A stretch of 63,330 nucleotides of DNA from positions 12,473 through 75,802 of the forward strand of contig JBKBRC010000006.1 in NCBI GenBank assembly GCA_046292345.1, written 5' to 3'. Shown here one piece after another: positions 1-63,330 of this stretch (its first letter is position 1; each line of letters starts with the position of its first letter). The stretch is from Rubricoccaceae bacterium. Its GTDB lineage: Bacteria > Bacteroidota > Rhodothermia > Rhodothermales > Rubricoccaceae. The notes beneath the pieces were generated by a model that was not told the origin of the DNA, ran no database searches, and saw nothing but the letters and a program-made list of their open reading frames with translations. Both the position numbers and the translations under genes were made by a program.

Positions 1-52
1 GTGTCCGGCGGTGTGTTTTGCTCGCGCTTTTCCCGTACAGGGTGAGTCTGCG

Positions 53-121
53 CTCTCGTCGCAGACCCGTCTCGTCGCAGACCCGTCTCGTCGCAGACCC
101 GTCTCGTCGCAGACCCGTCTC
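53..121. repeat. 16-bp tandem repeat GTCTCGTCGCAGACCC, about 4.3 copies
   Basis: Read directly: copies at 53-68 (1 mismatch), 69-84, 85-100 and 101-116, plus a partial copy. It lies about 95 nt upstream of the DUF192 start. Confidence 0.95.
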
Positions 122-214
122 AGCACAGAGGGGGGATTGAAACCCGGCGAAGACCTCGCGGACGCACGGCGCCGAGAGGACGGTTAGCTTTTGACGTCCC
201 CCTCCCACCAGGTC

Positions 215-709
215 ATGCGCTTCGTCGCCCTCGCGCTGCTGCTCGCCGCCCCCGGTCTCGCCGCCTGCGAGCGCGAGCCCCCACCGCCCGAGCCGCCCGT
301 CTCGATCCCGTTCGAGATTCACGGCGAGCTGGACGTGCTCCGCGGCGACAGCGTCCTCACGACCGTTGCCATCGAGATTGCCGACACGGACTCGACGCGC
401 CAGCGCGGCCTCATGCAGCGCTACGAGATCCCCGAGCGCACGGGCATGCTGTTCATCTTTCCGTACGCGCAGCAGCAGGCCTTCTACATGGCCAACACGC
501 CCCGCTCGCTCGACATCATGTACTTCGGGCCGGACTCGGCGCTCGTCAACGTGGCCGCCAACACGCGCCCGTTCGACGTGAGCACGGTCGTCTCCGAGGG
601 CCCGGCGCAGTTCGTGCTCGAGATGCCGGCCGGGTTCGCACGGCGACACGGCCTCGTGCCCGGCGACCGCATCCGCTGGACCGACCGCCGCTTCGCGGGC
701 GGACCGTGA
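215..709 (+). CDS. DUF192 family lipoprotein
   Basis: Lipoprotein-type signal MRFVALALLLAAPGLAAC. DUF192-like motifs DTDSTRQRGLMQR, GMLFIF, FYMANT and LDIMYF. The ATG at 215 is preferred over the TTG at 191. Confidence 0.75.
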   Translation: MRFVALALLLAAPGLAACEREPPPPEPPVSIPFEIHGELDVLRGDSVLTTVAIEIADTDSTRQRGLMQRYEIPERTGMLFIFPYAQQQAFYMANTPRSLDIMYFGPDSALVNVAANTRPFDVSTVVSEGPAQFVLEMPAGFARRHGLVPGDRIRWTDRRFAGGP

Positions 710-853
710 CGGGCGCCCCGCCCCGGCTGCGCCGCATGAAGAAAGAGCGGACGCGCCCGCGCGACGCAACAGACCGTATCACGAGACGTTCTGGCGCCAT
801 CGATGCGTCCCGTCGGCCCCCCCGCCCCCCTCGGTGGCCGACCGACCACGATC

Positions 854-885
854 CCGCCGGCCCCGTAAGGCCGGCGGTTTTTTTT
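854..885 (+). terminator. Rho-independent terminator (9-bp GC stem plus T8)
   Basis: CCGCCGGCC (854-862), loop CCGTAA, GGCCGGCGG (869-877), then TTTTTTTT (878-885). It lies downstream of the DUF192 gene, and the T-run overlaps the TAA stop of the convergent ABC gene. Confidence 0.75.
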
Positions 886-1546
886 ATGCTCCCGTGGTGC
901 GGTCGCCCGCTGCCGTGCCGGCCTCCACACCTCCGCCGAGCAGGACCCGCCGCGTGCACAGGGCGGCCTCGTCAGGCTCGTTGGTGGCCACGACGACCAC
1001 GCGCCGGTCATCGGCCACCAGCGCGGCCACGAGCGCGCGGCCGGCCGCGTCGAGCGTGGCCGACGGCTCGTCGAGCAGGAGCACGGGCGGGTCGTGGAGC
1101 AGAGCCGCCGCGAGGCGGAGCCGCTGCCGCATCCCCGTCGAGTAGGTCCGGAGCAGGTCGTCGCCGCGCCCGGCCAGGCCCACGCGCTCGAGCAGTGCCG
1201 CGGTGCGCGCCCGGGCCGCGCGCGCGCCGAGGCCATAGCTCTGGGCCAGGAAGTGCAGGTTCTCGGCGCCCGAGAGCGCGTCGTAGTGCTGGAGGTACGG
1301 CGCCACGAAGCCGACCTGCCGCGGAAGGCGGTGCGGCGGCTCGGCACGCCCGCCGCGCTCGAGGAAGACGCGCCCGGTGTCGGGGCCGCGCACGCCCGCA
1401 AGCACGCGCAGCAGGCTGGACTTGCCGCTGCCGTTGGCTCCCGTGATCGCCAGCGGCTCTCCCGCCTCGGCCGCGAACGAGAGGTCGCGCACCAGCGCCC
1501 GCGTGCCGTAGCGGAGGGCGACGTTTTCGGCGACGAGGCGTAGCAT
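884..1546 (-). CDS. ABC transporter ATP-binding protein with no permease gene adjacent
   Basis: Walker A GANGSGKSS, ABC signature YSTGMRQRL and Walker B LLLDEP. Start taken at the internal ATG (MLRLVAENV), although the ORF extends to 1630. Confidence 0.85.
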   Translation of the reverse strand: MLRLVAENVALRYGTRALVRDLSFAAEAGEPLAITGANGSGKSSLLRVLAGVRGPDTGRVFLERGGRAEPPHRLPRQVGFVAPYLQHYDALSGAENLHFLAQSYGLGARAARARTAALLERVGLAGRGDDLLRTYSTGMRQRLRLAAALLHDPPVLLLDEPSATLDAAGRALVAALVADDRRVVVVATNEPDEAALCTRRVLLGGGVEAGTAAGDRTTGA

Positions 1547-1600
1547 AAGGGCAAGGCGGGAGGCGCGGCGGCATGATACCGCCCCGTTCGCCGGACCGCC

Positions 1601-1636
1601 CCAGCCCGGCACCCCTGCCCAGCCCGGCACCCCTGC
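1601..1636. repeat. 18-bp tandem duplication CCAGCCCGGCACCCCTGC x2
   Basis: Two perfect copies (1601-1618 and 1619-1636) in the divergent spacer, ending 12 nt before the ATG at 1648. Confidence 0.9.
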
Positions 1637-1647
1637 GCTCCGTCTCC

Positions 1648-2163
1648 ATGTACCCGGTCGCTCTCAGTCTCCTGCTCCTCGCCGAAGCGCTCGCAGGCGC
1701 GCAGGCCGTCCCTCGCGGGGCGCCCGCGCCGCGCGCCGCGGCGGTGCTCGAGCCCACCGGCCGCAGCGACGGCATCCGCGGGACCGTCTACGCGACGCGC
1801 TATGCTGAGGGCACCCGCGTGCGCGCCGTGCTGCGCGGCTTCGGCCGCGACGGCCTCTTCGGCTTCCAGGTGCTCGACGCGGCCAGCTGCGCCGACGCCC
1901 CGCGCGCGCCCGTGCTCGGCGACGCCGCGCACCCGCACGGCAGCCCCTACGACCCGCCCGCCCTCCGCCGTGCCGGCAGCCTCGGCAACGTGCACGCTCG
2001 CCGGGGCGTGGCCCGCTACGACCGCCTGGATCCGCTGCTCGACCTCGGAGACGCCCTCGGGCGAATCGTCGTCGTGCGCGCGCGGCAGGACGACGGCATC
2101 ACGCCCCCCGACGGCGCCGCCGGCCCTGTCGTTGCGTGCGGCGTGCTGCGTCCGGCCCCCTAG
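1648..2163 (+). CDS. Cu/Zn superoxide dismutase-like protein (SodC fold) with degenerate metal ligands
   Basis: Signal peptide MYPVALSLLLLAEALAGAQA. SodC-like blocks FGFQVLDAASC, RRAGSLGNV, VVVRARQDD and ACGVL. The canonical GFHxH and VH histidines are replaced. Confidence 0.6.
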   Translation: MYPVALSLLLLAEALAGAQAVPRGAPAPRAAAVLEPTGRSDGIRGTVYATRYAEGTRVRAVLRGFGRDGLFGFQVLDAASCADAPRAPVLGDAAHPHGSPYDPPALRRAGSLGNVHARRGVARYDRLDPLLDLGDALGRIVVVRARQDDGITPPDGAAGPVVACGVLRPAP

Positions 2164-2174
2164 CCCCCTCGCCC

Positions 2175-3014
2175 ATGTCGCGCTCGCCGGCCCTCCTGCT
2201 CGCCCTGCTCGCCACCGCTGCGCTGGCAGCGGCACTCGGGTGGGTGGCGCGGGGCGCCCTCCCGTCCGCCCCGCCCGGGCCAGACCCGCCGGCGCACGCC
2301 CCCGACGTCTCCGCGAGCGCGCTCGACTCGCTCGAGGCCCGCCTGGACCGCCTCCGCGGCCGCCTCGTGCGCGTCGAGCCGCCGGCCCCGGAGGATGAGG
2401 CCGCCCTCCGCCGGCCGCGCACGCCCCCGTACACGCTCCACCTCGCCCGCGCCGACTCGCTCGGCGTGCCGCCCGTCCGCGACGAAGCCGACGTCGAGGC
2501 GCACGTGCAGGCCGGGCGCCTGGTGCCCCTCGGCGACACCGAGCGCTACGTCGTGCGCGTGCTCGAGCACTCGAAGCCGTTCGCCACGCCCCGCACACGC
2601 GCCATGCTCGACGAGATCGGCCGGCGCTTCCGCGACTCGCTCGCCGCACGCGGCCTGCCGCCCTACCGGCTCGTCGTCACGTCCGGCCTGCGCACGGCCG
2701 ACCTGCAGGCCGACCTGACGCGCACCAACCGCAACGCCATTGCGGGCACGTCCTCGCACGAGTACGGCACGAGCATCGACCTGGTCTACACCCGCTACGC
2801 GTTCCTTCACGACCCGGCCGACGTGCCCCCGGGCGGCGACGCCGTGCAGCGGCTCTACCTCCGCAGCGTCGCCGACATGGGCGCGGCGCACTGGCAGCAC
2901 CTGTACGGCGTCCTCGCGCGCGTGCTCCGGCAGATGCAGCGCGAGGGGCGCGTGCTCGTGCTGCTCGAGGCCGAGCAGCCCGTCTTCCACCTCACGCTCG
3001 ACTACGGCTCGTGA
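2175..3014 (+). CDS. Peptidase M15 / VanY-like (DUF5715-like) protein
   Basis: N-terminal TM or signal segment. TSGLRTADLQ and GTSSHEYGTSIDLVY resemble the SxHxxGxAxD zinc-site motif of LD-/DD-carboxypeptidases. Confidence 0.5.
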   Translation: MSRSPALLLALLATAALAAALGWVARGALPSAPPGPDPPAHAPDVSASALDSLEARLDRLRGRLVRVEPPAPEDEAALRRPRTPPYTLHLARADSLGVPPVRDEADVEAHVQAGRLVPLGDTERYVVRVLEHSKPFATPRTRAMLDEIGRRFRDSLAARGLPPYRLVVTSGLRTADLQADLTRTNRNAIAGTSSHEYGTSIDLVYTRYAFLHDPADVPPGGDAVQRLYLRSVADMGAAHWQHLYGVLARVLRQMQREGRVLVLLEAEQPVFHLTLDYGS

Positions 3015-3055
3015 CGCCGGCCCACGGCGCCGGCCCATGGCGCCGGCCCATGGCG
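3015..3055. repeat. 13-bp tandem repeat CGCCGGCCCA(C/T)GG x3
   Basis: Starts at the first base after the TGA stop (3012-3014). Copies at 3015-3027, 3028-3040 and 3041-3053. Confidence 0.9.
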
Positions 3056-3109
3056 TCCGTGTGGGCGCCGGCGGGCGCTGCAGCGCCCACACGGGGCGTG
3101 ACACGCTCT

Positions 3110-3124
3110 GGGCACCCTGCTGGC
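3110..3124 (+). promoter_or_regulatory. Candidate sigma-54 (-24/-12) promoter GGGCAC-N5-TGGC
   Basis: gGGCACcctgcTGGC compared with the consensus TGGCAC-N5-TTGC. The GG-N10-GC spacing is correct, and the site ends 29 nt before the ATG at 3153. A GAFTGA-containing activator is encoded 3.4 kb downstream. Confidence 0.35.
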
Positions 3125-3152
3125 CTAACTTTCGTCCTCTTCCCCCTGGTCC

Positions 3153-4055
3153 ATGAAGCGCTCCCGCCTCCTTCTGTTCTTCTTCCTGCTCGCGCTCCTG
3201 CTGCCGGCCGTCGTGTGCGCGCAGCCGGTGGCGAGCGCACCCGCGACCGAGCGCCCCGACGAGGCCCTCGTCGAGGCCGTGCTCGACGCGCTCGAGGCCG
3301 ACGTGCTGCGCGTCTTCCTCGTCCGCTCCTCGCTCAAGGACCGCTCCCTCTGGGCCGTCGAGCAGACCGTCTGGCCGGACACGCTCTCGGCCGCCGCGGC
3401 GGGTGCGCTCCGCCTCGAGGGCGAGGCGGCGCTGCTCGCCGAGGCCGTGCGCACGCTCGACCGCGGGCGCTACCGCCGCTTCCTGGCGCGCGACGTGGCC
3501 GTGTTCGGGCTCGAGAACCTGGACGAGGCCTTCGAGCGCTACCTCGCCGCCCCGCTGCCGCCCGACGACGCGCTGCGCCTCGAGCTAGCCCGGCGCTACA
3601 TCGAGGCGAGCGGCCGGTTGGACTTCATGGCGGCCGTCGCGCGGCCCGGCGTGGCCGGCGTGGCCTCCACGCCCGACGCGCAGTTCGCCATCGCGATGCA
3701 GGGCCTTTCGGATGAGCAGGCCGTCGAGTACGCCATGGAGGCCGTCCGCCTCCAGATGGCCGAGGTGCTGCCCGTGCTCTACGCGCACCTGCACCGCGAC
3801 GAGCCCGTCGGGGAGATCGAGGCCATGGTAGCGTGGTACGAGTCGGCCGCGGGTGCGCACGCGGCGGCGCTCGTCACAGGCGCCTTTGCGGCGGCCGTGC
3901 TCGCCGAGGCCGGCACGCTGCTGCGGCAGGTCGGCGTCGAGTCCGTGACCGGCCCGCCCTACACGACGCCGCCGCAGCCGGGCGGGCTCCTCTCCGAAGA
4001 CCGCTGGCTCGAGCCGACGCTCCCGCCGGGCGGGCTGGCCGCCCCCGCGCCATGA
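3153..4055 (+). CDS. Hypothetical exported protein, alpha-helical and Ala/Leu/Glu-rich
   Basis: Clear signal peptide MKRSRLLLFFFLLALLLPAVVCAQ and high GC3. Its stop overlaps the polB ATG (ATGA at 4052-4055). No family recognised. Confidence 0.7.
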   Translation: MKRSRLLLFFFLLALLLPAVVCAQPVASAPATERPDEALVEAVLDALEADVLRVFLVRSSLKDRSLWAVEQTVWPDTLSAAAAGALRLEGEAALLAEAVRTLDRGRYRRFLARDVAVFGLENLDEAFERYLAAPLPPDDALRLELARRYIEASGRLDFMAAVARPGVAGVASTPDAQFAIAMQGLSDEQAVEYAMEAVRLQMAEVLPVLYAHLHRDEPVGEIEAMVAWYESAAGAHAAALVTGAFAAAVLAEAGTLLRQVGVESVTGPPYTTPPQPGGLLSEDRWLEPTLPPGGLAAPAP

Positions 4056-6466
4056 GCGGCGCCCCCCGGCCGGGCGCGGCTCCGGCCACGGCGCAGGCGG
4101 CCTCGGCGGCCGTGCCCGGGACGGCCGCGGAAGCGGACGCGCTGCTCTACGGCCATCATCCGGACGCTCGGATCGTCGGCCTGCACGTGCTCGAGCCCGC
4201 CCCCGGGGGCGGCGAGCGCGTCCGCCTCTACCGCCGCGCGCCCGAGGGCACCGTCTCGCACGAAGACGTCCCGTGGCACCCGTTCTTCTTCCTGAGCGAC
4301 CTCGCGCTGCTGGCCGGCTTCCCGCGCGCGCGCTTCCGCTACCAGACGCTCGCCGGCGACGGCTTCTACCGTCACCTCGTCGTCTTCCCCTCGCGCGACG
4401 CCTACTGGGACGCCCTCCGGCACGTCCGCAGCCGCGCCGAGACGCAGAAGGACCGCCCGGACGCGGTCTACCTTGCCGGCGCGCCCGAGCAGCAGGCGCT
4501 CATGCAGTCGGGCCGCACGCTCTTCAAAAGCATGGACTTCGCCGACGTGCGCCGCCTCCAGCTCGACCTCGAGGTCTACGCGCCCGACGGCTTCCCGGAC
4601 GCGGCCCACCCCGAACACCGCATCATCCTCGTCGCGCTCAGCGACAGCACCGGCTGGACACGCCTCGTCGGCGGGCCGGACATGGACGAGGCCGACGTGC
4701 TCCGCGAGACGCTCCGCCTCGTCGCCGCGCGCGACCCGGACGTCCTCGAGGGCCACAACATCTACGGCTTCGACCTGCCCTACCTCGCCGCGCGCTGCCG
4801 GCGGCACGGGATCGCGCTCGCGCTCGGCCGCGACGGCTCCGCCCCGCGCACCTTCCCCGCCACCATGCGCTTCGCCGAGCGCAGCGTGGACTTCGAGGCG
4901 GCCGAGATCGCCGGGCGCCACGTCGTGGACACGCTCTTCCTCGTCATGGCCTACGACGTGTTCACGCGCGATCTGCCGGCCTATACGCTCAAGGCCGCCG
5001 CGCGCCACTTCGGCTTCGCCCCCGAGGGGCGCACCTACATCGAGGGCGCCGAGATCGCGCGCGTCTGGCGCGACGACCCCGCCCGCGTGATGGCCTACGC
5101 GCTCGACGACGCGCGCGAGACCGAGCGCCTCGCGCGCCACCTCTCGGGCAGCCATTTCTACCTGGCCCAGATGGTGCCCATGCCCTACGGGCAGCTCGCG
5201 CGCACGGGCCCGGCGGCCAAGATCGAGGCGCTCTTCGTGCGCGCCTACCTGCACGCGCGGCAGAGCCTGCCGCGCGCCGAGACCGGCAGCCAGGTCGTGG
5301 GCGGCTACACGGACGTGTTCGTGACCGGCCTCGTCGGGCCGGTCGTCTACGCCGACGTCGAGAGCCTCTACCCGAGCATCATGCTCACGCACGACGTGCG
5401 CCCGGCCGGCGACGCGCTCGGCGTCTTCCCGCGCCTGCTGCGCACGCTCACCGCCCTCCGCCTCGAGACCAAGGCCGCCATGCGCGCCGCCAGGGACGCG
5501 CACGCCCGCGCCGAGCTCGACGCCCGGCAGACGGCCTACAAGAACATCATCAACTCGTTCTACGGCAACCTCGGCTTCGGCTTCGCGCTCTTCAACGACT
5601 TCGCCGAGGCCGACCGCGTCGCCGCCACCGGGCAGGACCTGCTCCGCCGCATGATCCGCCGCATCCGCGAGGCCGGCGGGCGCGTCGTCGAGGCCGATAC
5701 CGACGGCGTGCTCTTCGTGCCGCCGCCGGACGTAGCGGGCGAGGCCGCCGAGCGCGCCTTCGTCGCCGCGCTCTCGGACGCGCTGCCGGAGGGCATCCGC
5801 GTCGGCTTCGACGGGCGCTTCGCGCGCATGCTCTCGTACAAGAAGAAGAACTACGCGCTGCTGGGCTACGACGGGCAGATCAAGTTCAAGGGCTCGAGCC
5901 TCGTCTCGCGCTCGGCCGAGCGCTTCGGGCGGCGCTTCCTGCGCGAGGCCGTGCGCCTGCTGCTCGCCGAAGACGTGCAGGGCCTGCACGCGCTCTACCT
6001 GGCCACGCGCGAGACGATCCGCACGCACGCCTGGACGGCCGAGGACTTCCAGCGCACCGAGACGCTCAAGACCGACCTGGCCACGTACGTGGCCGACGTC
6101 GAGGCCGGGCGGCGCACGCGCGCGGCGGCCTACGAGCTGGCGCTCCGGCAGGCCGAGCAGACCGGCCGGCCCGTCCGCCGTGGCGACCGCGTGACGTACT
6201 ACGTGGCCGCCCACGCCGGCGCGCGCGCGTTCGAGGCGGCCCGCCCGGCCAGCGCCTGGGACCCCGCCGCGCCCGACGAGGACACCGCGCACTACCTCGC
6301 CCGGCTCGACACGTTCGCAGCGCGCTTCGCGCCGTTTTTCGCCTCCGAGCACGACTTCCGCCTCGTCTTCTCCGAGGAAGACCTCTTCGGCTTCGACGCC
6401 GCCGCCGTCCGCCTCGCCGTAACCGAGCGCGCGCCCGAGGACGTCGAGGACGACGTGCCGTTCTGA
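4052..6466 (+). CDS. polB: Family B DNA polymerase (Pol II-like)
   Basis: Exo I LDLEV, Exo II NIYGFDLPYL and Exo III YALDDA. Pol motif A DVESLYPSIM, motif B KNIINSFYGNLG, motif C EADTDGV, plus KKKNY. Start taken at the ATG at 4052. Confidence 0.9.
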   Translation: MSGAPRPGAAPATAQAASAAVPGTAAEADALLYGHHPDARIVGLHVLEPAPGGGERVRLYRRAPEGTVSHEDVPWHPFFFLSDLALLAGFPRARFRYQTLAGDGFYRHLVVFPSRDAYWDALRHVRSRAETQKDRPDAVYLAGAPEQQALMQSGRTLFKSMDFADVRRLQLDLEVYAPDGFPDAAHPEHRIILVALSDSTGWTRLVGGPDMDEADVLRETLRLVAARDPDVLEGHNIYGFDLPYLAARCRRHGIALALGRDGSAPRTFPATMRFAERSVDFEAAEIAGRHVVDTLFLVMAYDVFTRDLPAYTLKAAARHFGFAPEGRTYIEGAEIARVWRDDPARVMAYALDDARETERLARHLSGSHFYLAQMVPMPYGQLARTGPAAKIEALFVRAYLHARQSLPRAETGSQVVGGYTDVFVTGLVGPVVYADVESLYPSIMLTHDVRPAGDALGVFPRLLRTLTALRLETKAAMRAARDAHARAELDARQTAYKNIINSFYGNLGFGFALFNDFAEADRVAATGQDLLRRMIRRIREAGGRVVEADTDGVLFVPPPDVAGEAAERAFVAALSDALPEGIRVGFDGRFARMLSYKKKNYALLGYDGQIKFKGSSLVSRSAERFGRRFLREAVRLLLAEDVQGLHALYLATRETIRTHAWTAEDFQRTETLKTDLATYVADVEAGRRTRAAAYELALRQAEQTGRPVRRGDRVTYYVAAHAGARAFEAARPASAWDPAAPDEDTAHYLARLDTFAARFAPFFASEHDFRLVFSEEDLFGFDAAAVRLAVTERAPEDVEDDVPF

Positions 6467-6490
6467 GCCTCCCGCGGGCCGCGCGCCGCC

Positions 6491-7852
6491 TCAGTCGCCG
6501 CCGAGCCCGTAGCGGCGGAGCTTCTCGTAGAGCAGCCGCCGGTGGATGCCTAGCAGCTCGGCCGCGCGCGTGCGCACGCCTGCGGCCTCGCGCATCGCCC
6601 GCGCGACGAGCGCCTTCTCGACGGCCTCGAGGTGGGCCTGCATCGAGAAGCCCTCGCCGAGCGCGACGCCGTCGGCCCCGGCCGGCTCGGCGAGCGCGGC
6701 CGGCGGCGGCAGGTGCCGCGCGAGCACGACCTCGTCGCCGGCCATGAGCAGCGCGTGGCGGATCGCGTTCTCGAGCTCGCGCACGTTGCCCGGCCACGGG
6801 CGCGCCGCGAGGGCCGCGCGCGCCTCCGGCGCCAGGCCCGGGTGGCCCGGCGGCGCGTGGCGGCGGAGGAGCGCTTCGGCGAGCGCCTGCACGTCGGCCG
6901 GGCCGCGCTCCCGCAGCGGCGGCAGATGGATGCGGAAAACGTGCAGGCGGAAGTAGAGGTCCTGGCGGAAAGCGCCCTCGGCCGCCATCGCGGCCAGGTC
7001 GCGGTGCGTGGCCGAGACGACGCGCACGTCGGCGCGGAGCGGCTCGCGCCCGCCCACGCGCGCGAACACGCCCTCCTGGAGCACGCGCAGCAGCTTGGCC
7101 TGCACGTCGAGCCCGAGGTCGCCGATCTCGTCCAGGAAGAGCGTACCGCCGCGGGCCTGCTCGAAGACGCCCGCGCGCTGCGCGACCGCCCCCGTGAACG
7201 CCCCCTTTTCGTAGCCAAAGAGCTCGCTCTCAATCAGGTCCCGGGGGATTGCGGCACAGTTGACGGCCACGAACGGCCCGCCGGCGCGGGCGCTGGCGGC
7301 GTGCAGCGCCCGCGCGACGAGCTCCTTGCCGGTTCCGCTCTCGCCCGAGACGAGCACAGGCACGTCGGCGCGGGCAGCGCGGCCGATGCGCTTGTAGACC
7401 TCGCGCATGCCCGGGCTCTGTCCCACGAGGCCGGGCGCATCGGGCTCGGCAGTGGCCTCGGCCGCGGTGCGGCGCGCGCGCTCGGTCTCAGCGCGGTGCT
7501 CGTAGGCCCTCCCGACGACGCCCAGCAGGTCGTCCACGTCGAACGGTTTGGTGACGTAGTCGAGCGCGCCCAGGCGCATCGCCTCGATGCTGTTGCGGCT
7601 GTCGCCGAAGGCCGTCAGCACGATCACGGCTGCGTCGAGGCCGTCGCGGAGCAGGTCGAGGCCGCTGCCGTCGGGCAGGCGCAGGTCGAGCAGGACCACG
7701 GGCGGCACGGCGTCGGCGAGCGCGGCGCGCGCCTCGGCGAGCGAGCGCGCCGGCACGGGCACGAAGCTCGCCTCGGCGAGGATTTCCTGGAGGTTGGCCT
7801 GCATCAGCGGCTCGTCCTCCACGACGAGTACGCGGCGGGGCAGCGCAGTCAT
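6491..7852 (-). CDS. Sigma-54-dependent response regulator (NtrC family)
   Basis: Receiver domain (VLVVEDEP...), AAA+ Walker A GESGTGKE, sigma-54 contact loop GAFTGA and a C-terminal Fis-type HTH. Its ATG overlaps the kinase stop. Confidence 0.92.
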
Positions 7853-9390
7853 GCGTCGGGCGGGTCGTCGGGAGCGGGAGCAGGGAGCGTGAGGCGGAAG
7901 CAGGCCCCGCCGAGCGGCGAGTCGTGGGCCTGGAGCGTACCGCCGTGGTGGCGCGCCGTCTCGAGCGCGAGCGCAAGGCCGAGGCCGAGGCCGTCGGGGC
8001 GCGTGGTGTAGAACGGCTCGAAGAGGCGCGCGGCATCGGGGGGCAGGCCAGGCCCATCGTCGTGCACTTCGAGGCCGAGGCCGCCCTCGTGGGCGCCCGC
8101 GAGCACGCGCACGCGGCGCGCGCCCGCCTCGAGCGCGTTGGCGACGAGGTTCTGCACGACCCCCTCGAGCGCGACCGGGTGGCGGTCCACCTCCGGCAGG
8201 TCGTCGGGGATGCGCGCGTCGAGCGCTGCGCCGGCGGCCTCGGCGCGCGGGCGCATCGCCTCCGTAGCCCGTCGCACGGCGTCACCGACGGGCCCGCGCT
8301 CGAGCGGCAGGCGCCCGACGGAGGTGAGGCGATACAGGTGCTCGATGACGCCGTCGAGCCGGTCGAGCTGGGCGATCACGTCGGGCAGGACGGGATCGTC
8401 GGCGACGTGGGCAGGGGCGCGGCGGAGCCAGAGCTGGAGGCGCGCCTTGACGCCGGCCAGCGGCGTGCGCACCTCGTGCGCGACGGCGCCGGCGAAGCGC
8501 CCCAGCGACGCCGCGCGCTCCTGGCGCGCGATCTGCCGGGCGAGGGCGGCCTCGGCGGCGCGGGCGCGCGTGAGCGAGGCGGCGAGCCCGTTGGCCGCGC
8601 GCGCGATGGCGGCGAAGTCGGGGTCGGCCGGCTCCGGCAGGAGCTGGCTCAGGTCGTCGGTGAGCGCGCCGAGGCCCCGCCGCACGGCGAGGGCCTGCCG
8701 GCGCAGCCCGACGAGCGCGCTCAGGAGCACCCCGCCCCCTACGAGCGCCAGCGCAAACGGCAGCAGGAACCACCCGTCGAGCGCGGCCGGGGCCGTCAGG
8801 TCCTGGCGGCGCTGGAGCGTCCAGGCGGCCCCGTAGGGCCGGTCGGGCAGGCTCGCGTCGAGGACGGGGGCGGCCGAGACGCCGAAGCGGCTGTAGGAGC
8901 TCACCCAGCGCGTGACCGTCGCGCGGTTCTGCATCGCCTCCCGGGCGACGTCGATGAGCAGGGCGACCTCGCGCGGCGGCGGTCCGTAGGCCGGCGCCGG
9001 CGGCGGCGAGGTCGGGAAGGCGAAGCCGTAGAAGGTGCTGTCGTCGGCGCTGTAGAAGCCGCCCTCGACGCCCTCGAAGCGGCGGAGCAGCGCCTCGGTG
9101 TAGCCGGTGAACGTGCCCGCCGCCGTACTCGCGGCCGTGCCCTGGCCGTCGGCGCCGTCGTACCACGCGCCGTAGGCGGCCGCGAGCGCCTCGGCCGCCT
9201 CGGCCGTCCAGCGCCCGGTCCGGGCGATCTCGCGCGCGAGCACGAGGCGGTCCCACACGAGCACGCGCCCGGCAACGAGCCCGACGGCCAGCAGCAGCAG
9301 CAGCCCGCCCACGAGCACGCGCCCGCGCACGCCGAGGCGGAGCGCGAAAGCGGACGAAAGCGCGAGCAGGGAGCGGACGGGGCGGGGCAT
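7849..9390 (-). CDS. Sensor histidine kinase
   Basis: H-box HEVRTPLAG and ATPase boxes NLVANALEAG, DDGPGLP and GLGLGLALAL, with two predicted TM segments. Start taken at the internal ATG (MPRPVRSLL), although the ORF extends to 9507. Confidence 0.85.
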   Translation of the reverse strand: MPRPVRSLLALSSAFALRLGVRGRVLVGGLLLLLAVGLVAGRVLVWDRLVLAREIARTGRWTAEAAEALAAAYGAWYDGADGQGTAASTAAGTFTGYTEALLRRFEGVEGGFYSADDSTFYGFAFPTSPPPAPAYGPPPREVALLIDVAREAMQNRATVTRWVSSYSRFGVSAAPVLDASLPDRPYGAAWTLQRRQDLTAPAALDGWFLLPFALALVGGGVLLSALVGLRRQALAVRRGLGALTDDLSQLLPEPADPDFAAIARAANGLAASLTRARAAEAALARQIARQERAASLGRFAGAVAHEVRTPLAGVKARLQLWLRRAPAHVADDPVLPDVIAQLDRLDGVIEHLYRLTSVGRLPLERGPVGDAVRRATEAMRPRAEAAGAALDARIPDDLPEVDRHPVALEGVVQNLVANALEAGARRVRVLAGAHEGGLGLEVHDDGPGLPPDAARLFEPFYTTRPDGLGLGLALALETARHHGGTLQAHDSPLGGACFRLTLPAPAPDDPPDA

Positions 9391-9460
9391 GAGATCGGAA
9401 CGTGCCGCCGCCGGCCTCGGGGAACCGAGACCGGCGGCCGGCAAAGGGCAGAGGCAGCTG

Positions 9461-10162
9461 TCAGAAGCGCAGCCCGACGCCCGCGCTGAACGCTGGCGTG
9501 GTGGCAACGCTCCCGTCGGCGCCTTCGTAGACGCGCACGCCGAGCTCGCCGCTGAGGCCGAGGTTGCGCGAGAGCCCGTAGCGCACGCCCGCGCCGACCG
9601 TCCCGAAGAACTGGCCGTCGGGTGCGCGCTCGCCCGTCGGGTTGAGGTAGCCGCCTCCGGCGACGCCGTAGAGGCTCATTGCGTCGGCCTCGAGCACGGG
9701 CACGAGCACGTCGGCGCCGAAGGCCCGCGCGCGGCCGTCGCCCCCGTCGAGCGTCTGCTCGTAGAAGGCGCGGAAGCCCGCGCGCCCGGCCGGCTCGACG
9801 CCGAGGCGCACGCCGGCGACGTTGGCCGCCGAGAGGGTGGCGTCGAGGCCGCGCCCGGCATAGGGCTGGAGGCTCACACCGCCCCGGTCTCTGTAGCGGC
9901 GGCTCTGCGATGGTGCGGCGTAGCCGCGCTCGCCGGCGCGCCCCCGCCCACGGACGCCCTGCCGCCCGCGGCGGCGCGGGGGATCGGCGGTGAGGGCGGC
10001 GGCGAGACCGAGCTCGCGCGCCGAGCCGACGTCGGCGGCGTTTTCGGCCACGCTGGCGGAGGCATCCGGCGCCCCGGTCGTGGCCGCCGCGTGCGCGGCC
10101 GTGGGAGTGAACAGCGCCACGGCGAGCAGCAGCGCGGAGGTGGTGAAGAGTGCGGTTTTCAT
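9461..10162 (-). CDS. Outer-membrane beta-barrel protein
   Basis: Signal peptide MKTALFTTSALLLAVALFTPTAAHA, alternating Gly/aromatic beta-strand pattern and C-terminal GVGLRF. Confidence 0.6.
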   Translation of the reverse strand: MKTALFTTSALLLAVALFTPTAAHAAATTGAPDASASVAENAADVGSARELGLAAALTADPPRRRGRQGVRGRGRAGERGYAAPSQSRRYRDRGGVSLQPYAGRGLDATLSAANVAGVRLGVEPAGRAGFRAFYEQTLDGGDGRARAFGADVLVPVLEADAMSLYGVAGGGYLNPTGERAPDGQFFGTVGAGVRYGLSRNLGLSGELGVRVYEGADGSVATTPAFSAGVGLRF

Positions 10163-10281
10163 GTCTCTGTGAGGGTTTGTGGTGGGTGTGGAGAGGGACT
10201 GTGGAAGGAAGGAGGAGGCAGGTAAGGAGGAGTGCGGTGTAACGACGCGGTCAGGGCAGGGACAGAGCCCTCGGCGAGCGC

Positions 10282-11241
10282 TCAGCGGGAGCGATCGCGG
10301 CGGCGAGGCGGCTCGCGGCGGTCGCGCGGGGCATCGCGCTCGCCGCGGCGGGCGCTGCGCTCGTTGCTGCGCGCATCGCCACTGCCGACACGCACCAGGC
10401 GGCCGTGCGGGGTGTCTACCAGGACGCCCTCGAGGCGCACGCGCGCGCCCTCGCGCAGCTCGATCCCGAGACGGCGGGCGTCGCGCTCGTCGAGCACGAC
10501 CTGCGTGCCGTCGCGCAGCAGTACGCCCGTGACGTCACCCCGTCCGTCCTCGAGCACGTGTTCGATGCGGCCGTCCACGCGCGCAGTCATGGCCGCCTCG
10601 CCCCGCCGGTCGCGCTCGCTGCGGACGGCACGCTCGCTGCGGGCGTCGCGCTCGCTGCGGACGGCACGCTCGCTGCGGGCATCGCGCTCGCTGCGGACGG
10701 CACGCTCGCTGCGGGCGTCGCGCTCGCTGCGGGCGTCGCGCTCGCTGCGGCGGTCACGGCGGGGGGGCTCCGCCTCGAGCCGGTCGCCGGTGCGGACGTT
10801 CTCGATCACCTGCGCTTGCATCACGCGGCCCGTGCGCAGCCCTACCACGCGGATCTCGTCGCCGGGGCTGGCCAGGCGCTCGGCCGCGCCGCGCTGGTGC
10901 GAGGGCACCTCGACCTGCGTGCCATCGCGCAGGATGAACCCGCGCACCTCGCCGCGCCCATCGAGTAGGTAGGCCTGCACGCGTCCGCGCACGGGGCGGT
11001 CATCGCCGGCCTCTCGGCCGAACAGTCGCGCGACGGCACGGCCGACGCGCGAGTCGGGCGCGTCCAGCGCCGCGTGCGCGGCCCGCAGGTCACCGGCGCG
11101 CGCGCCGTGCCGGTGGGGAGGGCCATCGGTGTGCGCCACGCGGACAGTCGGCGTGGCCGCGTCGGACGACGACGCCGTCCGGTAGTTGTGGTACTGAAAC
11201 CCGAGCCAGAAGGCCAGGGCGACGAGCAGAAAGCGTTTCAT
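10282..11241 (-). CDS. Hypothetical exported protein with two homologous domains joined by a charged SERDAR/SERAVR repeat linker
   Basis: Signal or TM segment MKRFLLVALAFWLGF. The domain LLDGRGEVRGFILRDGTQV is repeated as LEDGRGDVTGVLLRDGTQV. An 18-bp in-frame repeat array lies between the two copies. Confidence 0.6.
   Translation of the reverse strand: MKRFLLVALAFWLGFQYHNYRTASSSDAATPTVRVAHTDGPPHRHGARAGDLRAAHAALDAPDSRVGRAVARLFGREAGDDRPVRGRVQAYLLDGRGEVRGFILRDGTQVEVPSHQRGAAERLASPGDEIRVVGLRTGRVMQAQVIENVRTGDRLEAEPPRRDRRSERDARSERDARSERAVRSERDARSERAVRSERDARSERAVRSERDRRGEAAMTARVDGRIEHVLEDGRGDVTGVLLRDGTQVVLDERDARRLGIELREGARVRLEGVLVDTPHGRLVRVGSGDARSNERSARRGERDAPRDRREPPRRRDRSR
10611..10754. repeat. 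In-frame 18-bp (36-bp super-unit) tandem repeat x8 inside a CDS
   Basis: CGCGCTCGCTGCGGACGGCA / CGCTCGCTGCGGGCGT units read directly. They encode alternating SERDAR and SERAVR hexapeptides. Confidence 0.9.
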
Positions 11242-11439
11242 GGGAGAGACGTAGTCAGGTACGCCCTGCCCCATAAACACAATCGTGCCAGTTCTCGGAT
11301 CGGCCCGTACGGTCTCCTGGGGCCGTATTCGCGGCCAAGGTGCGTGGCCGTGCCGGGCGGCTTCCGCTCACCTCGCGGGCGGCTCCCGCCCACCGCCGCA
11401 GGCGCTCGTAGCGCCTCCGGGTTAGTCTCCGCAGCGCCT

Positions 11440-12045
11440 CTAGGTAGCCTCCGCGCCGCGCGCCGCGAACGCTGCCGCGAGGCGCACCGTCCATGCGCGC
11501 ACCGCCTCGAAGTCAGCCGGGCGCGGCCCGCCGTCGATCTCGCAGACCGGGAGGGCGCGGTGCGCGCCGCAGGCTGCGAGCAGCGCGTCGAGGCGGTACG
11601 CGGCCGTGAGGAAGTACGGGTTGTAGTCTCGGTCGCCGAGGCCGACGACGCCGTAGGCCACGTGGGCGAGCGGCGGGCCGAGCTCCTCGAGCGCCTCGGC
11701 GAAGGCGACCGCGTTGTCCGGGAACGTGCCGTTGGACCAGGTACACGTCACGGCCACGAGTTGCCGGTAGTCGGCGAGCATCTCGGGCACGGCGTCGGCC
11801 ATGTCGAGCACGTGCGCGGCGAAGCCGAGCTCGCCGAGCGTCTCGGCCACGGCGTCGGCCACGAGCTCGGAGTTGCCGGTCTGCGTGCCCACGAGCACGA
11901 GCACGTCCGGGTGCGCGGCCTCGAGGTCGAGGCCGCGCACCGCGTCGGTGTCGCGCAGACCGCCGTGCGGTCCGCCGTGCGGTCCGCCGTGCGGGTTGTC
12001 GCGCGGGTCGTCGCGCGGGTCGTCGCGCGGGTCGTCTGCTGCCAT
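11440..12045 (-). CDS. Flavodoxin-domain protein with a repeat-encoded N-terminal extension
   Basis: FMN-binding loop LVLVGTQTGNSE and VVGLGDRDY. The N-terminus is MAADDPRDDPRDDPRDNPHGGPHGGPHGG. The start lies 8 nt downstream of the metalloprotease stop. Confidence 0.75.
   Translation of the reverse strand: MAADDPRDDPRDDPRDNPHGGPHGGPHGGLRDTDAVRGLDLEAAHPDVLVLVGTQTGNSELVADAVAETLGELGFAAHVLDMADAVPEMLADYRQLVAVTCTWSNGTFPDNAVAFAEALEELGPPLAHVAYGVVGLGDRDYNPYFLTAAYRLDALLAACGAHRALPVCEIDGGPRPADFEAVRAWTVRLAAAFAARGAEAT
11959..12036. repeat. Two abutting in-frame 12-bp tandem repeats (3 + 3.5 copies)
   Basis: (A/T)CCGCCGTGCGG x3 at 11959-11994, then GT(T/C)GTCGCGCGG x3 plus a partial copy at 11995-12036. 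They encode (HGGP)3 and (DDPR)3 directly after the start codon. Confidence 0.92.
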
Positions 12046-12053
12046 CGCTGGCG

Positions 12054-14699
12054 TCAGTCGAGTCCGTGCCAGCAGGCCGGCCCGTGCACGTGCGTCAGGC
12101 CGTCGTGGCCGTCGGTGACGGCGGTGTCGAGGGCGAACGCCGTGCCCCCGCCGGCGGGACGTGCCACGCCGGCGCCGCGCGGGTCGAGGAGTTGGTCGAT
12201 GCGCGCGGCGATGTCGGCCAGGTGGAGCCGCTCGGCGCGGCGGCTGTCGGCGCGGTAGCGCGCCTGCGCCTGCGCGACCTGCTGCCGGAGCGCGACGAGT
12301 TCGCCGCGGGCGAGCGGGCGCACGTCCGAGCGCGAGGCCGTGATGGGCGTGTTCTGGAAGCGGTTGAGCCCGAGCTGCGGGCCGGCGGGTGCGTCGTCGT
12401 TGAGCAGCACGCCCAGGCGGTCCACGTGCGCACGCTGGAGCGCGCGGCGGCTCGGGTCGATGGCCGCGCCCTGGGCGAGCTCACGCCAGAGCCCCGCGCG
12501 CACGTCCGCGAGCAGGTCCGCGGCGCGGTAGGCGTCCTCGCGCATGAACTCGGCCTCGAGCAGACGCGCGAGGCGTGGGAAGCTGAGCAGGTTGGCCAGC
12601 GTGCCCTCCTGGAAGGCGCGCACGCGCTCGACGGCGCCGGCAGGCTCGACGCGGCGCAGGAGCGAGGCATCGAGCAGCCAGTCCGGGCGTACGAAGCCCT
12701 CGCGCAGCAGGAACTGCACCGCCTCGCGCTGGCGCGCCGCCGGAACGGGCGTGAAGACCGCGCCGTCCTGGTCGGCCGTCTTGTGGTCCATGTGGACGCC
12801 CCCCACGACGCGCGTGACGTGCCCGAGGTAGCGGTTCCACTGCCCGACGATCTGGCCGTAGACCTCGTTCATCGTGCTGTAATCCTCGCCCGGCTCGGTC
12901 ATCCAGGTCTGGAGGTTGGGCACGATGCGCTTGAGGTTGGCCAGCCCGTAGGTGGAGGCCCGCACGGGGTCGTCGCCGAGGTCCTCGGCCTGGCTGCGCG
13001 GATCGAACGGGTTGCCGAGCTGGTTGCCGAAGCGCAGGCGCGGGTCCTCGGCGGCGCGGCGCGTCATGGCGAGCAGGATCCGCCGCTCCTCCTCCTCCGA
13101 CTGCGCGTCCGGGAAGTAGCGGTACCCCCACTCGATGGCCCACTTGTCGTAGAGCCCCACGCGCGGCATGACCTGCGTGACGCCGTCGCCAGGCTGCGCG
13201 ATGTAGTTGAAGCGCGCGTAGTCCATGATGGAGTACGCCGTGCCGTGCCGCGCGGTGTAGGTCGGCGAGCGGAGGCTGTCTACGGGGACCGCGTTGGAGG
13301 CGATGAAGTTGTGCGGCAGGCCGAGCGTGTGCCCGACCTCGTGCGCCGAGACGAACCGGATCAGCTCGCCCATCACGTCCTCGCGGAAGCGTGGCCCGCG
13401 CGCGTCGGGGTTGATGGCGGCCGTCTGCACGAAGAACCAGTTGCGCAGCAGGTTCATCACGTTGTGGTACCACCCGATGTCGGACTCGATGATCTCGCCC
13501 GAGCGCGGGTCGGCCACGTGCGGGCCGTAGGCGTTCTCGATGTCCGACGCGAAGTAGCGGATGACGGAGTAGCGCGCATCCTCGGGGCTCCAGTCGGGGT
13601 CCTCCTCGGGGCTCGGCGGGTCGAGCGCGCGGATGGCGTTCTTGAAGCCGGCCGCCTCGAAGGCCACGTTCCAGTCCTCGACGCCCTGCTTGAGGTAGGG
13701 CCGCCACTGCATGGGCGTGGCCGGGTCGATGTAGAACGTGATGGGCTTGACCGGCTCGACGAGCTCGCCGCGGCGGTACGCCTCGACGTCTCTGGGCTCG
13801 AGGCGCCAGCGGACGGCGTAGCGGCGCTGCTCGGCGCGCTGCGCGTCGAGCCCGTAGTCGGTCTGCGTGATGCCGAAGTAGCCCACGCGGGCATCGATGC
13901 GGCGCGGGCGCATGGGCTCCCGGGGTAGCAGCAGCAGCGAGTGCGCCATCTCGAGCGTGATCACGCCCGTGGCGGGGTTCGAGGGCGGCTGCCCCGCCTC
14001 GTACGTGAGCACGTTGCGGATCTCGACGTTGATCGGGTAGGCCGAGGCGCGCGTGAGGTAGGAGCGCGCCGGGTCGAGGCGGCGCACGCGGAACTGCTCG
14101 CGCCGGCCGCTCTGCAGGCCGAGGGCCGGCACGTCGGTCGTGAAGAGCTCCGTCAGTTCGACGACGGCCGAGGCCGAGTCGGGCCCGAAGGCGCGGATAG
14201 GCAAGCGCGCCAGGATCGGCTCGAACGAGGACGCCTGTACGGCCTGCGCGATCGGCAGGCTGTCGGCGGCGACGATGTTGTAGCGCAGCGTGCGCAGCAG
14301 CAGGTGGTTGCCCTGCCGCTCGAAACGGACGAGCTGGTTGCCGGAGCTCTCGCCCCCGTACCCGATGCCCTCGGCCGTGCGCGCGATGCGCGACTTGAGC
14401 AGCATGTCGCGGCCGAGGAGCGAGTCGGGCACCTCGGCGAGCAGCTTGGCGCCGTCGTCCTGGAGGTGGAGCGTGAGCAGGCCGCGCCGCGTGACGGTGC
14501 CCGGGGTGATGACGCTCGCGTACGGGCGCGGGCCCTGGTTGGCCTGGGCGCCGCCGCGAGCGGCCTGCCCGCCGGCCTGAGCGCCGGCCTGGGCAGCCCC
14601 GTTGGCCGCCGGCGCGGGGGCGACGGGCGCCGAGGGCCGCGCCCCCGAGCAACCGGCTACGCCGAGAAGAACGAGGGAGAGGAGTACGAACCTCTGCAT
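12054..14699 (-). CDS. Exported zinc metalloprotease (met-zincin, DUF5117/DUF4953-type)
   Basis: Lipoprotein signal MQRFVLLSLVLLGVAGC and zinc site SAHEVGHTLGLPHNF. This is the real gene inside the artefactual 2033-aa ORF. Confidence 0.8.
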   Translation of the reverse strand: MQRFVLLSLVLLGVAGCSGARPSAPVAPAPAANGAAQAGAQAGGQAARGGAQANQGPRPYASVITPGTVTRRGLLTLHLQDDGAKLLAEVPDSLLGRDMLLKSRIARTAEGIGYGGESSGNQLVRFERQGNHLLLRTLRYNIVAADSLPIAQAVQASSFEPILARLPIRAFGPDSASAVVELTELFTTDVPALGLQSGRREQFRVRRLDPARSYLTRASAYPINVEIRNVLTYEAGQPPSNPATGVITLEMAHSLLLLPREPMRPRRIDARVGYFGITQTDYGLDAQRAEQRRYAVRWRLEPRDVEAYRRGELVEPVKPITFYIDPATPMQWRPYLKQGVEDWNVAFEAAGFKNAIRALDPPSPEEDPDWSPEDARYSVIRYFASDIENAYGPHVADPRSGEIIESDIGWYHNVMNLLRNWFFVQTAAINPDARGPRFREDVMGELIRFVSAHEVGHTLGLPHNFIASNAVPVDSLRSPTYTARHGTAYSIMDYARFNYIAQPGDGVTQVMPRVGLYDKWAIEWGYRYFPDAQSEEEERRILLAMTRRAAEDPRLRFGNQLGNPFDPRSQAEDLGDDPVRASTYGLANLKRIVPNLQTWMTEPGEDYSTMNEVYGQIVGQWNRYLGHVTRVVGGVHMDHKTADQDGAVFTPVPAARQREAVQFLLREGFVRPDWLLDASLLRRVEPAGAVERVRAFQEGTLANLLSFPRLARLLEAEFMREDAYRAADLLADVRAGLWRELAQGAAIDPSRRALQRAHVDRLGVLLNDDAPAGPQLGLNRFQNTPITASRSDVRPLARGELVALRQQVAQAQARYRADSRRAERLHLADIAARIDQLLDPRGAGVARPAGGGTAFALDTAVTDGHDGLTHVHGPACWHGLD

Positions 14700-14755
14700 C
14701 GGGTCTGAGGGGTGTGGTGGGAGGAAACGGAATCTAGCAGGTCCGGGCCGGTCGC

Positions 14756-16060
14756 CTAGCGCGCCAGCGCGCTCTGGACGGCCACGAGGCGGTCGGTGCC
14801 GCGCTGCGGGTCGGCCAGGAAGACGAGCGCCGTGAAGAGCGCCGGCTGTCCGAGCGCGACCTGGCGGCGGCGCGGCGGGTCGTCCGGAGCGGCGTAGGCG
14901 TATGCGTAGCGGCCCTGCTTGAGGCGCAGCGTAGCCTCGTAGCGGGCCTGCTCGGGCAGCCATGTCATCTGGCCCTCGGGGCGGAGCTGCCAGTCGGTGA
15001 ACGGCCCGTGGACGAAGACGGGCCCGGGCGAGGGGCGCCCGTCCGGCGGGGCGTAGCGGAACGTGACATCGGCATACTCGGCGTCGGTGTCGCCCTGGCC
15101 GCCGTCGGCGAACGCGGAGCGGATGCGCGCGCGGCCCGAGAGGTCGTCGTCCCGGAGGTCGCGCGCGAAAAGCCCCGCGTCGACGCGCAGGCGGACGGCC
15201 GGCGGGCGCGCCGCCAGGTCGGCCTCGTCCACGTCCGGCCCGACCGAGAGGCGGCCGAGGTCGAACGTGAACAGGGGCGGCGCCGGCGCGAACGCCTCGC
15301 TGCGCGGCAGCAGGAACTGGTAGAGCGCGAGCCCGACGAGCCCCGGCTCGGGCGCGCAGCGCAGACGGTCCAGGCGGCCGTTGCGGGCGAAGCACGCCGT
15401 GTACTGGAACGCCTCGAAGCCGGCCAGGCGCGCGCCCGGCCGCACGCGCGCCGCCGGCTGGATCGTCACGCCGGCGCCGCCGGCCAGCGCCGTCCCGAAG
15501 AACAGCTCGGCCTCGGCCGACTGCTCGCTCACCCAGAACGGGATCTCGAAGAGCGCCTCGGTCTCGCCGGGCTCGGTCACGCGCAGGCGGTAGGCGCCGC
15601 TGAGCCGGAAGCCGATGGTGGCGTTGGGGAAAGTGTAGCGGTAGTGGACGTACGAGACGGCCGTGTTGCCCGAGACGCGGTAGCCAAGCAGGTCGTCGCG
15701 GTCGAAGCTGGTCAGGAACTCGGTCGGCAGCAGGTCCGGGCGGCCCTGCCGGTCCGTGTGCACGAACTCGACCGAGAGCGGCCGGCCGGTGCCGGCCTCG
15801 AGCAGGTCGAAGGCGAGCGTGAGCGTCTCGCCGGGCGCAAGCGTCAGGATGGGCAGCGACGCCTCGTCGCCGGTGCGGTAGAGCTGCACGGTGCGCACGC
15901 GCGCGTCGCGGGCGGCCGTCTCGGCGCCGGGCGCGCGTTCCCCGAGCGCGTCGAGCCGCGCCGCTTCCTCGGGCGTCAGGCAGCCCCCGGCCGTGCTTCC
16001 GATCAGGAGGCCCGCAACGAGGCAGGCGAGAAAGCGGACGGCGGAGCGCGGGCGCGGCAT
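14756..16060 (-). CDS. Lipoprotein, possibly DUF5103 / type IX secretion plug-like
   Basis: Lipobox GSTAGGC. The N-terminal block VRTVQLYRTGDEASLPILTLAPGETLTLAFDLLE and the size (434 aa) are reminiscent of DUF5103. The family assignment is from memory only. Confidence 0.45.
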   Translation of the reverse strand: MPRPRSAVRFLACLVAGLLIGSTAGGCLTPEEAARLDALGERAPGAETAARDARVRTVQLYRTGDEASLPILTLAPGETLTLAFDLLEAGTGRPLSVEFVHTDRQGRPDLLPTEFLTSFDRDDLLGYRVSGNTAVSYVHYRYTFPNATIGFRLSGAYRLRVTEPGETEALFEIPFWVSEQSAEAELFFGTALAGGAGVTIQPAARVRPGARLAGFEAFQYTACFARNGRLDRLRCAPEPGLVGLALYQFLLPRSEAFAPAPPLFTFDLGRLSVGPDVDEADLAARPPAVRLRVDAGLFARDLRDDDLSGRARIRSAFADGGQGDTDAEYADVTFRYAPPDGRPSPGPVFVHGPFTDWQLRPEGQMTWLPEQARYEATLRLKQGRYAYAYAAPDDPPRRRQVALGQPALFTALVFLADPQRGTDRLVAVQSALAR

Positions 16061-16162
16061 GGCGGGGGCAGAACTCGGGGCCAAGATAGGCTCCGAGCCT
16101 CCCGCCGTGAGGGCCAATTACCGTCCCACCGACCCCAGGGAGCCTGCGCGGGGCGCGCCTCT

Positions 16163-18406
16163 TCATTCCCCTGGAGGGTTGGCGGCCGCACGCCATGCGA
16201 TCCGCGTCCGCAGGTCGCGCACGACCTCGGCCGGCCCCTCGGCGCCGACCGCACGGTAGGCCGCCTCGGCCTGCGCCGCGAGCCGCTCGGCCTCGCGCAG
16301 GCGACCGGCGCGGTAGGCCATGCCTGCCGCCTGCGCCGTGAGGAAGCGCGCCACGCCCGCGCGCTCGCCCGCCGCAACGCGCCGCGTGGCCGCCCCCCGG
16401 TACCGCGCGAGGCGCCCGAAGGCCTGCTCGAACGCCCCGGCCTCGGCCTCGAGGAGCGCCGCGAGGACCTGCGCCGCAGGGTCCGGCCAGACGCCCAGGC
16501 GCGCGGCCCGGCTCTGCAGCGCCGCCGAGTCGGACGGGACGGCCAGCAGAGGCCGCAGCGCCTCCGGGCCGAGTGCCGCGCGCAGCGCCAGGCGCGCCCG
16601 CGCGGCAGACGCGTAAGGCGGCAGCGCGCCGAGTGCGGCGGCGTAGGCGCTGTCGGCCGAAGGGGTGCCGGCCAGACGGCGGGCATCGCCGAGAGCCTGC
16701 CAGCGCGCGGGCGAAGCCGGGAAGGCCTCGGGTTTCAGGTCCGCCGCGACGGCAGCCGGCGGGCGGGCGCCCTCGGCCAGGTCGAGCGCCGCCAGGCCGA
16801 GCAGGGCCGGCTCGTGGCCCGGCGCGCGTGCGCGGGCGGCCGCGAACGCCGCGCGGGCGGCCGCGGCGTCGCCCGCGCGTACGGCCGCCTGCCCGGCGCG
16901 CGTGAGGCGGACGTGCCGCGGGACGTGGTGCGGGCAGCGCACCTCGAACAGCGACGGCGCGCCGAAGCGCCACGCCGCGACGGCCGCGGCCTCGGCCGTG
17001 ACGGGGACGGTGCGCACGTGTGCGGCCCACTCCTCGGCGAGCGCCTCGAGCGAGCGCCCGTAGGGCGAGAACGACCCCGTACGGTAGGCCGCGCGCAGCG
17101 GCTCCGGCCCGTAGCGGTCGAGCAGCCAGCGCACGAACGCGCCGGCGGTGGTGTAGCTGACGCCGGCCCGCCCGGACCAGAAGCCCAGCGGCTGCATCGT
17201 GCGCGCGAGCGCGGCCGAGAGGTCTTCCGAGACGCCCCCCGACGCGTCCGCGTCCAGGCGCAGCGCGGCGGCGACCTGCTGCTCGGGCGCGGGGAGCCCG
17301 TCGGGCGGTTCGAGCGCCACCGCCAGGCCCTCGACGAGCCCGATGGCCCACGTCGCGCCCGTGACCGGATGCCCGAACGACTGGCTGAACGCGTGCGCGA
17401 GCTCGTGCCCGAACGAGGCGTCGAAGGCGGCGTCGAGCAGGTGCATCTGCGCGGGGCGCCGCCAGACCGGCGCCACGCTCGTCTCGCGCGCGCCCACGAG
17501 CCGCCCGCGCGCGTCGGGGTCGGGGTAGAGGAACGTCAGGAACGGTCCCGGCGGGGCGGTGCCGAGATCGGCCGCGAGGCGCGCGTAGCGGAAATGGTGC
17601 TCCTCGACAACCTGCGCGAGGCGGGTGGCGGACGTGCGCGCGGGATCGTAGTGGATCACGAACGGACCGCTGCGGACGGTCGCGCCGAGCGCGCGCGCCA
17701 GGCTTGCCTCGGACTGGTTGAGGCCGAGCGGCACGCGAAGCGCATACGCCAGCGCGAGCAGCACGCCTACGAGAGACAGGGCCAGCCAGATCGGACGGCG
17801 GCGCGCCGGCGGGCGGCGCAGGGCCGTCCCGAGCAGGACCAGCCCGAGCGTCCACAGCACCGTCAGCGCGCGGAAGACGAACAGGCCGGGTCGGATGGCC
17901 AGCTCCTCGTCGTAGATCGGCCCGAGGACGCCGCCGAAGACGTGGTTGTAGGTGAAAAACTGCGGGTGCAGCAGCAGGTCGAACGCGACCCCGCTGAGCC
18001 CTACCAGCACCCCCCCGGCCACGAGCAGCGCGCCCGCGAAACGCCCGCCTCGGGCCGCGAGCGCCCACGCCGCCGCGACTCCCAGCGGCGCGCTCGGCAC
18101 GGCGAGCACGCCGAAGAGCAGCAGACCGAGCGCGTAGCCGCAGTTGGGGCGCCACAGGAGCGAGAGCGTCAGCAGGGCAAGTGGGACGCCAAGCAGCGCC
18201 ACGTGTCGCTGCGTCACGCGTCCGAGCGGCTCACCCCGCCGGAACGCTCCCACTCCGGACAGTCCGGCCACGAAGAACGCCGCCCCCCCTACGACCGCCG
18301 ACGACTCGGCGTGCAGCACGCCGAAGACGGGCACAGGCCAGAGCGCGGCGCAAACGGCCGCGTAGGCCGCCGCCGGCCCCCACAGCGCGCGGCGGGGCGG
18401 CGTCAC
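16163..18406 (-). CDS. Polytopic membrane protein with a gluzincin-like HExxH domain and C-terminal TPR-like helical repeats
   Basis: About 8 hydrophobic segments in the first ~270 aa, then HELAHAFSQSFGH, then an Ala/Leu-rich repeat region. Confidence 0.6.
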   Translation of the reverse strand: MTPPRRALWGPAAAYAAVCAALWPVPVFGVLHAESSAVVGGAAFFVAGLSGVGAFRRGEPLGRVTQRHVALLGVPLALLTLSLLWRPNCGYALGLLLFGVLAVPSAPLGVAAAWALAARGGRFAGALLVAGGVLVGLSGVAFDLLLHPQFFTYNHVFGGVLGPIYDEELAIRPGLFVFRALTVLWTLGLVLLGTALRRPPARRRPIWLALSLVGVLLALAYALRVPLGLNQSEASLARALGATVRSGPFVIHYDPARTSATRLAQVVEEHHFRYARLAADLGTAPPGPFLTFLYPDPDARGRLVGARETSVAPVWRRPAQMHLLDAAFDASFGHELAHAFSQSFGHPVTGATWAIGLVEGLAVALEPPDGLPAPEQQVAAALRLDADASGGVSEDLSAALARTMQPLGFWSGRAGVSYTTAGAFVRWLLDRYGPEPLRAAYRTGSFSPYGRSLEALAEEWAAHVRTVPVTAEAAAVAAWRFGAPSLFEVRCPHHVPRHVRLTRAGQAAVRAGDAAAARAAFAAARARAPGHEPALLGLAALDLAEGARPPAAVAADLKPEAFPASPARWQALGDARRLAGTPSADSAYAAALGALPPYASAARARLALRAALGPEALRPLLAVPSDSAALQSRAARLGVWPDPAAQVLAALLEAEAGAFEQAFGRLARYRGAATRRVAAGERAGVARFLTAQAAGMAYRAGRLREAERLAAQAEAAYRAVGAEGPAEVVRDLRTRIAWRAAANPPGE

Positions 18407-18460
18407 CGCAGGACCCGGCCAGGCCGCACGGAACGCCCCGGAGCCGCGCCGCGCACCGCC

Positions 18461-18580
18461 GCGCCGCTCATAGCAGCCCCGCTCATAGCAGCCCCGCTCA
18501 TAGCAGCCCCGCTCATAGCAGCCCCGCTCATAGCAGCCCCGCTCATAGCAGCCCCGCTCATAGCAGCCCCGCTCATAGCA
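18461..18580. repeat. 15-bp tandem repeat GCCCCGCTCATAGCA x8
   Basis: Eight head-to-tail copies (the first has 1 mismatch). The last copy (18566-18580) contains the TGA stop and last two codons of the DUF3078 gene. Confidence 0.97.
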
Positions 18581-19463
18581 GCGTCATCGTCAGCCCGACC
18601 GAGAGCACCTCGCGCAGCTGGACGCGCGCGCTCACGTCGCGGTCGTAGAGCGCGACCGTGTCCAGGTTCACCGAGAGCAGACCGTTGACCCGGAGCGCGA
18701 GCGTGTTCTCCCAGACGAGGTCTGGGGCGGCCTGCGCCACCTGCGTGAACGCCTGAAACGCGGCCAGCCGCGAGCGCAGGCGTACGCCCTGCGCGATCCG
18801 CCGGTCGAGCGCCGCCTCGGCGTCGAGCCCCGCCTCGAGGCGGACGAGTTGGCCGGGCGCGTTGCCGTGCACCGGCCGCAGGCGCTCGACCGCGACGACG
18901 GTCTGCTTGAGGCCGACTCCCGCGCGCCCCACGAAGTCCCCGCCCGGACGCACCGTCGCCCCCACGGACTGCGTCAGCACGGCCGGGGCGGCGAAGCTCG
19001 AGACCCGCAGCCGCTCCCCCGGCACGACGGGCAGCGTCGGGTAGGCTGCCGGCGAGGGGTTGTAGTCGAAGCCGGGCGCGAACTGCGACTGCGCCGTGAC
19101 GCGCACCGAGGGCCGCAGCGCACGGCCGGTCTCGTGCTCGAGCGCGAAGCCGTAGCGGAAGCGGTCGTCGGCTTTGCGGAACGCGAGCGTGTCCTGCTGC
19201 AGCAGCCCAAACGAGGCGCGGAACTCGTGAGCCTGCCGCAGCCTCCCGTTGACACGCGCGAAGTCTGCCTCGCCGGCGAGCGCGACGGCCAGCGCGCTCG
19301 CGCCACCTTCCTGCCAGTTGGCAAACGCGGTCTGGCTGCCCGAGAGTCGTACGATGGCGCGGCTGAACCAGCCGTCGTCGGTTCCGAGCGTGTCGCCGGG
19401 GAGGCGCTGGGCGCTGGCCGAGGCCGCGCAGCCGAGCGCGGCGAGCACAAGGAGGACGCGCAT
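18573..19463 (-). CDS. DUF3078-like outer-membrane protein
   Basis: Signal peptide MRVLLVLAALGCAASASAQ, the motif FANWQEGGASAL and a beta-rich sequence. Start taken at the internal ATG. Confidence 0.65.
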   Translation of the reverse strand: MRVLLVLAALGCAASASAQRLPGDTLGTDDGWFSRAIVRLSGSQTAFANWQEGGASALAVALAGEADFARVNGRLRQAHEFRASFGLLQQDTLAFRKADDRFRYGFALEHETGRALRPSVRVTAQSQFAPGFDYNPSPAAYPTLPVVPGERLRVSSFAAPAVLTQSVGATVRPGGDFVGRAGVGLKQTVVAVERLRPVHGNAPGQLVRLEAGLDAEAALDRRIAQGVRLRSRLAAFQAFTQVAQAAPDLVWENTLALRVNGLLSVNLDTVALYDRDVSARVQLREVLSVGLTMTLL

Positions 19464-19589
19464 GAGGCGAGGAAACGGTCGTGAAGGGGAGGGTGACGGG
19501 GCGAAGGGGGGCGGCAAAAAGAAAGGGCCGTGCGACACGCACGGCCCCGACCGCAAGCGGCCACCGGGCGGCCGAGACCACCCGTGCGG

Positions 19590-19769
19590 TCACTCGGCGT
19601 TCTTGCGGTCCTGTACGTCCTGGCGGATCTCCTGCGCGAGCGCCTTCAGGTCCTGCATGCCCTTGCGGATGCGAGTACCGGCCGCCTTGTTGTTCTTCTC
19701 GTAGAACTTCTTGAAGTCGTCCTCCAGGCTGGCCACGTGCTGCTGGAGCTTGCTGTAGTGTTCGGACAT
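19590..19769 (-). CDS. Histone H1-like small DNA-binding protein (59 aa), absent from the ORF track
   Basis: Hand translation: MSEHYSKLQQHVASLEDDFKKFYEKNNKAAGTRIRKGMQDLKALAQEIRQDVQDRKNAE. The FYEKxNKAAGTRxRK core is typical of Bacteroidota histone H1-like proteins. A sigma-70 promoter lies upstream. Confidence 0.7.
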   Translation of the reverse strand: MSEHYSKLQQHVASLEDDFKKFYEKNNKAAGTRIRKGMQDLKALAQEIRQDVQDRKNAE

Positions 19770-19832
19770 CGGGATGAGGCGATGGGAGTGAGTGGGAGGC
19801 GCGACCGTCAGGCGGGCCGCTGTGCGGAGATC

Positions 19833-19861
19833 AACTTACCGTGCGGGCGTGCGCCGGTCAA
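19833..19861 (-). promoter_or_regulatory. Sigma-70-type promoter TTGACC-N17-TAAGTT
   Basis: On the minus strand, -35 TTGACC is at 19861-19856 and -10 TAAGTT is at 19838-19833, separated by a 17-nt spacer. It lies about 60 nt upstream of the ATG at 19769. Confidence 0.5.
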
Positions 19862-19907
19862 GAAATTCGCCCCCTGGAGGCTGAAATGGGCGGATCGGGA
19901 GGGCGAA

Positions 19908-20618
19908 TCACGAGGCCGCCTCGGAGGCGGTGGCCGGCCGCTCGGAGACCGCTATCCCGGGCGGCTGGGCCTCGGGGCCGGCCAGGCTGCCCGGCGGCGC
20001 CAGCCGCAGCGGGAGCCCCGAAGCGGCGAGGCGGGCGAAACCCTCCGGGTCTCCGGCGAGCGCAGCGGCCTCGGCCGGCGCGGCCCGCTCGGGGAGGCGC
20101 CCCGTCGCTGAGCGGGCGAGCGCGACGAGCGTCCCGCCGGTCGCACGGGCGAGCGCGGCGGCGGCGGCGGCGGGGTCCACTTCGCGCAGCGGCGCCGTCA
20201 CCTCGCCGCGCACGAGCGCCAGCACCGCCGGCACGGCGCCCTGCCGCGCGAGCGCGGCCACCCAGGCGGCCCCGGGCGCCTCGAGCGCCCCATCAGCAGT
20301 GGCGCGCAGCAGCCCCCTGTCGGCGCCGGTCACGCGCAGCGCCGAGACGCCGGCCTCGTTGAGCGCGTGCACGAGGCGCCGCGAGAGCTCGCGCCCGGCC
20401 CGGGCGACCGTCTCGGCGTCGTCTGCGTGCGCCAGGCGGAGCACGCCGCCCTCGCGGGCCGGCTCGCGACCAGACCCCTCGAGCGCCAGTTCGGCCGCCT
20501 CGCCCGTCCCGTGCACGAGTACGAGCGGATGGGCGCACGCCTTTGCGATACGCGCGAAGCGGTCTATGAAGAGCGGGTCGCCGAGGTGGTAGGCGTCGAG
20601 GTAGACGATGAGGAGCAT
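19908..20618 (-). CDS. Amino-acid kinase family protein (acetylglutamate kinase-like)
   Basis: VLVHGTGEAAE..GGVLRLAHADDAETV..LNEAGVSALRVTGADRGLL follows the NAGK/AAK fold pattern. Start taken at the internal ATG (MLLIVYLD). Confidence 0.45.
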   Translation of the reverse strand: MLLIVYLDAYHLGDPLFIDRFARIAKACAHPLVLVHGTGEAAELALEGSGREPAREGGVLRLAHADDAETVARAGRELSRRLVHALNEAGVSALRVTGADRGLLRATADGALEAPGAAWVAALARQGAVPAVLALVRGEVTAPLREVDPAAAAAALARATGGTLVALARSATGRLPERAAPAEAAALAGDPEGFARLAASGLPLRLAPPGSLAGPEAQPPGIAVSERPATASEAAS

Positions 20619-20811
20619 GGGCGGAAGCGGCTGAGACGCGGGTGCCGGCGGGCAGGGGTACCGATGCGCGGCGGCGGGGTTGCACGCCATTCCTGGCGTC
20701 CTTCGCAGGCCCCGGGGAACATCCGCATTCCCCGGGAAGATGTCCACAACGCTTGCCCCCGGACCGGGCGTCCGGGTTTCTTGGCCGGCCTCTCGCCTGC
20801 GCCTGGCCCCG

Positions 20812-23800
20812 ATGTCGTCCTGCTTCTGCCACCTCCACACGCACACCCAGTACTCGCTGCTCGACGGCGCAGCGCGTATCAAGAACCTCGTCGCGCGCGC
20901 AGCCGAGCTCGAGATGCCGGCCCTCGCCATCACCGACCACGGCAACCTGCACGGCGTCCCGGAATTCTACACCACGGCCAGGAAGGCGGGCATCCAGCCC
21001 ATCGTGGGCTGCGAGTTCTACGTCACCGCGCGCCCGATGCGCGAGCGCGAAGACCGCACGCGCTACCACCAGGTGCTGCTGGCCAAGAACGAGGAGGGCT
21101 ACCGCAACCTGATCAAGCTCTCCTCGCTCAGCTACACCGACGGCTACTACTACAAGCCGCGCATCGACAAGGCCGCGCTCCGGGCGCACAGCGCCGGGCT
21201 GGTTGCGACCACGTGCTGCCTCCAGGGCGAGGTGCTCCAGACAATCCTGCACAAGGGCGAGGAGGCCGGGCGGCGCGTGTTCGAGGAGTACCTCGAGATC
21301 TTCGGCGAGGACTACTACGTCGAGGTGCAGGACCACGCCATCCCCGAGCAGCGGCGCTGCAACGCCGTGCTGCTCCGGTGGGCGAAGGAGTACGGCGTGG
21401 GCGTCGTCGCCTCGAACGACGTGCACTACGTGCACCGCGCCGACGCCGAGGCGCAGGACGTGCTGCTGTGCCTGCAGACGGGCAAGGATCTCCACGACCC
21501 GCACCGGATGCGGTTCGAGAACGACCAGTTCTATCTCAAGACGGCCGACGAGATGCGCGACGCCTTCCGCGCCTCCATCGCCGAGGGCGTCTTCGGCGGG
21601 CCGCTCGACGTCGACGCGGCGCTCGAGCGCACGGCCGAGATCGCGGGCAAGTGCCGCCTCGAGCTGGCCATGGGCAAGCTGCTCATGCCGCACTTCCCCA
21701 TCCCGCCCCCGCACGCCGACGCCGACGCCTACCTGCGCCACCTGACGTACGAGCGCGCCCGCGAGCGCTACGGCGAGGCCACGGGGGCCCTCCCGGAGGC
21801 CGTCCGCGAGCGCCTCGACTTCGAGCTCAAGGTCATCCGTGACATGGGCTTTGCGGGCTACTTCCTGATCGTGCAGGACTTCACGACGGCCGCGCGCCGG
21901 CTCGGCGTCAGCGTCGGGCCCGGCCGCGGCTCGGCCGCCGGCAGCGCCGTCGCCTACTGCCTCGGCATCACCAACATCGACCCGCTGCGCTACGACCTGC
22001 TCTTCGAGCGCTTCCTGAACCCGGAGCGCATCTCGATGCCGGACATCGACATCGACTTCGACGACCGCGGGCGCGCGCGCGTGATCGACTACGTCGTGCA
22101 GAAGTACGGCCGCGAGTCAGTCTGCCAGATCGTCACCTTCGGCACGATGGGCGCCAAGTCCGTCCTGCGCGACGTCAGCCGCGTGCTCGGCATCCCGCTC
22201 GCCGAGGCCGACCGCATCGCCAAGCTGGTCCCCGACGGCGTCAAGGTCAACCTCGAGAGCGCGCGCCGGGACGTGCCGGAGTTCGCGCAGCTCTTCCAGA
22301 GCCCGGACCCCCAGATCCGCAAGCTGATGCACTACGCGACCGTGCTCGAGGGCTCGGCCCGCCACACGGGCGTACACGCCGCCGGCGTCATCATCGCGCC
22401 TGGCAACGTGGCCGACTACGTGCCCGTCTCGGTGCAGAAGTCCAAGACCGGCGGCGGCGACGTCGTAGACGTGGTCGTGACGCAGTACGACGGCAAGTAC
22501 ATCGAGGACTTCGGACTGCTCAAGATGGACTTCCTCGGGCTCAAGACGCTCACGATCCTCAACGATGCGCTCGCGCTCATCCGCCAGGGCCACGGCGTCG
22601 AGATCGACCTGGACGCGATCCCGCTCGACTGCCCCAGGACGTTCCGCCTGTTCCAGCGCGGCGACACGGTCGCCATCTTCCAGTTCGAGTCCGACGGCAT
22701 GCGCGAGTGGATGCGCAAGCTCAAGCCGACCTGCCTCGACGACCTGATCGCGATGAACGCGCTCTACCGGCCCGGCCCGATGGACCTCATCCCGACCTAC
22801 ATCGCGCGCAAGCACGGCCAGGAGACGGTCGTCTACCCGCACCCGATGCTCGAGGAGATCCTCGCGCCCACCTACGGCATCCCGGTCTACCAGGAGCAGG
22901 TGATGCAGATGGCGCAGGTCATGGGCGGCTACACGCTCGGCGGCGCCGACCTGCTCCGCCGCGCGATGGGCAAGAAGAAGATGGAGGAGATGGCGGCCCA
23001 TCGCGAGACGTTCCGCGCCGGCGCCGCCGAGAAGGGCGTCGACGCCAAGACCGCCGACGAGGTCTTCGACATGATGGAGAAGTTCGCTGGCTACGGCTTC
23101 AACAAGAGCCATTCGGCGGCCTACTCCGTCGTGGCCTACCAGACGGCCTACCTCAAGGCGCACTACCCGGCCGAGTTCATGGCCGCCGTGCTCACGACCG
23201 AAATGGCCGACTCGAAGAAGCTCGCCGTCGCGCTCGAGGCCACGCGCGCGGCCGGGCTGGTCCTCCTGCCGCCGTGCGTGAACCGCTCGCAGGCGCACTT
23301 CACCGTCGAGGCGGGGCGCGTGCGCTTCGGGCTGGCGGCCATCAAGGGCGTCGGGCACGGCGCCATCGAGGCGCTGCTGGCCGCGCGCGCCCGCGCCGGC
23401 GGCGCCTTCTCGGACCTGTACGCGCTCGTGCGCGACCTCGACCTCCGGGCCGTCGGCAAGAAGACGCTCGAGGCGCTCGCCATGGCCGGCGCGCTCGACG
23501 CCCTCGAGGGGCACCGCGCCCAACTCGTCGCGGCCGTCGAGCCGGCCTGGCAGTACGCGCAGCGCCACCAGGCCGACCGCGCCGCCGGCCAGTCGTCGCT
23601 CTTCGGCAGCCCCGCCGGCGGCGACGGCGCCGCCTTCACCCCCGCCCTCCCCCACGCCGAGCCGTGGACGCGCGGCGAGACGCTCCGCTACGAGCGCGAG
23701 TTGATGGGCTTCTACGTCTCCGGCCATCCCCTCGACGACTACGCCGCCGAGGCGCGCGCCTTCGCCTCGCTCCGCCTCGGCGACGCCGAAAACGTGCCCG

Positions 23801-24309
23801 ACGACTCCGACCAGACCGTCTGCGGTATCGTGACGGCCGTCAACCGCCGTACGACCAGGAGCGGCCGCCCGATCGCGTTCGTGACGCTCGAGGACACGAC
23901 CGGCCAGGCCGAGGTGATGTGCTTCGCGCAGACGCTCGAGCGGGTCGGGCACCTGCTCAAGGAGGACGAGGTGGTGCTCGTGCGCGGCAAGGCCGAGACC
24001 AAGGGCGACCTCAAGATCGTCGCGCGCGAGGTGCTGCCGATGTGGCGCGTGCGCGAGCAACTCGTCAAGGCGCTCGTGCTTCGCGTGCGGCCGGACGAGA
24101 CGAGCCCCGAGGCCATCGATCAGCTTGCGACGCTTTGCGAGGCCAATCGCGGCGCGTGCAAGCTCTATTTCGAAGTCGAAGAGCCGACGCTCCCCCGCCC
24201 GGTGCGCCTGCACGCGCGCACGGCGGTCGTGGACCTGACGCCGGATTTCATGCGCGGCCTCACGGCGCTCTTCGGACCGGAGGCCGTCGTGCTCGAGGGC
24301 GAGGCGTGA
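20812..24309 (+). CDS. dnaE: DNA polymerase III alpha subunit
   Basis: PHP motif HLHTHTQYSLLDG, GSAAGSAVAYCLGITNIDP, PDIDIDF and FGYGFNKSHSAAY, with a C-terminal OB region. 1165 aa from the ATG at 20812. Confidence 0.95.
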   Translation: MSSCFCHLHTHTQYSLLDGAARIKNLVARAAELEMPALAITDHGNLHGVPEFYTTARKAGIQPIVGCEFYVTARPMREREDRTRYHQVLLAKNEEGYRNLIKLSSLSYTDGYYYKPRIDKAALRAHSAGLVATTCCLQGEVLQTILHKGEEAGRRVFEEYLEIFGEDYYVEVQDHAIPEQRRCNAVLLRWAKEYGVGVVASNDVHYVHRADAEAQDVLLCLQTGKDLHDPHRMRFENDQFYLKTADEMRDAFRASIAEGVFGGPLDVDAALERTAEIAGKCRLELAMGKLLMPHFPIPPPHADADAYLRHLTYERARERYGEATGALPEAVRERLDFELKVIRDMGFAGYFLIVQDFTTAARRLGVSVGPGRGSAAGSAVAYCLGITNIDPLRYDLLFERFLNPERISMPDIDIDFDDRGRARVIDYVVQKYGRESVCQIVTFGTMGAKSVLRDVSRVLGIPLAEADRIAKLVPDGVKVNLESARRDVPEFAQLFQSPDPQIRKLMHYATVLEGSARHTGVHAAGVIIAPGNVADYVPVSVQKSKTGGGDVVDVVVTQYDGKYIEDFGLLKMDFLGLKTLTILNDALALIRQGHGVEIDLDAIPLDCPRTFRLFQRGDTVAIFQFESDGMREWMRKLKPTCLDDLIAMNALYRPGPMDLIPTYIARKHGQETVVYPHPMLEEILAPTYGIPVYQEQVMQMAQVMGGYTLGGADLLRRAMGKKKMEEMAAHRETFRAGAAEKGVDAKTADEVFDMMEKFAGYGFNKSHSAAYSVVAYQTAYLKAHYPAEFMAAVLTTEMADSKKLAVALEATRAAGLVLLPPCVNRSQAHFTVEAGRVRFGLAAIKGVGHGAIEALLAARARAGGAFSDLYALVRDLDLRAVGKKTLEALAMAGALDALEGHRAQLVAAVEPAWQYAQRHQADRAAGQSSLFGSPAGGDGAAFTPALPHAEPWTRGETLRYERELMGFYVSGHPLDDYAAEARAFASLRLGDAENVPDDSDQTVCGIVTAVNRRTTRSGRPIAFVTLEDTTGQAEVMCFAQTLERVGHLLKEDEVVLVRGKAETKGDLKIVAREVLPMWRVREQLVKALVLRVRPDETSPEAIDQLATLCEANRGACKLYFEVEEPTLPRPVRLHARTAVVDLTPDFMRGLTALFGPEAVVLEGEA

Positions 24310-24455
24310 GCGGCAGCGCGGCGCGCGCGGTCAGCAAGGGCCGTTTGGCCACCGACCGCCACCTTGCGGCTCCTCTCAGCCCACCGCGAACCGGGACAGC
24401 CTGGGGAGTACGCTCAGTAGGTGCTCGCGCAGGGCCACTGTACGGAAAAGCTGAT

Positions 24456-24519
24456 CAGTGAGACGAAAACTGGTCGGTGAAACGAATCGGTGAAACGAAA
24501 ACTGGTCGGTGAAACGCAT
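24456..24519. repeat. 32-bp tandem duplication built from C(A/G)GTGA(G/A)ACG sub-repeats
   Basis: 24456-24487 and 24488-24519 are near-identical. The region is AT-richer than its surroundings and lies in the convergent dnaE/deaD spacer. Confidence 0.85.
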
Positions 24520-24520
24520 C

Positions 24521-24552
24521 GCGGGCGGCAGAGCCGAAGCCCCGCCGCCCGC
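24521..24552. other. GC hairpin (9-bp stem, 14-nt loop) in a convergent intergenic region
   Basis: GCGGGCGGC (24521-24529) pairs with GCCGCCCGC (24544-24552). There is no U-tract, so terminator function is uncertain. Confidence 0.4.
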
Positions 24553-24573
24553 GACACGCCTGGGTTGGACACG

Positions 24574-26283
24574 TCAGGCGCGCTCGACTTCGATCTTGTT
24601 GCGCCCGATCTGGTAGCGCCCGCTGCGGGCGAGCACCTGCGGCGCGAGCGCCTCGGGTACGTCCACCCACGTCTGGCGGTAGTCGATCGTGATGCGCCCG
24701 ATGGCGCTACCGGGGATCTCGCCGAAGTGCGCGAGCGCGCCGACGATCTGCCCCGGACGGACGCCGTGCATGTGGCCCGTGTTGAGCGCGAGGCGGACCA
24801 TGCCCTCCTCCTGCGCCGTCGGGCGGCGGTCGAAGCCGCGCGGGCCGCGGCCCTCCTGGCGGTCGAAGCCCCCGAAGCGCTCGTTGCCCGGTCGGTTGCC
24901 GTCGCGGCGCGCGAGCGCGTGCGCCGGGCGCTCGCGCACCTCGGCCACGGGTGCGATCTCGGCCTCGTCGCGCCGCGCGAGCGCCACGGCCGCGGCCGCA
25001 ATGTCGAGCGCGTCGTGCCCTTCGGCGACGAGCGCGAGCACGAGCGCCCGCTCATGCGCGAGCGTGTCCTCGTCGCCGGCCGGCAGGCGCTGGGCGAGCG
25101 CGGCGCGGAGGGCGGCCGCGCGGTGCGCGCGGACGGCGTCCGGCGTGGGCAGCGTGCCCTGCTCGACCGGCTGCCGCGTGAAGTCTTCGATGCGGCGCAG
25201 CAGGCCGCGCTGGTGAGGCGCCACGAGCGCCACGGCAACGCCCGCGCGCCCGGCGCGGCCGGTCCGCCCGACGCGGTGGACGTACACCTCGGGGTCGCGC
25301 GGCAGGTCGAGGTTGAACACGTGCGAGACGTGCTCCACGTCGAGCCCGCGCGCGGCCACGTCGGTCGCGACGAGCACCTGGATGCGGCGGCTGCGCAGGC
25401 GCCCGAGCACGTCCGTGCGCGCGGCCTGGCTGAGCTCGCCCGAGAGCGCCTCGGCCGCGAAGCCAGCCGCCTGCAGCACCTCGGCGACGGCCCCCGTCTC
25501 GGCGCGCGTGCGCACGAACACGAGCGCCGACTCGACCGGCTCGACCTCGAGCAGGCGCGCGAGTGCGGCCGGCTTGTCGTGCTCGCGCACGAGGTAGTAG
25601 CGCTGCGCGATGGCCGCCGCCGCGCGGTGCTGCGCGCCGATCACGACCGACTCGGGCGCGCGCAGGTAGCGCGCGGCGATACGCCGGATGCCGGGCGGCA
25701 TGGTGGCCGAGAGCAGCGCCGTCTGGCGCGTGGCGGGCGTGGCCTCGAGGATCGCCTCGAGGTCATCGGCGAAGCCCATCGAGAGCATCTCGTCGGCCTC
25801 GTCGAGCACGACGGCCTGCACGGCCGAGAGGTCGAGCGCGCCCTGCTGCATCAGGTCGATCAGGCGCCCGGGCGTGCCCACGACGACGTCGACGCCGCGC
25901 TCGAGGCGGCCGATCTGCTTGTGGTACGGCTGGCCGCCGTAGACCGGCAGCACGCGTGCGCCGAGGGCCTTGCCGTAGCTGTGCATGGCCGAGGCGACCT
26001 GCACGGCGAGCTCGCGCGTGGGCGCGAGCACGAGCACACGCGGCGCGCGCGGCGCCGTCCGGCTGCCGGCCTGATCATCGCTATCCTCGGCGAGGCGGTG
26101 CAGGAGCGGCAGCGTGAACGCGGCCGTCTTGCCGGTTCCGGTCTGCGCCTGCCCGACCACGTCGCGGCCGGCGAGCAGCAGCGGGACGAGCGCTTCTTGA
26201 ATGGGGGTGGGCGTGTCGTAGCCAAGGGCGGCCACGGTGGAGACGAGCTCCTCGCGGAGCCCGAGCGTGTCGAACGTAGTCAC
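24574..26283 (-). CDS. deaD: DEAD-box ATP-dependent RNA helicase with a DbpA-type C-terminal RNA-binding domain
   Basis: Q-motif and Walker A AQTGTGKT, plus DEAD (VLDEADEM), SAT, HRVGRTGRAG and a C-terminal DbpA-like domain. GTG start (VTTFDTLGL) chosen at 26283. Confidence 0.88.
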   Translation of the reverse strand: MTTFDTLGLREELVSTVAALGYDTPTPIQEALVPLLLAGRDVVGQAQTGTGKTAAFTLPLLHRLAEDSDDQAGSRTAPRAPRVLVLAPTRELAVQVASAMHSYGKALGARVLPVYGGQPYHKQIGRLERGVDVVVGTPGRLIDLMQQGALDLSAVQAVVLDEADEMLSMGFADDLEAILEATPATRQTALLSATMPPGIRRIAARYLRAPESVVIGAQHRAAAAIAQRYYLVREHDKPAALARLLEVEPVESALVFVRTRAETGAVAEVLQAAGFAAEALSGELSQAARTDVLGRLRSRRIQVLVATDVAARGLDVEHVSHVFNLDLPRDPEVYVHRVGRTGRAGRAGVAVALVAPHQRGLLRRIEDFTRQPVEQGTLPTPDAVRAHRAAALRAALAQRLPAGDEDTLAHERALVLALVAEGHDALDIAAAAVALARRDEAEIAPVAEVRERPAHALARRDGNRPGNERFGGFDRQEGRGPRGFDRRPTAQEEGMVRLALNTGHMHGVRPGQIVGALAHFGEIPGSAIGRITIDYRQTWVDVPEALAPQVLARSGRYQIGRNKIEVERA

Positions 26284-26580
26284 GGTGAAACCTCGTGAGG
26301 ACGGAGAAAGCAGAACCACCCGGCCGGCACGCCCAGCGTGCCCGCCCCTTCGCGCAGAACCAGGGCAACAACAGCCCGGCCCGTCCGTGCGAAGGCCTCT
26401 CTGTTGCGACTTACGTGACCCGGCGGCGCCTGGGCGCCCTCCGGCCCACCCGGTGTTACGGGGTGCAGGCTCCAAGAACGGCACAGCGGGCCGCCGCGCG
26501 CCCGCCCCGGTGTGAAGAACCCGAGCGGGCGCGCAATCTTGACGCGGCGTGTCCGGTCTGGCGCGGCGTGTCAGGAGCGC

Positions 26581-28224
26581 TCAGGCGGCGGGCGCCTCGG
26601 CGACGGGCACCCCGGCATAGAGCGTCCCGGCATACTCGCGCACCATGCGCTCGGCCGAGAACGCCTCGCGCGTGTCTGCCACCGAGGCGCGCATCATCGC
26701 GATCCACGCCGCGCGGTCGCCGTAGTAAGCCGGCACAACGCGGCGCGTGATCGTCTCGACGAGCGCCGCGCGGTCCCGGGCGTCCTGCGCGGCCTCGTCG
26801 GCGCCGACGTGCGCGTCGCCGATGGCCCAGCCGTTGACGCCGTCGCGGCACGCCTCGGGCCACCAGCCGTCGAGGATGGAGGCGTTGAGGACGCCGTTCA
26901 TGGCGGCCTTCATGCCGCTCGTGCCGCTGGCCTCCTTGGGCCGGCGGGGGTTGTTGAGCCACACGTCGCAGCCGCGCGTGAGCACGGCCCCGGTGGCCAT
27001 GTCGTAGTCCGGCACGAACGCGACCGCCCCCGGATACTGCGCCGCGAAGGCGACGAGCTCGGCCACGATGGCCTTGCCGGACGCGTCCATCGGGTGGCTC
27101 TTGCCCGAGAAGACGAGCTGCAGACGACCCTCGCGCAGCAGCGGCCCGATCGCCTCGACGTCCTCGAAGATGAGCGTGGGGCGCTTGTAGGCGACGGCCC
27201 GGCGTGCGAAGCCGACAAGTAGCACATCCTCGCGGAACGTCACGCCGGCGCGGGCTTCGATGTGCGCGATCGCGGCACGCTTGTTGGCCACGTGGGCGGC
27301 CCAGAGCGCCTCGTCGTCGCCCGCGGCGGCGGCCTCGAGGACGGCCGGGTCCACCCACGTTGGAACGTGGATGCCGTTGGTGATGGCGCCGATGGGCGCG
27401 CCTCCCTCCACGTGCGCCCACATGGCGCGGGCGGTCTCGCCGTGGAGCTGAGCGACGGCGTTGGCGCGGCGGGCCAGGCGCAGCGCGCCGACGGTCATGT
27501 TGAACGGCTCACCGCCAAGGCGCCGGAGCACGTCCGCGCCGAGCCCGAGGTCCGCCCCGACGTAGCACAGCCGGTCGAGAGGGTGCGTTTCGTTACCGGC
27601 CAGCACGGGCGTGTGCGTCGTGAACACGATCTCGGCGCGTGTGCGCGCGAGGGCCGTCTCGAGGTCGTCGCCGGCGGCCATCTTCTCGCGGATCAGCTCG
27701 AAGCCGGCCAGCAGCGCGTGACCCTCGTTGAAATGGTACACGTCCGCCTCGAGCCCGAGCGCGCGAAGGGCGCGCACGCCGCCGACGCCGAGCACGATCT
27801 CCTGCGCGACACGGTCCTCGCCCGGGCCGCCGTAGAGCTGCCGCGTCGTGTGCGCCTCGGGATTGCCGGGCAGGTCGGTATCGAGCAGCAGGAGCGGCGC
27901 GTTGCCGAAGGCCTCGGTGCGCCACACCTTGCAGCGCACGTCCTGCCCCTTGATCGGGACCGTGACCTCGACCCCGGTATCCTCGAGCAGGCCGTCGTAG
28001 ACATAGTCGCGGAAGACGTCGAGCGGCTGCCCGTCGGCGTCGATCGCCTGCCGTACATAGCCCTGCTTCCACTTGATGCCGAGACCGACGAGCGGCAGGC
28101 CGAGGTCGCGCGCGGCTTTGAGGTGGTCGCCGGCGAGGATGCCGAGGCCGCCGCTGTAGGTCTTGAGGCGGTCGTCGAGGCCGTACTCCATGCAGAAGTA
28201 GGCGATGCGCGGGGAGGCGGTCAT
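26581..28224 (-). CDS. glgP: Alpha-glucan (glycogen/maltodextrin) phosphorylase, GT35
   Basis: IAYFCMEYGL, YSGGLGILAGDHLK, FTTHTPV and EASGTSGMKA (PLP lysine motif). Start taken at the internal ATG (MTASPRIAYF). Confidence 0.88.
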   Translation of the reverse strand: MTASPRIAYFCMEYGLDDRLKTYSGGLGILAGDHLKAARDLGLPLVGLGIKWKQGYVRQAIDADGQPLDVFRDYVYDGLLEDTGVEVTVPIKGQDVRCKVWRTEAFGNAPLLLLDTDLPGNPEAHTTRQLYGGPGEDRVAQEIVLGVGGVRALRALGLEADVYHFNEGHALLAGFELIREKMAAGDDLETALARTRAEIVFTTHTPVLAGNETHPLDRLCYVGADLGLGADVLRRLGGEPFNMTVGALRLARRANAVAQLHGETARAMWAHVEGGAPIGAITNGIHVPTWVDPAVLEAAAAGDDEALWAAHVANKRAAIAHIEARAGVTFREDVLLVGFARRAVAYKRPTLIFEDVEAIGPLLREGRLQLVFSGKSHPMDASGKAIVAELVAFAAQYPGAVAFVPDYDMATGAVLTRGCDVWLNNPRRPKEASGTSGMKAAMNGVLNASILDGWWPEACRDGVNGWAIGDAHVGADEAAQDARDRAALVETITRRVVPAYYGDRAAWIAMMRASVADTREAFSAERMVREYAGTLYAGVPVAEAPAA

Positions 28225-28228
28225 GAGG

Positions 28229-28242
28229 AGTAAGCGCTTACA
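28229..28242. promoter_or_regulatory. LacI/GalR-type palindromic operator candidate AGTAAGCGCTTACA
   Basis: Perfect 10-bp palindrome TAAGCGCTTA in the TGnAAnCGnTTnCA register. It lies 5 nt upstream of the glgP start, in the 103-bp divergent spacer. The identical 12-mer TAAGCGCTTACA recurs at 39568-39579. Confidence 0.55.
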
Positions 28243-28327
28243 TGAGGACCCGAAAGATACCCGTGTCCCCGCTGCGGGGCGCCCGCCGCCGCGCCTCCGC
28301 CGGCAAACACCTTGTCGCATACGCAGC

Positions 28328-29986
28328 ATGGCGACTACACTGCCGGCACGCCCTCCGCTCCGCACTATGCCGCTCCTGCGCTCGGCCTCCGGACGCACCC
28401 CGCTCTTCGCCGCGCTCCGGCAGGCGGCGCGCCGTGCCGCCGGCACGCCCTGGACCGGCGCCGCCGCGCAGGCGTCCCCACCGGTCTCGCGGCGCGCCTT
28501 TCTCCGCTCGGGCGCCCTCGTGGCCGGCGGCGCGCTGCTCACGCCGACGCTCGCGGGCTGCCTGCCGCGTCTGACAGGCGCCGCCGCGCCGCGCATCGCC
28601 GTCGTGGGGGCCGGTCTGGCCGGGCTCGCCGCGGCCTGGCACCTGCACCGCGCTGGCCTCGAGGCGACTGTCTACGAAGCGAGCGCGCGCGCCGGCGGGC
28701 GCGTCCACACCGGCTACGGCGTCGTCGCCGAGGGGCAGCCGACCGAGCTCGGCGCCGAGTTCATCGACTCGGCGCATGCGGACGTGCGAGCGCTGTGCAC
28801 CCACTTCGGGCTCGCCCTGCTCGACCGCCACGCCGGGCCGGCCGCGGGCCTGCGCACGGGCTACTTCTTCGGCGGGCGACACTACAGCGAGCGCGACGTC
28901 GTGACCGCGTTCACGCCGGCGGCCGGGCGCGTCGCGGCCGACCTCGCGCGCGCCGAGACCGACCCCGCCGAGGCCGCCCGCCTCGATCGCCGCTCCGTCG
29001 CCGCCTACCTCGACGGCCTCGGGCTCGACGCGTGGCTGCGCGCGCTCCTCGGCGTGGCCTTCGTGACCGAGTACGGCCTCGACGAGGACGAGCAGAGCGC
29101 GCTCAACTTCCTCTACACCATCGGCACCGACCTCGCCGACGGCTTCGCGGTCTTCGGCGAGAGCGACGAGCGCTTCAAAATCGCCGGCGGCAACGAACGC
29201 CTGCCGGCTGCTCTGGCGGGCGCGCTTGGAGACGCCCTCCGCTACGGACACTTCCTGGAGGCCGTCCGCGCCGAGGGCGCGGGCTTCCGCCTCGCCTTCC
29301 AGACCGACGGGGGCGCGCGCGAGCTGGCGGCGGACGTGCTCGTGCTCGCGCTGCCCCTCCCGCTCCTGCGCGCGCTCGACCTGCGCGTGCCGCTCCCCGG
29401 GCCGCAGCGCCGCGCCTTCGCCGAGGCCGGCTTCGGCACGAACGCCAAGACGTTCGCCGGGATGCGCCGCCGGCCGTGGCGCGCGGCAGGCTTCTCGGGC
29501 GAGACGTTCTCGGACGAGCCGTTTCAGCTCCTCTGGGACCCGCAGGAGCTCGAGGCCGGCGAGGCCGCCGGGCTCACGTTCTTCTCAGGCGGCACGGCCG
29601 GACTCCGCGTCGGTGAGGGCCCGCCCGAGGCGCAGGTGGCGCGCCTGTTGCCCGGTGCCGAGCGCGCCTTCCCCGGCACGGCCGCGGCCTTCACGGGCCG
29701 CGCCGCGCGCTTCCACTGGCCCTCGCACGCCTTCACGCGCGGTAGCTACACCTGCTTCCGTCCCGGCCAGTGGACGGGCCTGGCCGAGCACCTCCGGACG
29801 CCCGCCGGCGCCCTGTTCTTCGCAGGCGAGCATTGCAGCCTCGAGCATCAGGGCTACATGAACGGCGCCGCCGAGTCCGGGCGCGAGGCCGCCGTGGCCA
29901 TCGCGCGACGCCTGCGCCGTCGGCTCCCGCCGCTCGCGCTCGCCTCACCGGCAGGCTCGGGAGCCGCCGCGGGCGCCGCGGCGTAG
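28328..29986 (+). CDS. Tat-exported flavin-containing amine oxidase family protein
   Basis: Twin-arginine signal SRRAFLRSGALVAGGALL, FAD dinucleotide fold IAVVGAGLAGLAAA..YEA..R.GGR and C-terminal FFAGEH. The start codon is uncertain (ATG at 28328 or a downstream ATG). Confidence 0.75.
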   Translation: MATTLPARPPLRTMPLLRSASGRTPLFAALRQAARRAAGTPWTGAAAQASPPVSRRAFLRSGALVAGGALLTPTLAGCLPRLTGAAAPRIAVVGAGLAGLAAAWHLHRAGLEATVYEASARAGGRVHTGYGVVAEGQPTELGAEFIDSAHADVRALCTHFGLALLDRHAGPAAGLRTGYFFGGRHYSERDVVTAFTPAAGRVAADLARAETDPAEAARLDRRSVAAYLDGLGLDAWLRALLGVAFVTEYGLDEDEQSALNFLYTIGTDLADGFAVFGESDERFKIAGGNERLPAALAGALGDALRYGHFLEAVRAEGAGFRLAFQTDGGARELAADVLVLALPLPLLRALDLRVPLPGPQRRAFAEAGFGTNAKTFAGMRRRPWRAAGFSGETFSDEPFQLLWDPQELEAGEAAGLTFFSGGTAGLRVGEGPPEAQVARLLPGAERAFPGTAAAFTGRAARFHWPSHAFTRGSYTCFRPGQWTGLAEHLRTPAGALFFAGEHCSLEHQGYMNGAAESGREAAVAIARRLRRRLPPLALASPAGSGAAAGAAA

Positions 29987-30015
29987 GCGCCCCCGCCCTC
30001 CCACCCTGCCGCCCT

Positions 30016-31050
30016 ATGTCTCCGCCCCGACTCGCCGCCACGCTCGCGCTCGCGCTCGTCCTCGCCGCGCCCGCCTTCGCGCAGGCTCTCACCACGCCCC
30101 GCGTCAGTCCGCCCGCGCGCGTGGAACAGACGATCGGGCTGACGACGGTCTCGGTCGCCTACCACCGACCCGCCGTGGCCGGACGCACGCTCTGGGGCGG
30201 CCTCGTGCCGTACGACCAGGTCTGGCGTGCCGGCGCCAACGAAAACACCGTCCTCGAGACCGACGGGCCACTCGAGATCGCCGAGCGCGTCCTCCCGCCC
30301 GGGCGCTACGGCCTCCACGTCATCCCGCGCGAGCGCGGGCCCTGGACGGTCATCTTCTCGAGCATGGCCGACGCCTGGGGCTCCTACACCTACGACGAGG
30401 CCGAAGACGTCCTGCGCGTCGAGGCGACGCCGCAGACGGCGCCGCACGAGGAGCGCCTTGCCTACCGCTTCGACAACCCGACGACCGAGACGGCCACGCT
30501 CGTGCTGCACTGGGGCTCGACGGCGCTCCCGCTCCCGCTGCGCGTCGATACGCCCGCGGCCGTCATCGCGACCATGCGCCGCGAACTGCGCGGCACGCGC
30601 GGCTTCCAGCCCGAGGGCTGGACGCAGCTCGCCACGTATGCCCTCGATCACGGCCGCCACACGGCCGAGGCGCTCGCTTGGGCCGAGACCTCCCTCGCGC
30701 GCCGCCCCACCTTCGCCGGGCACATGACGCGCGCCCGCGCGCTCGAGGCCGCCGGCCGCGCCGCCGACGCCGCCGACGCCCGCGAAGCCGCCTTCGCCAT
30801 CGGCACCGAGGCCGAGGCGCTCGCCTACGCGGCCGCCCGCACGCGCGCCGGGCAGCACGCCGAGGCGCTGCACGCCCTCACGCGCCTGGCCGAACGCCCC
30901 GACGCCGCCTGGAACGTTCACCTCGCCGCCGCCGAGGCGCACGCCGCTGCCGGCGACCGCGGCGCCGCCCGCCACCACTACGAGCGTGCCGAAGCGACCG
31001 CCCCCGAGGCGCAGCGCGCACGCATCCGCGCCGCGCGCGAGCGCCTCTGA
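30016..31050 (+). CDS. DUF2911 domain protein with a C-terminal TPR-like region
   Basis: Signal peptide MSPPRLAATLALALVLAAPAFAQ, plus VSVAYHRPAVAGRTLWGGLVPYDQVWRAGANENT and LPPGRYGLHVIP. Confidence 0.7.
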   Translation: MSPPRLAATLALALVLAAPAFAQALTTPRVSPPARVEQTIGLTTVSVAYHRPAVAGRTLWGGLVPYDQVWRAGANENTVLETDGPLEIAERVLPPGRYGLHVIPRERGPWTVIFSSMADAWGSYTYDEAEDVLRVEATPQTAPHEERLAYRFDNPTTETATLVLHWGSTALPLPLRVDTPAAVIATMRRELRGTRGFQPEGWTQLATYALDHGRHTAEALAWAETSLARRPTFAGHMTRARALEAAGRAADAADAREAAFAIGTEAEALAYAAARTRAGQHAEALHALTRLAERPDAAWNVHLAAAEAHAAAGDRGAARHHYERAEATAPEAQRARIRAARERL

Positions 31051-31055
31051 CCTGC

Positions 31056-31107
31056 GTGCGACCCCGACGTGCGACCCCGACGTGCGACCCCGACGTGCGA
31101 CCCCGAC
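31056..31107. repeat. 13-bp tandem repeat GTGCGACCCCGAC x4
   Basis: Four perfect copies, beginning 6 nt after the TGA stop at 31048-31050. Confidence 0.95.
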
Positions 31108-31125
31108 CCGTCTCCGACGCTCTTC

Positions 31126-31503
31126 ATGAACATCCTCGACGCCCCCGAAGCCCCGCGCGCCATTGGCCCCTACGCCCACGCCGTCCGCGTCGGGCCGCTC
31201 CTGTTCTGCTCCGGGCAGACGCCCATCGATCCCGAGACGATGCAGCTCGTCGAGGGTGACATCGGGGTGCAGACGGCGCGCGTGCTGCGCAACGTGGAGC
31301 ACGTCCTGCACGCAGCCGGGCTCACGCTCGCGGCGGTCGTCAGGACGACGGTCTACCTGACGAGCATGGACGACTTCGGGGCGATGAACGCGGCCTACGC
31401 CGAGGCTTTCGGCACGCACACGCCCGCGCGCACGACCGTCGCCGTGCGCGCACTGCCTCTCGGCGCGCGGGTCGAGATCGAGTGCATTGCCGAGGCCGGC
31501 TGA
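31126..31503 (+). CDS. ridA: RidA/YjgF family reactive-intermediate deaminase
   Basis: APRAIGPYAHAV, LFCSGQTPIDPET and ARTTVAVRALPLGARVEIECIA. Confidence 0.88.
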   Translation: MNILDAPEAPRAIGPYAHAVRVGPLLFCSGQTPIDPETMQLVEGDIGVQTARVLRNVEHVLHAAGLTLAAVVRTTVYLTSMDDFGAMNAAYAEAFGTHTPARTTVAVRALPLGARVEIECIAEAG

Positions 31504-31515
31504 CGCCCCCGGCCC

Positions 31516-32559
31516 GTGCCCGCCGTGCTGTTCGAACCCGCCCGTCCCGAGGATGACGCGGCGCTGCGCGCGCTGCTGGCCGCGACGCCCCTGCCGGGCG
31601 CGATCACGCTAGGGCTCACGCGCGAGCCCTCGTTCTTCGCCGCCGACGCCGTACTCGGCGAGCGCGTCGAGACGCTCGTGGCCCGGCCCGAGCCCGGCGC
31701 GGCACCGGTCGCCCTCGCCCAGCGCGCCGTGCGCACGGTATGGCTCGGGGGTGCGCCCGCACGCGTGGCCTACCTCGGCGGCCTGCGCGTGCATCCGGCC
31801 TGGCGCGGCCGCGGGCTGACGCGCACCGGCTGGCAGGCCCTGGGCGCACTGCACCGCGCCGACCCGGTCGGGCTGACGCTGGCGGCGCTCGCCGAGAGCA
31901 ACCGCGCCGCCGAGCACGTGCTCGTGCAGGCCCCGGGCGGCGGCCCGGCGTTCGAGCCGGTGGCGCGCGTGGTCACGCTTGCGGTCCCGCTACGCCGCCG
32001 GATGCGTCACGGCCGCCTGCCGGAGCGCCCCGGCGCAGAGGCGGACGATGCAGGATACAGTAACGGAGCCCGTACGATTCCGCCCCGGGATCTCGCGCCT
32101 GCCCTCGAGCCGGCATGGCCTGGCCGCGCGCGCACGCTCGCCACCCCCGACGGACGCGTAACGCTGTGGGACCCCGCGGCCGTCCGCCAGACGCGCGTCG
32201 TGGCCTACGCGCCGTGGCTGCACGTGGCCCGCCCAGCGCTGAGCCGGCTCCTCCGCCTGGCCGGCTGCGCGCCGCTGCCGGCCCCGGGCGAGCCCCTGCG
32301 CGCTGCCTTCGCCGCCGACCTGCGTGCGCGCTCGGCCGAGGGCGCCGCGCGCCTGCTCAGCCTGGCCGCCCGCGCGGCCGCGTCCGACGGCCACGCCTTT
32401 TTGCTGGCCGGATGGGACGCCTGCGATCCCTACCTTGTGGCCGTCCGCCGCCGCTTCCGGGCTCTCGTCTACCGTACAACGCTGTACGGGGTCCGGTGGA
32501 AGGGCACGGCGCTTCCGCCCGTCCGCCGTCCAATCCATGCCGAGATCGCCACGTACTGA
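31516..32559 (+). CDS. GNAT-family acyltransferase-like protein
   Basis: GNAT motif A-like LGGLRVHPAWRGRGL. GTG start at 31516. First gene of a four-gene overlapping operon. Confidence 0.6.
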   Translation: MPAVLFEPARPEDDAALRALLAATPLPGAITLGLTREPSFFAADAVLGERVETLVARPEPGAAPVALAQRAVRTVWLGGAPARVAYLGGLRVHPAWRGRGLTRTGWQALGALHRADPVGLTLAALAESNRAAEHVLVQAPGGGPAFEPVARVVTLAVPLRRRMRHGRLPERPGAEADDAGYSNGARTIPPRDLAPALEPAWPGRARTLATPDGRVTLWDPAAVRQTRVVAYAPWLHVARPALSRLLRLAGCAPLPAPGEPLRAAFAADLRARSAEGAARLLSLAARAAASDGHAFLLAGWDACDPYLVAVRRRFRALVYRTTLYGVRWKGTALPPVRRPIHAEIATY

Positions 32560-33370
32560 GGTCCCGAAGGCGTCCGAGGCGCGCGGTGCCGAGGCGCGCG
32601 GTGCCGAGGCGCGCGGTGCCGAGGCGCGCGGTGCCGAGGTCCGCGGTGCCGAGGTCCGCCCCGTAGCGGCGCTCGGCAGCACCGAGCGCGAGACGCTGCG
32701 CCGCCTGATGGAGGCGCACTACGAGGGCGTCTGCCCGGAGGTTTTTGCGCGCGACCTGGACGCCAAGGACGCCGTCGTGCTGCTGCGCGACGACGCCGGC
32801 GCGCTGCGCGGCTTCTCGACGGTCGCGCGCGAGCGCGTGCGCGCGGGCGAGCTCGAGGCGCTCGTGTTCTACTCGGGCGACACGGTTGTCGAGGCCGCGC
32901 ACCGGCACACGGCAGCCCTGCCGCGCGCCTGGAGCCGCTACGTCTTCGCCGAGGCCCGCCGCATGCCCGACGTGCCGACCTACTGGTTCCTGATCTGCTC
33001 GGGGTACAAGACCTACCGGTTCCTACCGACGTTCTACCGCCGCTTCCTGCCGGGTCCGGGCCAGCCCGAGCGGGAGGACGAGCGCCGCCTGCTCGACGCC
33101 GTCGCTCGCGCGCGCTTCGGCACACGCTACAACGCGCGCACCGGTGTCATCCGGCTCGAGCACCCGACGCCCCTCCGCCCCGGCGTGGCCGACCTGACGG
33201 CGCACCGCCTCGCCGATCCGCACGTCGCCTTCTTTGCCGCGCGCAACCCCGGGCACGCGCGCGGCGACGAGTTGGCCTGCCTGTGCCGCATCCATCCCGA
33301 GAACCTCACTCCCGCCGGGGCGCGCATGGTCGGCCCGGACCTCGCTCGCCCGCTCCCCGCCCCGCCATGA
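32537..33370 (+). CDS. Hypothetical protein (possible acyltransferase fold) with an N-terminal EARGA repeat
   Basis: High-GC3 ORF. The ATG at 32537 overlaps the upstream gene by 23 nt. A later start at MEAHYEG (around 32708) cannot be excluded. No family recognised. Confidence 0.5.
   Translation: MPRSPRTEVPKASEARGAEARGAEARGAEARGAEVRGAEVRPVAALGSTERETLRRLMEAHYEGVCPEVFARDLDAKDAVVLLRDDAGALRGFSTVARERVRAGELEALVFYSGDTVVEAAHRHTAALPRAWSRYVFAEARRMPDVPTYWFLICSGYKTYRFLPTFYRRFLPGPGQPEREDERRLLDAVARARFGTRYNARTGVIRLEHPTPLRPGVADLTAHRLADPHVAFFAARNPGHARGDELACLCRIHPENLTPAGARMVGPDLARPLPAPP
32576..32660. repeat. 15-bp tandem repeat GAGG(C/T)(G/C)CGCGGTGCC, about 5.7 copies
   Basis: Four perfect copies plus two variant copies. 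In frame with the 32537 ORF, encoding (EARGA)4(EVRGA)2. Confidence 0.93.
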
Positions 33371-34359
33371 GCCACGCGCACGACACGCTCGCCCAACCCG
33401 ACCTTTCGACGCGCGACGCCCGTCGCGCGCTCACGGCGCTGCTCGGCCCTGCGCTCGAGCCCCTGCGCACGCTCTCGCTCTCGCACCGCCTGCGTGAGGT
33501 CTTCTTTTTTGCCGGCCTCTGGGGGCTCGGGCTGCTCCTGGCCGCCGTCGCGGCCGGGCAGAGCGGCGCCGCGCAGACCGCGCTGCGCGTGGCGGCCGTC
33601 GGCGCGGGCGCGCTCGCGCTCAACGCCTTCGTGCTCCTGATGCACGAGGGCATGCACGGCGTGCTCTTCCGCGACCGCAGGGTCAACCGCTGGGTCTCGG
33701 TGCTGCTCGGCGCCAGCGTCGGCATGTCGTTCACGGCCTACCGCGTCCTCCACACGCTCCACCACGACCACCTCGGCTCGGACGACGACCCGGACGACTA
33801 CCGCGCCTACACGCGCAGCCCGCGCGCGTTCTGGCTGCTCCAGGGCGTCCGCCTGGCCTTCGGCGCCGTGATCTACCTGTTCGCGATCCCGCTGCTGGCC
33901 TGGCGGCGCGGCACGCGCCGGGACCGCCGCCGCATCGGGCAGGAGTATCTCGTGCTGCCCGTCCTGTGGATCGCCGCGTTCTGGCTCGTCCCGTGGCCGG
34001 TCCTGCTCTGGGGCTGGCTGCTCCCGCTGCCGGTCGTGGCCGCGATGGTGCAGATCCGCGGCCTGACGCAGCACGGGCTGACCGAGCGGCACGACGCGCT
34101 GCTCTCGAGCCGGACCGTCCGGCCACACCCGGTGGTGGCGTTCTTCCTGCTCAACGAGAACTACCACCTCGAGCACCACCTTTTCCCCGAGGTGCCGAGC
34201 TACCGCCTCCCGGCGCTGCACCGCGCCATCTGGGCGCACCTGCCACGCGCGTGCGAGGGCACGTCGTACCTCGGCTTCCTCGCCGACTTTGCGCGGCGCT
34301 CAGTGCGGCTTGACGAGACGCCCGTGGGAGTCGTGCAGCCGGCCGCCGCGCGCGCGTGA
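33367..34359 (+). CDS. Membrane fatty-acid desaturase/hydroxylase family protein
   Basis: Three histidine boxes HEGMH, HTLHHDH and LEHHLFP, plus TM segments. ATGA overlap with the upstream stop. Confidence 0.82.
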   Translation: MSHAHDTLAQPDLSTRDARRALTALLGPALEPLRTLSLSHRLREVFFFAGLWGLGLLLAAVAAGQSGAAQTALRVAAVGAGALALNAFVLLMHEGMHGVLFRDRRVNRWVSVLLGASVGMSFTAYRVLHTLHHDHLGSDDDPDDYRAYTRSPRAFWLLQGVRLAFGAVIYLFAIPLLAWRRGTRRDRRRIGQEYLVLPVLWIAAFWLVPWPVLLWGWLLPLPVVAAMVQIRGLTQHGLTERHDALLSSRTVRPHPVVAFFLLNENYHLEHHLFPEVPSYRLPALHRAIWAHLPRACEGTSYLGFLADFARRSVRLDETPVGVVQPAAARA

Positions 34360-35993
34360 GGGCAGCCCGCCTCGCCTACCGCCTCTGGGCGCTCGCGGCC
34401 CTGGCGGACGCGCGCCGCTTCGAGCGGGCGCTGCACGCCCCCGAGGCGGCGCAGGCGGCCGTGCTGCGCGAGGTCGTGCGCGCCTGCCGCGGCACGGCCT
34501 ACGCCCGGCACGCCGGCCTGGACGGCGTGCGGACGCTCGCCGACCTCGGGGCGCTGCCCCAGGCCACACCCGAGGCGCTCGCGCCCTGGATCGCGCGCAT
34601 CGCCGGCGGCGAGCCGCACGTGCTCACGCGCGCGCCCGTCCGCCTCCTCGAGCCCACCGGCGGCTCAACGGGCGGGCGGCGCCTGGTGCCCTTCACGGCG
34701 CCGCTCCAGCGGCAGTTCCGCCGCGCCGTGAGCGCCTGGATCGTGGACCTGCTGCGGCGCGACGCGCGCCTCGGGCACGGCCCGGCCTACTGGTCGGTCA
34801 GCCCGGCCACGGGACCGCCCGAGCGCGCGCCCGGCGGCCTGCCCGTCGGCTTCGCCGATGACGGCGCCTACCTCTCGCCCATCGCGGCGCGTCTGGCGCG
34901 GGCCGTGCTCGCCGTTCCTGGCGCGCTCCGGCTCGTCGCCGAGCCCGAGGCGTTCCGCTACGCGACGCTGCGGCTGCTCGTCGGGCGCGGAGACCTGGCG
35001 CTCGTCTCGGTCTGGAACCCGACGTTCTTCGAGCTCCTGCTCGCATCGCTGGAGGCGCACGCCGAGGCGCTCGCGCGCGACATCCGCGAGGGCACGCTCC
35101 TGGCCGCCCTCCCGGCCGAAGCGCACCGGGCCGTCCGTCCGTTCCTGCGCCCCGACCCGGCCCGCGCCCGCGCGCTCGAGGCGGCCCTCGCGCTCGCCGA
35201 CGGCCCCGCGCGCTACGCTCGTCTCTGGCCCCGCCTGCGCCTCGTGAGCGCCTGGGCCGACGCGCACGCGGCCAGGCCGGCGCGCACCCTCGCGGCGCGC
35301 CTCGCGCACGCCGCCTTCCAGCCGAAGGGCCTCCTCGCCACCGAAGGCGTCGTCTCCGTGCCACGCGCCGGGCGCACGGGCGCGGCGCTGGCCGTGACGA
35401 GCCACGTGATCGAGCTCGTCCCGCCCGGCGGCGGCGAGGCGGTGCCGCTCGCCGAGGCCCGTGTGGGCGAGCGCTACGCCGTACTGCTCACGACCGCCGG
35501 CGGGCTCGTCCGCTACCGCCTTGGCGACCTGGTAGACGTCGTCGGACGCGAGGGGCGGACGCCGCTCGTCCGCTTTGCCGGGCGTGAGGGGCTCGTCTCG
35601 GACCGCGTCGGCGAGAAGCTGCACGAGGCGCACGTCCGCCAGGCCCTTGAGGCAGCTTGCGCCGGCCTCGAGGCGCCCTTCCTCATGCTCGCCTGCGACG
35701 ACGCCGCCGCCCCTCCGGCATATGTGCTCTTCGCCGAGACCATGGCCGACGACGAGGCGCTCCGCGAAGCCGCCGCCGCGCTCGACCGTGCGCTCGGCGC
35801 CAACGTGCACTACGCCTACGCGCGGCGCCTGGGGCAGCTCGGCCCGCTCGGCGCGTTCCGCGTCACCGGCGACGGCCACGCGGCGTACGTCCGCGCCTGC
35901 GCTGCGCAGGGACAGCGCCTGGGCGACGTCAAGCCGTCGGCGCTGCACCGCGCCGGCGACTGGACGTCCCGGCTGCCAGGACAGCGGCTGTAG
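34356..35993 (+). CDS. GH3-family (acyl-acid amido synthetase-like) adenylating enzyme
   Basis: N-terminal GH3-like pattern (..VLREVV..GTAYAR..; EPTGGSTGGRRLVPFT corresponds to the TSGTTxGxxKxIP motif) and a size of 545 aa. GTGA overlap with the desaturase stop. Confidence 0.65.
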   Translation: MRAARLAYRLWALAALADARRFERALHAPEAAQAAVLREVVRACRGTAYARHAGLDGVRTLADLGALPQATPEALAPWIARIAGGEPHVLTRAPVRLLEPTGGSTGGRRLVPFTAPLQRQFRRAVSAWIVDLLRRDARLGHGPAYWSVSPATGPPERAPGGLPVGFADDGAYLSPIAARLARAVLAVPGALRLVAEPEAFRYATLRLLVGRGDLALVSVWNPTFFELLLASLEAHAEALARDIREGTLLAALPAEAHRAVRPFLRPDPARARALEAALALADGPARYARLWPRLRLVSAWADAHAARPARTLAARLAHAAFQPKGLLATEGVVSVPRAGRTGAALAVTSHVIELVPPGGGEAVPLAEARVGERYAVLLTTAGGLVRYRLGDLVDVVGREGRTPLVRFAGREGLVSDRVGEKLHEAHVRQALEAACAGLEAPFLMLACDDAAAPPAYVLFAETMADDEALREAAAALDRALGANVHYAYARRLGQLGPLGAFRVTGDGHAAYVRACAAQGQRLGDVKPSALHRAGDWTSRLPGQRL

Positions 35994-36020
35994 CCGCCGG
36001 CTGTAGCCGCCGGTGTAGCC
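35985..36020. repeat. 13-bp tandem repeat CGGCTGTAGCCGC, about 2.8 copies
   Basis: The first copy contains the TAG stop (35991-35993) of the GH3 gene. Confidence 0.88.
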
Positions 36021-36031
36021 TGCGGCGCCGG

Positions 36032-36871
36032 TTACCGACCGCTCGCGGCCGCGGCCACGAGATCCTTCATCAGCGCGGTCAGGCGCGGCTCCGCCTCGGC
36101 CGCGGCCGCGAGCACGTCCGCAATCGAGACCGGCTCGAGCGCATCGGGGAGGCACTCGTCTGTGATGACCGAGATGGCAAGGCAGCGCAGGCCCATGTGG
36201 CGCGCCACGATGACCTCGGGCACGGTGCTCATGCCGACGGCGTCCGCGCCGATCGTGCGCAGGAAGCGGTACTCGGCGGGCGTCTCGAGGTTGGGCCCGG
36301 TCACGGCCACGTAAACCCCCTGCTGGAGGTGGATGCCGCGCCTGAGGGCGGCGGCGAGCGCCGCCTCGCGGAGCGCCTCGTCGTAGGGCACGCTCATGTC
36401 TGGGAAGCGCGGCCCCCACTCGTCCGCATTGGGTCCCGTGAGCGGATTGACGCCCTGCAGGTTGATGTGGTCGGTGAGCAGCATCAGATCGGCCCGGCGG
36501 AAGAGCGGGTTCATGCCGCCGGCCGCGTTCGAGATCAGCAGCGTATCTACCCCGAGCGCAGCAAGCACGCGTACCGGAAGCGTGACCTGCTGCGCCGAGT
36601 AGCCTTCGTAGAGGTGGAAGCGACCTTGCAGCGCCACGACCGGAGCGTCGCCAAGCGTCCCTGCGAGCAAGCGCCCCTCATGGCTCTCGACGGTCGAGAG
36701 CGGGAAGTGCGGGATCTCGCTGTAGGGCACGGCCTCCCGTACGGCGATCTCGTCGGCGAGGCGCCCGAGGCCGGTGCCGAGGATGAGTCCGATGCGGGCA
36801 TCGGTGCCGATGCGGGAGGCGAGCGCGTCAGCGGCGGCGCGCACGTGCGCCCGGTACTGGTTGAGGTCCAT
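36032..36871 (-). CDS. Purine nucleoside phosphorylase (PNP/MTAP family)
   Basis: GLILGTGLG, HEGRLLAGTL, LQGRFHLYEGY and GADAVGMSTVPEVIVARH. Confidence 0.88.
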   Translation of the reverse strand: MDLNQYRAHVRAAADALASRIGTDARIGLILGTGLGRLADEIAVREAVPYSEIPHFPLSTVESHEGRLLAGTLGDAPVVALQGRFHLYEGYSAQQVTLPVRVLAALGVDTLLISNAAGGMNPLFRRADLMLLTDHINLQGVNPLTGPNADEWGPRFPDMSVPYDEALREAALAAALRRGIHLQQGVYVAVTGPNLETPAEYRFLRTIGADAVGMSTVPEVIVARHMGLRCLAISVITDECLPDALEPVSIADVLAAAAEAEPRLTALMKDLVAAAASGR

Positions 36872-36944
36872 GCGAGGCGGAGTGGGAGGCGGAGGGCGGC
36901 CGGCCGACAGGAAACTCTGGCGAGCCCGCCGGCGCGAGCGAGGA

Positions 36945-37793
36945 TCAGTCGAGGTCGTCGAGGATGCGACGGATGCGCTCGCGCTCCTCCTCCGACGCAG
37001 CGACGCGGTCGGGCTCGTCCTGCGCGCCCGTCACGAGCGAGCGCAGGTCGAACGTCTCAGGAGGCATCGCCGACGGTGCCCCGGAGGGCATGCGAGCGGA
37101 CGCGTCGCCCGCCGCAGGCGCATCCTCGGAGGCCGCTCCGGTAGCAGCAGCTCCGGTAGCAGCAGCTCCGGTAGCAGCAGCCCCGGCGCTGGAAGCCTCG
37201 GCGCTGGAAGCCTCGGCGCTGGAAGCCTCGGCGCTGGCGGCAGCTTCGGCAACCTCGGCGTCTTCGGGCTCAGGGCGCCTGGCGAGTTGCGCGGGCACGC
37301 GCCCCTCGGGCTCGCTGCTGCTGACGAGGCGGATAAAGCCAACTGGGTCGTCGCCCTGGAACTGCGCCAGGATCTCGAGCTCCGACATCAGGAACGCCCG
37401 CAGGCGCGCCGCGACCTCGTTCTGCCGCCCTGTCAGGCGGGCCAGATCCTGCCGAACGCCATAGCGCTCCTGCTCGGCGTCTTGCAGGATGCGCTGCGCG
37501 CGCAACTCGGCCTCCTCCACAATCAGGCGCGCCTTCTGCTCAGCGGCCGCCTGCGCACGCTGCGCCGACTCGCGCGACGCCTCGAGCGCCTCCTGCAGCG
37601 CCAACTCGACGCGCTCGTAGTGCTTGAGCTTGCCCTCTATCTCGCGCACCCGCTCCTCGGCGAGGCGCTTCTCCTCGGCCAGCTGCTCCCACTGGTCGGC
37701 GATCTGCTTGAGAAAGCCTTCTACTTCGTCTGTGTCGTAGCCGCGGAAGCTGCGCGTGAACTGCTGCCGGCGGATGGCGAGGGGATTGAGCAT
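36945..37793 (-). CDS. divIVA: DivIVA domain-containing protein
   Basis: N-terminal LNPLAIRRQQFTRSFRGYDTDEVEGFL followed by coiled coil. The C-terminal region contains (AEASS)3 and (GAAAT)3 repeats. Confidence 0.85.
   Translation of the reverse strand: MLNPLAIRRQQFTRSFRGYDTDEVEGFLKQIADQWEQLAEEKRLAEERVREIEGKLKHYERVELALQEALEASRESAQRAQAAAEQKARLIVEEAELRAQRILQDAEQERYGVRQDLARLTGRQNEVAARLRAFLMSELEILAQFQGDDPVGFIRLVSSSEPEGRVPAQLARRPEPEDAEVAEAAASAEASSAEASSAEASSAGAAATGAAATGAAATGAASEDAPAAGDASARMPSGAPSAMPPETFDLRSLVTGAQDEPDRVAASEEERERIRRILDDLD
37136..37240. repeat. Two abutting in-frame 15-bp tandem repeats (3 + 4 copies)
   Basis: CTCCGGTAGCAGCAG x3 at 37136-37180, then C(C/T)(C/T)CGGCGCTGGAAG x3 plus a variant at 37181-37240. 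Confidence 0.92.
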
Positions 37794-38098
37794 GCTGGGG
37801 GCGGGGCGGGCGCGTGGGAGGCACGGCGTCGCGGGCGGCGCGGCGCGTCGCCGGCACGAGGGGAGAGGCTGGCGGAGGGGCGCTCGGCGGGACGCGCTTC
37901 GGGCAGGGGCTCAGGGCGCGAACCGGCCGACGCGGCGGCGAGGCGTTCGCAGAGCCGCTCGGCGCGGGCCCGCAGGTCGGCCGCGTGCGCGAGCGCCGCC
38001 TCGGCGGCGCGCCCGGCGCGGCGCAGGCGTGTCAGAAAGAAGCCGAGCGCCGCCCCGAGGGCGAGCACGGCCAGGGCGAGCAGAATGGTCGCGTGCAT
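37721..38098 (-). CDS. Small membrane-anchored hypothetical protein
   Basis: N-terminal TM segment MHATILLALAVLALGAALGFFL followed by a helical Ala/Arg-rich region. High GC3 for about 85 codons. The 3' end overlaps the divIVA start by 73 nt. Confidence 0.35.
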   Translation of the reverse strand: MHATILLALAVLALGAALGFFLTRLRRAGRAAEAALAHAADLRARAERLCERLAAASAGSRPEPLPEARPAERPSASLSPRAGDAPRRPRRRASHAPAPPPACSIPSPSAGSSSRAASAATTQTK

Positions 38099-38144
38099 GC
38101 GTCGAATCTACGGCACGCGCTCGCCGGCCGACGCCCCGGCGCGC

Positions 38145-38906
38145 TCAGCGCCGGCCGAACAGGTCTGTCCCGATGCGCACGTGCGTCGCCCCCTCCTCGA
38201 CGGCCACCTCCAGGTCGCCGCTCATGCCCATCGAGAGCAGGCGCAGCGGCGCCGGGCCGGCGTAGGCGTCGCGCAGTGCCCGGAGCTGGCGCAGCTGCGG
38301 CCGTACGAGCGCCTCGAGCGCGGCCGGCGTCTCGGCCGGCGCGGCGAGCGTCATCAGCCCGACGACGCACAGGCCGGGCAGCGCGTGCGCCGCGTCCACG
38401 AGCGCGTGCGCCTCCTCGGGCGCCACGCCCGACTTGGACGCCTCCCCCGACACGTTGACCTGCACGAAGCACTCCAGCGTGCGCTCGGCGGCGACCAAGC
38501 GACGGCTGAGCGCTTCGGCCAGGCGCAGGCTGTCGAGCGCATGGAAGACGTCGGCGTAGGCGACGGCGTCGCGCGTCTTGTTGCGCTGCAACGGCCCGAT
38601 CAGGTGCCAGCGCACGCGCCCGCCCCGCGTCACGCCCGGGAGCTCGGACGCCTTGGCGACGAGTTCCTGCACGCGGTTCTCGCCGAAGTCGGTCAGGCCG
38701 GCCGCCTGCGCTGCCGCGACGGCCTCGGGCGGATGCGTCTTGGTGACAGCCACGAGCGTGACCTCGGAGGCGTCGCGGCCGGCCACGGCGCAGGCCCGGC
38801 CGATGCGCGCACGCACCGCGGCCACACGCTCGCCCAGGGCCGCATACGGGAGCGCTCGGGTCCGAGCAGCCGAGATCGCGGACTCTTCGGGGAAACCGGA
38901 GGGCAT
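38145..38906 (-). CDS. yggS: YggS-family pyridoxal-phosphate homeostasis protein
   Basis: VTLVAVTKTHP (PLP lysine), FGENRVQE, WHLIGPLQRNK, LSMGMSGD and RIGTDLFG. Confidence 0.9.
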   Translation of the reverse strand: MPSGFPEESAISAARTRALPYAALGERVAAVRARIGRACAVAGRDASEVTLVAVTKTHPPEAVAAAQAAGLTDFGENRVQELVAKASELPGVTRGGRVRWHLIGPLQRNKTRDAVAYADVFHALDSLRLAEALSRRLVAAERTLECFVQVNVSGEASKSGVAPEEAHALVDAAHALPGLCVVGLMTLAAPAETPAALEALVRPQLRQLRALRDAYAGPAPLRLLSMGMSGDLEVAVEEGATHVRIGTDLFGRR

Positions 38907-39249
38907 AGGAGGAATTGGAAACGCCAGCGCTCACCATTGTACCGCCATGCCGTACCCGCGTGCCCGCGTCTGGCCAGCTCTCCTGCGACGCAGCACGATG
39001 GCGCGGCTCTTGCACCGGAGAACCGGACGCCCCTGCCCGCTCCGCCATGCCCGCTACCCGACGCTCTGCACCGGAGACGCCTCTGCACGCCATCGATCAG
39101 GCGCGCACGGCCTGGCTTTCGGGAGACCGAGACGCATGGACGCGCTACGCGCAGGCCCTCCGGCAGCTCAACACCCGCCCGGGAGCGCTACGCGCGCCGC
39201 GCGCGGGAGGCGACCGCCAGGCACTGACCCGGCGCGGCTAGAGAACTCG

Positions 39250-39305
39250 GCCTCCGGCACGAGCCTCTCCGGCACGAGTCTCTCCGGCACGAGCCTCTCC
39301 GGACG
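39250..39305. repeat. 15-bp tandem repeat CTCTCCGGCACGAG(C/T), about 3.7 copies
   Basis: Read directly, in the 680-bp non-coding spacer upstream of the first GH31 gene. Confidence 0.88.
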
Positions 39306-39387
39306 GCGCGTCATCGCATCCCTGACGGGCCTGTCCGTCCGCCCCGCCCGCTGGCCCGCCCGGTCCCACAGCGCAGCACCGGCCGGG

Positions 39388-39483
39388 GGGCCTGCCCCGA
39401 CTGCCGGAGGGCCTGCCCCGACTGCCGGAGGGCCTGCCCCGACTGCCGGAGGGCCTGCCCCGACTGCCGGAGGGCCTGCCCCT
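39388..39483. repeat. 21-bp tandem repeat GGGCCTGCCCCGACTGCCGGA, about 4.5 copies
   Basis: Perfect copies at 39388-39408, 39409-39429, 39430-39450 and 39451-39471, plus a partial copy. Confidence 0.95.
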
Positions 39484-39565
39484 CCCTCCGGGCTCGAGGA
39501 CGGCCCGCCGGTGTCGGGGTCGCGTGCGCTTGCCCACGCACGGCTCCTCTCGGTATTATGATCGG

Positions 39566-39579
39566 GTTAAGCGCTTACA
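39566..39579. promoter_or_regulatory. LacI/GalR-type palindromic operator candidate GTTAAGCGCTTACA
   Basis: Same 12-mer TAAGCGCTTACA as at 28231-28242. It lies 9 nt upstream of the ATG at 39588 of the GH31 gene. Confidence 0.55.
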
Positions 39580-39587
39580 CAAGCCCT

Positions 39588-42137
39588 ATGAGCTACCGCC
39601 CTGCCGCCGGCGCCCCGGCCGACGCCCCCGCGCTGCGCGCGCACGCCGCGCTGCCCGACAGCCGGTTCACCCTCCTCGGGCGGCTCACGGGCTATGAGGT
39701 CCGCGGGCGCACGCTCGTGCTCATTGCCGGCACGCCGCGCCTGGCGGTCTCGTTCACGGACGCCGGCACGGCCCGCGTGCGCCTGGCGCCGACGGGCGAC
39801 TTCCGCCGCGCCGGCCATGGCGCTGACGCGCACGAGACGCCGTTCTCATACGCCCTCGACCCGGCCGCGCCGCCGCCGCCGGCCGCCGGCACGCTCCACG
39901 TGCGCGACACAGGCGCCGAGCTCGTCGTGGCCGAGGGGCCGCTCGTGCTGCGCGTGCGCAAAAACCCCTGTCGCCTCCGCTTCGAGACACCCGACGGGCG
40001 AACGCTCCTGGCCGACTCCGCCGGCGCCGGCTTCGCCGACGTCGACGGCCGCACCGAGGTCCGCTGCTGGATGGCGCTCCACCCCGAGGCCCGCTTCTTC
40101 GGCCTCGGCGACAAGACGTTCGAGCTCGACCGCCGCGGACGCCGCCTCACGTTCTGGAACGCCGACACGTACGCCTACGCGCCCGAGCAGGACCCCATCT
40201 ACAAGTCCATCCCGTTCGCGCTCACGCTCGCGCCCGCGCCCTCGGTAGACGACGCCGGCGACGTGCGCTGGACAGGCGCCGGCCTCTTCTTTGACAACTC
40301 GTTCCGCGCCACGATGGACTTCGGGGCGGACGACGCCGCCGAGGACTTCTGGTTTGGCGCGCTCGACGGCGAGCTCCGCTACTACGTCTTCGCGCCCGAC
40401 GCAGCTGAGGATCTCAAAACCCCCCTGCGCCGCTACTGCGACCTGACGGGCCACAAGCCCATGCCGGCCCTCTGGAGCCTCGGCTACCACCAGAGCCGCT
40501 GGAACTACCACGACGAGGGCTACGCCCGCTGGATCGGGCACGAGTTCCGCCGGCGTGGCCTCCCGCTCGAGTGCATCCATCTCGACATCGGCCACATGGA
40601 GGGCTACCGGGTGTTCACCTGGAACGAGGCCGCCTTCCCAGATCCGAAAGCGCTCCACGACGACCTGGCCGCGCTCGGCATCCGCACCGTCTGCATCGTA
40701 GACCCCGGCGTAAAGGTCGACCCCGGCTATTTCGCCTACGACGAAGGCGCCCGGCGTGGCCTCTTCGTCACCAACCCTGACGGGTCCTACTTCACCGACA
40801 CCGTCTGGCCCGGCGACGTCCACTGGCCCGACTTCTCGCGCCCCGACACGCGCGACTGGTGGGGCGAGCAGCACCGCCGCTACCTCGACGCCGGCGTGAC
40901 CGGCTTCTGGAACGACATGAACGAGCCCGCCATCCTCGGCGGGCGCGACTTCCCAGACGAGGTCCGCTTCGCCTACGCCGACCGAGGCACCGGCCCCGCC
41001 GACCACCGCGAGGCGCACAACACGTACGGCCTGCTCATGGCGCGCGCCACGTACGAGGGCCTGCGCCGCCTGCGCCCGGACGAGCGGCCGTTCCTGCTCA
41101 CGCGCGCCTGCTTCTCGGGCAGCCAGCGCTACGCCGCCGCCTGGACCGGCGACAACGTCTCCTCCTGGGAGCACCTGCTGCTCTCGCTGCGCATCTGCCA
41201 GAGCCTCTCCGCCTCCGGCCTCGCCTTCTGCGGGCCCGACATCGGCGGCTTCGCCGGGCAGCCCTCGCCCGAGCTCTTCGCGCGCTGGATGCAGGCCGGC
41301 GTCTGCTACCCGTTCATGCGGACCCACTACTCGCACGAGGAGATCGACCGGCAGGAGCCGTGGAGCTTCGGCGAGGAGGCCGAGCGCATCGCCCGGCGCT
41401 ACCTCTACCTCCGCTACGAGCTCCTGCCGTACCTCTACTCGGCCTTCGAGGCGTGCACGCGCACCGCCGAGCCGCCCATGAAGGCGCTCGCGCTCGAGCA
41501 CCCCGGCGACGCGTGCACCCACCGCGGCACCGACGACACGTTCTACTTCGGGCCGGCCCTCGTCGCCGCGCCGGTCGTGGCCGAGGGCGCCCGCGAGCGC
41601 ACGCTCTACCTGCCCGACGTGCCGGGCGGCTGGTTCTCGTTCTGGGACGGCACGCGCTACGCCGGCGGCGCCGAGCACACCGTCCCGGCGCCGCTCGACA
41701 CGCTCCCGCTCTTCGCGCGCGCCGGGCGCGTTGTGGCCATGCACCCGCCGATGCGCCATACCGGGGAGTTCGTGCCCGAGGCGCTCCGCCTGCGCGCCTT
41801 CGCCGGCACGGGCGAGAGCGAGGTCTACTTCGACGACGGCCTCTCGTACGCCTTCGCCTCCGGTGACTTCCTGCGCCTGCGCCTCGCGCTGCGCCAGGCC
41901 GCCGAGGGCGGGCTCGACGTGGCGCTCTCCCGCGAGGGCCGCCGCGACCTCCCCTACCGTTTCTTCGACTGGACCGTCGTGGGCGCGGCGCCGGGCGAGG
42001 TCTCGGCCGACGGCCGCCCGCTGGCGCGCCTGGACGCGGCCGAGGCCCTCGAACAGGCGCGTGAGGGCTTCTTCACCGAGGGCGATACGGTCCGCATTCG
42101 TACCCGCACGGACGTGCAAGCGCTCGTCCTGCGCTGA
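39588..42137 (+). CDS. Glycoside hydrolase family 31 alpha-glucosidase
   Basis: Catalytic nucleophile region GFWNDMNEPA, plus WTGDN and HYSH/RTHY blocks. The ATG at 39588 is preferred over 39558 because the operator would otherwise lie inside the CDS. Confidence 0.85.
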   Translation: MSYRPAAGAPADAPALRAHAALPDSRFTLLGRLTGYEVRGRTLVLIAGTPRLAVSFTDAGTARVRLAPTGDFRRAGHGADAHETPFSYALDPAAPPPPAAGTLHVRDTGAELVVAEGPLVLRVRKNPCRLRFETPDGRTLLADSAGAGFADVDGRTEVRCWMALHPEARFFGLGDKTFELDRRGRRLTFWNADTYAYAPEQDPIYKSIPFALTLAPAPSVDDAGDVRWTGAGLFFDNSFRATMDFGADDAAEDFWFGALDGELRYYVFAPDAAEDLKTPLRRYCDLTGHKPMPALWSLGYHQSRWNYHDEGYARWIGHEFRRRGLPLECIHLDIGHMEGYRVFTWNEAAFPDPKALHDDLAALGIRTVCIVDPGVKVDPGYFAYDEGARRGLFVTNPDGSYFTDTVWPGDVHWPDFSRPDTRDWWGEQHRRYLDAGVTGFWNDMNEPAILGGRDFPDEVRFAYADRGTGPADHREAHNTYGLLMARATYEGLRRLRPDERPFLLTRACFSGSQRYAAAWTGDNVSSWEHLLLSLRICQSLSASGLAFCGPDIGGFAGQPSPELFARWMQAGVCYPFMRTHYSHEEIDRQEPWSFGEEAERIARRYLYLRYELLPYLYSAFEACTRTAEPPMKALALEHPGDACTHRGTDDTFYFGPALVAAPVVAEGARERTLYLPDVPGGWFSFWDGTRYAGGAEHTVPAPLDTLPLFARAGRVVAMHPPMRHTGEFVPEALRLRAFAGTGESEVYFDDGLSYAFASGDFLRLRLALRQAAEGGLDVALSREGRRDLPYRFFDWTVVGAAPGEVSADGRPLARLDAAEALEQAREGFFTEGDTVRIRTRTDVQALVLR

Positions 42138-42221
42138 CGGCCCGGCCTCTGCACCGCCCGCGGCACACGCCCCGCCTTCTCCCACTCCCTGCCAACGGTG
42201 CCCACGGCACCCGTCCGTTGC

Positions 42222-44684
42222 ATGGCCTTTCCTGAAATCCTCGACGCGCCGGCCCCGCCCGAGGCACGTCCCGACGCGCACGGCTTCGCCACGCTCGGCG
42301 CCGTGCACGCCGCCGAGGCGGCCGGCCCGCACGCGCTCGTCCTGCGCTGCGAGGGCGGCGCAGCGCTCCGCCTCGACGCGCTCGCCGACGACGTGCTCCG
42401 CCTCCGCCTCGCGCCGCCCGGCCGCGCCTTCGCGCACGACGACTCGTACGCGCTCGACCCCGAGGCCACCTGGACCGGCCCCGCCCGCTTCGAACGCGCC
42501 GACACGCCCGAGGCGGTCGTCGTGCGCACCGCCGCGCTTGAGGTCACTGTCACGCGCCAGCCCGCACGCCTCGTCGTGGCCAACGCCGCCGGGCGCGTGC
42601 TGCTCGCCGAGACCGCCGGCGCCGCCTGGCATGCCGAGGGCACGGCCGTCGCGCACGCCCTCGCGCTCGAGCCGCACGACCGCCTGCTCGGCCTCGGCGA
42701 CAAGGCGCTCGCCGTGGACCGCCGCGGCCACCGCCTGAGCATGTGGAACACGGACGCCTTCAAGTACGGCCGCGGCACCGACCCGCTGTACAAATCCGTC
42801 CCCTTCGTGCTCCGCCTCGCCGAGGACGGCGCCGCGCTCGGCCTGTTCTACGACAACACGTTCCGCTCCACGTTCGACCTCGGCCACGAGGACCCGGACG
42901 CGCTCCGCTACCAGGCCGAGGACGGCGCGCTCGACCTCTACCTGCTCGCCGCCGAGACGCCCCTCGGGGTCGTGCAGCAGATGGCCCGCCTCACCGGGCG
43001 CACGCCCATGCTCCCGCGCTGGGCGCTCGGCTACCACCAGTGCCGCTACTCGTATCTCGACGAGGCCGAGGTTCGCGACGTTGCCCGCGAGTTCCGCGCA
43101 CGCCGCATCCCCTGCGACGCGCTCTACTTCGATATCCACTACATGGACGGCTTCCGCGTGTTCACGTGGGACCGCCAGGCCTTCCCGGACCCCGAGGCCC
43201 TACTCGCCGAGCTGCACGCCGACGGGTTCCGCTCGGTCGTCATCATCGATCCGGGCGTCAAGGCCGACGACCCCGGGTACGCCGTCTTCCGCGACGGCCT
43301 CGCGCGCGACGCCTACGCACGCTACCCCTCAGGCGAGCTCGCGCTCGGGCATGTCTGGCCGGGCCTGTGCGCCTTCCCGGACTACACGCGCGCCGACGTG
43401 CGCGCCTGGTGGGGCAGCCTCCACCGCGGCCTGCTCGAGCAGGGCGTCGACGGCATCTGGAACGACATGAACGAGCCCGCCGTGTTCGAGGTGCCGCACG
43501 TGGAAGGCTCCATGACGGGCGAGGAGCACGCCGGCACCCTCCCCGACGACGTGCGCTTCGCCATGGAGGGCCGCGGCGGCTCGCACCGCGAGGCCCACAA
43601 CGTCTACGGCATGCAGATGCAGCGCGCCACGCACGAGGGCCTGCGCGCGCTCGCGCCCGCCCGGCGACCGTTCACGATCACGCGCGCCGCCTACGCCGGC
43701 AGCCAGCGCTTCGGGACGAGCTGGACCGGCGACAACTCGGCCACCTGGGACCACCTCAGACTCGCCATCCAGACCTGCCTCTCGCTCGGCGTCTCGGGCA
43801 TGCCCTTCTCCGGCGCCGACGTGGGCGGCTTCGTCGGCACGCCCGACGGCGAGCTGCTCGCGCGCTGGACGCAGGTGGGCGCGCTCACGCCGCTCTTCCG
43901 CAACCACTCGGCCATCGACACGCCACGACAGGAGCCGTGGCTCTTCGGCGAGGAGATCGAGCGCGTCTGCCGCGAGGCCATCGAGCTGCGCTACCGTCTG
44001 CTCCCTTACCTCTACACGGCCCTCGAGGCGGCCGCGCGCGAGGGGCTGCCCATCCTGCGCCCGCTCGCGCTCGTACACCCTGAGGACGAGACGATCCGCC
44101 GCACCAGCCCGCTCGGCTTCTACGTCGGACCAGACCTGCTCGCGCACCCGGTCGTCGAACCCGGCCAGACCAACCGCGAAGTCTACCTGCCCGCCTCCGA
44201 GGGCGGCTGGTATGACTTCGCCAGCGGGCACCACTACGAGGGCCGGCAGACGGTCTGGATCGAGACGCCCCTGGACCTGCTGCCGCTCTACGTGCGCGGC
44301 GGGAGCGTGCTCCCGATCGGGCCGGTCGTGCAGTCGACCGCCGAGGTGCCCGCCGAGCCGCTCGAGCTGCACGTCTACCCTGCCCCCGGCACGTTTGCAA
44401 GCACGCTCTACGACGACGCCGGCGACGGCTACGAGTACGCCGCAGGCGGCTTCTGGCGCGCCCGCTTCGAGGGCGTGCTCGAGGAGGGCTTGCTTCGCCT
44501 GCACGCCCACGTCGAGGGGGCGCGTGTCCCGACCTGGCCAGGCGCGGACGTCGTCGTGCACGGCCTTGGCACGCGCCCGGCCGAGGTGCGCGTCGGTGGC
44601 GCGGCGGTCGCGTTCGGCTGGACCGACGGCGCGGCGCGCTTCCATGCGCCGCTCGGGGCCAGCGTCGAGGTCGTGCTCGGCTGA
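42222..44684 (+). CDS. Glycoside hydrolase family 31 alpha-glucosidase (tandem paralog)
   Basis: GIWNDMNEPA, WTGDNSATW and FRNHS, colinear with the upstream GH31. The ATG at 42222 is preferred over the GTG at 42198. Confidence 0.85.
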   Translation: MAFPEILDAPAPPEARPDAHGFATLGAVHAAEAAGPHALVLRCEGGAALRLDALADDVLRLRLAPPGRAFAHDDSYALDPEATWTGPARFERADTPEAVVVRTAALEVTVTRQPARLVVANAAGRVLLAETAGAAWHAEGTAVAHALALEPHDRLLGLGDKALAVDRRGHRLSMWNTDAFKYGRGTDPLYKSVPFVLRLAEDGAALGLFYDNTFRSTFDLGHEDPDALRYQAEDGALDLYLLAAETPLGVVQQMARLTGRTPMLPRWALGYHQCRYSYLDEAEVRDVAREFRARRIPCDALYFDIHYMDGFRVFTWDRQAFPDPEALLAELHADGFRSVVIIDPGVKADDPGYAVFRDGLARDAYARYPSGELALGHVWPGLCAFPDYTRADVRAWWGSLHRGLLEQGVDGIWNDMNEPAVFEVPHVEGSMTGEEHAGTLPDDVRFAMEGRGGSHREAHNVYGMQMQRATHEGLRALAPARRPFTITRAAYAGSQRFGTSWTGDNSATWDHLRLAIQTCLSLGVSGMPFSGADVGGFVGTPDGELLARWTQVGALTPLFRNHSAIDTPRQEPWLFGEEIERVCREAIELRYRLLPYLYTALEAAAREGLPILRPLALVHPEDETIRRTSPLGFYVGPDLLAHPVVEPGQTNREVYLPASEGGWYDFASGHHYEGRQTVWIETPLDLLPLYVRGGSVLPIGPVVQSTAEVPAEPLELHVYPAPGTFASTLYDDAGDGYEYAAGGFWRARFEGVLEEGLLRLHAHVEGARVPTWPGADVVVHGLGTRPAEVRVGGAAVAFGWTDGAARFHAPLGASVEVVLG

Positions 44685-44711
44685 CGCCGGCCGGCCGGCT
44701 CACGCGTCGGG

Positions 44712-44783
44712 CGCGTCCTCGCGCGCGTCCTAGGGCGCGTCCTAGGGCGCGTCCTAGGGCGCGTCCTAGGGCGCGTCCTCGCG
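44712..44783. repeat. 12-bp tandem repeat CGCGTCCTAGGG x4, flanked by two CGCGTCCTCGCG variants
   Basis: Copies at 44724, 44736, 44748 and 44760. The copy at 44760-44771 carries the real TAG stop (44766-44768, minus strand). The other three carry the same codon in frame downstream. Confidence 0.93.
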
Positions 44784-45074
44784 CGCGCCTGCGCGGTCGT
44801 CCGGCGGCCGCGCGTAGCGCCGCGAGGCCCGGACGCGCTGCGTGCGCCGGATCATCTCGTCGTATGCCTGTTGCGATAGCCAGTCGGCGCCGTCGGTGTA
44901 GGCCGGGCGCACGTAGTAGGTCCCCGCACGATGAATCGGCAGGCCGAAGGCGAGGCAGCGCGCGCCCTCGGGCGGCGCCTCCGGGCTCCGCGCGCGCCGC
45001 CACTTGACGCGTCGCCACGGCCGCTCGGCGAGGGCGGCCCAGAACGCGTCGTCGTGCTCGGGCCGGACGCTCAT
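44766..45074 (-). CDS. Hypothetical protein (102 aa, Arg/Trp-rich)
   Basis: About 92% GC3 by hand count (8 non-GC third positions in 102 codons). Its ATG overlaps the stop of a 42-codon upstream ORF (ATGA). No family recognised. Confidence 0.5.
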   Translation of the reverse strand: MSVRPEHDDAFWAALAERPWRRVKWRRARSPEAPPEGARCLAFGLPIHRAGTYYVRPAYTDGADWLSQQAYDEMIRRTQRVRASRRYARPPDDRAGAREDAP

Positions 45075-45199
45075 GCGCGCACGCGGCTGCTGCCGGCCGA
45101 GGCAGGCTGCTCGCTGGCCTTCTTGAGCCCGACGGCGCCGTCGGAGACTACAGCCGGCAGGGCAACGGACAGAATGCTGAGGACGAGCAGCGCGATCAT
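45071..45199 (-). CDS. Possible 42-aa membrane peptide
   Basis: MIALLVLSILSVALPAVVSDGAVGLKKASEQPASAGSSRVRA has one TM helix, fairly high GC3 and is stop/start coupled to the downstream ORF. It is below the ORF-track length cut-off. Confidence 0.3.
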   Translation of the reverse strand: MIALLVLSILSVALPAVVSDGAVGLKKASEQPASAGSSRVRA

Positions 45200-45246
45200 C
45201 GCAAGGGGACGAGTGTGCCGGCGAACGTCGGGGAGAGGCGAACCCC

Positions 45247-45272
45247 GGGCACCGGGGTTGCGCCCGGTGCCC
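45247..45272. other. Perfect 10-bp GC hairpin
   Basis: GGGCACCGGG (45247-45256) pairs with CCCGGTGCCC (45263-45272), with a 6-nt loop. It lies between the 22-bp repeat array and the small-peptide ORF. Confidence 0.6.
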
Positions 45273-45291
45273 CCGGCAGCCTTCACTAACG

Positions 45292-45401
45292 GAAACAATC
45301 CGTCTGGTAGTAAGAAACAATCCGTCTGGTAGTAAGAAACAATCCGTCTGGTAGTAAGAAACAACCAGTCTGGTAGTAAGAAACAACCAGTCTGGTAGGA
45401 G
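45292..45401. repeat. 22-bp AT-rich tandem repeat x5 (iteron-like)
   Basis: GAAACAATCCGTCTGGTAGTAA x3, then GAAACAACCAGTCTGGTAGTAA, then GAAACAACCAGTCTGGTAGGAG. The unit has 9/22 G+C, in an otherwise very GC-rich window. Confidence 0.97.
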
Positions 45402-45486
45402 GAAAAGCGTGCCGTGGAGCCCGATGCGGCCGCGGTCCGCGACGAGCTTCTGGTGCCCGGGGCGCGTCCTGCGCGCCACGACGGCC

Positions 45487-45798
45487 TCACGGCCCGAGTC
45501 GGCGACGTCGCCCGCGGAAGCGCTCGTAAATGTCTCGTAGATGTTTCAAATGTCTCGTAGATGTTTCGCAGATGATGTACAGGCTCAACTCGATGTACAG
45601 GCTCAACTCGAGCGCCGTGATGGCTCCATTGTCGTCTTCATCTGCCTGCCGTCTCCCCCCGACGGCGCCGGCGAAGCGGCGCGAGACGAGATGCACATCG
45701 GCGGCGGTGCAGCGCAGGTTGGCCGAGCGGCCGTTGTAGTCTGGAACGCCCACAAAGCGGCCCACGCCGCGGTCGAACTGCGGCAGCGCGGGCCGCAT
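45487..45798 (-). CDS. Doubtful ORF or gene remnant (103 aa)
   Basis: The first ~46 codons have high GC3 (MRPALPQFDRGVGRFVGVPDYNGRSANLRCTAADVHLVSRR...). The rest runs through the AT-rich duplications and is probably not genuine coding sequence. Confidence 0.25.
   Translation of the reverse strand: MRPALPQFDRGVGRFVGVPDYNGRSANLRCTAADVHLVSRRFAGAVGGRRQADEDDNGAITALELSLYIELSLYIICETSTRHLKHLRDIYERFRGRRRRLGP
45528..45609. repeat. Two adjacent AT-rich duplications (20 bp x2, then 18 bp x2)
   Basis: AAATGTCTCGTAGATGTTTC at 45528-45547 and 45548-45567. GATGTACAGGCTCAACTC at 45574-45591 and 45592-45609. Confidence 0.95.
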
Positions 45799-45857
45799 GG
45801 CCTCGGCCTGCGTGAGCCGGAGCGTGTGCGGCCCGGCCTCCCCGGCGCGGCGTGCCC

Positions 45858-45903
45858 GCCTGCGTACGCTCAGGCTGCCTGCGTACGCTCAGGCTGCCTG
45901 CAG
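45858..45903. repeat. 19-bp tandem repeat GCCTGCGTACGCTCAGGCT x2 plus a partial copy
   Basis: The second copy (45877-45895) contains the TGA stop (45889-45891) of pntB. Confidence 0.92.
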
Positions 45904-47331
45904 CGTCTTCAGCTCAGCCGCGATCGCCTTGAGCGAGTCCTTGGCGTCGCCGAAGAGCATCTGCGTGTTCGGCTTGTAGAAGAGCGGGTTCTCGATGCCC
46001 GCGTAGCCGGCCCGCATGGAGCGTTTGAGCACGATTGTCTGCTGCGCCTCGTCCACGTTGAGCACGGGCATGCCGTAGATGGGGCTCTGCGGATCCTCTC
46101 GCGCGCCCGGGTTGACGACGTCGTTGGCGCCGACGACGAGCACGACGTCCACCTGCGGGAACTCCGGGTTGATCTCGTCCATCTCGATGAGCTGCTCGTA
46201 GGGCACGTTGGCCTCGGCGAGCAGGACGTTCATATGCCCCGGCATGCGCCCCGCAACGGGATGGATCGCGTAGCTGACCTCGACGCCCTCGCGCGCGAGC
46301 AGGTCGGCCAGTTCGCGGACCTCGTGCTGCGCCTGGGCCACGGCGAGGCCATAGCCGGGCACGATCACGACCCGCTGCGCGTAGGCCATGAGCACGGCCG
46401 CGTCGTCGGGCGTCGTGGCGCGCACCGGCGGCGCGTCGGCCGCGGCCGCGCTGGCGGTTGCGGTGCCGTCCGTCCCGAAGCCGCCCAGGAGCACGTTGGC
46501 GAGTGAGCGGTTCATCGCCTCGCACATGATGCGCGTCAGGATCATGCCGCTCGCGCCGACGAGCGCGCCCGAGATCACGAGCGCGTAGTTGCCGAGCACG
46601 AAGCCCGCCGCCGCCGCCGCCAGGCCGGAGTAGGCGTTCAGGAGCGCGACCACGACCGGCATGTCCGCCCCGCCGATGGGCAGCACGAGCAGCACGCCGA
46701 GCACGAGCGCCGAGAGCGCGAGCGCGGCGAGCGCGTACACGGCCGGCTCGGGGGCGAGCGGCAGGTGCGGCCCGGCGAGCGTCAGCATGCCGAGCGCGCC
46801 AAGCGCCATCAGGCCCATCGCGACTGAGAACAGGCGCAGGCCGAGAAAGCCGCCGCTCGTGATGGACCCGCGCAGCTTGCCGAACGCCACGAACGAGCCT
46901 GTCAGCGTGACGCTGCCGATCAGCACCGAGAGCCCGATCACGAGGCTGTCGACCGGGGGAATGACCCGCGAGGCCACGCCGGGGCCGACGTAGCGCAGCA
47001 CCTCGGCCGCCGCCACGAGGGCCGAGGCCGCGCCGCCGAAGCCGTTGAAGGCCGCCACGAGTTCGGGCATCTGCGTCATGGGCGTCCGCCGCGCCAGCAG
47101 CACGCCGATGGCACCGCCGGCGAGCAGCCCGGCCAGCACCTCGAGCGGGTTGAGCACGCGCGCCGAGAGCAGCGCCGCCCCGACGGCGATGAGCATCCCG
47201 GCCGCGGCGAGGCGGTTGCCGGCGCGGGCCGTGCGCGGCGAGGCGAGCCGCTTGAGCCCGACGATAAACAGGGACGCCGCGAGCAAGTACGCGAGCGTCG
47301 TCAGCGTAGCGCCGAGAGGCGAGGGGCTCAT
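45889..47331 (-). CDS. pntB: NAD(P) transhydrogenase subunit beta
   Basis: Multi-TM N-terminal half, then the dIII NADP(H) domain: VIVPGYGLAVAQAQH, AIHPVAGRMPGHMNVLLAEA and VVLVVGANDVVNP. Start taken at the ATG at 47331 (MSPSPLGATL). Confidence 0.92.
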   Translation of the reverse strand: MSPSPLGATLTTLAYLLAASLFIVGLKRLASPRTARAGNRLAAAGMLIAVGAALLSARVLNPLEVLAGLLAGGAIGVLLARRTPMTQMPELVAAFNGFGGAASALVAAAEVLRYVGPGVASRVIPPVDSLVIGLSVLIGSVTLTGSFVAFGKLRGSITSGGFLGLRLFSVAMGLMALGALGMLTLAGPHLPLAPEPAVYALAALALSALVLGVLLVLPIGGADMPVVVALLNAYSGLAAAAAGFVLGNYALVISGALVGASGMILTRIMCEAMNRSLANVLLGGFGTDGTATASAAAADAPPVRATTPDDAAVLMAYAQRVVIVPGYGLAVAQAQHEVRELADLLAREGVEVSYAIHPVAGRMPGHMNVLLAEANVPYEQLIEMDEINPEFPQVDVVLVVGANDVVNPGAREDPQSPIYGMPVLNVDEAQQTIVLKRSMRAGYAGIENPLFYKPNTQMLFGDAKDSLKAIAAELKTLQAA

Positions 47332-47363
47332 GGGCGTTCGGGCGAGGGGCTCATGGGCGTTCG
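47318..47363. repeat. 23-bp tandem duplication GGCGAGGGGCTCATGGGCGTTCG x2
   Basis: Two perfect copies (47318-47340 and 47341-47363). One carries the pntB ATG (47329-47331) and the other the pntAB TGA (47351-47353). Confidence 0.95.
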
Positions 47364-47650
47364 GGCGCACCGTCGCGGGCGCGCGGCTTGAACATCTCGA
47401 GCATGCGGTCGGTCACGAGGAAGCCGCCGACGACGTTGATCGTCGCGAGCACGAGCGCGAGCACGCCGATCCACTTGCCCCACGGCGCCCCGACGGTCCC
47501 GGCCACGACGAGCGCCCCGACGATGGTGATACCGCTGATCGCATTGGAGCCGGACATGAGCGGCGTGTGCAGCGTGGCCGGGACTTTCGAGATCACCTCG
47601 ATGCCGACAAAGGCCGCGAGCACGAATACGACGAAGAGCGAGATGGACAC
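47351..47650 (-). CDS. pntAB: NAD(P) transhydrogenase subunit alpha part 2 (membrane)
   Basis: 99 aa with 3-4 TM segments. Contains VISKVPATLHTPLMSGSNAISGI. GTG start. Confidence 0.88.
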   Translation of the reverse strand: MSISLFVVFVLAAFVGIEVISKVPATLHTPLMSGSNAISGITIVGALVVAGTVGAPWGKWIGVLALVLATINVVGGFLVTDRMLEMFKPRARDGAPERP

Positions 47651-47675
47651 GGCGGCTTCCGGGTAAAGCGGGGGA

Positions 47676-47723
47676 GGCTAGAGCGCCGGCTAGAGCGCCG
47701 GCTAGAGTGCCGGCTCGAGCAGG
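47676..47723. repeat. 12-bp tandem repeat GGCTAGAG(C/T)GCC x3 plus a degenerate fourth copy
   Basis: The third copy (47700-47711) contains the TAG stop (47702-47704) of pntAA. The two other copies place in-frame TAGs downstream. Confidence 0.92.
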
Positions 47724-48847
47724 CGCGGGTGGACGATGGCCCCGCCGTGCGCGACGACGGTGGCGCCGAGAATCTCGTCGGAGAGGTCGAGCGCGAGCGG
47801 GCCGTCGGCGGCAAGGGCATCGCCGAGCGTGTCGAGCACAAGTGCCACGAGCGTGCGCGCGTACATCTCGCTCGCGTGCTGCGGCATGGCGGCGGGCAGG
47901 TTCGTCGGCCCGGCGACGGTCACGCCCTCGGCGACGACGGTCTCGCCGGGCACCGTAGCCTCGCAGTTGCCGCCGCCGGGCGCGGCGAGGTCCACCAGGA
48001 CCGAGCCCGGCTTCATGCCGGCCAGGCCGGCGCGCGTGACGAGGCGGGGCGCCGGGCGCCCGGGCACAAGCGCTGTCGCGATGACGACGTCGTAGGCCGG
48101 CAGGTGCGTCGCGAGCGCCTCGACCTGCCGGGCCTGCTGCTCGGCGGCGAGCGCGCGCGCGTAGCCGCCCGCGTCCTCGGCGTCGCCGGTCTCGAGGTCG
48201 AGCTCGACGAACGCGGCGCCGACGCTCTCGACCTGCTCGCGCGCGGCGGCGCGCACGTCGTAGGCGGCCGTGACGGCGCCGAGCCGCCGGGCCGTCGCGA
48301 GTGCCTGCAGGCCGGCCACGCCGGCGCCAAGCACGAGCACGCGCGCCGGGCGGACGGTCCCGGCGGCGGTCGTAAGCAGCGGGAAGAAGCGCGGCAGCAG
48401 GTCGGCGGCCAGCAGGGCGGCCTTGTAGCCGGCGACGGTGCTCATGGCCGAGAGTGCGTCCATCTTCTGCGCGCGCGTCGTGCGCGGGACGAGCTCCATC
48501 GCGAGCGCGGTCGCCCCCGCGGCGGCGTAGCGCTCGGCCGCGGCGCGGTCGTCGAGCGGCCGCAGCAGGCCGACCACGAGCGCGCCGCGCCGGAGCGCCG
48601 GCAGGTCCGCCTCCGGCAGCCCCTGCACGGTCAGCACGACGTCCGCGGCGAGCGCTTCGGCGCGGCCGACGACGGCGCAGCCGGCCGCGGCGTAGGCCTC
48701 GTCGAGCAAACCGGCCGCAATCCCGGCCCCGGTCTCGACGCGTACCGCGGGGCCGCTGCGCAGCAGGCGCCGCGCGGCGTCGGGCGTGAGCGCGACGCGG
48801 CGCTCACCGGGGGCGGTTTCGGCGACGACTCCGACGGAGAGCGGCAT
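47702..48847 (-). CDS. pntAA: NAD(P) transhydrogenase subunit alpha part 1 (AlaDH-like dI domain)
   Basis: ETAPGERRVALTP, VLVLGAGVAGLQA (Rossmann fold) and VDLAA..GGNCE. Confidence 0.92.
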   Translation of the reverse strand: MPLSVGVVAETAPGERRVALTPDAARRLLRSGPAVRVETGAGIAAGLLDEAYAAAGCAVVGRAEALAADVVLTVQGLPEADLPALRRGALVVGLLRPLDDRAAAERYAAAGATALAMELVPRTTRAQKMDALSAMSTVAGYKAALLAADLLPRFFPLLTTAAGTVRPARVLVLGAGVAGLQALATARRLGAVTAAYDVRAAAREQVESVGAAFVELDLETGDAEDAGGYARALAAEQQARQVEALATHLPAYDVVIATALVPGRPAPRLVTRAGLAGMKPGSVLVDLAAPGGGNCEATVPGETVVAEGVTVAGPTNLPAAMPQHASEMYARTLVALVLDTLGDALAADGPLALDLSDEILGATVVAHGGAIVHPRLLEPAL

Positions 48848-48916
48848 GGGGTCCGAAAAAGCAGGCGCGTCTGCTATCTACGCACGCTTCTCCAAACCTG
48901 CAACGCCGACCGGCGC

Positions 48917-50029
48917 TCAGCCATTGGCCGCCTCGAATCGCCGCATGAAGTCCACGAGGGCCTCGACGCTCTCGCGCCCGATGGCGTTGTAGATCGAGGC
49001 CCGGATGCCGCCGACGGAGCGGTGGCCTTTGAGCGCGAGCAGCCCCTCCGCCTTTGCCTCCTTCACGAAGCGCTCTTCGAGGCTCTCGGAGGGCAGGCGG
49101 AAGCAGACGTTCATCTTGGAGCGCGAGTCCGCCCGGGCCGTGGGGCGGTAGAAATCCGTCGCGTCGAGCGCGTCGTAGAGGAGGGCCGCCTTCTCGTCGT
49201 TGCGCGCGGCCATGCCCTTGAGGCCGCCGTTGCGCTCGATCCACGCGAGCACCTTGTCGATGACGTACACCGCGAAGACCGGCGGCGTGTTGTACATCGT
49301 CCCGACGTGGCTGCCGTAATCGAGCATGGCCGGGAGATCGTCTTTCTTGGTGGCCAGGAAGTCCTCACGGATGAGGACGGCCGTGGCGCCGGCCGGGCCG
49401 ATGTTCTTCTGCGCGCCGGCGTAGATGAGGCCGTAGCGCCCGGTCGCAATAGGCCGGCTCAGGAAGTCCGACGACATATCGCACACAAGCGGCACGTTTG
49501 CCTCGGGCTCGTGGGCGTACTGCGTGCCAAAGATGGTGTTGTTGCTCGTGAAGTGCAGGTAGGCCGCGTCGTCGCGGAGCGCGCGCGCCTCGGGACCGGG
49601 GATGTAGTTGTAGTTGGCCTCCTTGCTCGAGGCGGCCACGTTCACGCCGCCCACACGCCGCGCTTCCTTGATGGCCTTGGCCGACCAGGTGCCGGTATCG
49701 AGGTAGTCCGCCGAGGCGTCCGGGCGGAGGAAGTTGAGCGGCACCTGGTAGAACTGCATCGAGGCGCCGCCCTGGAGGAACATCCCCTGCCAGTCGTCGC
49801 CGAGGCCGAGCAGCGCCTTCATGCGTGCGAGCGCGCGCTCCCAGATCTCGTCGAACGCGGCCGAGCGGTGGCTGATCTCCATTACGGACGCGCCGACGCC
49901 GTCGTAGACGGGCAGCTCGTCGCGCACCTCGAGCAGCACTTCTTCGGGGAGTGCGCCAGGGCCGGCGGAGAAGTTGTGCTGGCGCTGCGACGTGCCGGCG
50001 GCGGAGCGGTACTCGACGGGCTGCATCAT
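48917..50029 (-). CDS. serC: Phosphoserine aminotransferase
   Basis: HNFSAGPGALPEEVL, MEISHRS, FLQGGASMQF, NNTIFGTQY, IYAGAQKNIGPAG (PLP lysine) and KGHRSVGGIRASIYNA. Start taken at MMQPVEY (50029). Confidence 0.93.
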   Translation of the reverse strand: MMQPVEYRSAAGTSQRQHNFSAGPGALPEEVLLEVRDELPVYDGVGASVMEISHRSAAFDEIWERALARMKALLGLGDDWQGMFLQGGASMQFYQVPLNFLRPDASADYLDTGTWSAKAIKEARRVGGVNVAASSKEANYNYIPGPEARALRDDAAYLHFTSNNTIFGTQYAHEPEANVPLVCDMSSDFLSRPIATGRYGLIYAGAQKNIGPAGATAVLIREDFLATKKDDLPAMLDYGSHVGTMYNTPPVFAVYVIDKVLAWIERNGGLKGMAARNDEKAALLYDALDATDFYRPTARADSRSKMNVCFRLPSESLEERFVKEAKAEGLLALKGHRSVGGIRASIYNAIGRESVEALVDFMRRFEAANG

Positions 50030-50102
50030 GACGGGCGGGCGAAGATCCGGGGGGAGGGTCGGGGAACAGGTCGGCAAGCTAGCCGCGCGCGCGGGGGGCG
50101 CG

Positions 50103-50666
50103 CTACTCGCAGCCGCGGCGGCGCGTATCGGTAATGTTGAGGATGCGCCAGCGGCCCTCTGAGAGCACGAGCTGCATCGCGTTGACGCCGCAGTGCGCGA
50201 AGCGGTCGCCGACGTAGAACCGGTAGGGCATCCATGCGGTCGCAAGCCCGTCGTCGGCGCGCACCTCGACGAGGCCGACGCGCTCGTCGAGCACCTCCGC
50301 TGCGGAGCCGACCGACGCCAGGAACGCCTCGAGGCTCGTCTCGGTGAGGCGGTGCGTGTCCGGCGGCTCCTGCCCGGTCCGCACGACCGTATGCAGGCGC
50401 ATGGCGGGGTGAAAGAGCGCGCGCAGGGCCGTCGTGTCGCGCGCGCGCAGGGCATCGAAGAGCTCCGCGACGGTGGCGCGGACACTCTGCACAGGGTAGG
50501 CGAGCGGACGCGCGAGGGCCTCCTCGGGCGTGATTGCGGGCGTCTCGCTCGCCGTGCTCGTCGGGCGGGCCTGCACGCCTCCTGCCGCGGTGCACCCGGC
50601 TGCAGAGAGCGCGCCGGCCAGAACGACGGCAAGCACGGGCGGCATCCGAAGCGTGGTCGTGCGCAT
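50103..50666 (-). CDS. NTF2/SnoaL-like (DUF4440-like) lipoprotein
   Basis: Lipoprotein signal MRTTTLRMPPVLAVVLAGALSAAGC. The C-terminal half is typical of the NTF2-like fold (..AWMPYRFYVGDRFAHCGVNAMQLV..GRWRI). Confidence 0.45.
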   Translation of the reverse strand: MRTTTLRMPPVLAVVLAGALSAAGCTAAGGVQARPTSTASETPAITPEEALARPLAYPVQSVRATVAELFDALRARDTTALRALFHPAMRLHTVVRTGQEPPDTHRLTETSLEAFLASVGSAAEVLDERVGLVEVRADDGLATAWMPYRFYVGDRFAHCGVNAMQLVLSEGRWRILNITDTRRRGCE

Positions 50667-50709
50667 GGTGGGTCCGCGCGCGGGGCGTGTGCGGGTCGGG
50701 GGGTGTAAC

Positions 50710-51420
50710 CTACGACGCCTGCGCGGCTGCCTCCGGCGACGCCTCGCCTGCCGGGGCCACGGGCACGGTCTCGCGCGGCGCCGGCACCTCACCCGCGCGC
50801 CGCGCCTCGAGCTCCTCGCGCACGAACCGCTGCATGCGCGCCATCGCCGTGCGCGCAAACCGGCGCTGCAGGTGACGCCCGAACAGGCGGAAGCCGAGCC
50901 GGTAGAACGGGTTGCGGATGCGGTCGGGCTGCGAGTAGGCGTGCGCGCGGAACGCGACCGCACCCGTAGCCTCGCGCTTGGCCACCTCGAACGTGATCTC
51001 GCCGCGCTCGAAGTGTCCTTCGAGCGTGCGGTAGCCGTAGCCCCAGACGTGCTCCCGCGCCTCCCCCACGCCGCGCAGTTCCTCGATCTCTTCGGTCAGG
51101 CGCACGCCGAACCAGAACGTAAACCCCAGGAAGCGCGCCCGGAGCAGCATCGGGCGGCCGGAGAGCGGCTCGTCCGGGACGAAGATGCCCGTGACGAGGC
51201 GTGGGTCCGGGAAGGCGTAGTCGCGCATGAGCCGGCGGGCGATGGCGAACGAGCCGTGCGCGAGCGGCGGGCCGGGAGGCTCGGGCGGCAGATCGGCAGC
51301 GTAGTCGTCGAGGTGCCAGCCGGCCTGCTCGGTGTAGGCGTGCCGGAGCTCCGGGTCGAAGTTGTAGGGCGCCGTGCGGAGCGCGTCGAGGCGCTTGCGG
51401 TGGCGTTGCCAGTCGTTCAT
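50710..51420 (-). CDS. DUF1990 (UPF0548) family protein
   Basis: WGYGYRTLEGHFERGEITFEV resembles the GFAYGTLxGHPExGEE core of DUF1990. Start taken at MNDWQRH. Confidence 0.5.
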   Translation of the reverse strand: MNDWQRHRKRLDALRTAPYNFDPELRHAYTEQAGWHLDDYAADLPPEPPGPPLAHGSFAIARRLMRDYAFPDPRLVTGIFVPDEPLSGRPMLLRARFLGFTFWFGVRLTEEIEELRGVGEAREHVWGYGYRTLEGHFERGEITFEVAKREATGAVAFRAHAYSQPDRIRNPFYRLGFRLFGRHLQRRFARTAMARMQRFVREELEARRAGEVPAPRETVPVAPAGEASPEAAAQAS

Positions 51421-51487
51421 CGCCGGGCGTGGGCGCGGGGGTAGGGCGAACGCGCGGGCGGGCGCCGGGTGCCGCATGCGTGCGCGC

Positions 51488-52183
51488 TCAGGCAGCGGCG
51501 CGCTCGGTGAGCACCTCCACTTCCCCGCGGACGGTCCCGCCGGAGGCCTCGGCCGCGCGCATGCAGAAGAACGTCCACATGGCCTGCTGCGCCGCCTGCG
51601 CCAGCGGCAGCTTGTCGTAGACGAGGTCTACGAGCGCGTCGCGGCTGCGCGCGTACGACTCGATCGTGAACACGAGCGCGCCCGAGCCCTCCTCGGTCGT
51701 GGCCGCGAACCGGATCTGCCCCGCCTCCATGTGCCCCTCGAGCGTGGCGAAAGCGAAGGCGGCCGGGCCGGCTTCGAGCACGCGGACGGGCCCGTCCCAC
51801 GGCGAGTTGATGCGGACGACGAACTCGTCGCCGGCGGCAAGGCCGCCCGGCGCGCCGCGCGTCTTCTCGAACACGGCCAGCTCGGCCGGCACGAACGCCT
51901 GGATGTCGGCCCTGACGGCCTGCATGAGGGCCTCCGGCGCCAGGCGCGGCGCGTCGGCCACGACGCGGTAGCGGCGGTGGAAGTAGGGGCCGCGGCCATC
52001 GCGGACGTGCTGGACCGGCGCGCGGCCGGGCTCGTCGGGCGCCTCCTCGGGCACGCGCACGAACGGCACGTCGCGGCGGTGGGAGCGGACGCGGTAGCCC
52101 CATCGCGCCCAGAGCCACGCCGCGGCGGCCGCCCCGGCGGCGGCGGTCCAGGGCAGAAGGGTGACAAGAGGGCGGGCCGGCAT
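51488..52183 (-). CDS. DUF1990 (UPF0548) family protein (paralog), with an N-terminal TM segment
   Basis: FAFATLEGHMEAGQIRFAA core. The start-codon region is duplicated (MPPPSR-MPARP), so an alternative in-frame ATG exists at 52201. Confidence 0.5.
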   Translation of the reverse strand: MPARPLVTLLPWTAAAGAAAAAWLWARWGYRVRSHRRDVPFVRVPEEAPDEPGRAPVQHVRDGRGPYFHRRYRVVADAPRLAPEALMQAVRADIQAFVPAELAVFEKTRGAPGGLAAGDEFVVRINSPWDGPVRVLEAGPAAFAFATLEGHMEAGQIRFAATTEEGSGALVFTIESYARSRDALVDLVYDKLPLAQAAQQAMWTFFCMRAAEASGGTVRGEVEVLTERAAA

Positions 52184-52216
52184 ACGAGACGGCGGCGGCA
52201 TACGAGACGGCGGGAG
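52181..52216. repeat. 18-bp tandem duplication CATACGAGACGGCGG(C/G)(G/A)G x2
   Basis: Both copies contain CAT (ATG on the minus strand) in the same frame. The array lies between the serA stop (52228) and the DUF1990 gene. Confidence 0.9.
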
Positions 52217-52227
52217 GCGCGGCGGAG

Positions 52228-53430
52228 TCAGAGCGCGAGCACGGACGCCGCGAGCACGTCCGGCAGGCGCTCGATGGCGTCGAGCACGTCGTCGTCGGGC
52301 TCGCCGTCGAAGCGGAGGCGAGCGCAGGCGGCCTCGGCGCCGGCGAAGACGAGGTTCTCCATCTCCTGCACGTTCCAGCCGGCCTGCCGCACGAGGTCGA
52401 GCACGGCCGCAAGCACGCCGACCCGGTCGAGGTGGCGCACGGTGAGCAGGTGCGTGGCCGGCGTCTGCCGCGCCAGGTTGACGTCGTTCTCGACGCGCCC
52501 CGTCTCGGCATAGACAAGCAAGAGGCGCGTCGCCTCGGCGCCGATGGCCTCGGTCGCCTCGTCGGTCGAGGCGCCGATGTGGTGCGTGACGTAGAAGTAG
52601 GGGTGCTGCGCAAGCGGATGCGCGAACGCGCCCGTCTTGGCCTGCGGCTCGCCCGCGGGCACGTCTGTCGCCACGCGCAGGCCCTTCTCGTCCAGGGCGC
52701 GGGCCATGGCCGCCTCGTCCACGCACGCGTCGCGGGCCGTATTGACGAAGTAGGCGCCGGGGCGCATGGCGGCGAAGAAGGCCTCGCCGCAGAGGCCGCG
52801 CGTCTGCGGCGTCGAGGCCACGTGCACGCTCACGACGTCGGCCGCGCGCGCGACGTCCTCGGGCGTGGCTGCGTACGCGACGCCGAGCGCCTCGGCAGCC
52901 TCGGGTGTGAGCGAGCGGCTCCACGCGACGACGGGCATGCCGAACGCGCGCGCGCGCGCGACCATTTCCCGTCCGATGCTGCCGAGCCCGAGTAGCCCGA
53001 GCGTGCGCCCGCGCAGGCCGCGCGCCTTCGAGAAGCCGGCCTTGTCCCAGCGGCCGGCGCGCGCCTCGGCCACGTTGTCCGGGATGCGGCGGTCGAGCGC
53101 GAGGATGAGGCCGAAGGCCAGCTCGGCCACGGCGGCGGCATTTTTGCCGGGGCAGTTGGCGACGAAGATCCCCCGCCGCGAGGCGTGCTCGACATCGATG
53201 GTGTCTACGCCGGCGCCGGCGCGGACGACGAGCTCGAGGCGGCGCGAGGCGTCAAGGTCGGCGGCGGTGACGCGGGTCGAGCGCACGACGAGCGCGTGCG
53301 GGGCGTGCTCGGCGAGTGCGGCCGTCAACTCAGCGCCGGAGAGCTTGGGGGCATAGACGACGGCGTGGCCGGCCTCGCGGAGCGCGTCCTGCGCCTCGGC
53401 GCTGAACGCATCGGCGATAAGAATGGTCAT
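52228..53430 (-). CDS. serA: D-3-phosphoglycerate dehydrogenase (with C-terminal ACT domain)
   Basis: 2-hydroxyacid dehydrogenase NAD fold GLLGLGSIGREM and catalytic blocks FVNTARD and HIGAST. The ACT-like tail contains HLLTVRHLDRVGVLAAVL. Confidence 0.88.
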   Translation of the reverse strand: MTILIADAFSAEAQDALREAGHAVVYAPKLSGAELTAALAEHAPHALVVRSTRVTAADLDASRRLELVVRAGAGVDTIDVEHASRRGIFVANCPGKNAAAVAELAFGLILALDRRIPDNVAEARAGRWDKAGFSKARGLRGRTLGLLGLGSIGREMVARARAFGMPVVAWSRSLTPEAAEALGVAYAATPEDVARAADVVSVHVASTPQTRGLCGEAFFAAMRPGAYFVNTARDACVDEAAMARALDEKGLRVATDVPAGEPQAKTGAFAHPLAQHPYFYVTHHIGASTDEATEAIGAEATRLLLVYAETGRVENDVNLARQTPATHLLTVRHLDRVGVLAAVLDLVRQAGWNVQEMENLVFAGAEAACARLRFDGEPDDDVLDAIERLPDVLAASVLAL

Positions 53431-53454
53431 CAGCGGACAGGGGGGAGAGGCGTC

Positions 53455-54657
53455 TCAGAAGCGGTGCACGAGCAGGCCGCTGCGCAGCTTGGGCTCGAAC
53501 CAGGTAGACTTGGGCGGCATCAGTTCCCCGGCGTCCGAGACGTCGAGCAGTTCTTCGGGGCTCGTGGGGTACATCGAGAACGCCACGTCGGCCTCGCCCG
53601 CGTCCACGAGGCGCTCGAGCTCTTCAGTACCGCGGATGCCGCCCACGAAGGCGATGTTGGTATCGGTGCGCGGGTCCTTGATGCCGAGCATGGGCTCGAG
53701 GATGAACTCGGCGAGGCAGGCCACGTCGAGCGTGTCGGCCACGCCGTCGCGCTCGGTTTGCGGAAGCGTGAGCTGCATCCAGCCGTAATCCTCGCCGAGG
53801 TAGAACGCGACCACGCCCGGCTCCTCGGGCTCGGCAAAGAGCGCCTCCTCGACGTCGAAGCGGCGGCGGAGCTGCTCGAGGAACTTGACCTTCCCGACGG
53901 GCAGCTTGCGCACGACGCGGTTGTAGGCCATGATCTCCATCTGCTCCACCGGGAAGAGCACGCCCGGGAAGAACTGCGCGCCCTCGACGTCGGGCAGTTC
54001 GCGCGCGACGCGGCTGGCCGCGGCCGAGCGGTGGTGCCCGTCGGCGACGTAGAGCACGTCCACGTCCCGAAAGGCCTCCGAGATGGCCTCCGCGTCGGCG
54101 ATTCGCCAGAGGGTGTGCTGCACGTAGTCGCGCGCGCGGAAGTCGTAGAGCGGTTCCTGCTGCATGGCCGCCTCGACGGCCTCGTCGATGGCATCGAGCC
54201 CGCGGTAGGTGAGCATGACCGGCTCGGCGTGCGCGCGCTGCGTGAGGATGTGGCGCGTGCGGTCGTCCTCCTTGTCCGGGCGCGTGCGTTCGTGCTTGAG
54301 GATCACGTCGTCGTCGTACTCCCTGGCCGAGACGAGGCCGAAGATGCCCGTCTGCGCCCGGCCGTTCATGACGAGCCGGTAGACGTAGAGCGCGGGCTCG
54401 TCGTCCTGCACGAAGGCCTCGCTCTCGGCGAGCGCGCGCAGGTTCTCGGCACCGCGGGCGTAGACCTCGTCCGCGTGTTCGTCCGTGCCCGGCGGCAGGT
54501 CGATTTCGGGGCGCACCACGTGCAGGAACGAGTACGGGTTGCCGGCGGCGAGTTGCCGGGCTTCGTCGGACGAGACGACGTCGTAGGGGACGCAGGCGAC
54601 GCGTTCGGCGTGGTCCGGGTGAGGACGCAGCGCGCGAAACGGGCGGACGGTTGCCAT
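53455..54657 (-). CDS. DUF1015 domain-containing protein
   Basis: N-terminal MATVRPFRALRP...VPYDVV and LYVADGHHR blocks, typical of DUF1015. 400 aa. Confidence 0.8.
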   Translation of the reverse strand: MATVRPFRALRPHPDHAERVACVPYDVVSSDEARQLAAGNPYSFLHVVRPEIDLPPGTDEHADEVYARGAENLRALAESEAFVQDDEPALYVYRLVMNGRAQTGIFGLVSAREYDDDVILKHERTRPDKEDDRTRHILTQRAHAEPVMLTYRGLDAIDEAVEAAMQQEPLYDFRARDYVQHTLWRIADAEAISEAFRDVDVLYVADGHHRSAAASRVARELPDVEGAQFFPGVLFPVEQMEIMAYNRVVRKLPVGKVKFLEQLRRRFDVEEALFAEPEEPGVVAFYLGEDYGWMQLTLPQTERDGVADTLDVACLAEFILEPMLGIKDPRTDTNIAFVGGIRGTEELERLVDAGEADVAFSMYPTSPEELLDVSDAGELMPPKSTWFEPKLRSGLLVHRF

Positions 54658-54792
54658 GGTGGAGTACGGAGGGCCGGTGGCCGTTGGCGAAGGTGGCGCG
54701 AAGATACCCGCGACGGGCGCGTCGTATCACGCGGGCGGGCAGGGCCCATCTGCCCTGCCTCCGATTTCTTCACATCCGACGCACACGAGCAC

Positions 54793-54821
54793 TTGCGGAC
54801 AGCTCTGTGTCGCCGTATCTT
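54793..54821 (+). promoter_or_regulatory. Sigma-70-type promoter TTGCGG-N17-TATCTT
   Basis: -35 at 54793-54798 and -10 at 54816-54821 with a 17-nt spacer. It ends 12 nt before the mature tRNA 5' end. Confidence 0.5.
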
Positions 54822-54833
54822 GGGCGTCCACAC

Positions 54834-54905
54834 TGCGGGGTGGAGAAGTGGTATCTCGTCGGGCTCATAACCCGAAGATCGCAGGTTCGAATCCTGCCCC
54901 CGCGA
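54834..54905 (+). tRNA. Initiator tRNA-fMet (anticodon CAT)
   Basis: Cloverleaf folded by hand: 7-bp acceptor stem, D arm GAGA/TCTC with A11:U24, anticodon arm UCGGG-CUCAUAA-CCCGA (three G:C pairs as in E. coli tRNA-fMet) and T arm GCAGG-TTCGAAT-CCTGC. The 3' end reads ACC-G, so CCA is not fully encoded. Confidence 0.9.
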
Positions 54906-54909
54906 CCGC

Positions 54910-54947
54910 GCGCGCCGGCTCTCCCCGAGGGCCGGCGCGCGGCTTTT
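54910..54947 (+). terminator. Rho-independent terminator after the tRNA
   Basis: GCGCGCCGGC (54910-54919) pairs with GCCGGCGCGC (54931-54940), with extra inner pairs, followed by GGCTTTT. Confidence 0.75.
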
Positions 54948-55073
54948 GAGCCGACCCGGGGCGCCGCCGATCAGAGAAGACGCCGCCCGGCACTGGCAAC
55001 GCAGCACCGGGCGGCAGAACGGGTTGGGCCGGTGGCCTTCCTTCTGTCTTGAGCAGGTTAGGCCCTGGGCAGG

Positions 55074-55544
55074 TCAGCCCAGTCCCAGGGTACGCGGCAT
55101 CCCCACGCCGAAGCGCGGCAGGTACATCAGCACGAGCATCACGAGCCAGAGCGTGTGCCCGATGCCGATCGCCATTCCGAGCCGGCCGCGCGCCACGTCG
55201 GCCTCAGGCGTGCCAAGCCCTTTGACGAGCTGGCCCCAGGCGGGCTGGAGCAGCAGGAAGTGCACACCGATCAGGAGGAGCCCGAGCGTGATTGCCGTGT
55301 GGTATGGCCAGCCGTACACGCGCACGCTGCCACCGGTCAGGAAGTTGCCCACGGCGACGACGTAGAACCCGACGAGGGCTACGCCCATGATGAGCAGCAC
55401 CCGCCGGCCGAGAGCTGCCACGGGCGCCCCGCCGTCAGCCATGGCTGAGCGGGCGAGCGCGGGCAGGGCCAGCCCGAGCCCGAACCACGCCGCCGCAAGG
55501 ACGACGTGTAGGAAGATGAGCGAGACGTGCAGGACGGAGTTCAT
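55074..55544 (-). CDS. Hypothetical integral membrane protein (about 4 TM helices)
   Basis: Hydrophobic segments throughout (LIFLHVVLAAAWFGLGLAL, LLIMGVALVGFYVVAV, ITLGLLLIGVHFLLL, HTLWLVMLVLMYL). High GC3. Confidence 0.65.
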   Translation of the reverse strand: MNSVLHVSLIFLHVVLAAAWFGLGLALPALARSAMADGGAPVAALGRRVLLIMGVALVGFYVVAVGNFLTGGSVRVYGWPYHTAITLGLLLIGVHFLLLQPAWGQLVKGLGTPEADVARGRLGMAIGIGHTLWLVMLVLMYLPRFGVGMPRTLGLG

Positions 55545-55580
55545 GCAGGCGGTGGAAGGTGAGCGCGGAGCACCCGCAAC

Positions 55581-56825
55581 TTACCGGACCGCACGCAGGT
55601 TCTGCCCGCCGCGGTGCTGCACGCGGAATGCACCGGTGTCCTGGCCGTTGTACGAGCGCACGACGAGCGTATACGTGCCGGTCTGCTCGGCCGTGAACGC
55701 CACGAACGCGTCGCGCCCGAACGTGCCGTGCCCGCTGTCGTCGTTGTAGGCGACGCTGTTGCCAGCGCCATCGAGCACCTCGGCCACGGCGTCGAAGTCG
55801 TCGGAGATGACGAGCGCGTCGAACGTATCGCCGGCATTCATGCGGAAGGTGAACCGCGCGCCCGATCCGGACGCAGACGCGAGATCCGCTGCCGTGAGCA
55901 TGGCCCTCACGACGGGCTCGTCGCCCGTGTACTCCTCCCAGCCCTGCTGGCCGAAGTCGAACATCTCGAAGCCGTCCTCGCCGTCGTAGTAGAAGTCGTC
56001 TTCGAAGGCCGGCTCCTCGTAGGGCTCGAGCAAGCCGCTCGCAGAGCTCAGGGTATAGGAGCCCGACGCGGCCTGCGCGAACGGCCGCACGCGGAGCACG
56101 TACGTGCCCGCGCGCGGCGCGCGGAAGGCGAGGCGGGCGCTCACGCCCGGCCCGCTGTCGTCGTCTTCGGCGAGCGCGCGCTGGCCGCGCTGCGCGTCCT
56201 CGGCGCTGCCGTAGATCTCGAGGTACGTGTCCATCTCATCGCTCTCCGCATCGAACGTCACCTCCTGCCCGGCGCGCAGCGAGACCGTGTAGAAGTCCGC
56301 CGGATGCCCCGAGGGAACCAGGTAGCTGGCGTCGCTGAGGTTGCCCTGGACCGTGCGGCCGAGCGCAAAGGCAACCGGCCGGAAGGTCTGTGCGGTCTCC
56401 GTGACGCGGAGCGCGTAGTAGCCCGAGCCCTGGCCGGCGTACGAGCCCGCAACTACGATCAGCGTCTGGCCCGTCCCGACGAGGCGGACGCGGCTGTTCG
56501 TGTTTTCGCCCCCGTCGTCGTCCTGCATGAGGAGGGTCCAGGCGTCTGCGCGCTGCCGCGCATCCCCCTCGAGGACGCGGAGCACCGGGTCGAAGTAGCT
56601 CGACATGAGGTCGATCTGGTACACCTGCCCGGCGCGCGTCGCGAGCGTGTAGGCATGCTCCGGGCCGTCCGAGTCCGGCAGAATGGCGGATCCGGCCGAG
56701 GTCAACTCGGCGGACACCTCGCGCCCGGCGGTGAGTGCGCCGCGGATCGTCTGCGCCTGCGCCGTCGCAGCGCACCCTAGGACGAGCAGCGCGATCAGTA
56801 CGGACCGGGATGAATCGACAGACAT
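55581..56825 (-). CDS. Secreted protein with three pre-peptidase C-terminal (PPC)-like domains
   Basis: Signal peptide MSVDSSRSVLIALLVLGCAATAQA and three ~110-aa modules with the ..Y.(L/V)....G....D..S..D..L.. pattern. Start taken at the internal ATG at 56825. Confidence 0.55.
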   Translation of the reverse strand: MSVDSSRSVLIALLVLGCAATAQAQTIRGALTAGREVSAELTSAGSAILPDSDGPEHAYTLATRAGQVYQIDLMSSYFDPVLRVLEGDARQRADAWTLLMQDDDGGENTNSRVRLVGTGQTLIVVAGSYAGQGSGYYALRVTETAQTFRPVAFALGRTVQGNLSDASYLVPSGHPADFYTVSLRAGQEVTFDAESDEMDTYLEIYGSAEDAQRGQRALAEDDDSGPGVSARLAFRAPRAGTYVLRVRPFAQAASGSYTLSSASGLLEPYEEPAFEDDFYYDGEDGFEMFDFGQQGWEEYTGDEPVVRAMLTAADLASASGSGARFTFRMNAGDTFDALVISDDFDAVAEVLDGAGNSVAYNDDSGHGTFGRDAFVAFTAEQTGTYTLVVRSYNGQDTGAFRVQHRGGQNLRAVR

Positions 56826-56935
56826 GATTTTGAAGGGCTTGGATGGGGGGCGGACTGCTTGCCCGCGCAAGGTAGTCACCGCGCTCCGAAGAATCGTCAG
56901 CTTCGACGTACCGGAACGGAAGACGCAGGACGAGG

Positions 56936-57688
56936 CTACAGCGCTACGCGTAGGCGCAGCAAGAGTGGAGCCGCCTCGGAGGACGATGCCTGGTCCGGGA
57001 GCGCACGCCCGGCCGCAACGGCCGCCGCCGAGCCCAGCAGCGCGCCCGCGAGCACGTCCGAGGGGTAGTGCACGCCGTGCCACACGCGCGCAAGACCCGC
57101 CGACGCCGCCCAGGCAAACGCGGGCACGGCGACGTACCACTCCGGATAGGAAAGGCTCGCCGACGTGGCGACGGCGAACGCGAGCGCGGTGTGCCCCGAG
57201 GGGAACGACGCCCGATCCGGGTCGCGCCGCGTCCCGGCGTCGCGCGAGGCGATCCCCTCCAGGACGGTATAGGGCCTCGGGCGGGCGACGACCCGCTTGA
57301 GCACCACCGCGCTGAGGGTGGCCGTCCCCTCGGCGAGCACCATGCGCGCGGCCGGGCGCAGGCTCTCGCCCCGGGCGAGCGCGCCGGCGGCCAGCGCCGG
57401 CGCCGCAGCGGCGTAGACCGGGTAGGCACCCGCGTTCACCTGCCGCATCCATCCCTCGAAGGCAGGAGCCTCCGCCGCGTAGACGAGGCGCAGCAGGCGC
57501 ACGTCCGGGGAGCCGGCGGACACCCGAACGGTATCCACAGCCGCGACCGACTCGGCGACGGCGATCGCCGGGGCGGTGAGCAGCGCCGGCGAAGAAAGAA
57601 AAGCCTCCGGCGACGCACCGGGGGACTGTGCCGCGCCGGAAGGGCCAGCGGCCAGCACCGCGAGAAGGACCGCCGCGAGGCGCGCCAC
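56936..57688 (-). CDS. PAP2-family phosphatase
   Basis: Acid phosphatase motifs KRVVARPRP, PSGH and ARVWHGVHYPSD. The GTG at 57688 is preferred, because the ATG at 57724 would overlap the upstream gene by 31 nt. Confidence 0.75.
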   Translation of the reverse strand: MARLAAVLLAVLAAGPSGAAQSPGASPEAFLSSPALLTAPAIAVAESVAAVDTVRVSAGSPDVRLLRLVYAAEAPAFEGWMRQVNAGAYPVYAAAAPALAAGALARGESLRPAARMVLAEGTATLSAVVLKRVVARPRPYTVLEGIASRDAGTRRDPDRASFPSGHTALAFAVATSASLSYPEWYVAVPAFAWAASAGLARVWHGVHYPSDVLAGALLGSAAAVAAGRALPDQASSSEAAPLLLRLRVAL

Positions 57689-57693
57689 GCCGT

Positions 57694-58059
57694 TCAGAGC
57701 GAGAAAGACTCGCCGCAGGCGCACGTCCGCACAGCCTGGGGATTTTCGAAGTGGAAGCCCTTGCCTTCAAGGCCGTCCGTGAAGTCGAGCGTGGTGCCCT
57801 CCACGTAGGCCAGACTGCGCGGGTCGAGTAGAATCCGGAACTCGGCGACCTCGACGAGTTCGTCGGCGTCGCCGCGCGTCGTGTCCCACCCGAGGTCGTA
57901 CGTGAGCCCCGAGCAACCGCCTGGCACGACCGCTACGCGCAGATACGTCTGGCCGAGGTCCGTGCCGTCTTGCGCGGCCACGGTGCGAAGGCGCTCGAGC
58001 GCGCGCGCGGTCACCGAGAGCACAGGGGGGTCTTGAACGAGAGCGGCCATGGGTTGCAA
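57694..58059 (-). CDS. HesB/IscA/ErpA-family iron-sulfur cluster insertion protein
   Basis: LRVAVVPGGCSGLTYDL and C-terminal CACGESF, giving the three conserved cysteines. Confidence 0.88.
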   Translation of the reverse strand: MQPMAALVQDPPVLSVTARALERLRTVAAQDGTDLGQTYLRVAVVPGGCSGLTYDLGWDTTRGDADELVEVAEFRILLDPRSLAYVEGTTLDFTDGLEGKGFHFENPQAVRTCACGESFSL

Positions 58060-58123
58060 AAGCAGACCTGCAGAGGATCAGGCGGCTGGCGAGGAGCCAG
58101 CGAGCGAAGGAGACTGGAACAAC

Positions 58124-58149
58124 CGGCCGCACCGGGCGGCCGCACCGGG
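58124..58149. repeat. 13-bp tandem duplication CGGCCGCACCGGG x2
   Basis: Two perfect copies in the erpA-like/sufB divergent spacer. A 6-3-6 inverted repeat GCAGAC-TGG-GTCTGC lies at 58205-58219. Confidence 0.88.
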
Positions 58150-58382
58150 AATCCAGACCGGAGAATCCGTATTGAGCGGAACTTAACCAGGCACGGGCAA
58201 CTGCGCAGACTGGGTCTGCATAACATCGGAGCAAGCACACAGTTTCGCCCCTCGCGGCGGCTTCACGCGGCTTCTCCGGCGTCCACCCGAGCCTGCGGCG
58301 CGGCGCCGGGCTACCGCCGCCCAGCGCTGGAACGAGGCCCATTCGCGCACGGTTCGCTTCCTCCCCCCGCCCCACCCGACCC

Positions 58383-59846
58383 ATGAGCACGTACACCGAG
58401 CACGATTTCTTCGAGGACGTCGCCGAGCAGGGCTACAAATACGGCTTCGTGACCGACGTCGAGGCGGAGAAGGCGCCCAAGGGCCTCTCCGAGGAAACGG
58501 TGCGCTACATCTCCTCGCGCAAGAACGAGCCCGACTGGCTGCTCGAGTTCCGCCTGAAGGCGTTCCGCCACTTCGAGAAGCTGCTCGCCGAGAGCGGCGA
58601 GCCCTCGTGGGCGCATCTGGACCTCCCCGAGATCGACTACCAGGACGCGTACTACTACGCCGCGCCGGGCAAGAAGGCGCGCTACGAATCCATCGACGAG
58701 GTGCCGCAAGAAGTCCTGGACTCGTTCGAGAAACTCGGCATCCCGCTCGCCGAGCGCGCGCGCCTGGCCGGCGTGGCCGTCGACGCGGTCATGGACTCGG
58801 TCTCGGTCGCGACGACGTTTAAGGAGGAGCTCGCCGCGCAGGGCATCATCTTCTGCTCGTTCTCCGAGGCCGTCGAGCATCACCCCGACCTGGTGCGACG
58901 GTACATGGGCTCGGTCGTGCCCTACACGGACAACCTGTTCGCGGCGCTCAACTCGGCCGTCTTCTCCGACGGGTCGTTCTGCTACATCCCCAAGGGCGTC
59001 CGCTGCCCGATGGAGCTCTCGACCTACTTCCGCATCAACGAGGCCAACACGGGACAGTTCGAGCGGACGCTGCTCGTCTGCGACGAGGGCGGCTACGTGA
59101 GCTACATGGAGGGCTGTACCGCGCCCATGCGCGACGAGCACCAGCTGCATGCGGCCGTCGTCGAGATCGTGGCGCATGCTCACGCCGAGGTCAAGTACTC
59201 GACGATCCAGAACTGGTACCCTGGCGACGCCGAGGGCCGCGGCGGCATCTTCAACTTCGTCACCAAGCGCGGCCTCTGCGAGGGCGCGCACAGCAAGATC
59301 ACGTGGACGCAGCTCGAGACGGGCTCGGCCATCACCTGGAAGTACCCTTCGTGTATCCTCAAGGGCGACCACTCGGTCGGCGAGTTCTACTCGGTCGCCT
59401 TCACGAAGGACTACCAGCAGGCCGACACGGGCACGAAGATGATCCACCTGGGCAAGAACACCCGGAGCACGATCATCTCGAAGGGCATCTCGGCCGGGCA
59501 CTCGAACAACTCGTACCGCGGGCTCGTCCGCGTGAACAAGAAGGCTGCCGGAGCGCGCAACTTCTCGCAGTGCGACTCGCTTCTGATCGGCGACCGCTGC
59601 GGCGCGCATACGTTCCCCTACATCGAGATCCACAACGACACGGCCAAGGTGGAGCACGAGGCGACAACGTCCAAGGTGGGCGAGGAGCAGATGTTCTACT
59701 GCCAGAGCCGCGGCATCTCGGAGCAGGACGCGCTCAACCTGATCGTCAACGGCTACGCCAAGGAGATCCTGGCCAAGCTGCCGATGGAGTTCGCCGTCGA
59801 GGCGCAGAAGCTGCTCTCGGTCCAACTCGAAGGCTCCGTCGGCTGA
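58383..59846 (+). CDS. sufB: Fe-S cluster assembly scaffold protein SufB
   Basis: [43 protein letters not shown] and a C-terminal beta-helix region. Confidence 0.95.
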
Positions 59847-59989
59847 TCGCCGGTGCCCGCCGGCGGCGGGTCCCTGCCGGCCAGGCGCCCGCCGCCGGCG
59901 AATCTGCCCGGGCGGGTCCGCGCCGCTCGCCCTTTCGCTGCCGATGCCGCTGGCGCAGCGCCCGCGGCTCCACCCAGAACACCCTACGC

Positions 59990-60754
59990 ATGGCACTGCT
60001 CGAAATCAACAACCTGCACGCCTCCGTCGAGGAGCACGACATCCTGAAGGGCCTCTCGCTTGAGGTCAGGCCCGGCGAGGTCCACGCCATCATGGGTCCC
60101 AACGGCTCCGGCAAGTCCACGCTCGCCGGCGTGCTGGCCGGGCGCGAGGACTACGAGATCACCGAGGGCTCGGTCATGTTCAAGGGCGAGGACCTGCTCG
60201 AGATGGCCCCCGAGGAGCGCGCTCGCGAGGGGCTCTTCCTCGCGTTCCAGTACCCGATTGAGCTACCCGGCGTGAGCACAACGCAGTTCCTCAAGACGGC
60301 CGTGGCCGCCGTGCGCGAGCACCGCGGGCTGCCGCCGCTCTCGGCCGGCGACTTCCTGAAGCTGCTCCGCGAGAAGGCCGAGTTCGTCAACCTCGACTAC
60401 AAGCTGGTGCAGCGCGCCGTCAACGAGGGCTTCTCGGGTGGCGAGAAGAAGCGCGCCGAGATCTTCCAGATGGCCGTGCTCGACCCGCAGCTGGCGATCC
60501 TCGACGAGACCGACTCCGGGCTCGACATCGACGCGCTGCGCGTCGTCGCCGACGGCGTCAACAAGCTGCGCTCGCAGGATCGCTCGTTCGTGCTCATCAC
60601 GCACTACCAGCGCCTGCTCTCCTACATCGTGCCCGACGTGGTGCACGTGCTCGTGGACGGGCGCATCGTGCGCACGGGCGGCAAAGAGCTCGCGCTCGAG
60701 CTCGAAGCGAAGGGCTACGACTGGATCCGCGAGGACGCGGGCGTCGCCGCCTGA
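59990..60754 (+). CDS. sufC: Fe-S cluster assembly ATPase SufC
   Basis: Walker A GPNGSGKST, FLAFQYP, signature FSGGEKKR and Walker B ILDETDSGLD. Start taken at MALLEINNLH. Confidence 0.95.
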   Translation: MALLEINNLHASVEEHDILKGLSLEVRPGEVHAIMGPNGSGKSTLAGVLAGREDYEITEGSVMFKGEDLLEMAPEERAREGLFLAFQYPIELPGVSTTQFLKTAVAAVREHRGLPPLSAGDFLKLLREKAEFVNLDYKLVQRAVNEGFSGGEKKRAEIFQMAVLDPQLAILDETDSGLDIDALRVVADGVNKLRSQDRSFVLITHYQRLLSYIVPDVVHVLVDGRIVRTGGKELALELEAKGYDWIREDAGVAA

Positions 60755-60783
60755 ACCCGCCTGCCCCACCCTGCTCCTCTGCC

Positions 60784-62088
60784 ATGACCGACTCTCCGCC
60801 GCTTTTCCAGCAGGCGCTCGACGCCTACGAGCGCGCCTACGCCGGCGACGGGGCCCCGCGCCCCTTCGCCGACGCCCGCGCCCGCGCGCGCGAGGCCTTC
60901 GCGCGCCTCGGGCTGCCTACGCGCCGCCTCGAGGCCTGGAAGTACACCGACCTCCGCCGCGCGCTCGCCCACGACTACGCGTTCGCGCCCGAACCGCCCC
61001 CCCTCTCCCCCGCCGACCTCGACGCGTTCCGGCTGCCCGGCCACGACGGGCCGGTCGCCGTGCTCGTCAACGGCCTCTTCGAGCCGGGCCTCTCCAATCT
61101 CTCCGGGCTGCCGGCGCGCGTCACCGTCGCGTCGCTGCGCGAGGCCGTCACGGCGCACGCCGAGGTCGTCGCGCAGCACCTCGGCCGCTACGCCGATGCC
61201 GAGACGGACGCGTTCACGGCGCTCAACAGCGCCTTCGACCTCGACGGGCTCTTCGTGCATGTGCCGCGCGGCGTCGCGGCCGAGCGGACGCTCCACGTGC
61301 TGCACGTCACGACGGCCGCCGAGCCGGCGTTCGTGCAGTCGCGGCACCTGTTCGTGGCCGAGGAGGCGAGCCAGCTCTCGATCGTCGAGACGCACCACGT
61401 GCTCGGCCGCGCGCCCACGTTCGGCAACCTGCTCGCCGAGGCCTTCGCCGGCCGCGCGGCCGTGCTCCGGCACGTGCGCCTGCAGCGCGAGGGCGACGAG
61501 GCGCACCACGTGACGCGCTTCCAGGCGCAGCAGGAGGCACAGTCGGACCTGACGGCGCTCACGTTCACGTTCGCCAGCGGCATCGTGCGTAACAACGTCG
61601 CGCTCGTACTCGCTGGTGAGGGCTGCCAGACGACGCTCGCCGGCGTTTACGTCACGCACGGCGAGCAGCACGTGGATACGTCCACGTTCATCGACCACGC
61701 CGCGCCCGGCTGCACCTCCAACGAGCTCTACAAGGGCATCCTCTACGACCGCTCCACGGGCGTCTTCAACGGCAAGGTGTTCGTGCGCCGCGAAGGACAG
61801 CAGACAAACGCCTACCAGCAGAGCCAGGGCGTCGTGCTCTCGCCCGAGGCGCGTCACTTCTCGAAGCCCGAGCTCGAGATCTACGCCGACGACGTCAAGT
61901 GCTCGCATGGCTCCACGACCGGATCGGTGGAGCCGGAAGGGCTGTTCTACCTGCGCGCCCGCGGCGTCTCCGAAGCCGACGCGCGCGCCCTGCTGCTCTA
62001 CGCGTTCGCGCATGACGTCGTAGAGATGATCCCGATGGAGGCGCTTCGCGACCACGTGGACGCGCTCATCACTGAGCGTCTCAAGTGA
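60784..62088 (+). CDS. sufD: Fe-S cluster assembly protein SufD
   Basis: EAWKYTDL, then the C-terminal SufBD beta-helix (HAAPGCTSNELYKGIL, QQTNAYQQS, ADDVKCSHGSTTG, FYLRARG). Confidence 0.92.
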   Translation: MTDSPPLFQQALDAYERAYAGDGAPRPFADARARAREAFARLGLPTRRLEAWKYTDLRRALAHDYAFAPEPPPLSPADLDAFRLPGHDGPVAVLVNGLFEPGLSNLSGLPARVTVASLREAVTAHAEVVAQHLGRYADAETDAFTALNSAFDLDGLFVHVPRGVAAERTLHVLHVTTAAEPAFVQSRHLFVAEEASQLSIVETHHVLGRAPTFGNLLAEAFAGRAAVLRHVRLQREGDEAHHVTRFQAQQEAQSDLTALTFTFASGIVRNNVALVLAGEGCQTTLAGVYVTHGEQHVDTSTFIDHAAPGCTSNELYKGILYDRSTGVFNGKVFVRREGQQTNAYQQSQGVVLSPEARHFSKPELEIYADDVKCSHGSTTGSVEPEGLFYLRARGVSEADARALLLYAFAHDVVEMIPMEALRDHVDALITERLK

Positions 62089-62162
62089 CCTGCACGGCGC
62101 TCCCTCCTTTTGCACGAAGGGCAGGCCGCGCAGCCCAACCTTCTCGCCCTCCTCCCACGCCC

Positions 62163-62534
62163 ATGTCCGATTCCGTCATCGAGCGCGACTTCCTCATCGA
62201 GGGCCGGGAACCGGCGGACCTGAGCCCGCTCGAGGAGCAACTCGTTGCCGTCATGCAGTCGGTCTACGACCCTGAGCTGCCCCTTCCTATCTGGGACCTC
62301 GGCCTGATCTACGGCTGGACGATCGCGCCGGACGGAGGCGGCGCAGACGTGACGGTGCGCATGACGCTCACGGCGCCCAACTGCCCTGCCGCAGAGACGC
62401 TCCCGGCCGAGGTCGAGCAGGGCGTCAACGCCGTCGAGGGCGTGGCGCGCGCGCACGTCGAGATCGTGTTCACGCCGCCGTTCAGCCTCGAGATGCTGAC
62501 TGAAGAGGCCCGCCTCACGCTCGGGCTCGCCTGA
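62163..62534 (+). CDS. sufT: SufT/DUF59 (MIP18-family) Fe-S assembly protein
   Basis: VYDPELPLPIWDLGLIY and MTLTAPNCPAAE (conserved Cys). Start taken at MSDSVIE. Confidence 0.82.
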   Translation: MSDSVIERDFLIEGREPADLSPLEEQLVAVMQSVYDPELPLPIWDLGLIYGWTIAPDGGGADVTVRMTLTAPNCPAAETLPAEVEQGVNAVEGVARAHVEIVFTPPFSLEMLTEEARLTLGLA

Positions 62535-62711
62535 ACCCCGGGGGCCGACCCGCCGCGGCGCGTCCCAGTGTGTGGACGCCTGTGTATGGCCCGCCGAGGC
62601 GGCACGCTCGGGTTACACGCTGGCCGGGTGAGGCGGCTTCTCGCGATGTGGCACGGCCGCTGGAGAGCGCGGGCGTACACCGGACGCGCCGGTGCGCCAC
62701 CACTCCACCCG

Positions 62712-63149
62712 ATGCCGCTCACCCCACCGCTTTCCACGTCGCCCCTTCATCTGGCCGAGCGCGCCCTGCGCAAGCCTTCGTCTGCCGTATGGCTGCGAAG
62801 CGTGCGCGTGCGCACAGCCCATTTCGACGAGGCGCTTGCCTTCTACACGTCGGCCATCGGGCTGACCCTCGGCGCGCTCGACGCGCAGGCCGGCACGAGC
62901 CGCCTGCGCGCGCGCCTGCTCGACGCCGAGGGCAACGCCGTCTTCGAACTGCTCGAGACCGACGCTCCTCCGGCGACCCTCGCACACGAGCTCGCCTTCG
63001 GCATGCCGCTCCGCTCCTGGCAGCTGCTGCGCGCCCGCCTGGACAATGCCGGCATCGCCTACCGCGCGGCCGGTACCACGCTCTACCTGCACGACGTGGA
63101 CGGCACGCCGCTGCGCCTCGAATCCATCGCCGACGGCCACGCGGGTTGA
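62712..63149 (+). CDS. VOC (glyoxalase/bleomycin-resistance) family protein
   Basis: A beta-alpha-beta-beta-beta module can be read from the sequence: VRVRTAHFDEALAFYTSAIGL...FELLE...HELAFG...LHDVDGTPLRL. The start is uncertain (ATG at 62712 chosen). Confidence 0.55.
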   Translation: MPLTPPLSTSPLHLAERALRKPSSAVWLRSVRVRTAHFDEALAFYTSAIGLTLGALDAQAGTSRLRARLLDAEGNAVFELLETDAPPATLAHELAFGMPLRSWQLLRARLDNAGIAYRAAGTTLYLHDVDGTPLRLESIADGHAG

Positions 63150-63169
63150 TCGCGGAGGCGGGCCAATCG

Positions 63170-63254
63170 CGGGAGGCCCTTCCGCGGAGGCAGCCCTTCC
63201 GCGGAGGCAGCCCTTCCGCGGAGGCAGCCCTTCCGCGGAGGCAGCCCTTCCGCA
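63170..63254. repeat. 17-bp tandem repeat GAGGCAGCCCTTCCGCG, about 5 copies
   Basis: Copies at 63187, 63204, 63221 and 63238, plus a degenerate leading copy. The array begins about 23 nt after the TGA stop at 63147-63149. Confidence 0.93.
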
Positions 63255-63275
63255 GAAACGGCCCCGAGAGGCATC

Positions 63276-63330
63276 TCAGCGCTGGGAGACGCGCACGTCG
63301 TCCGGCAACTCGCCCGCGTCGTCGCCGCGC
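63276..63330 (-). CDS. 3' end of an unidentified CDS running off the window
   Basis: TGA stop (63276-63278, minus strand) preceded by a GC3-rich frame (...DDAGELPDDVRVSQR). Too short to assign. Confidence 0.3.
   Translation of the reverse strand, partial: RGDDAGELPDDVRVSQR

Follow-up and report, generated by a model that had tools for sequence, protein, structure and literature searches.

A 63,330-nt stretch of DNA from a Rubricoccaceae bacterium, hereafter called the window, contains many short tandem arrays, and several of them lie directly on the start or stop codon of a gene. The initial annotation of this DNA proposed that an active duplication process is biased toward the ends of coding sequences (CDS). 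The question raised by this locus is whether duplication is physically directed to gene ends, or whether the arrays came to lie there for another reason.

About 25 mutually unrelated short tandem arrays are present in the window (Table 1). Using TRF thresholds of a period of at least 10, a match of at least 90% and a score of at least 60, 24 arrays were detected, compared to a mean of 0.1 (maximum of 2) in 50 third-order Markov simulations of the 63-kb window analyzed with the same thresholds. All 23 array positions listed previously were recovered by TRF to within a few bases; two of these positions, 11959 and 37136, proved to be double arrays with differing units (11960 and 11991; 37135 and 37179). 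The unit lengths of 12–36 bp and the 2–8 copies reported before agree with the TRF values (12–36 bp and 2.0–7.9 copies), and identity was 100% in 11 arrays. It had also been claimed that each array has its own unit sequence, and indeed no 10-mer was common to two arrays when both strands and all rotations were considered. Two to seven full copies were found in 9, 7, 4, 2, 1 and 1 arrays, respectively, which is a roughly geometric fall-off, and nested or variant units occur at 24454, 10609, 45292 and 44709. The statement that an array is present at almost every gene boundary was an exaggeration, as only 14 of the 50 inter-gene spacers contain one. Gene starts were taken from a codon-bias caller made for this analysis together with Pfam, and small genes may hide in long spacers.

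Table 1. Short tandem arrays in the window, in order of position
Coordinates	Strand	Unit x copies, identity	Location
54..121	.	16 bp x 4.2, 100%	Intergenic, 94 nt upstream of DUF192 gene (215-709 +)
1600..1636	.	18 bp x 2.1, 100%	Divergent spacer, ABC ATPase (884-1546 -) / Cu/Zn SOD (1648-2163 +)
3015..3055	.	13 bp x 3.2	Begins 1 nt past TGA of DUF5715 gene (2175-3014 +)
10609..10750	-	36 bp x 3.9; unit is a pair of 18-bp half-units	In frame in hypothetical CDS 10282-11280 (RSERDA/RSERAV repeats)
11960..12036	-	Abutting arrays, 12 bp x 2.9 (HGGP) + 12 bp x 3.8 (DDPR)	In frame in flavodoxin gene 11440-12045
18464..18582	-	15 bp x 7.9, 100%	Holds TGA stop of DUF3078 gene (18573-19463)
24454..24521	.	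32 bp x 2.1, nested 13-bp duplication	Between convergent dnaE (20812-24309 +) and deaD (24574-26283 -)
31055..31107	.	13 bp x 4.1, 100%	Begins 4-5 nt past DUF2911 gene stop and ends 18 nt ahead of RidA/L-PSP gene start, occupying most of a 75-nt spacer
32574..32659	.	15 bp x 5.4-5.7	Begins 15 nt past stop of CDS 31516-32559
35985..36020	.	13 bp x 2.8, palindromic unit	Holds TAG stop of GH3-family gene (34356-35993 +); ends 11 nt short of stop of convergent PNP gene
37135..37237	-	Abutting arrays, 15 bp x 3.5 (AAATG) + 15 bp x 3.9 (AEASS)	In frame in DivIVA (36945-37793)
39252..39302	.	15 bp x 3.4	~650-nt spacer upstream of GH31 gene; begins 11 nt past TAG of possible small ORF (39047-39241 +)
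39382..39482	.	21 bp x 4.8	Every unit junction is a perfect 16-nt inverted complement of 39151-39166
44709..44789	-	12 bp x 6.6	Shares the reading frame of 102-aa ORF 44766-45074; holds its TAG
45292..45405	.	22 bp x 5.2, AT-richer unit, two sequence variants	Lower-GC spacer 45075-45888
45528..45611	.	Adjacent pair with two copies each (20 bp x 2.0 and 18 bp x 2.1), 100% in either	Spacer 45075-45888
45858..45901	-	19 bp x 2.3, 100%	Holds TGA of pntB
47318..47367	-	23 bp x 2.2, 100%	ATGA overlap (pntA2 stop / pntB start) duplicated
47676..47720	-	12 bp x 3.8	Holds pntAA TAG, then two more in-frame TAG copies
52178..52213	-	18 bp x 2.0, 100%	Holds ATG of DUF1990 gene (51488-52183)
58124..58149	.	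13 bp x 2.0, 100%	Intergenic; TRF score 52
63176..63253	.	17 bp x 4.6, 100%, unit partly palindromic	27 nt past stop of CDS 62802-63149

The arrays have the features of minisatellites, i.e. head-to-tail units of ~6 bp or more, of high identity, at a frequency above chance. Other classes of repeats were considered and rejected. Dispersed repeats of the REP, BIME or MITE type do not apply because the units are unique, with unit 12-mers recurring only as scattered GC-rich chance matches, and the sole match of an Rfam search was a tRNA. The units abut without intervening spacers, which excludes CRISPR arrays. Phase-variable contingency SSRs lie in promoters or the 5' part of a CDS and have units of 1 to ~8 nt rather than 12–36 bp; moreover, the units inside CDS are multiples of 3 and therefore cannot toggle the reading frame.

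Array density in the window was 0.379/kb compared to 0.024/kb in 1.39 Mb of controls (~16-fold), among which GC classes ranged from 0.011 to 0.031 arrays/kb. The eight nearest syntenic Rubricoccaceae/Rhodothermales relatives contained 3 arrays in 160 kb, whereas 61 would be expected at the rate of the window (p = 2e-22); the closest relative found has 77% amino acid identity. Enrichment depended on identity, as it was 30-fold for perfect arrays, 16-fold for arrays with at least a 90% match, and 1.7-fold for those below 90%. Pairs of microhomologies, on which microhomology-mediated tandem duplication (MTD) acts, were about equally dense in the window and in the relatives. Young arrays are 16 to 30 times more frequent in the window than in its syntenic relatives at equal GC content and microhomology supply. 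The excess of perfect and near-perfect copies points to a raised rate of birth and turnover, and the comparison suggests that a high birth rate is specific to this lineage. A genome-wide density of this order and copy-number instability would both be extrapolations from 63 kb.

It could be argued instead that the mutation rate is normal and that weak selection or strong drift allows slightly deleterious spacer insertions to build up. Since the microhomology substrate is equal, unequal retention is one of two explanations left, and spacer growth caused by the arrays is modest (median of 82 nt at present compared to ~75 nt with the arrays collapsed). However, long accumulation predicts an equal excess of old and young arrays, which disagrees with the 1.7-fold and 30-fold values for degenerate and perfect arrays. 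In addition, the coding density of 88% is ordinary, and none of the ORFs in the window with a Pfam hit looked like a pseudogene. We consider this explanation unlikely.

The distribution of arrays with respect to genes was strongly uneven. Only 5 of the 24 arrays lie in CDS interiors, compared to an expectation of 88% (0.878; p = 1e-13), while the other 19 lie outside, and the control genomes follow the same rule. Every CDS-internal array is in frame, both in the window (5/5) and in the control genomes (14/14). Internal arrays are confined to low-complexity tails or linkers: those at 11960 fall in the N-terminal tail of the flavodoxin, in which the Pfam domain begins at residue 50, and those at 37135 lie within the low-complexity C-terminal linker of DivIVA. 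The earlier interpretation is thus supported in part, namely in its inference of an active local duplication process combined with purifying selection on reading frame. Its details required adjustment. The internal units are all multiples of 3 as stated, although there are five such arrays rather than four, and the assertion that most units outside CDS are not multiples of 3 holds for just 10 of 19, the other 9 being multiples of 3.

Avoidance of coding sequence also bears on whether the arrays arose as artefacts of assembly or sequencing, such as spurious tandem insertions or mis-resolved repeats in a metagenomic contig. The source is one 89-kb contig without a close relative found in the collections, many arrays have 100% identity, and the density is far from the value of the relatives. 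Artefacts would ignore coding sequence, however, whereas these arrays avoid CDS interiors, remain in frame when internal, and leave every Pfam-supported ORF intact. Several arrays also contain diverged or nested units, indicating an evolutionary history. As a rule, assemblers collapse tandem repeats rather than create them. We regard an artefactual origin as highly improbable.

Seven arrays had been said to include a start or stop codon, and with Pfam-supported genes as the check all seven do. Stops are contacted by six arrays and starts by two, with the 47318 array in both counts, and three arrays carry tandem in-frame stops. In the 18464 array ATGA is present in every unit, and the DUF3078 stop is the TGA of the highest-coordinate copy, which is nearest the gene; the ATG frame reads (MSGAA)x8, continues for 17 codons and closes in a GTGA that overlaps the next gene (16163-18406). 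Four inner units of the 44709 array contain an in-frame TAG, the first of which is the current stop, and the ancestral TGA is at 44700-44702. Despite the 45858 array, PntB terminates in LQAA followed by the stop codon, with the same end residue as in the relatives. An 8-codon ORF extends from the first ATG of the 47318 array and closes on the second ATGA. The 52178 array places a second, in-frame copy of the DUF1990 ATG upstream.

The single-copy state was seen in relatives at the three junctions compared. A plain ATGA is present at the pntAA/pntA2 junction of three syntenic relatives (L081, L082 and L083), a single ATGA is found at pntA2/pntB in one relative (L001), and the pntB 3' end is unduplicated in relatives. 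Judged from these relatives, the arrays are the derived state and the proteins were left unaltered.

These results allow physical targeting of duplication to CDS termini, for example by transcription termination, ribosomes or terminator structures, to be weighed against simple geometry. A duplication harms the CDS string only if it lies wholly inside the CDS; therefore any duplication that spans a stop or start is protein-neutral, since the same protein remains delimited by its first stop or last start. As the spacers are short, the surviving arrays sit on or beside terminal codons, so that in a compact genome they gather on gene ends. Targeting would account for the terminal codon contained in 7 of the 19 non-internal arrays and for the several others that begin 1–27 nt past a stop. 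Three of the latter had been placed 6–23 nt from a stop; they are indeed close to one, at measured distances of 1, 5 and 27 nt (3015, 31055 and 63176). The contact frequency of 37% exceeds the 23% expected from an unconditional placement model, but this excess is not significant (p = 0.17). When the real spacer lengths were taken into account for the 17 arrays whose spacers lie entirely in the window, 7.3 contacts were expected and 7 were observed [P(X>=7) = 0.70]. A mechanism aimed at CDS termini is thus not needed.

Other observations bear on targeting as well. Stops are touched more often than starts, and the collapsed array footprints fold a little more strongly than random spacers do (mean z of -0.44 compared to -0.07, p = 0.016), the 3015 footprint forming a hairpin with z = -2.35. 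Hairpins such as terminators may contribute, and with ~19 arrays there may be a weak real end bias. Against targeting, convergent (3'-3') spacers were not favored beyond their target size, as no bias among convergent, divergent and co-directional spacers was found in the window (p = 0.35). Furthermore, nine arrays are 50–320 nt from the closest called gene end, three of the five CDS-internal arrays are at least 190 nt from a gene end, and low-density control genomes show the same layout. Targeting is very unlikely on this evidence, and we conclude that the position of arrays at gene ends is due to loss of gene-disrupting duplications. The window is a worked example of how selection and short spacers can mimic a targeted mutational process.

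Retention of some arrays for a function was also considered, e.g. MIRU-like spacing or bridging of ORFs in translational coupling, repeated operator- or iteron-like sites, backup stops or phase-variable expression. The 47318 and 18464 arrays maintain a -4 nt ATGA/GTGA overlap chain via a mini-ORF, and in this they may be MIRU-like: MIRUs are tandem units at co-directional gene junctions, and a -4 nt overlap is described as coupling the ORF of the unit with the neighboring gene (PMC12548453). This architecture is absent from most arrays, and it is expected when a pre-existing ATGA junction duplicates. MIRUs constitute a single dispersed and apparently mobile family, whereas every unit in the window is a duplicated local sequence of 12–36 bp and, given the lack of a shared 10-mer, the arrays do not form such a family. 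MIRU units are reportedly larger, the range attributed to Supply et al. in 1997 being roughly 40–100 bp. The 45292 array, with five copies of 22 bp in a lower-GC spacer, has an iteron-like size, and the tandem in-frame stops could serve as backups. However, the arrays have no common sequence and are heterogeneous in unit size, strand and position, and the orthologous junctions of relatives function without them. Geometry alone preserves coupling in 2/3 of the possible period classes, and high identity suggests a recent origin rather than conservation. Functional retention is quite improbable as an explanation.

The ends of the arrays provide information on how they may have formed. When array length is expressed as n x period + r, r was at least 4 nt in 18 of 24 arrays compared to 5.3% by chance (p = 1e-18), and r was 0 in 2 of 24 compared to 46% by chance. 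A large r may represent a decayed terminal copy rather than the original microhomology arm (r/p exceeded 0.7 in 10 arrays), and among the nine two-copy arrays r was at least 4 in only 5. This partial-copy signature fits microhomology-mediated tandem duplication followed by slippage. MTD has been described as an origin of tandem repeats that is universal and of low frequency (Wei et al. 2026, bioRxiv 10.64898/2026.02.28.708716). Like MTD products, the arrays terminate far more often than by chance in an incomplete unit several bases long, lie in a GC-rich context, and grade from simple two-copy duplications into arrays of many copies. Unlike low-frequency MTD, they reach a density that exceeds the value of the relatives by an order of magnitude at an equal supply of microhomology.

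Taken together, the arrays are probably young minisatellite-type (VNTR-like) duplications that were born without regard to genes and filtered by selection, in a lineage with a raised birth rate. In the model suggested by the sequence signatures, a single-copy stretch of 12–36 bp with a few bases of microhomology at its flanks would become duplicated when replicating strands misalign, either by slippage or by a template switch. Ordinary slippage would then add or remove whole units, up to 8 copies. The process would be gene-blind, with survival set by selection as the placement statistics indicate. Duplications wholly inside a CDS would cause a frameshift or insertion and be lost, except for multiples of 3 in tolerant low-complexity segments; those in a spacer or across a stop or start codon would be protein-neutral. 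The near-perfect excess would reflect increased birth and turnover of tandem duplications in this lineage.

The rate may have been raised, hypothetically, by weakened flap processing or a weakened single-strand exonuclease. Mutants in flap endonucleases, such as yeast rad27 and those in the 5'-nuclease of E. coli Pol I, produce duplications of tens of bp with short flanking direct repeats, as found here, but the likeness is no more than an analogy. Loss of Rad27 is reported to raise MTD frequency (bioRxiv 10.64898/2026.02.28.708716). Genes for flap nucleases, exonucleases or mismatch repair are absent from the window. A bolder and rather doubtful proposal is that this uncultured Rubricoccaceae-like lineage is a natural tandem-duplication hypermutator, in which a heritable change in lagging-strand flap processing, single-strand exonucleases or the replisome would increase the rate of microhomology-mediated duplication 10- to 30-fold and the genome would contain about a thousand or more young 12–36 bp minisatellites, a number obtained by extrapolating 0.38/kb to a 4-Mb genome. 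If this were true, the gene-end pattern would be the footprint of selection on a flood of duplications, and there may still be room for a weak extra hairpin or terminator bias near stop codons.

Placement mainly between genes, with the reading frame kept where arrays are coding, has been described before in repeat-rich bacteria such as B. pseudomallei (PMC1853098), for which U'Ren et al. 2007 catalogued the VNTR loci of strain K96243. The arrays in the window resemble those VNTRs in being head-to-tail, in having from a few to about ten copies, in being mostly intergenic and clustered along the chromosome, and in having coding-region units that are mostly multiples of three (PMC1853098). They differ in that their units are longer (12–36 bp compared to mostly 6–9 bp) and in that no unit is re-used within the window, whereas in B. 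pseudomallei 36% of the arrays have a duplicate at another place in the genome. Density in the window is ~4- to 5-fold higher (0.38/kb compared to ~0.08/kb), with detection criteria that differ between the two studies; the B. pseudomallei value corresponds to ~609 arrays in 7.25 Mb, which we computed from percentages in PMC1853098.

In annotation, arrays of this kind at operon junctions give rise to mini-ORFs, to spurious extensions of N-termini and to misplaced starts. For pntB, for instance, the codon-bias caller set the start at GTG 47370, whereas the true ATG is at 47331, downstream of it. If the density were genome-wide and confirmed by reads, this organism would be a natural system for studying what limits microhomology-mediated duplication in bacteria, as well as a rich source of VNTR markers.

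With Tandem Repeats Finder (period of at least 10, match of at least 90%, score of at least 60), 24 arrays were found in the window, 11 of which were perfect. The arrays are real and far above chance; third-order Markov simulations of the window (n = 50) gave a mean of 0.1 arrays. All 23 arrays listed in the initial annotation were recovered by the program, which at two of the listed positions resolved two adjoining arrays that differ in unit. As had also been claimed, seven arrays include the terminal codon of a gene, and each array has its own unit. No 10-mer was common to any two units in any rotation or on either strand, ruling out a dispersed family of the REP, MITE or MIRU type. The assertion that an array lies at almost every gene boundary was too strong, as 14 of the 50 spacers contain one. 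Similarly, the statement that arrays outside coding sequences are mostly not multiples of 3 bp holds by a bare majority, since 9 of the 19 lying outside CDS interiors are multiples.

The window has a G+C content of 73-74% and a coding fraction of 0.88. Genes called by codon bias and then checked against Pfam form an ordinary chromosomal set that includes dnaE, a family-B DNA polymerase, deaD, sufBCD, pntAA/pntA2/pntB, divIVA, two GH31 genes, a T9SS plug protein and a DUF4953 zincin. The closest relatives are Rubricoccaceae, Rubrivirga and other Rhodothermales MAGs, with about 77% amino-acid identity or less. The 480-aa PntB was a singleton, on an 89-kb contig, in a protein search whose next match had 77% identity; exact-protein look-ups with two candidate starts returned no match. 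No relative turned up when metagenomes were scanned with the right-end ORF.

Duplication of a segment [i, i+p) converts S into S[:i+p] + S[i:i+p] + S[i+p:], so that a CDS remains intact as a string unless the duplicated segment lies wholly inside it. Every duplication across a stop codon thus leaves the protein unchanged, as termination occurs in the first copy, and the same is true across a start codon, where the last copy continues to serve as the start. As a null model, arrays were collapsed to single units and all positions were enumerated for the observed periods. Under this model 87.8% of random duplications should be CDS-internal, whereas 5/24 were (p = 1e-13), bearing out the purifying selection on reading frame that had been proposed. 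These internal arrays, all five of them in frame, are located in a flavodoxin N-terminal tail, the linker of DivIVA and a protein with RSERDA repeats.

The initial annotation had also suggested a mechanism that targets gene ends. Among neutral duplications, contact with a terminal codon was expected in 22.7% of cases and observed in 7/19 (p = 0.17). Given the collapsed length of each array's own spacer, 7.3 contacts were expected and 7 observed among the 17 arrays with a spacer entirely within the window. Arrays showed no bias among convergent, divergent and co-directional spacers (p = 0.35). The same layout rule holds for the 34 comparable arrays of the control genomes, of which 17 are intergenic, 3 fall on gene boundaries and 14 are internal, every one of these 14 in frame; a layout like that of the window has already been described for Burkholderia pseudomallei VNTRs (PMC1853098). 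From these data we conclude that a terminus-targeting mechanism is unnecessary, although with about 19 arrays a weak terminus bias may act on top of selection.

Three relatives (L081-L083) share the order DUF1990-DUF1990-lumazine_bd-aminotransferase-pntAA-pntA2-pntB with the window. In these relatives pntAA and pntA2 are joined by a plain ATGA overlap; in the window TAG instead occurs three times in a 12-bp array. At pntA2/pntB, a further relative (L001) has a single ATGA, whereas in the window ATGA is duplicated with a 23-bp period. PntB ends in ...LQAA* in the window and in ...LQAA*, ...LEAA* or ...LQTA* in the relatives, and the duplicated 19-mer comes after the end of PntB. These junction comparisons are direct evidence that the arrays are derived and harmless. 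Chains of -4 overlaps are described for MIRUs (PMC12548453) and are likewise kept at arrays 47318 and 18464, because the duplicated junction already had an overlap. A protein appears to have been altered in the case of the 102-aa ORF downstream of pntB, which now ends ...AREDAP* at a TAG created within the expanded unit. The frame past that TAG reads DAP*DAP*DAP*DAREDAPDA* up to an older TGA, and thus the array appears to have cut the C-terminus by a few residues.

Array length can be written as n x period + r, where r is a residual partial copy. The residual was at least 4 nt in 18/24 arrays, compared to 5.3% at random positions, and zero in 2/24, compared to 46%. [quoted passage not shown] An MTD study reported that GC-rich arms are far likelier to duplicate (bioRxiv 10.64898/2026.02.28.708716). 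Full-copy numbers from 2 to 7 fall off roughly geometrically. Four arrays have nested or variant units (Table), which fits stepwise slippage and disfavours an artefact. Compared to random spacer sequence, footprints, i.e. arrays collapsed to one unit, showed slightly stronger folding (p = 0.016), an excess too weak to build a hairpin-driven origin on. The arrays are thus ordinary in kind, being VNTR or MTD products.

The arrays are unusual in density only. The window contains 0.379 arrays/kb, compared to 0.024 in 80 other pntB loci (1.39 Mb) and at most 0.031 in every control GC class. At the window rate, 160 kb from the eight nearest relatives should contain 61 arrays, but 3 are present (p = 2e-22). 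Even B. pseudomallei, a classic repeat-rich genome, has about 0.08 arrays/kb, a rough figure of our own from PMC1853098 with different detection criteria. The excess was 30-fold for perfect arrays, 16-fold at a match of at least 90% and 1.7-fold for degenerate arrays. This concentration in perfect arrays favours a high recent rate of birth and turnover over slow accumulation under weak selection. A richer microhomology substrate was ruled out, as pair densities were about those of relatives (23.8/kb versus 15-22 for arms of at least 6 nt; 3.3 versus 1.2-3.6 for arms of at least 8 nt). Likeness to rad27 suggests that defective flap processing or single-strand exonucleases could be the cause, and replisome variants, e.g. 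in the family-B polymerase or DnaE, are another conceivable source of a raised duplication rate. If confirmed genome-wide and in reads, it is the density that would make these arrays interesting.

Similar features occur at low density in relatives. One of them, a perfect array of 16 bp x 3.9, lies in L082 (8245-8306), 32 nt past the aminotransferase stop, and the pntA2-pntB spacer of a Rubrivirga locus (L005, ~9900-10000) carries a short repeat that is degenerate and resembles CACTGAC(C/G). Two actinobacterial MAG loci among the controls (L050 and L043) each have 4 arrays per ~21 kb (0.19 arrays/kb). High minisatellite density may recur sporadically in other high-GC lineages.

Coordinates of features in the window
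Position (strand)	Feature	Details
4112-6466	Family-B DNA polymerase	Pol II-like, 784 aa
10609	Array	36-mer unit of 18-bp halves
11960/11991	Abutting arrays	
18403-18582 (-)	Small ORF, mostly array	(MSGAA)x8 then VRGAAPGRSVRPGRVLR*; bridges two genes by -4 overlaps (ATGA with upstream gene's stop, GTGA with downstream gene's start)
20812-24309	DnaE	1165 aa, domain order normal
24454	Array	13-mer nested within 32-mer unit
37135/37179	Abutting arrays	
38915-39241	Small ORF	No Pfam match
39047-39241 (+)	Possible small ORF	No Pfam match; contains 39151-39166
39151-39166	Left arm of inverted match	GCAGGCCCTCCGGCAG
39382-39482	Array	21-bp unit
44140-44230	'tRNA-???' (ARAGORN)	Two-base anticodon; within GH31 CDS, without Rfam support; probably a false positive
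44700-44702	Older TGA of 102-aa ORF	
44700-44789 (-)	Region with expanded unit, new TAG and older TGA	
44709	Array	Unit order A-B-B-B-B-A
44766-45074 (-)	102-aa ORF	No Pfam match
45075-45888	Lower-GC region, ~800 nt	From pntB stop to 102-aa ORF; AT-richer arrays 22 bp x 5.2, 20 bp x 2, 18 bp x 2
45292	Array	Two unit variants
45487-45798 (-)	Small ORF	No Pfam match; would include 20-bp duplication (non-multiple of 3) near 3' end
47318	Array	First ATG starts 8-codon ORF with stop on second ATGA

An Rfam search of the long spacers for ncRNAs and riboswitches at gathering thresholds returned tRNA-Met only. As the small ORFs of two long spacers lacked Pfam matches, the long spacers were taken to contain no coding sequence other than the 102-aa ORF. 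The lower-GC region downstream of pntB also has a short signal-peptide-like ORF (MIALLVLSILSVALPAVV...); at the position of this region three syntenic relatives have a small ORF and/or topA instead. In the other spacer, a 16-nt segment is a perfect inverted match to each unit junction of the 21-bp array, with a roughly estimated chance of ~0.002 in 800 nt. The two could form a long-range stem, or could be what is left of an element bounded by TIRs, one end of which was amplified.
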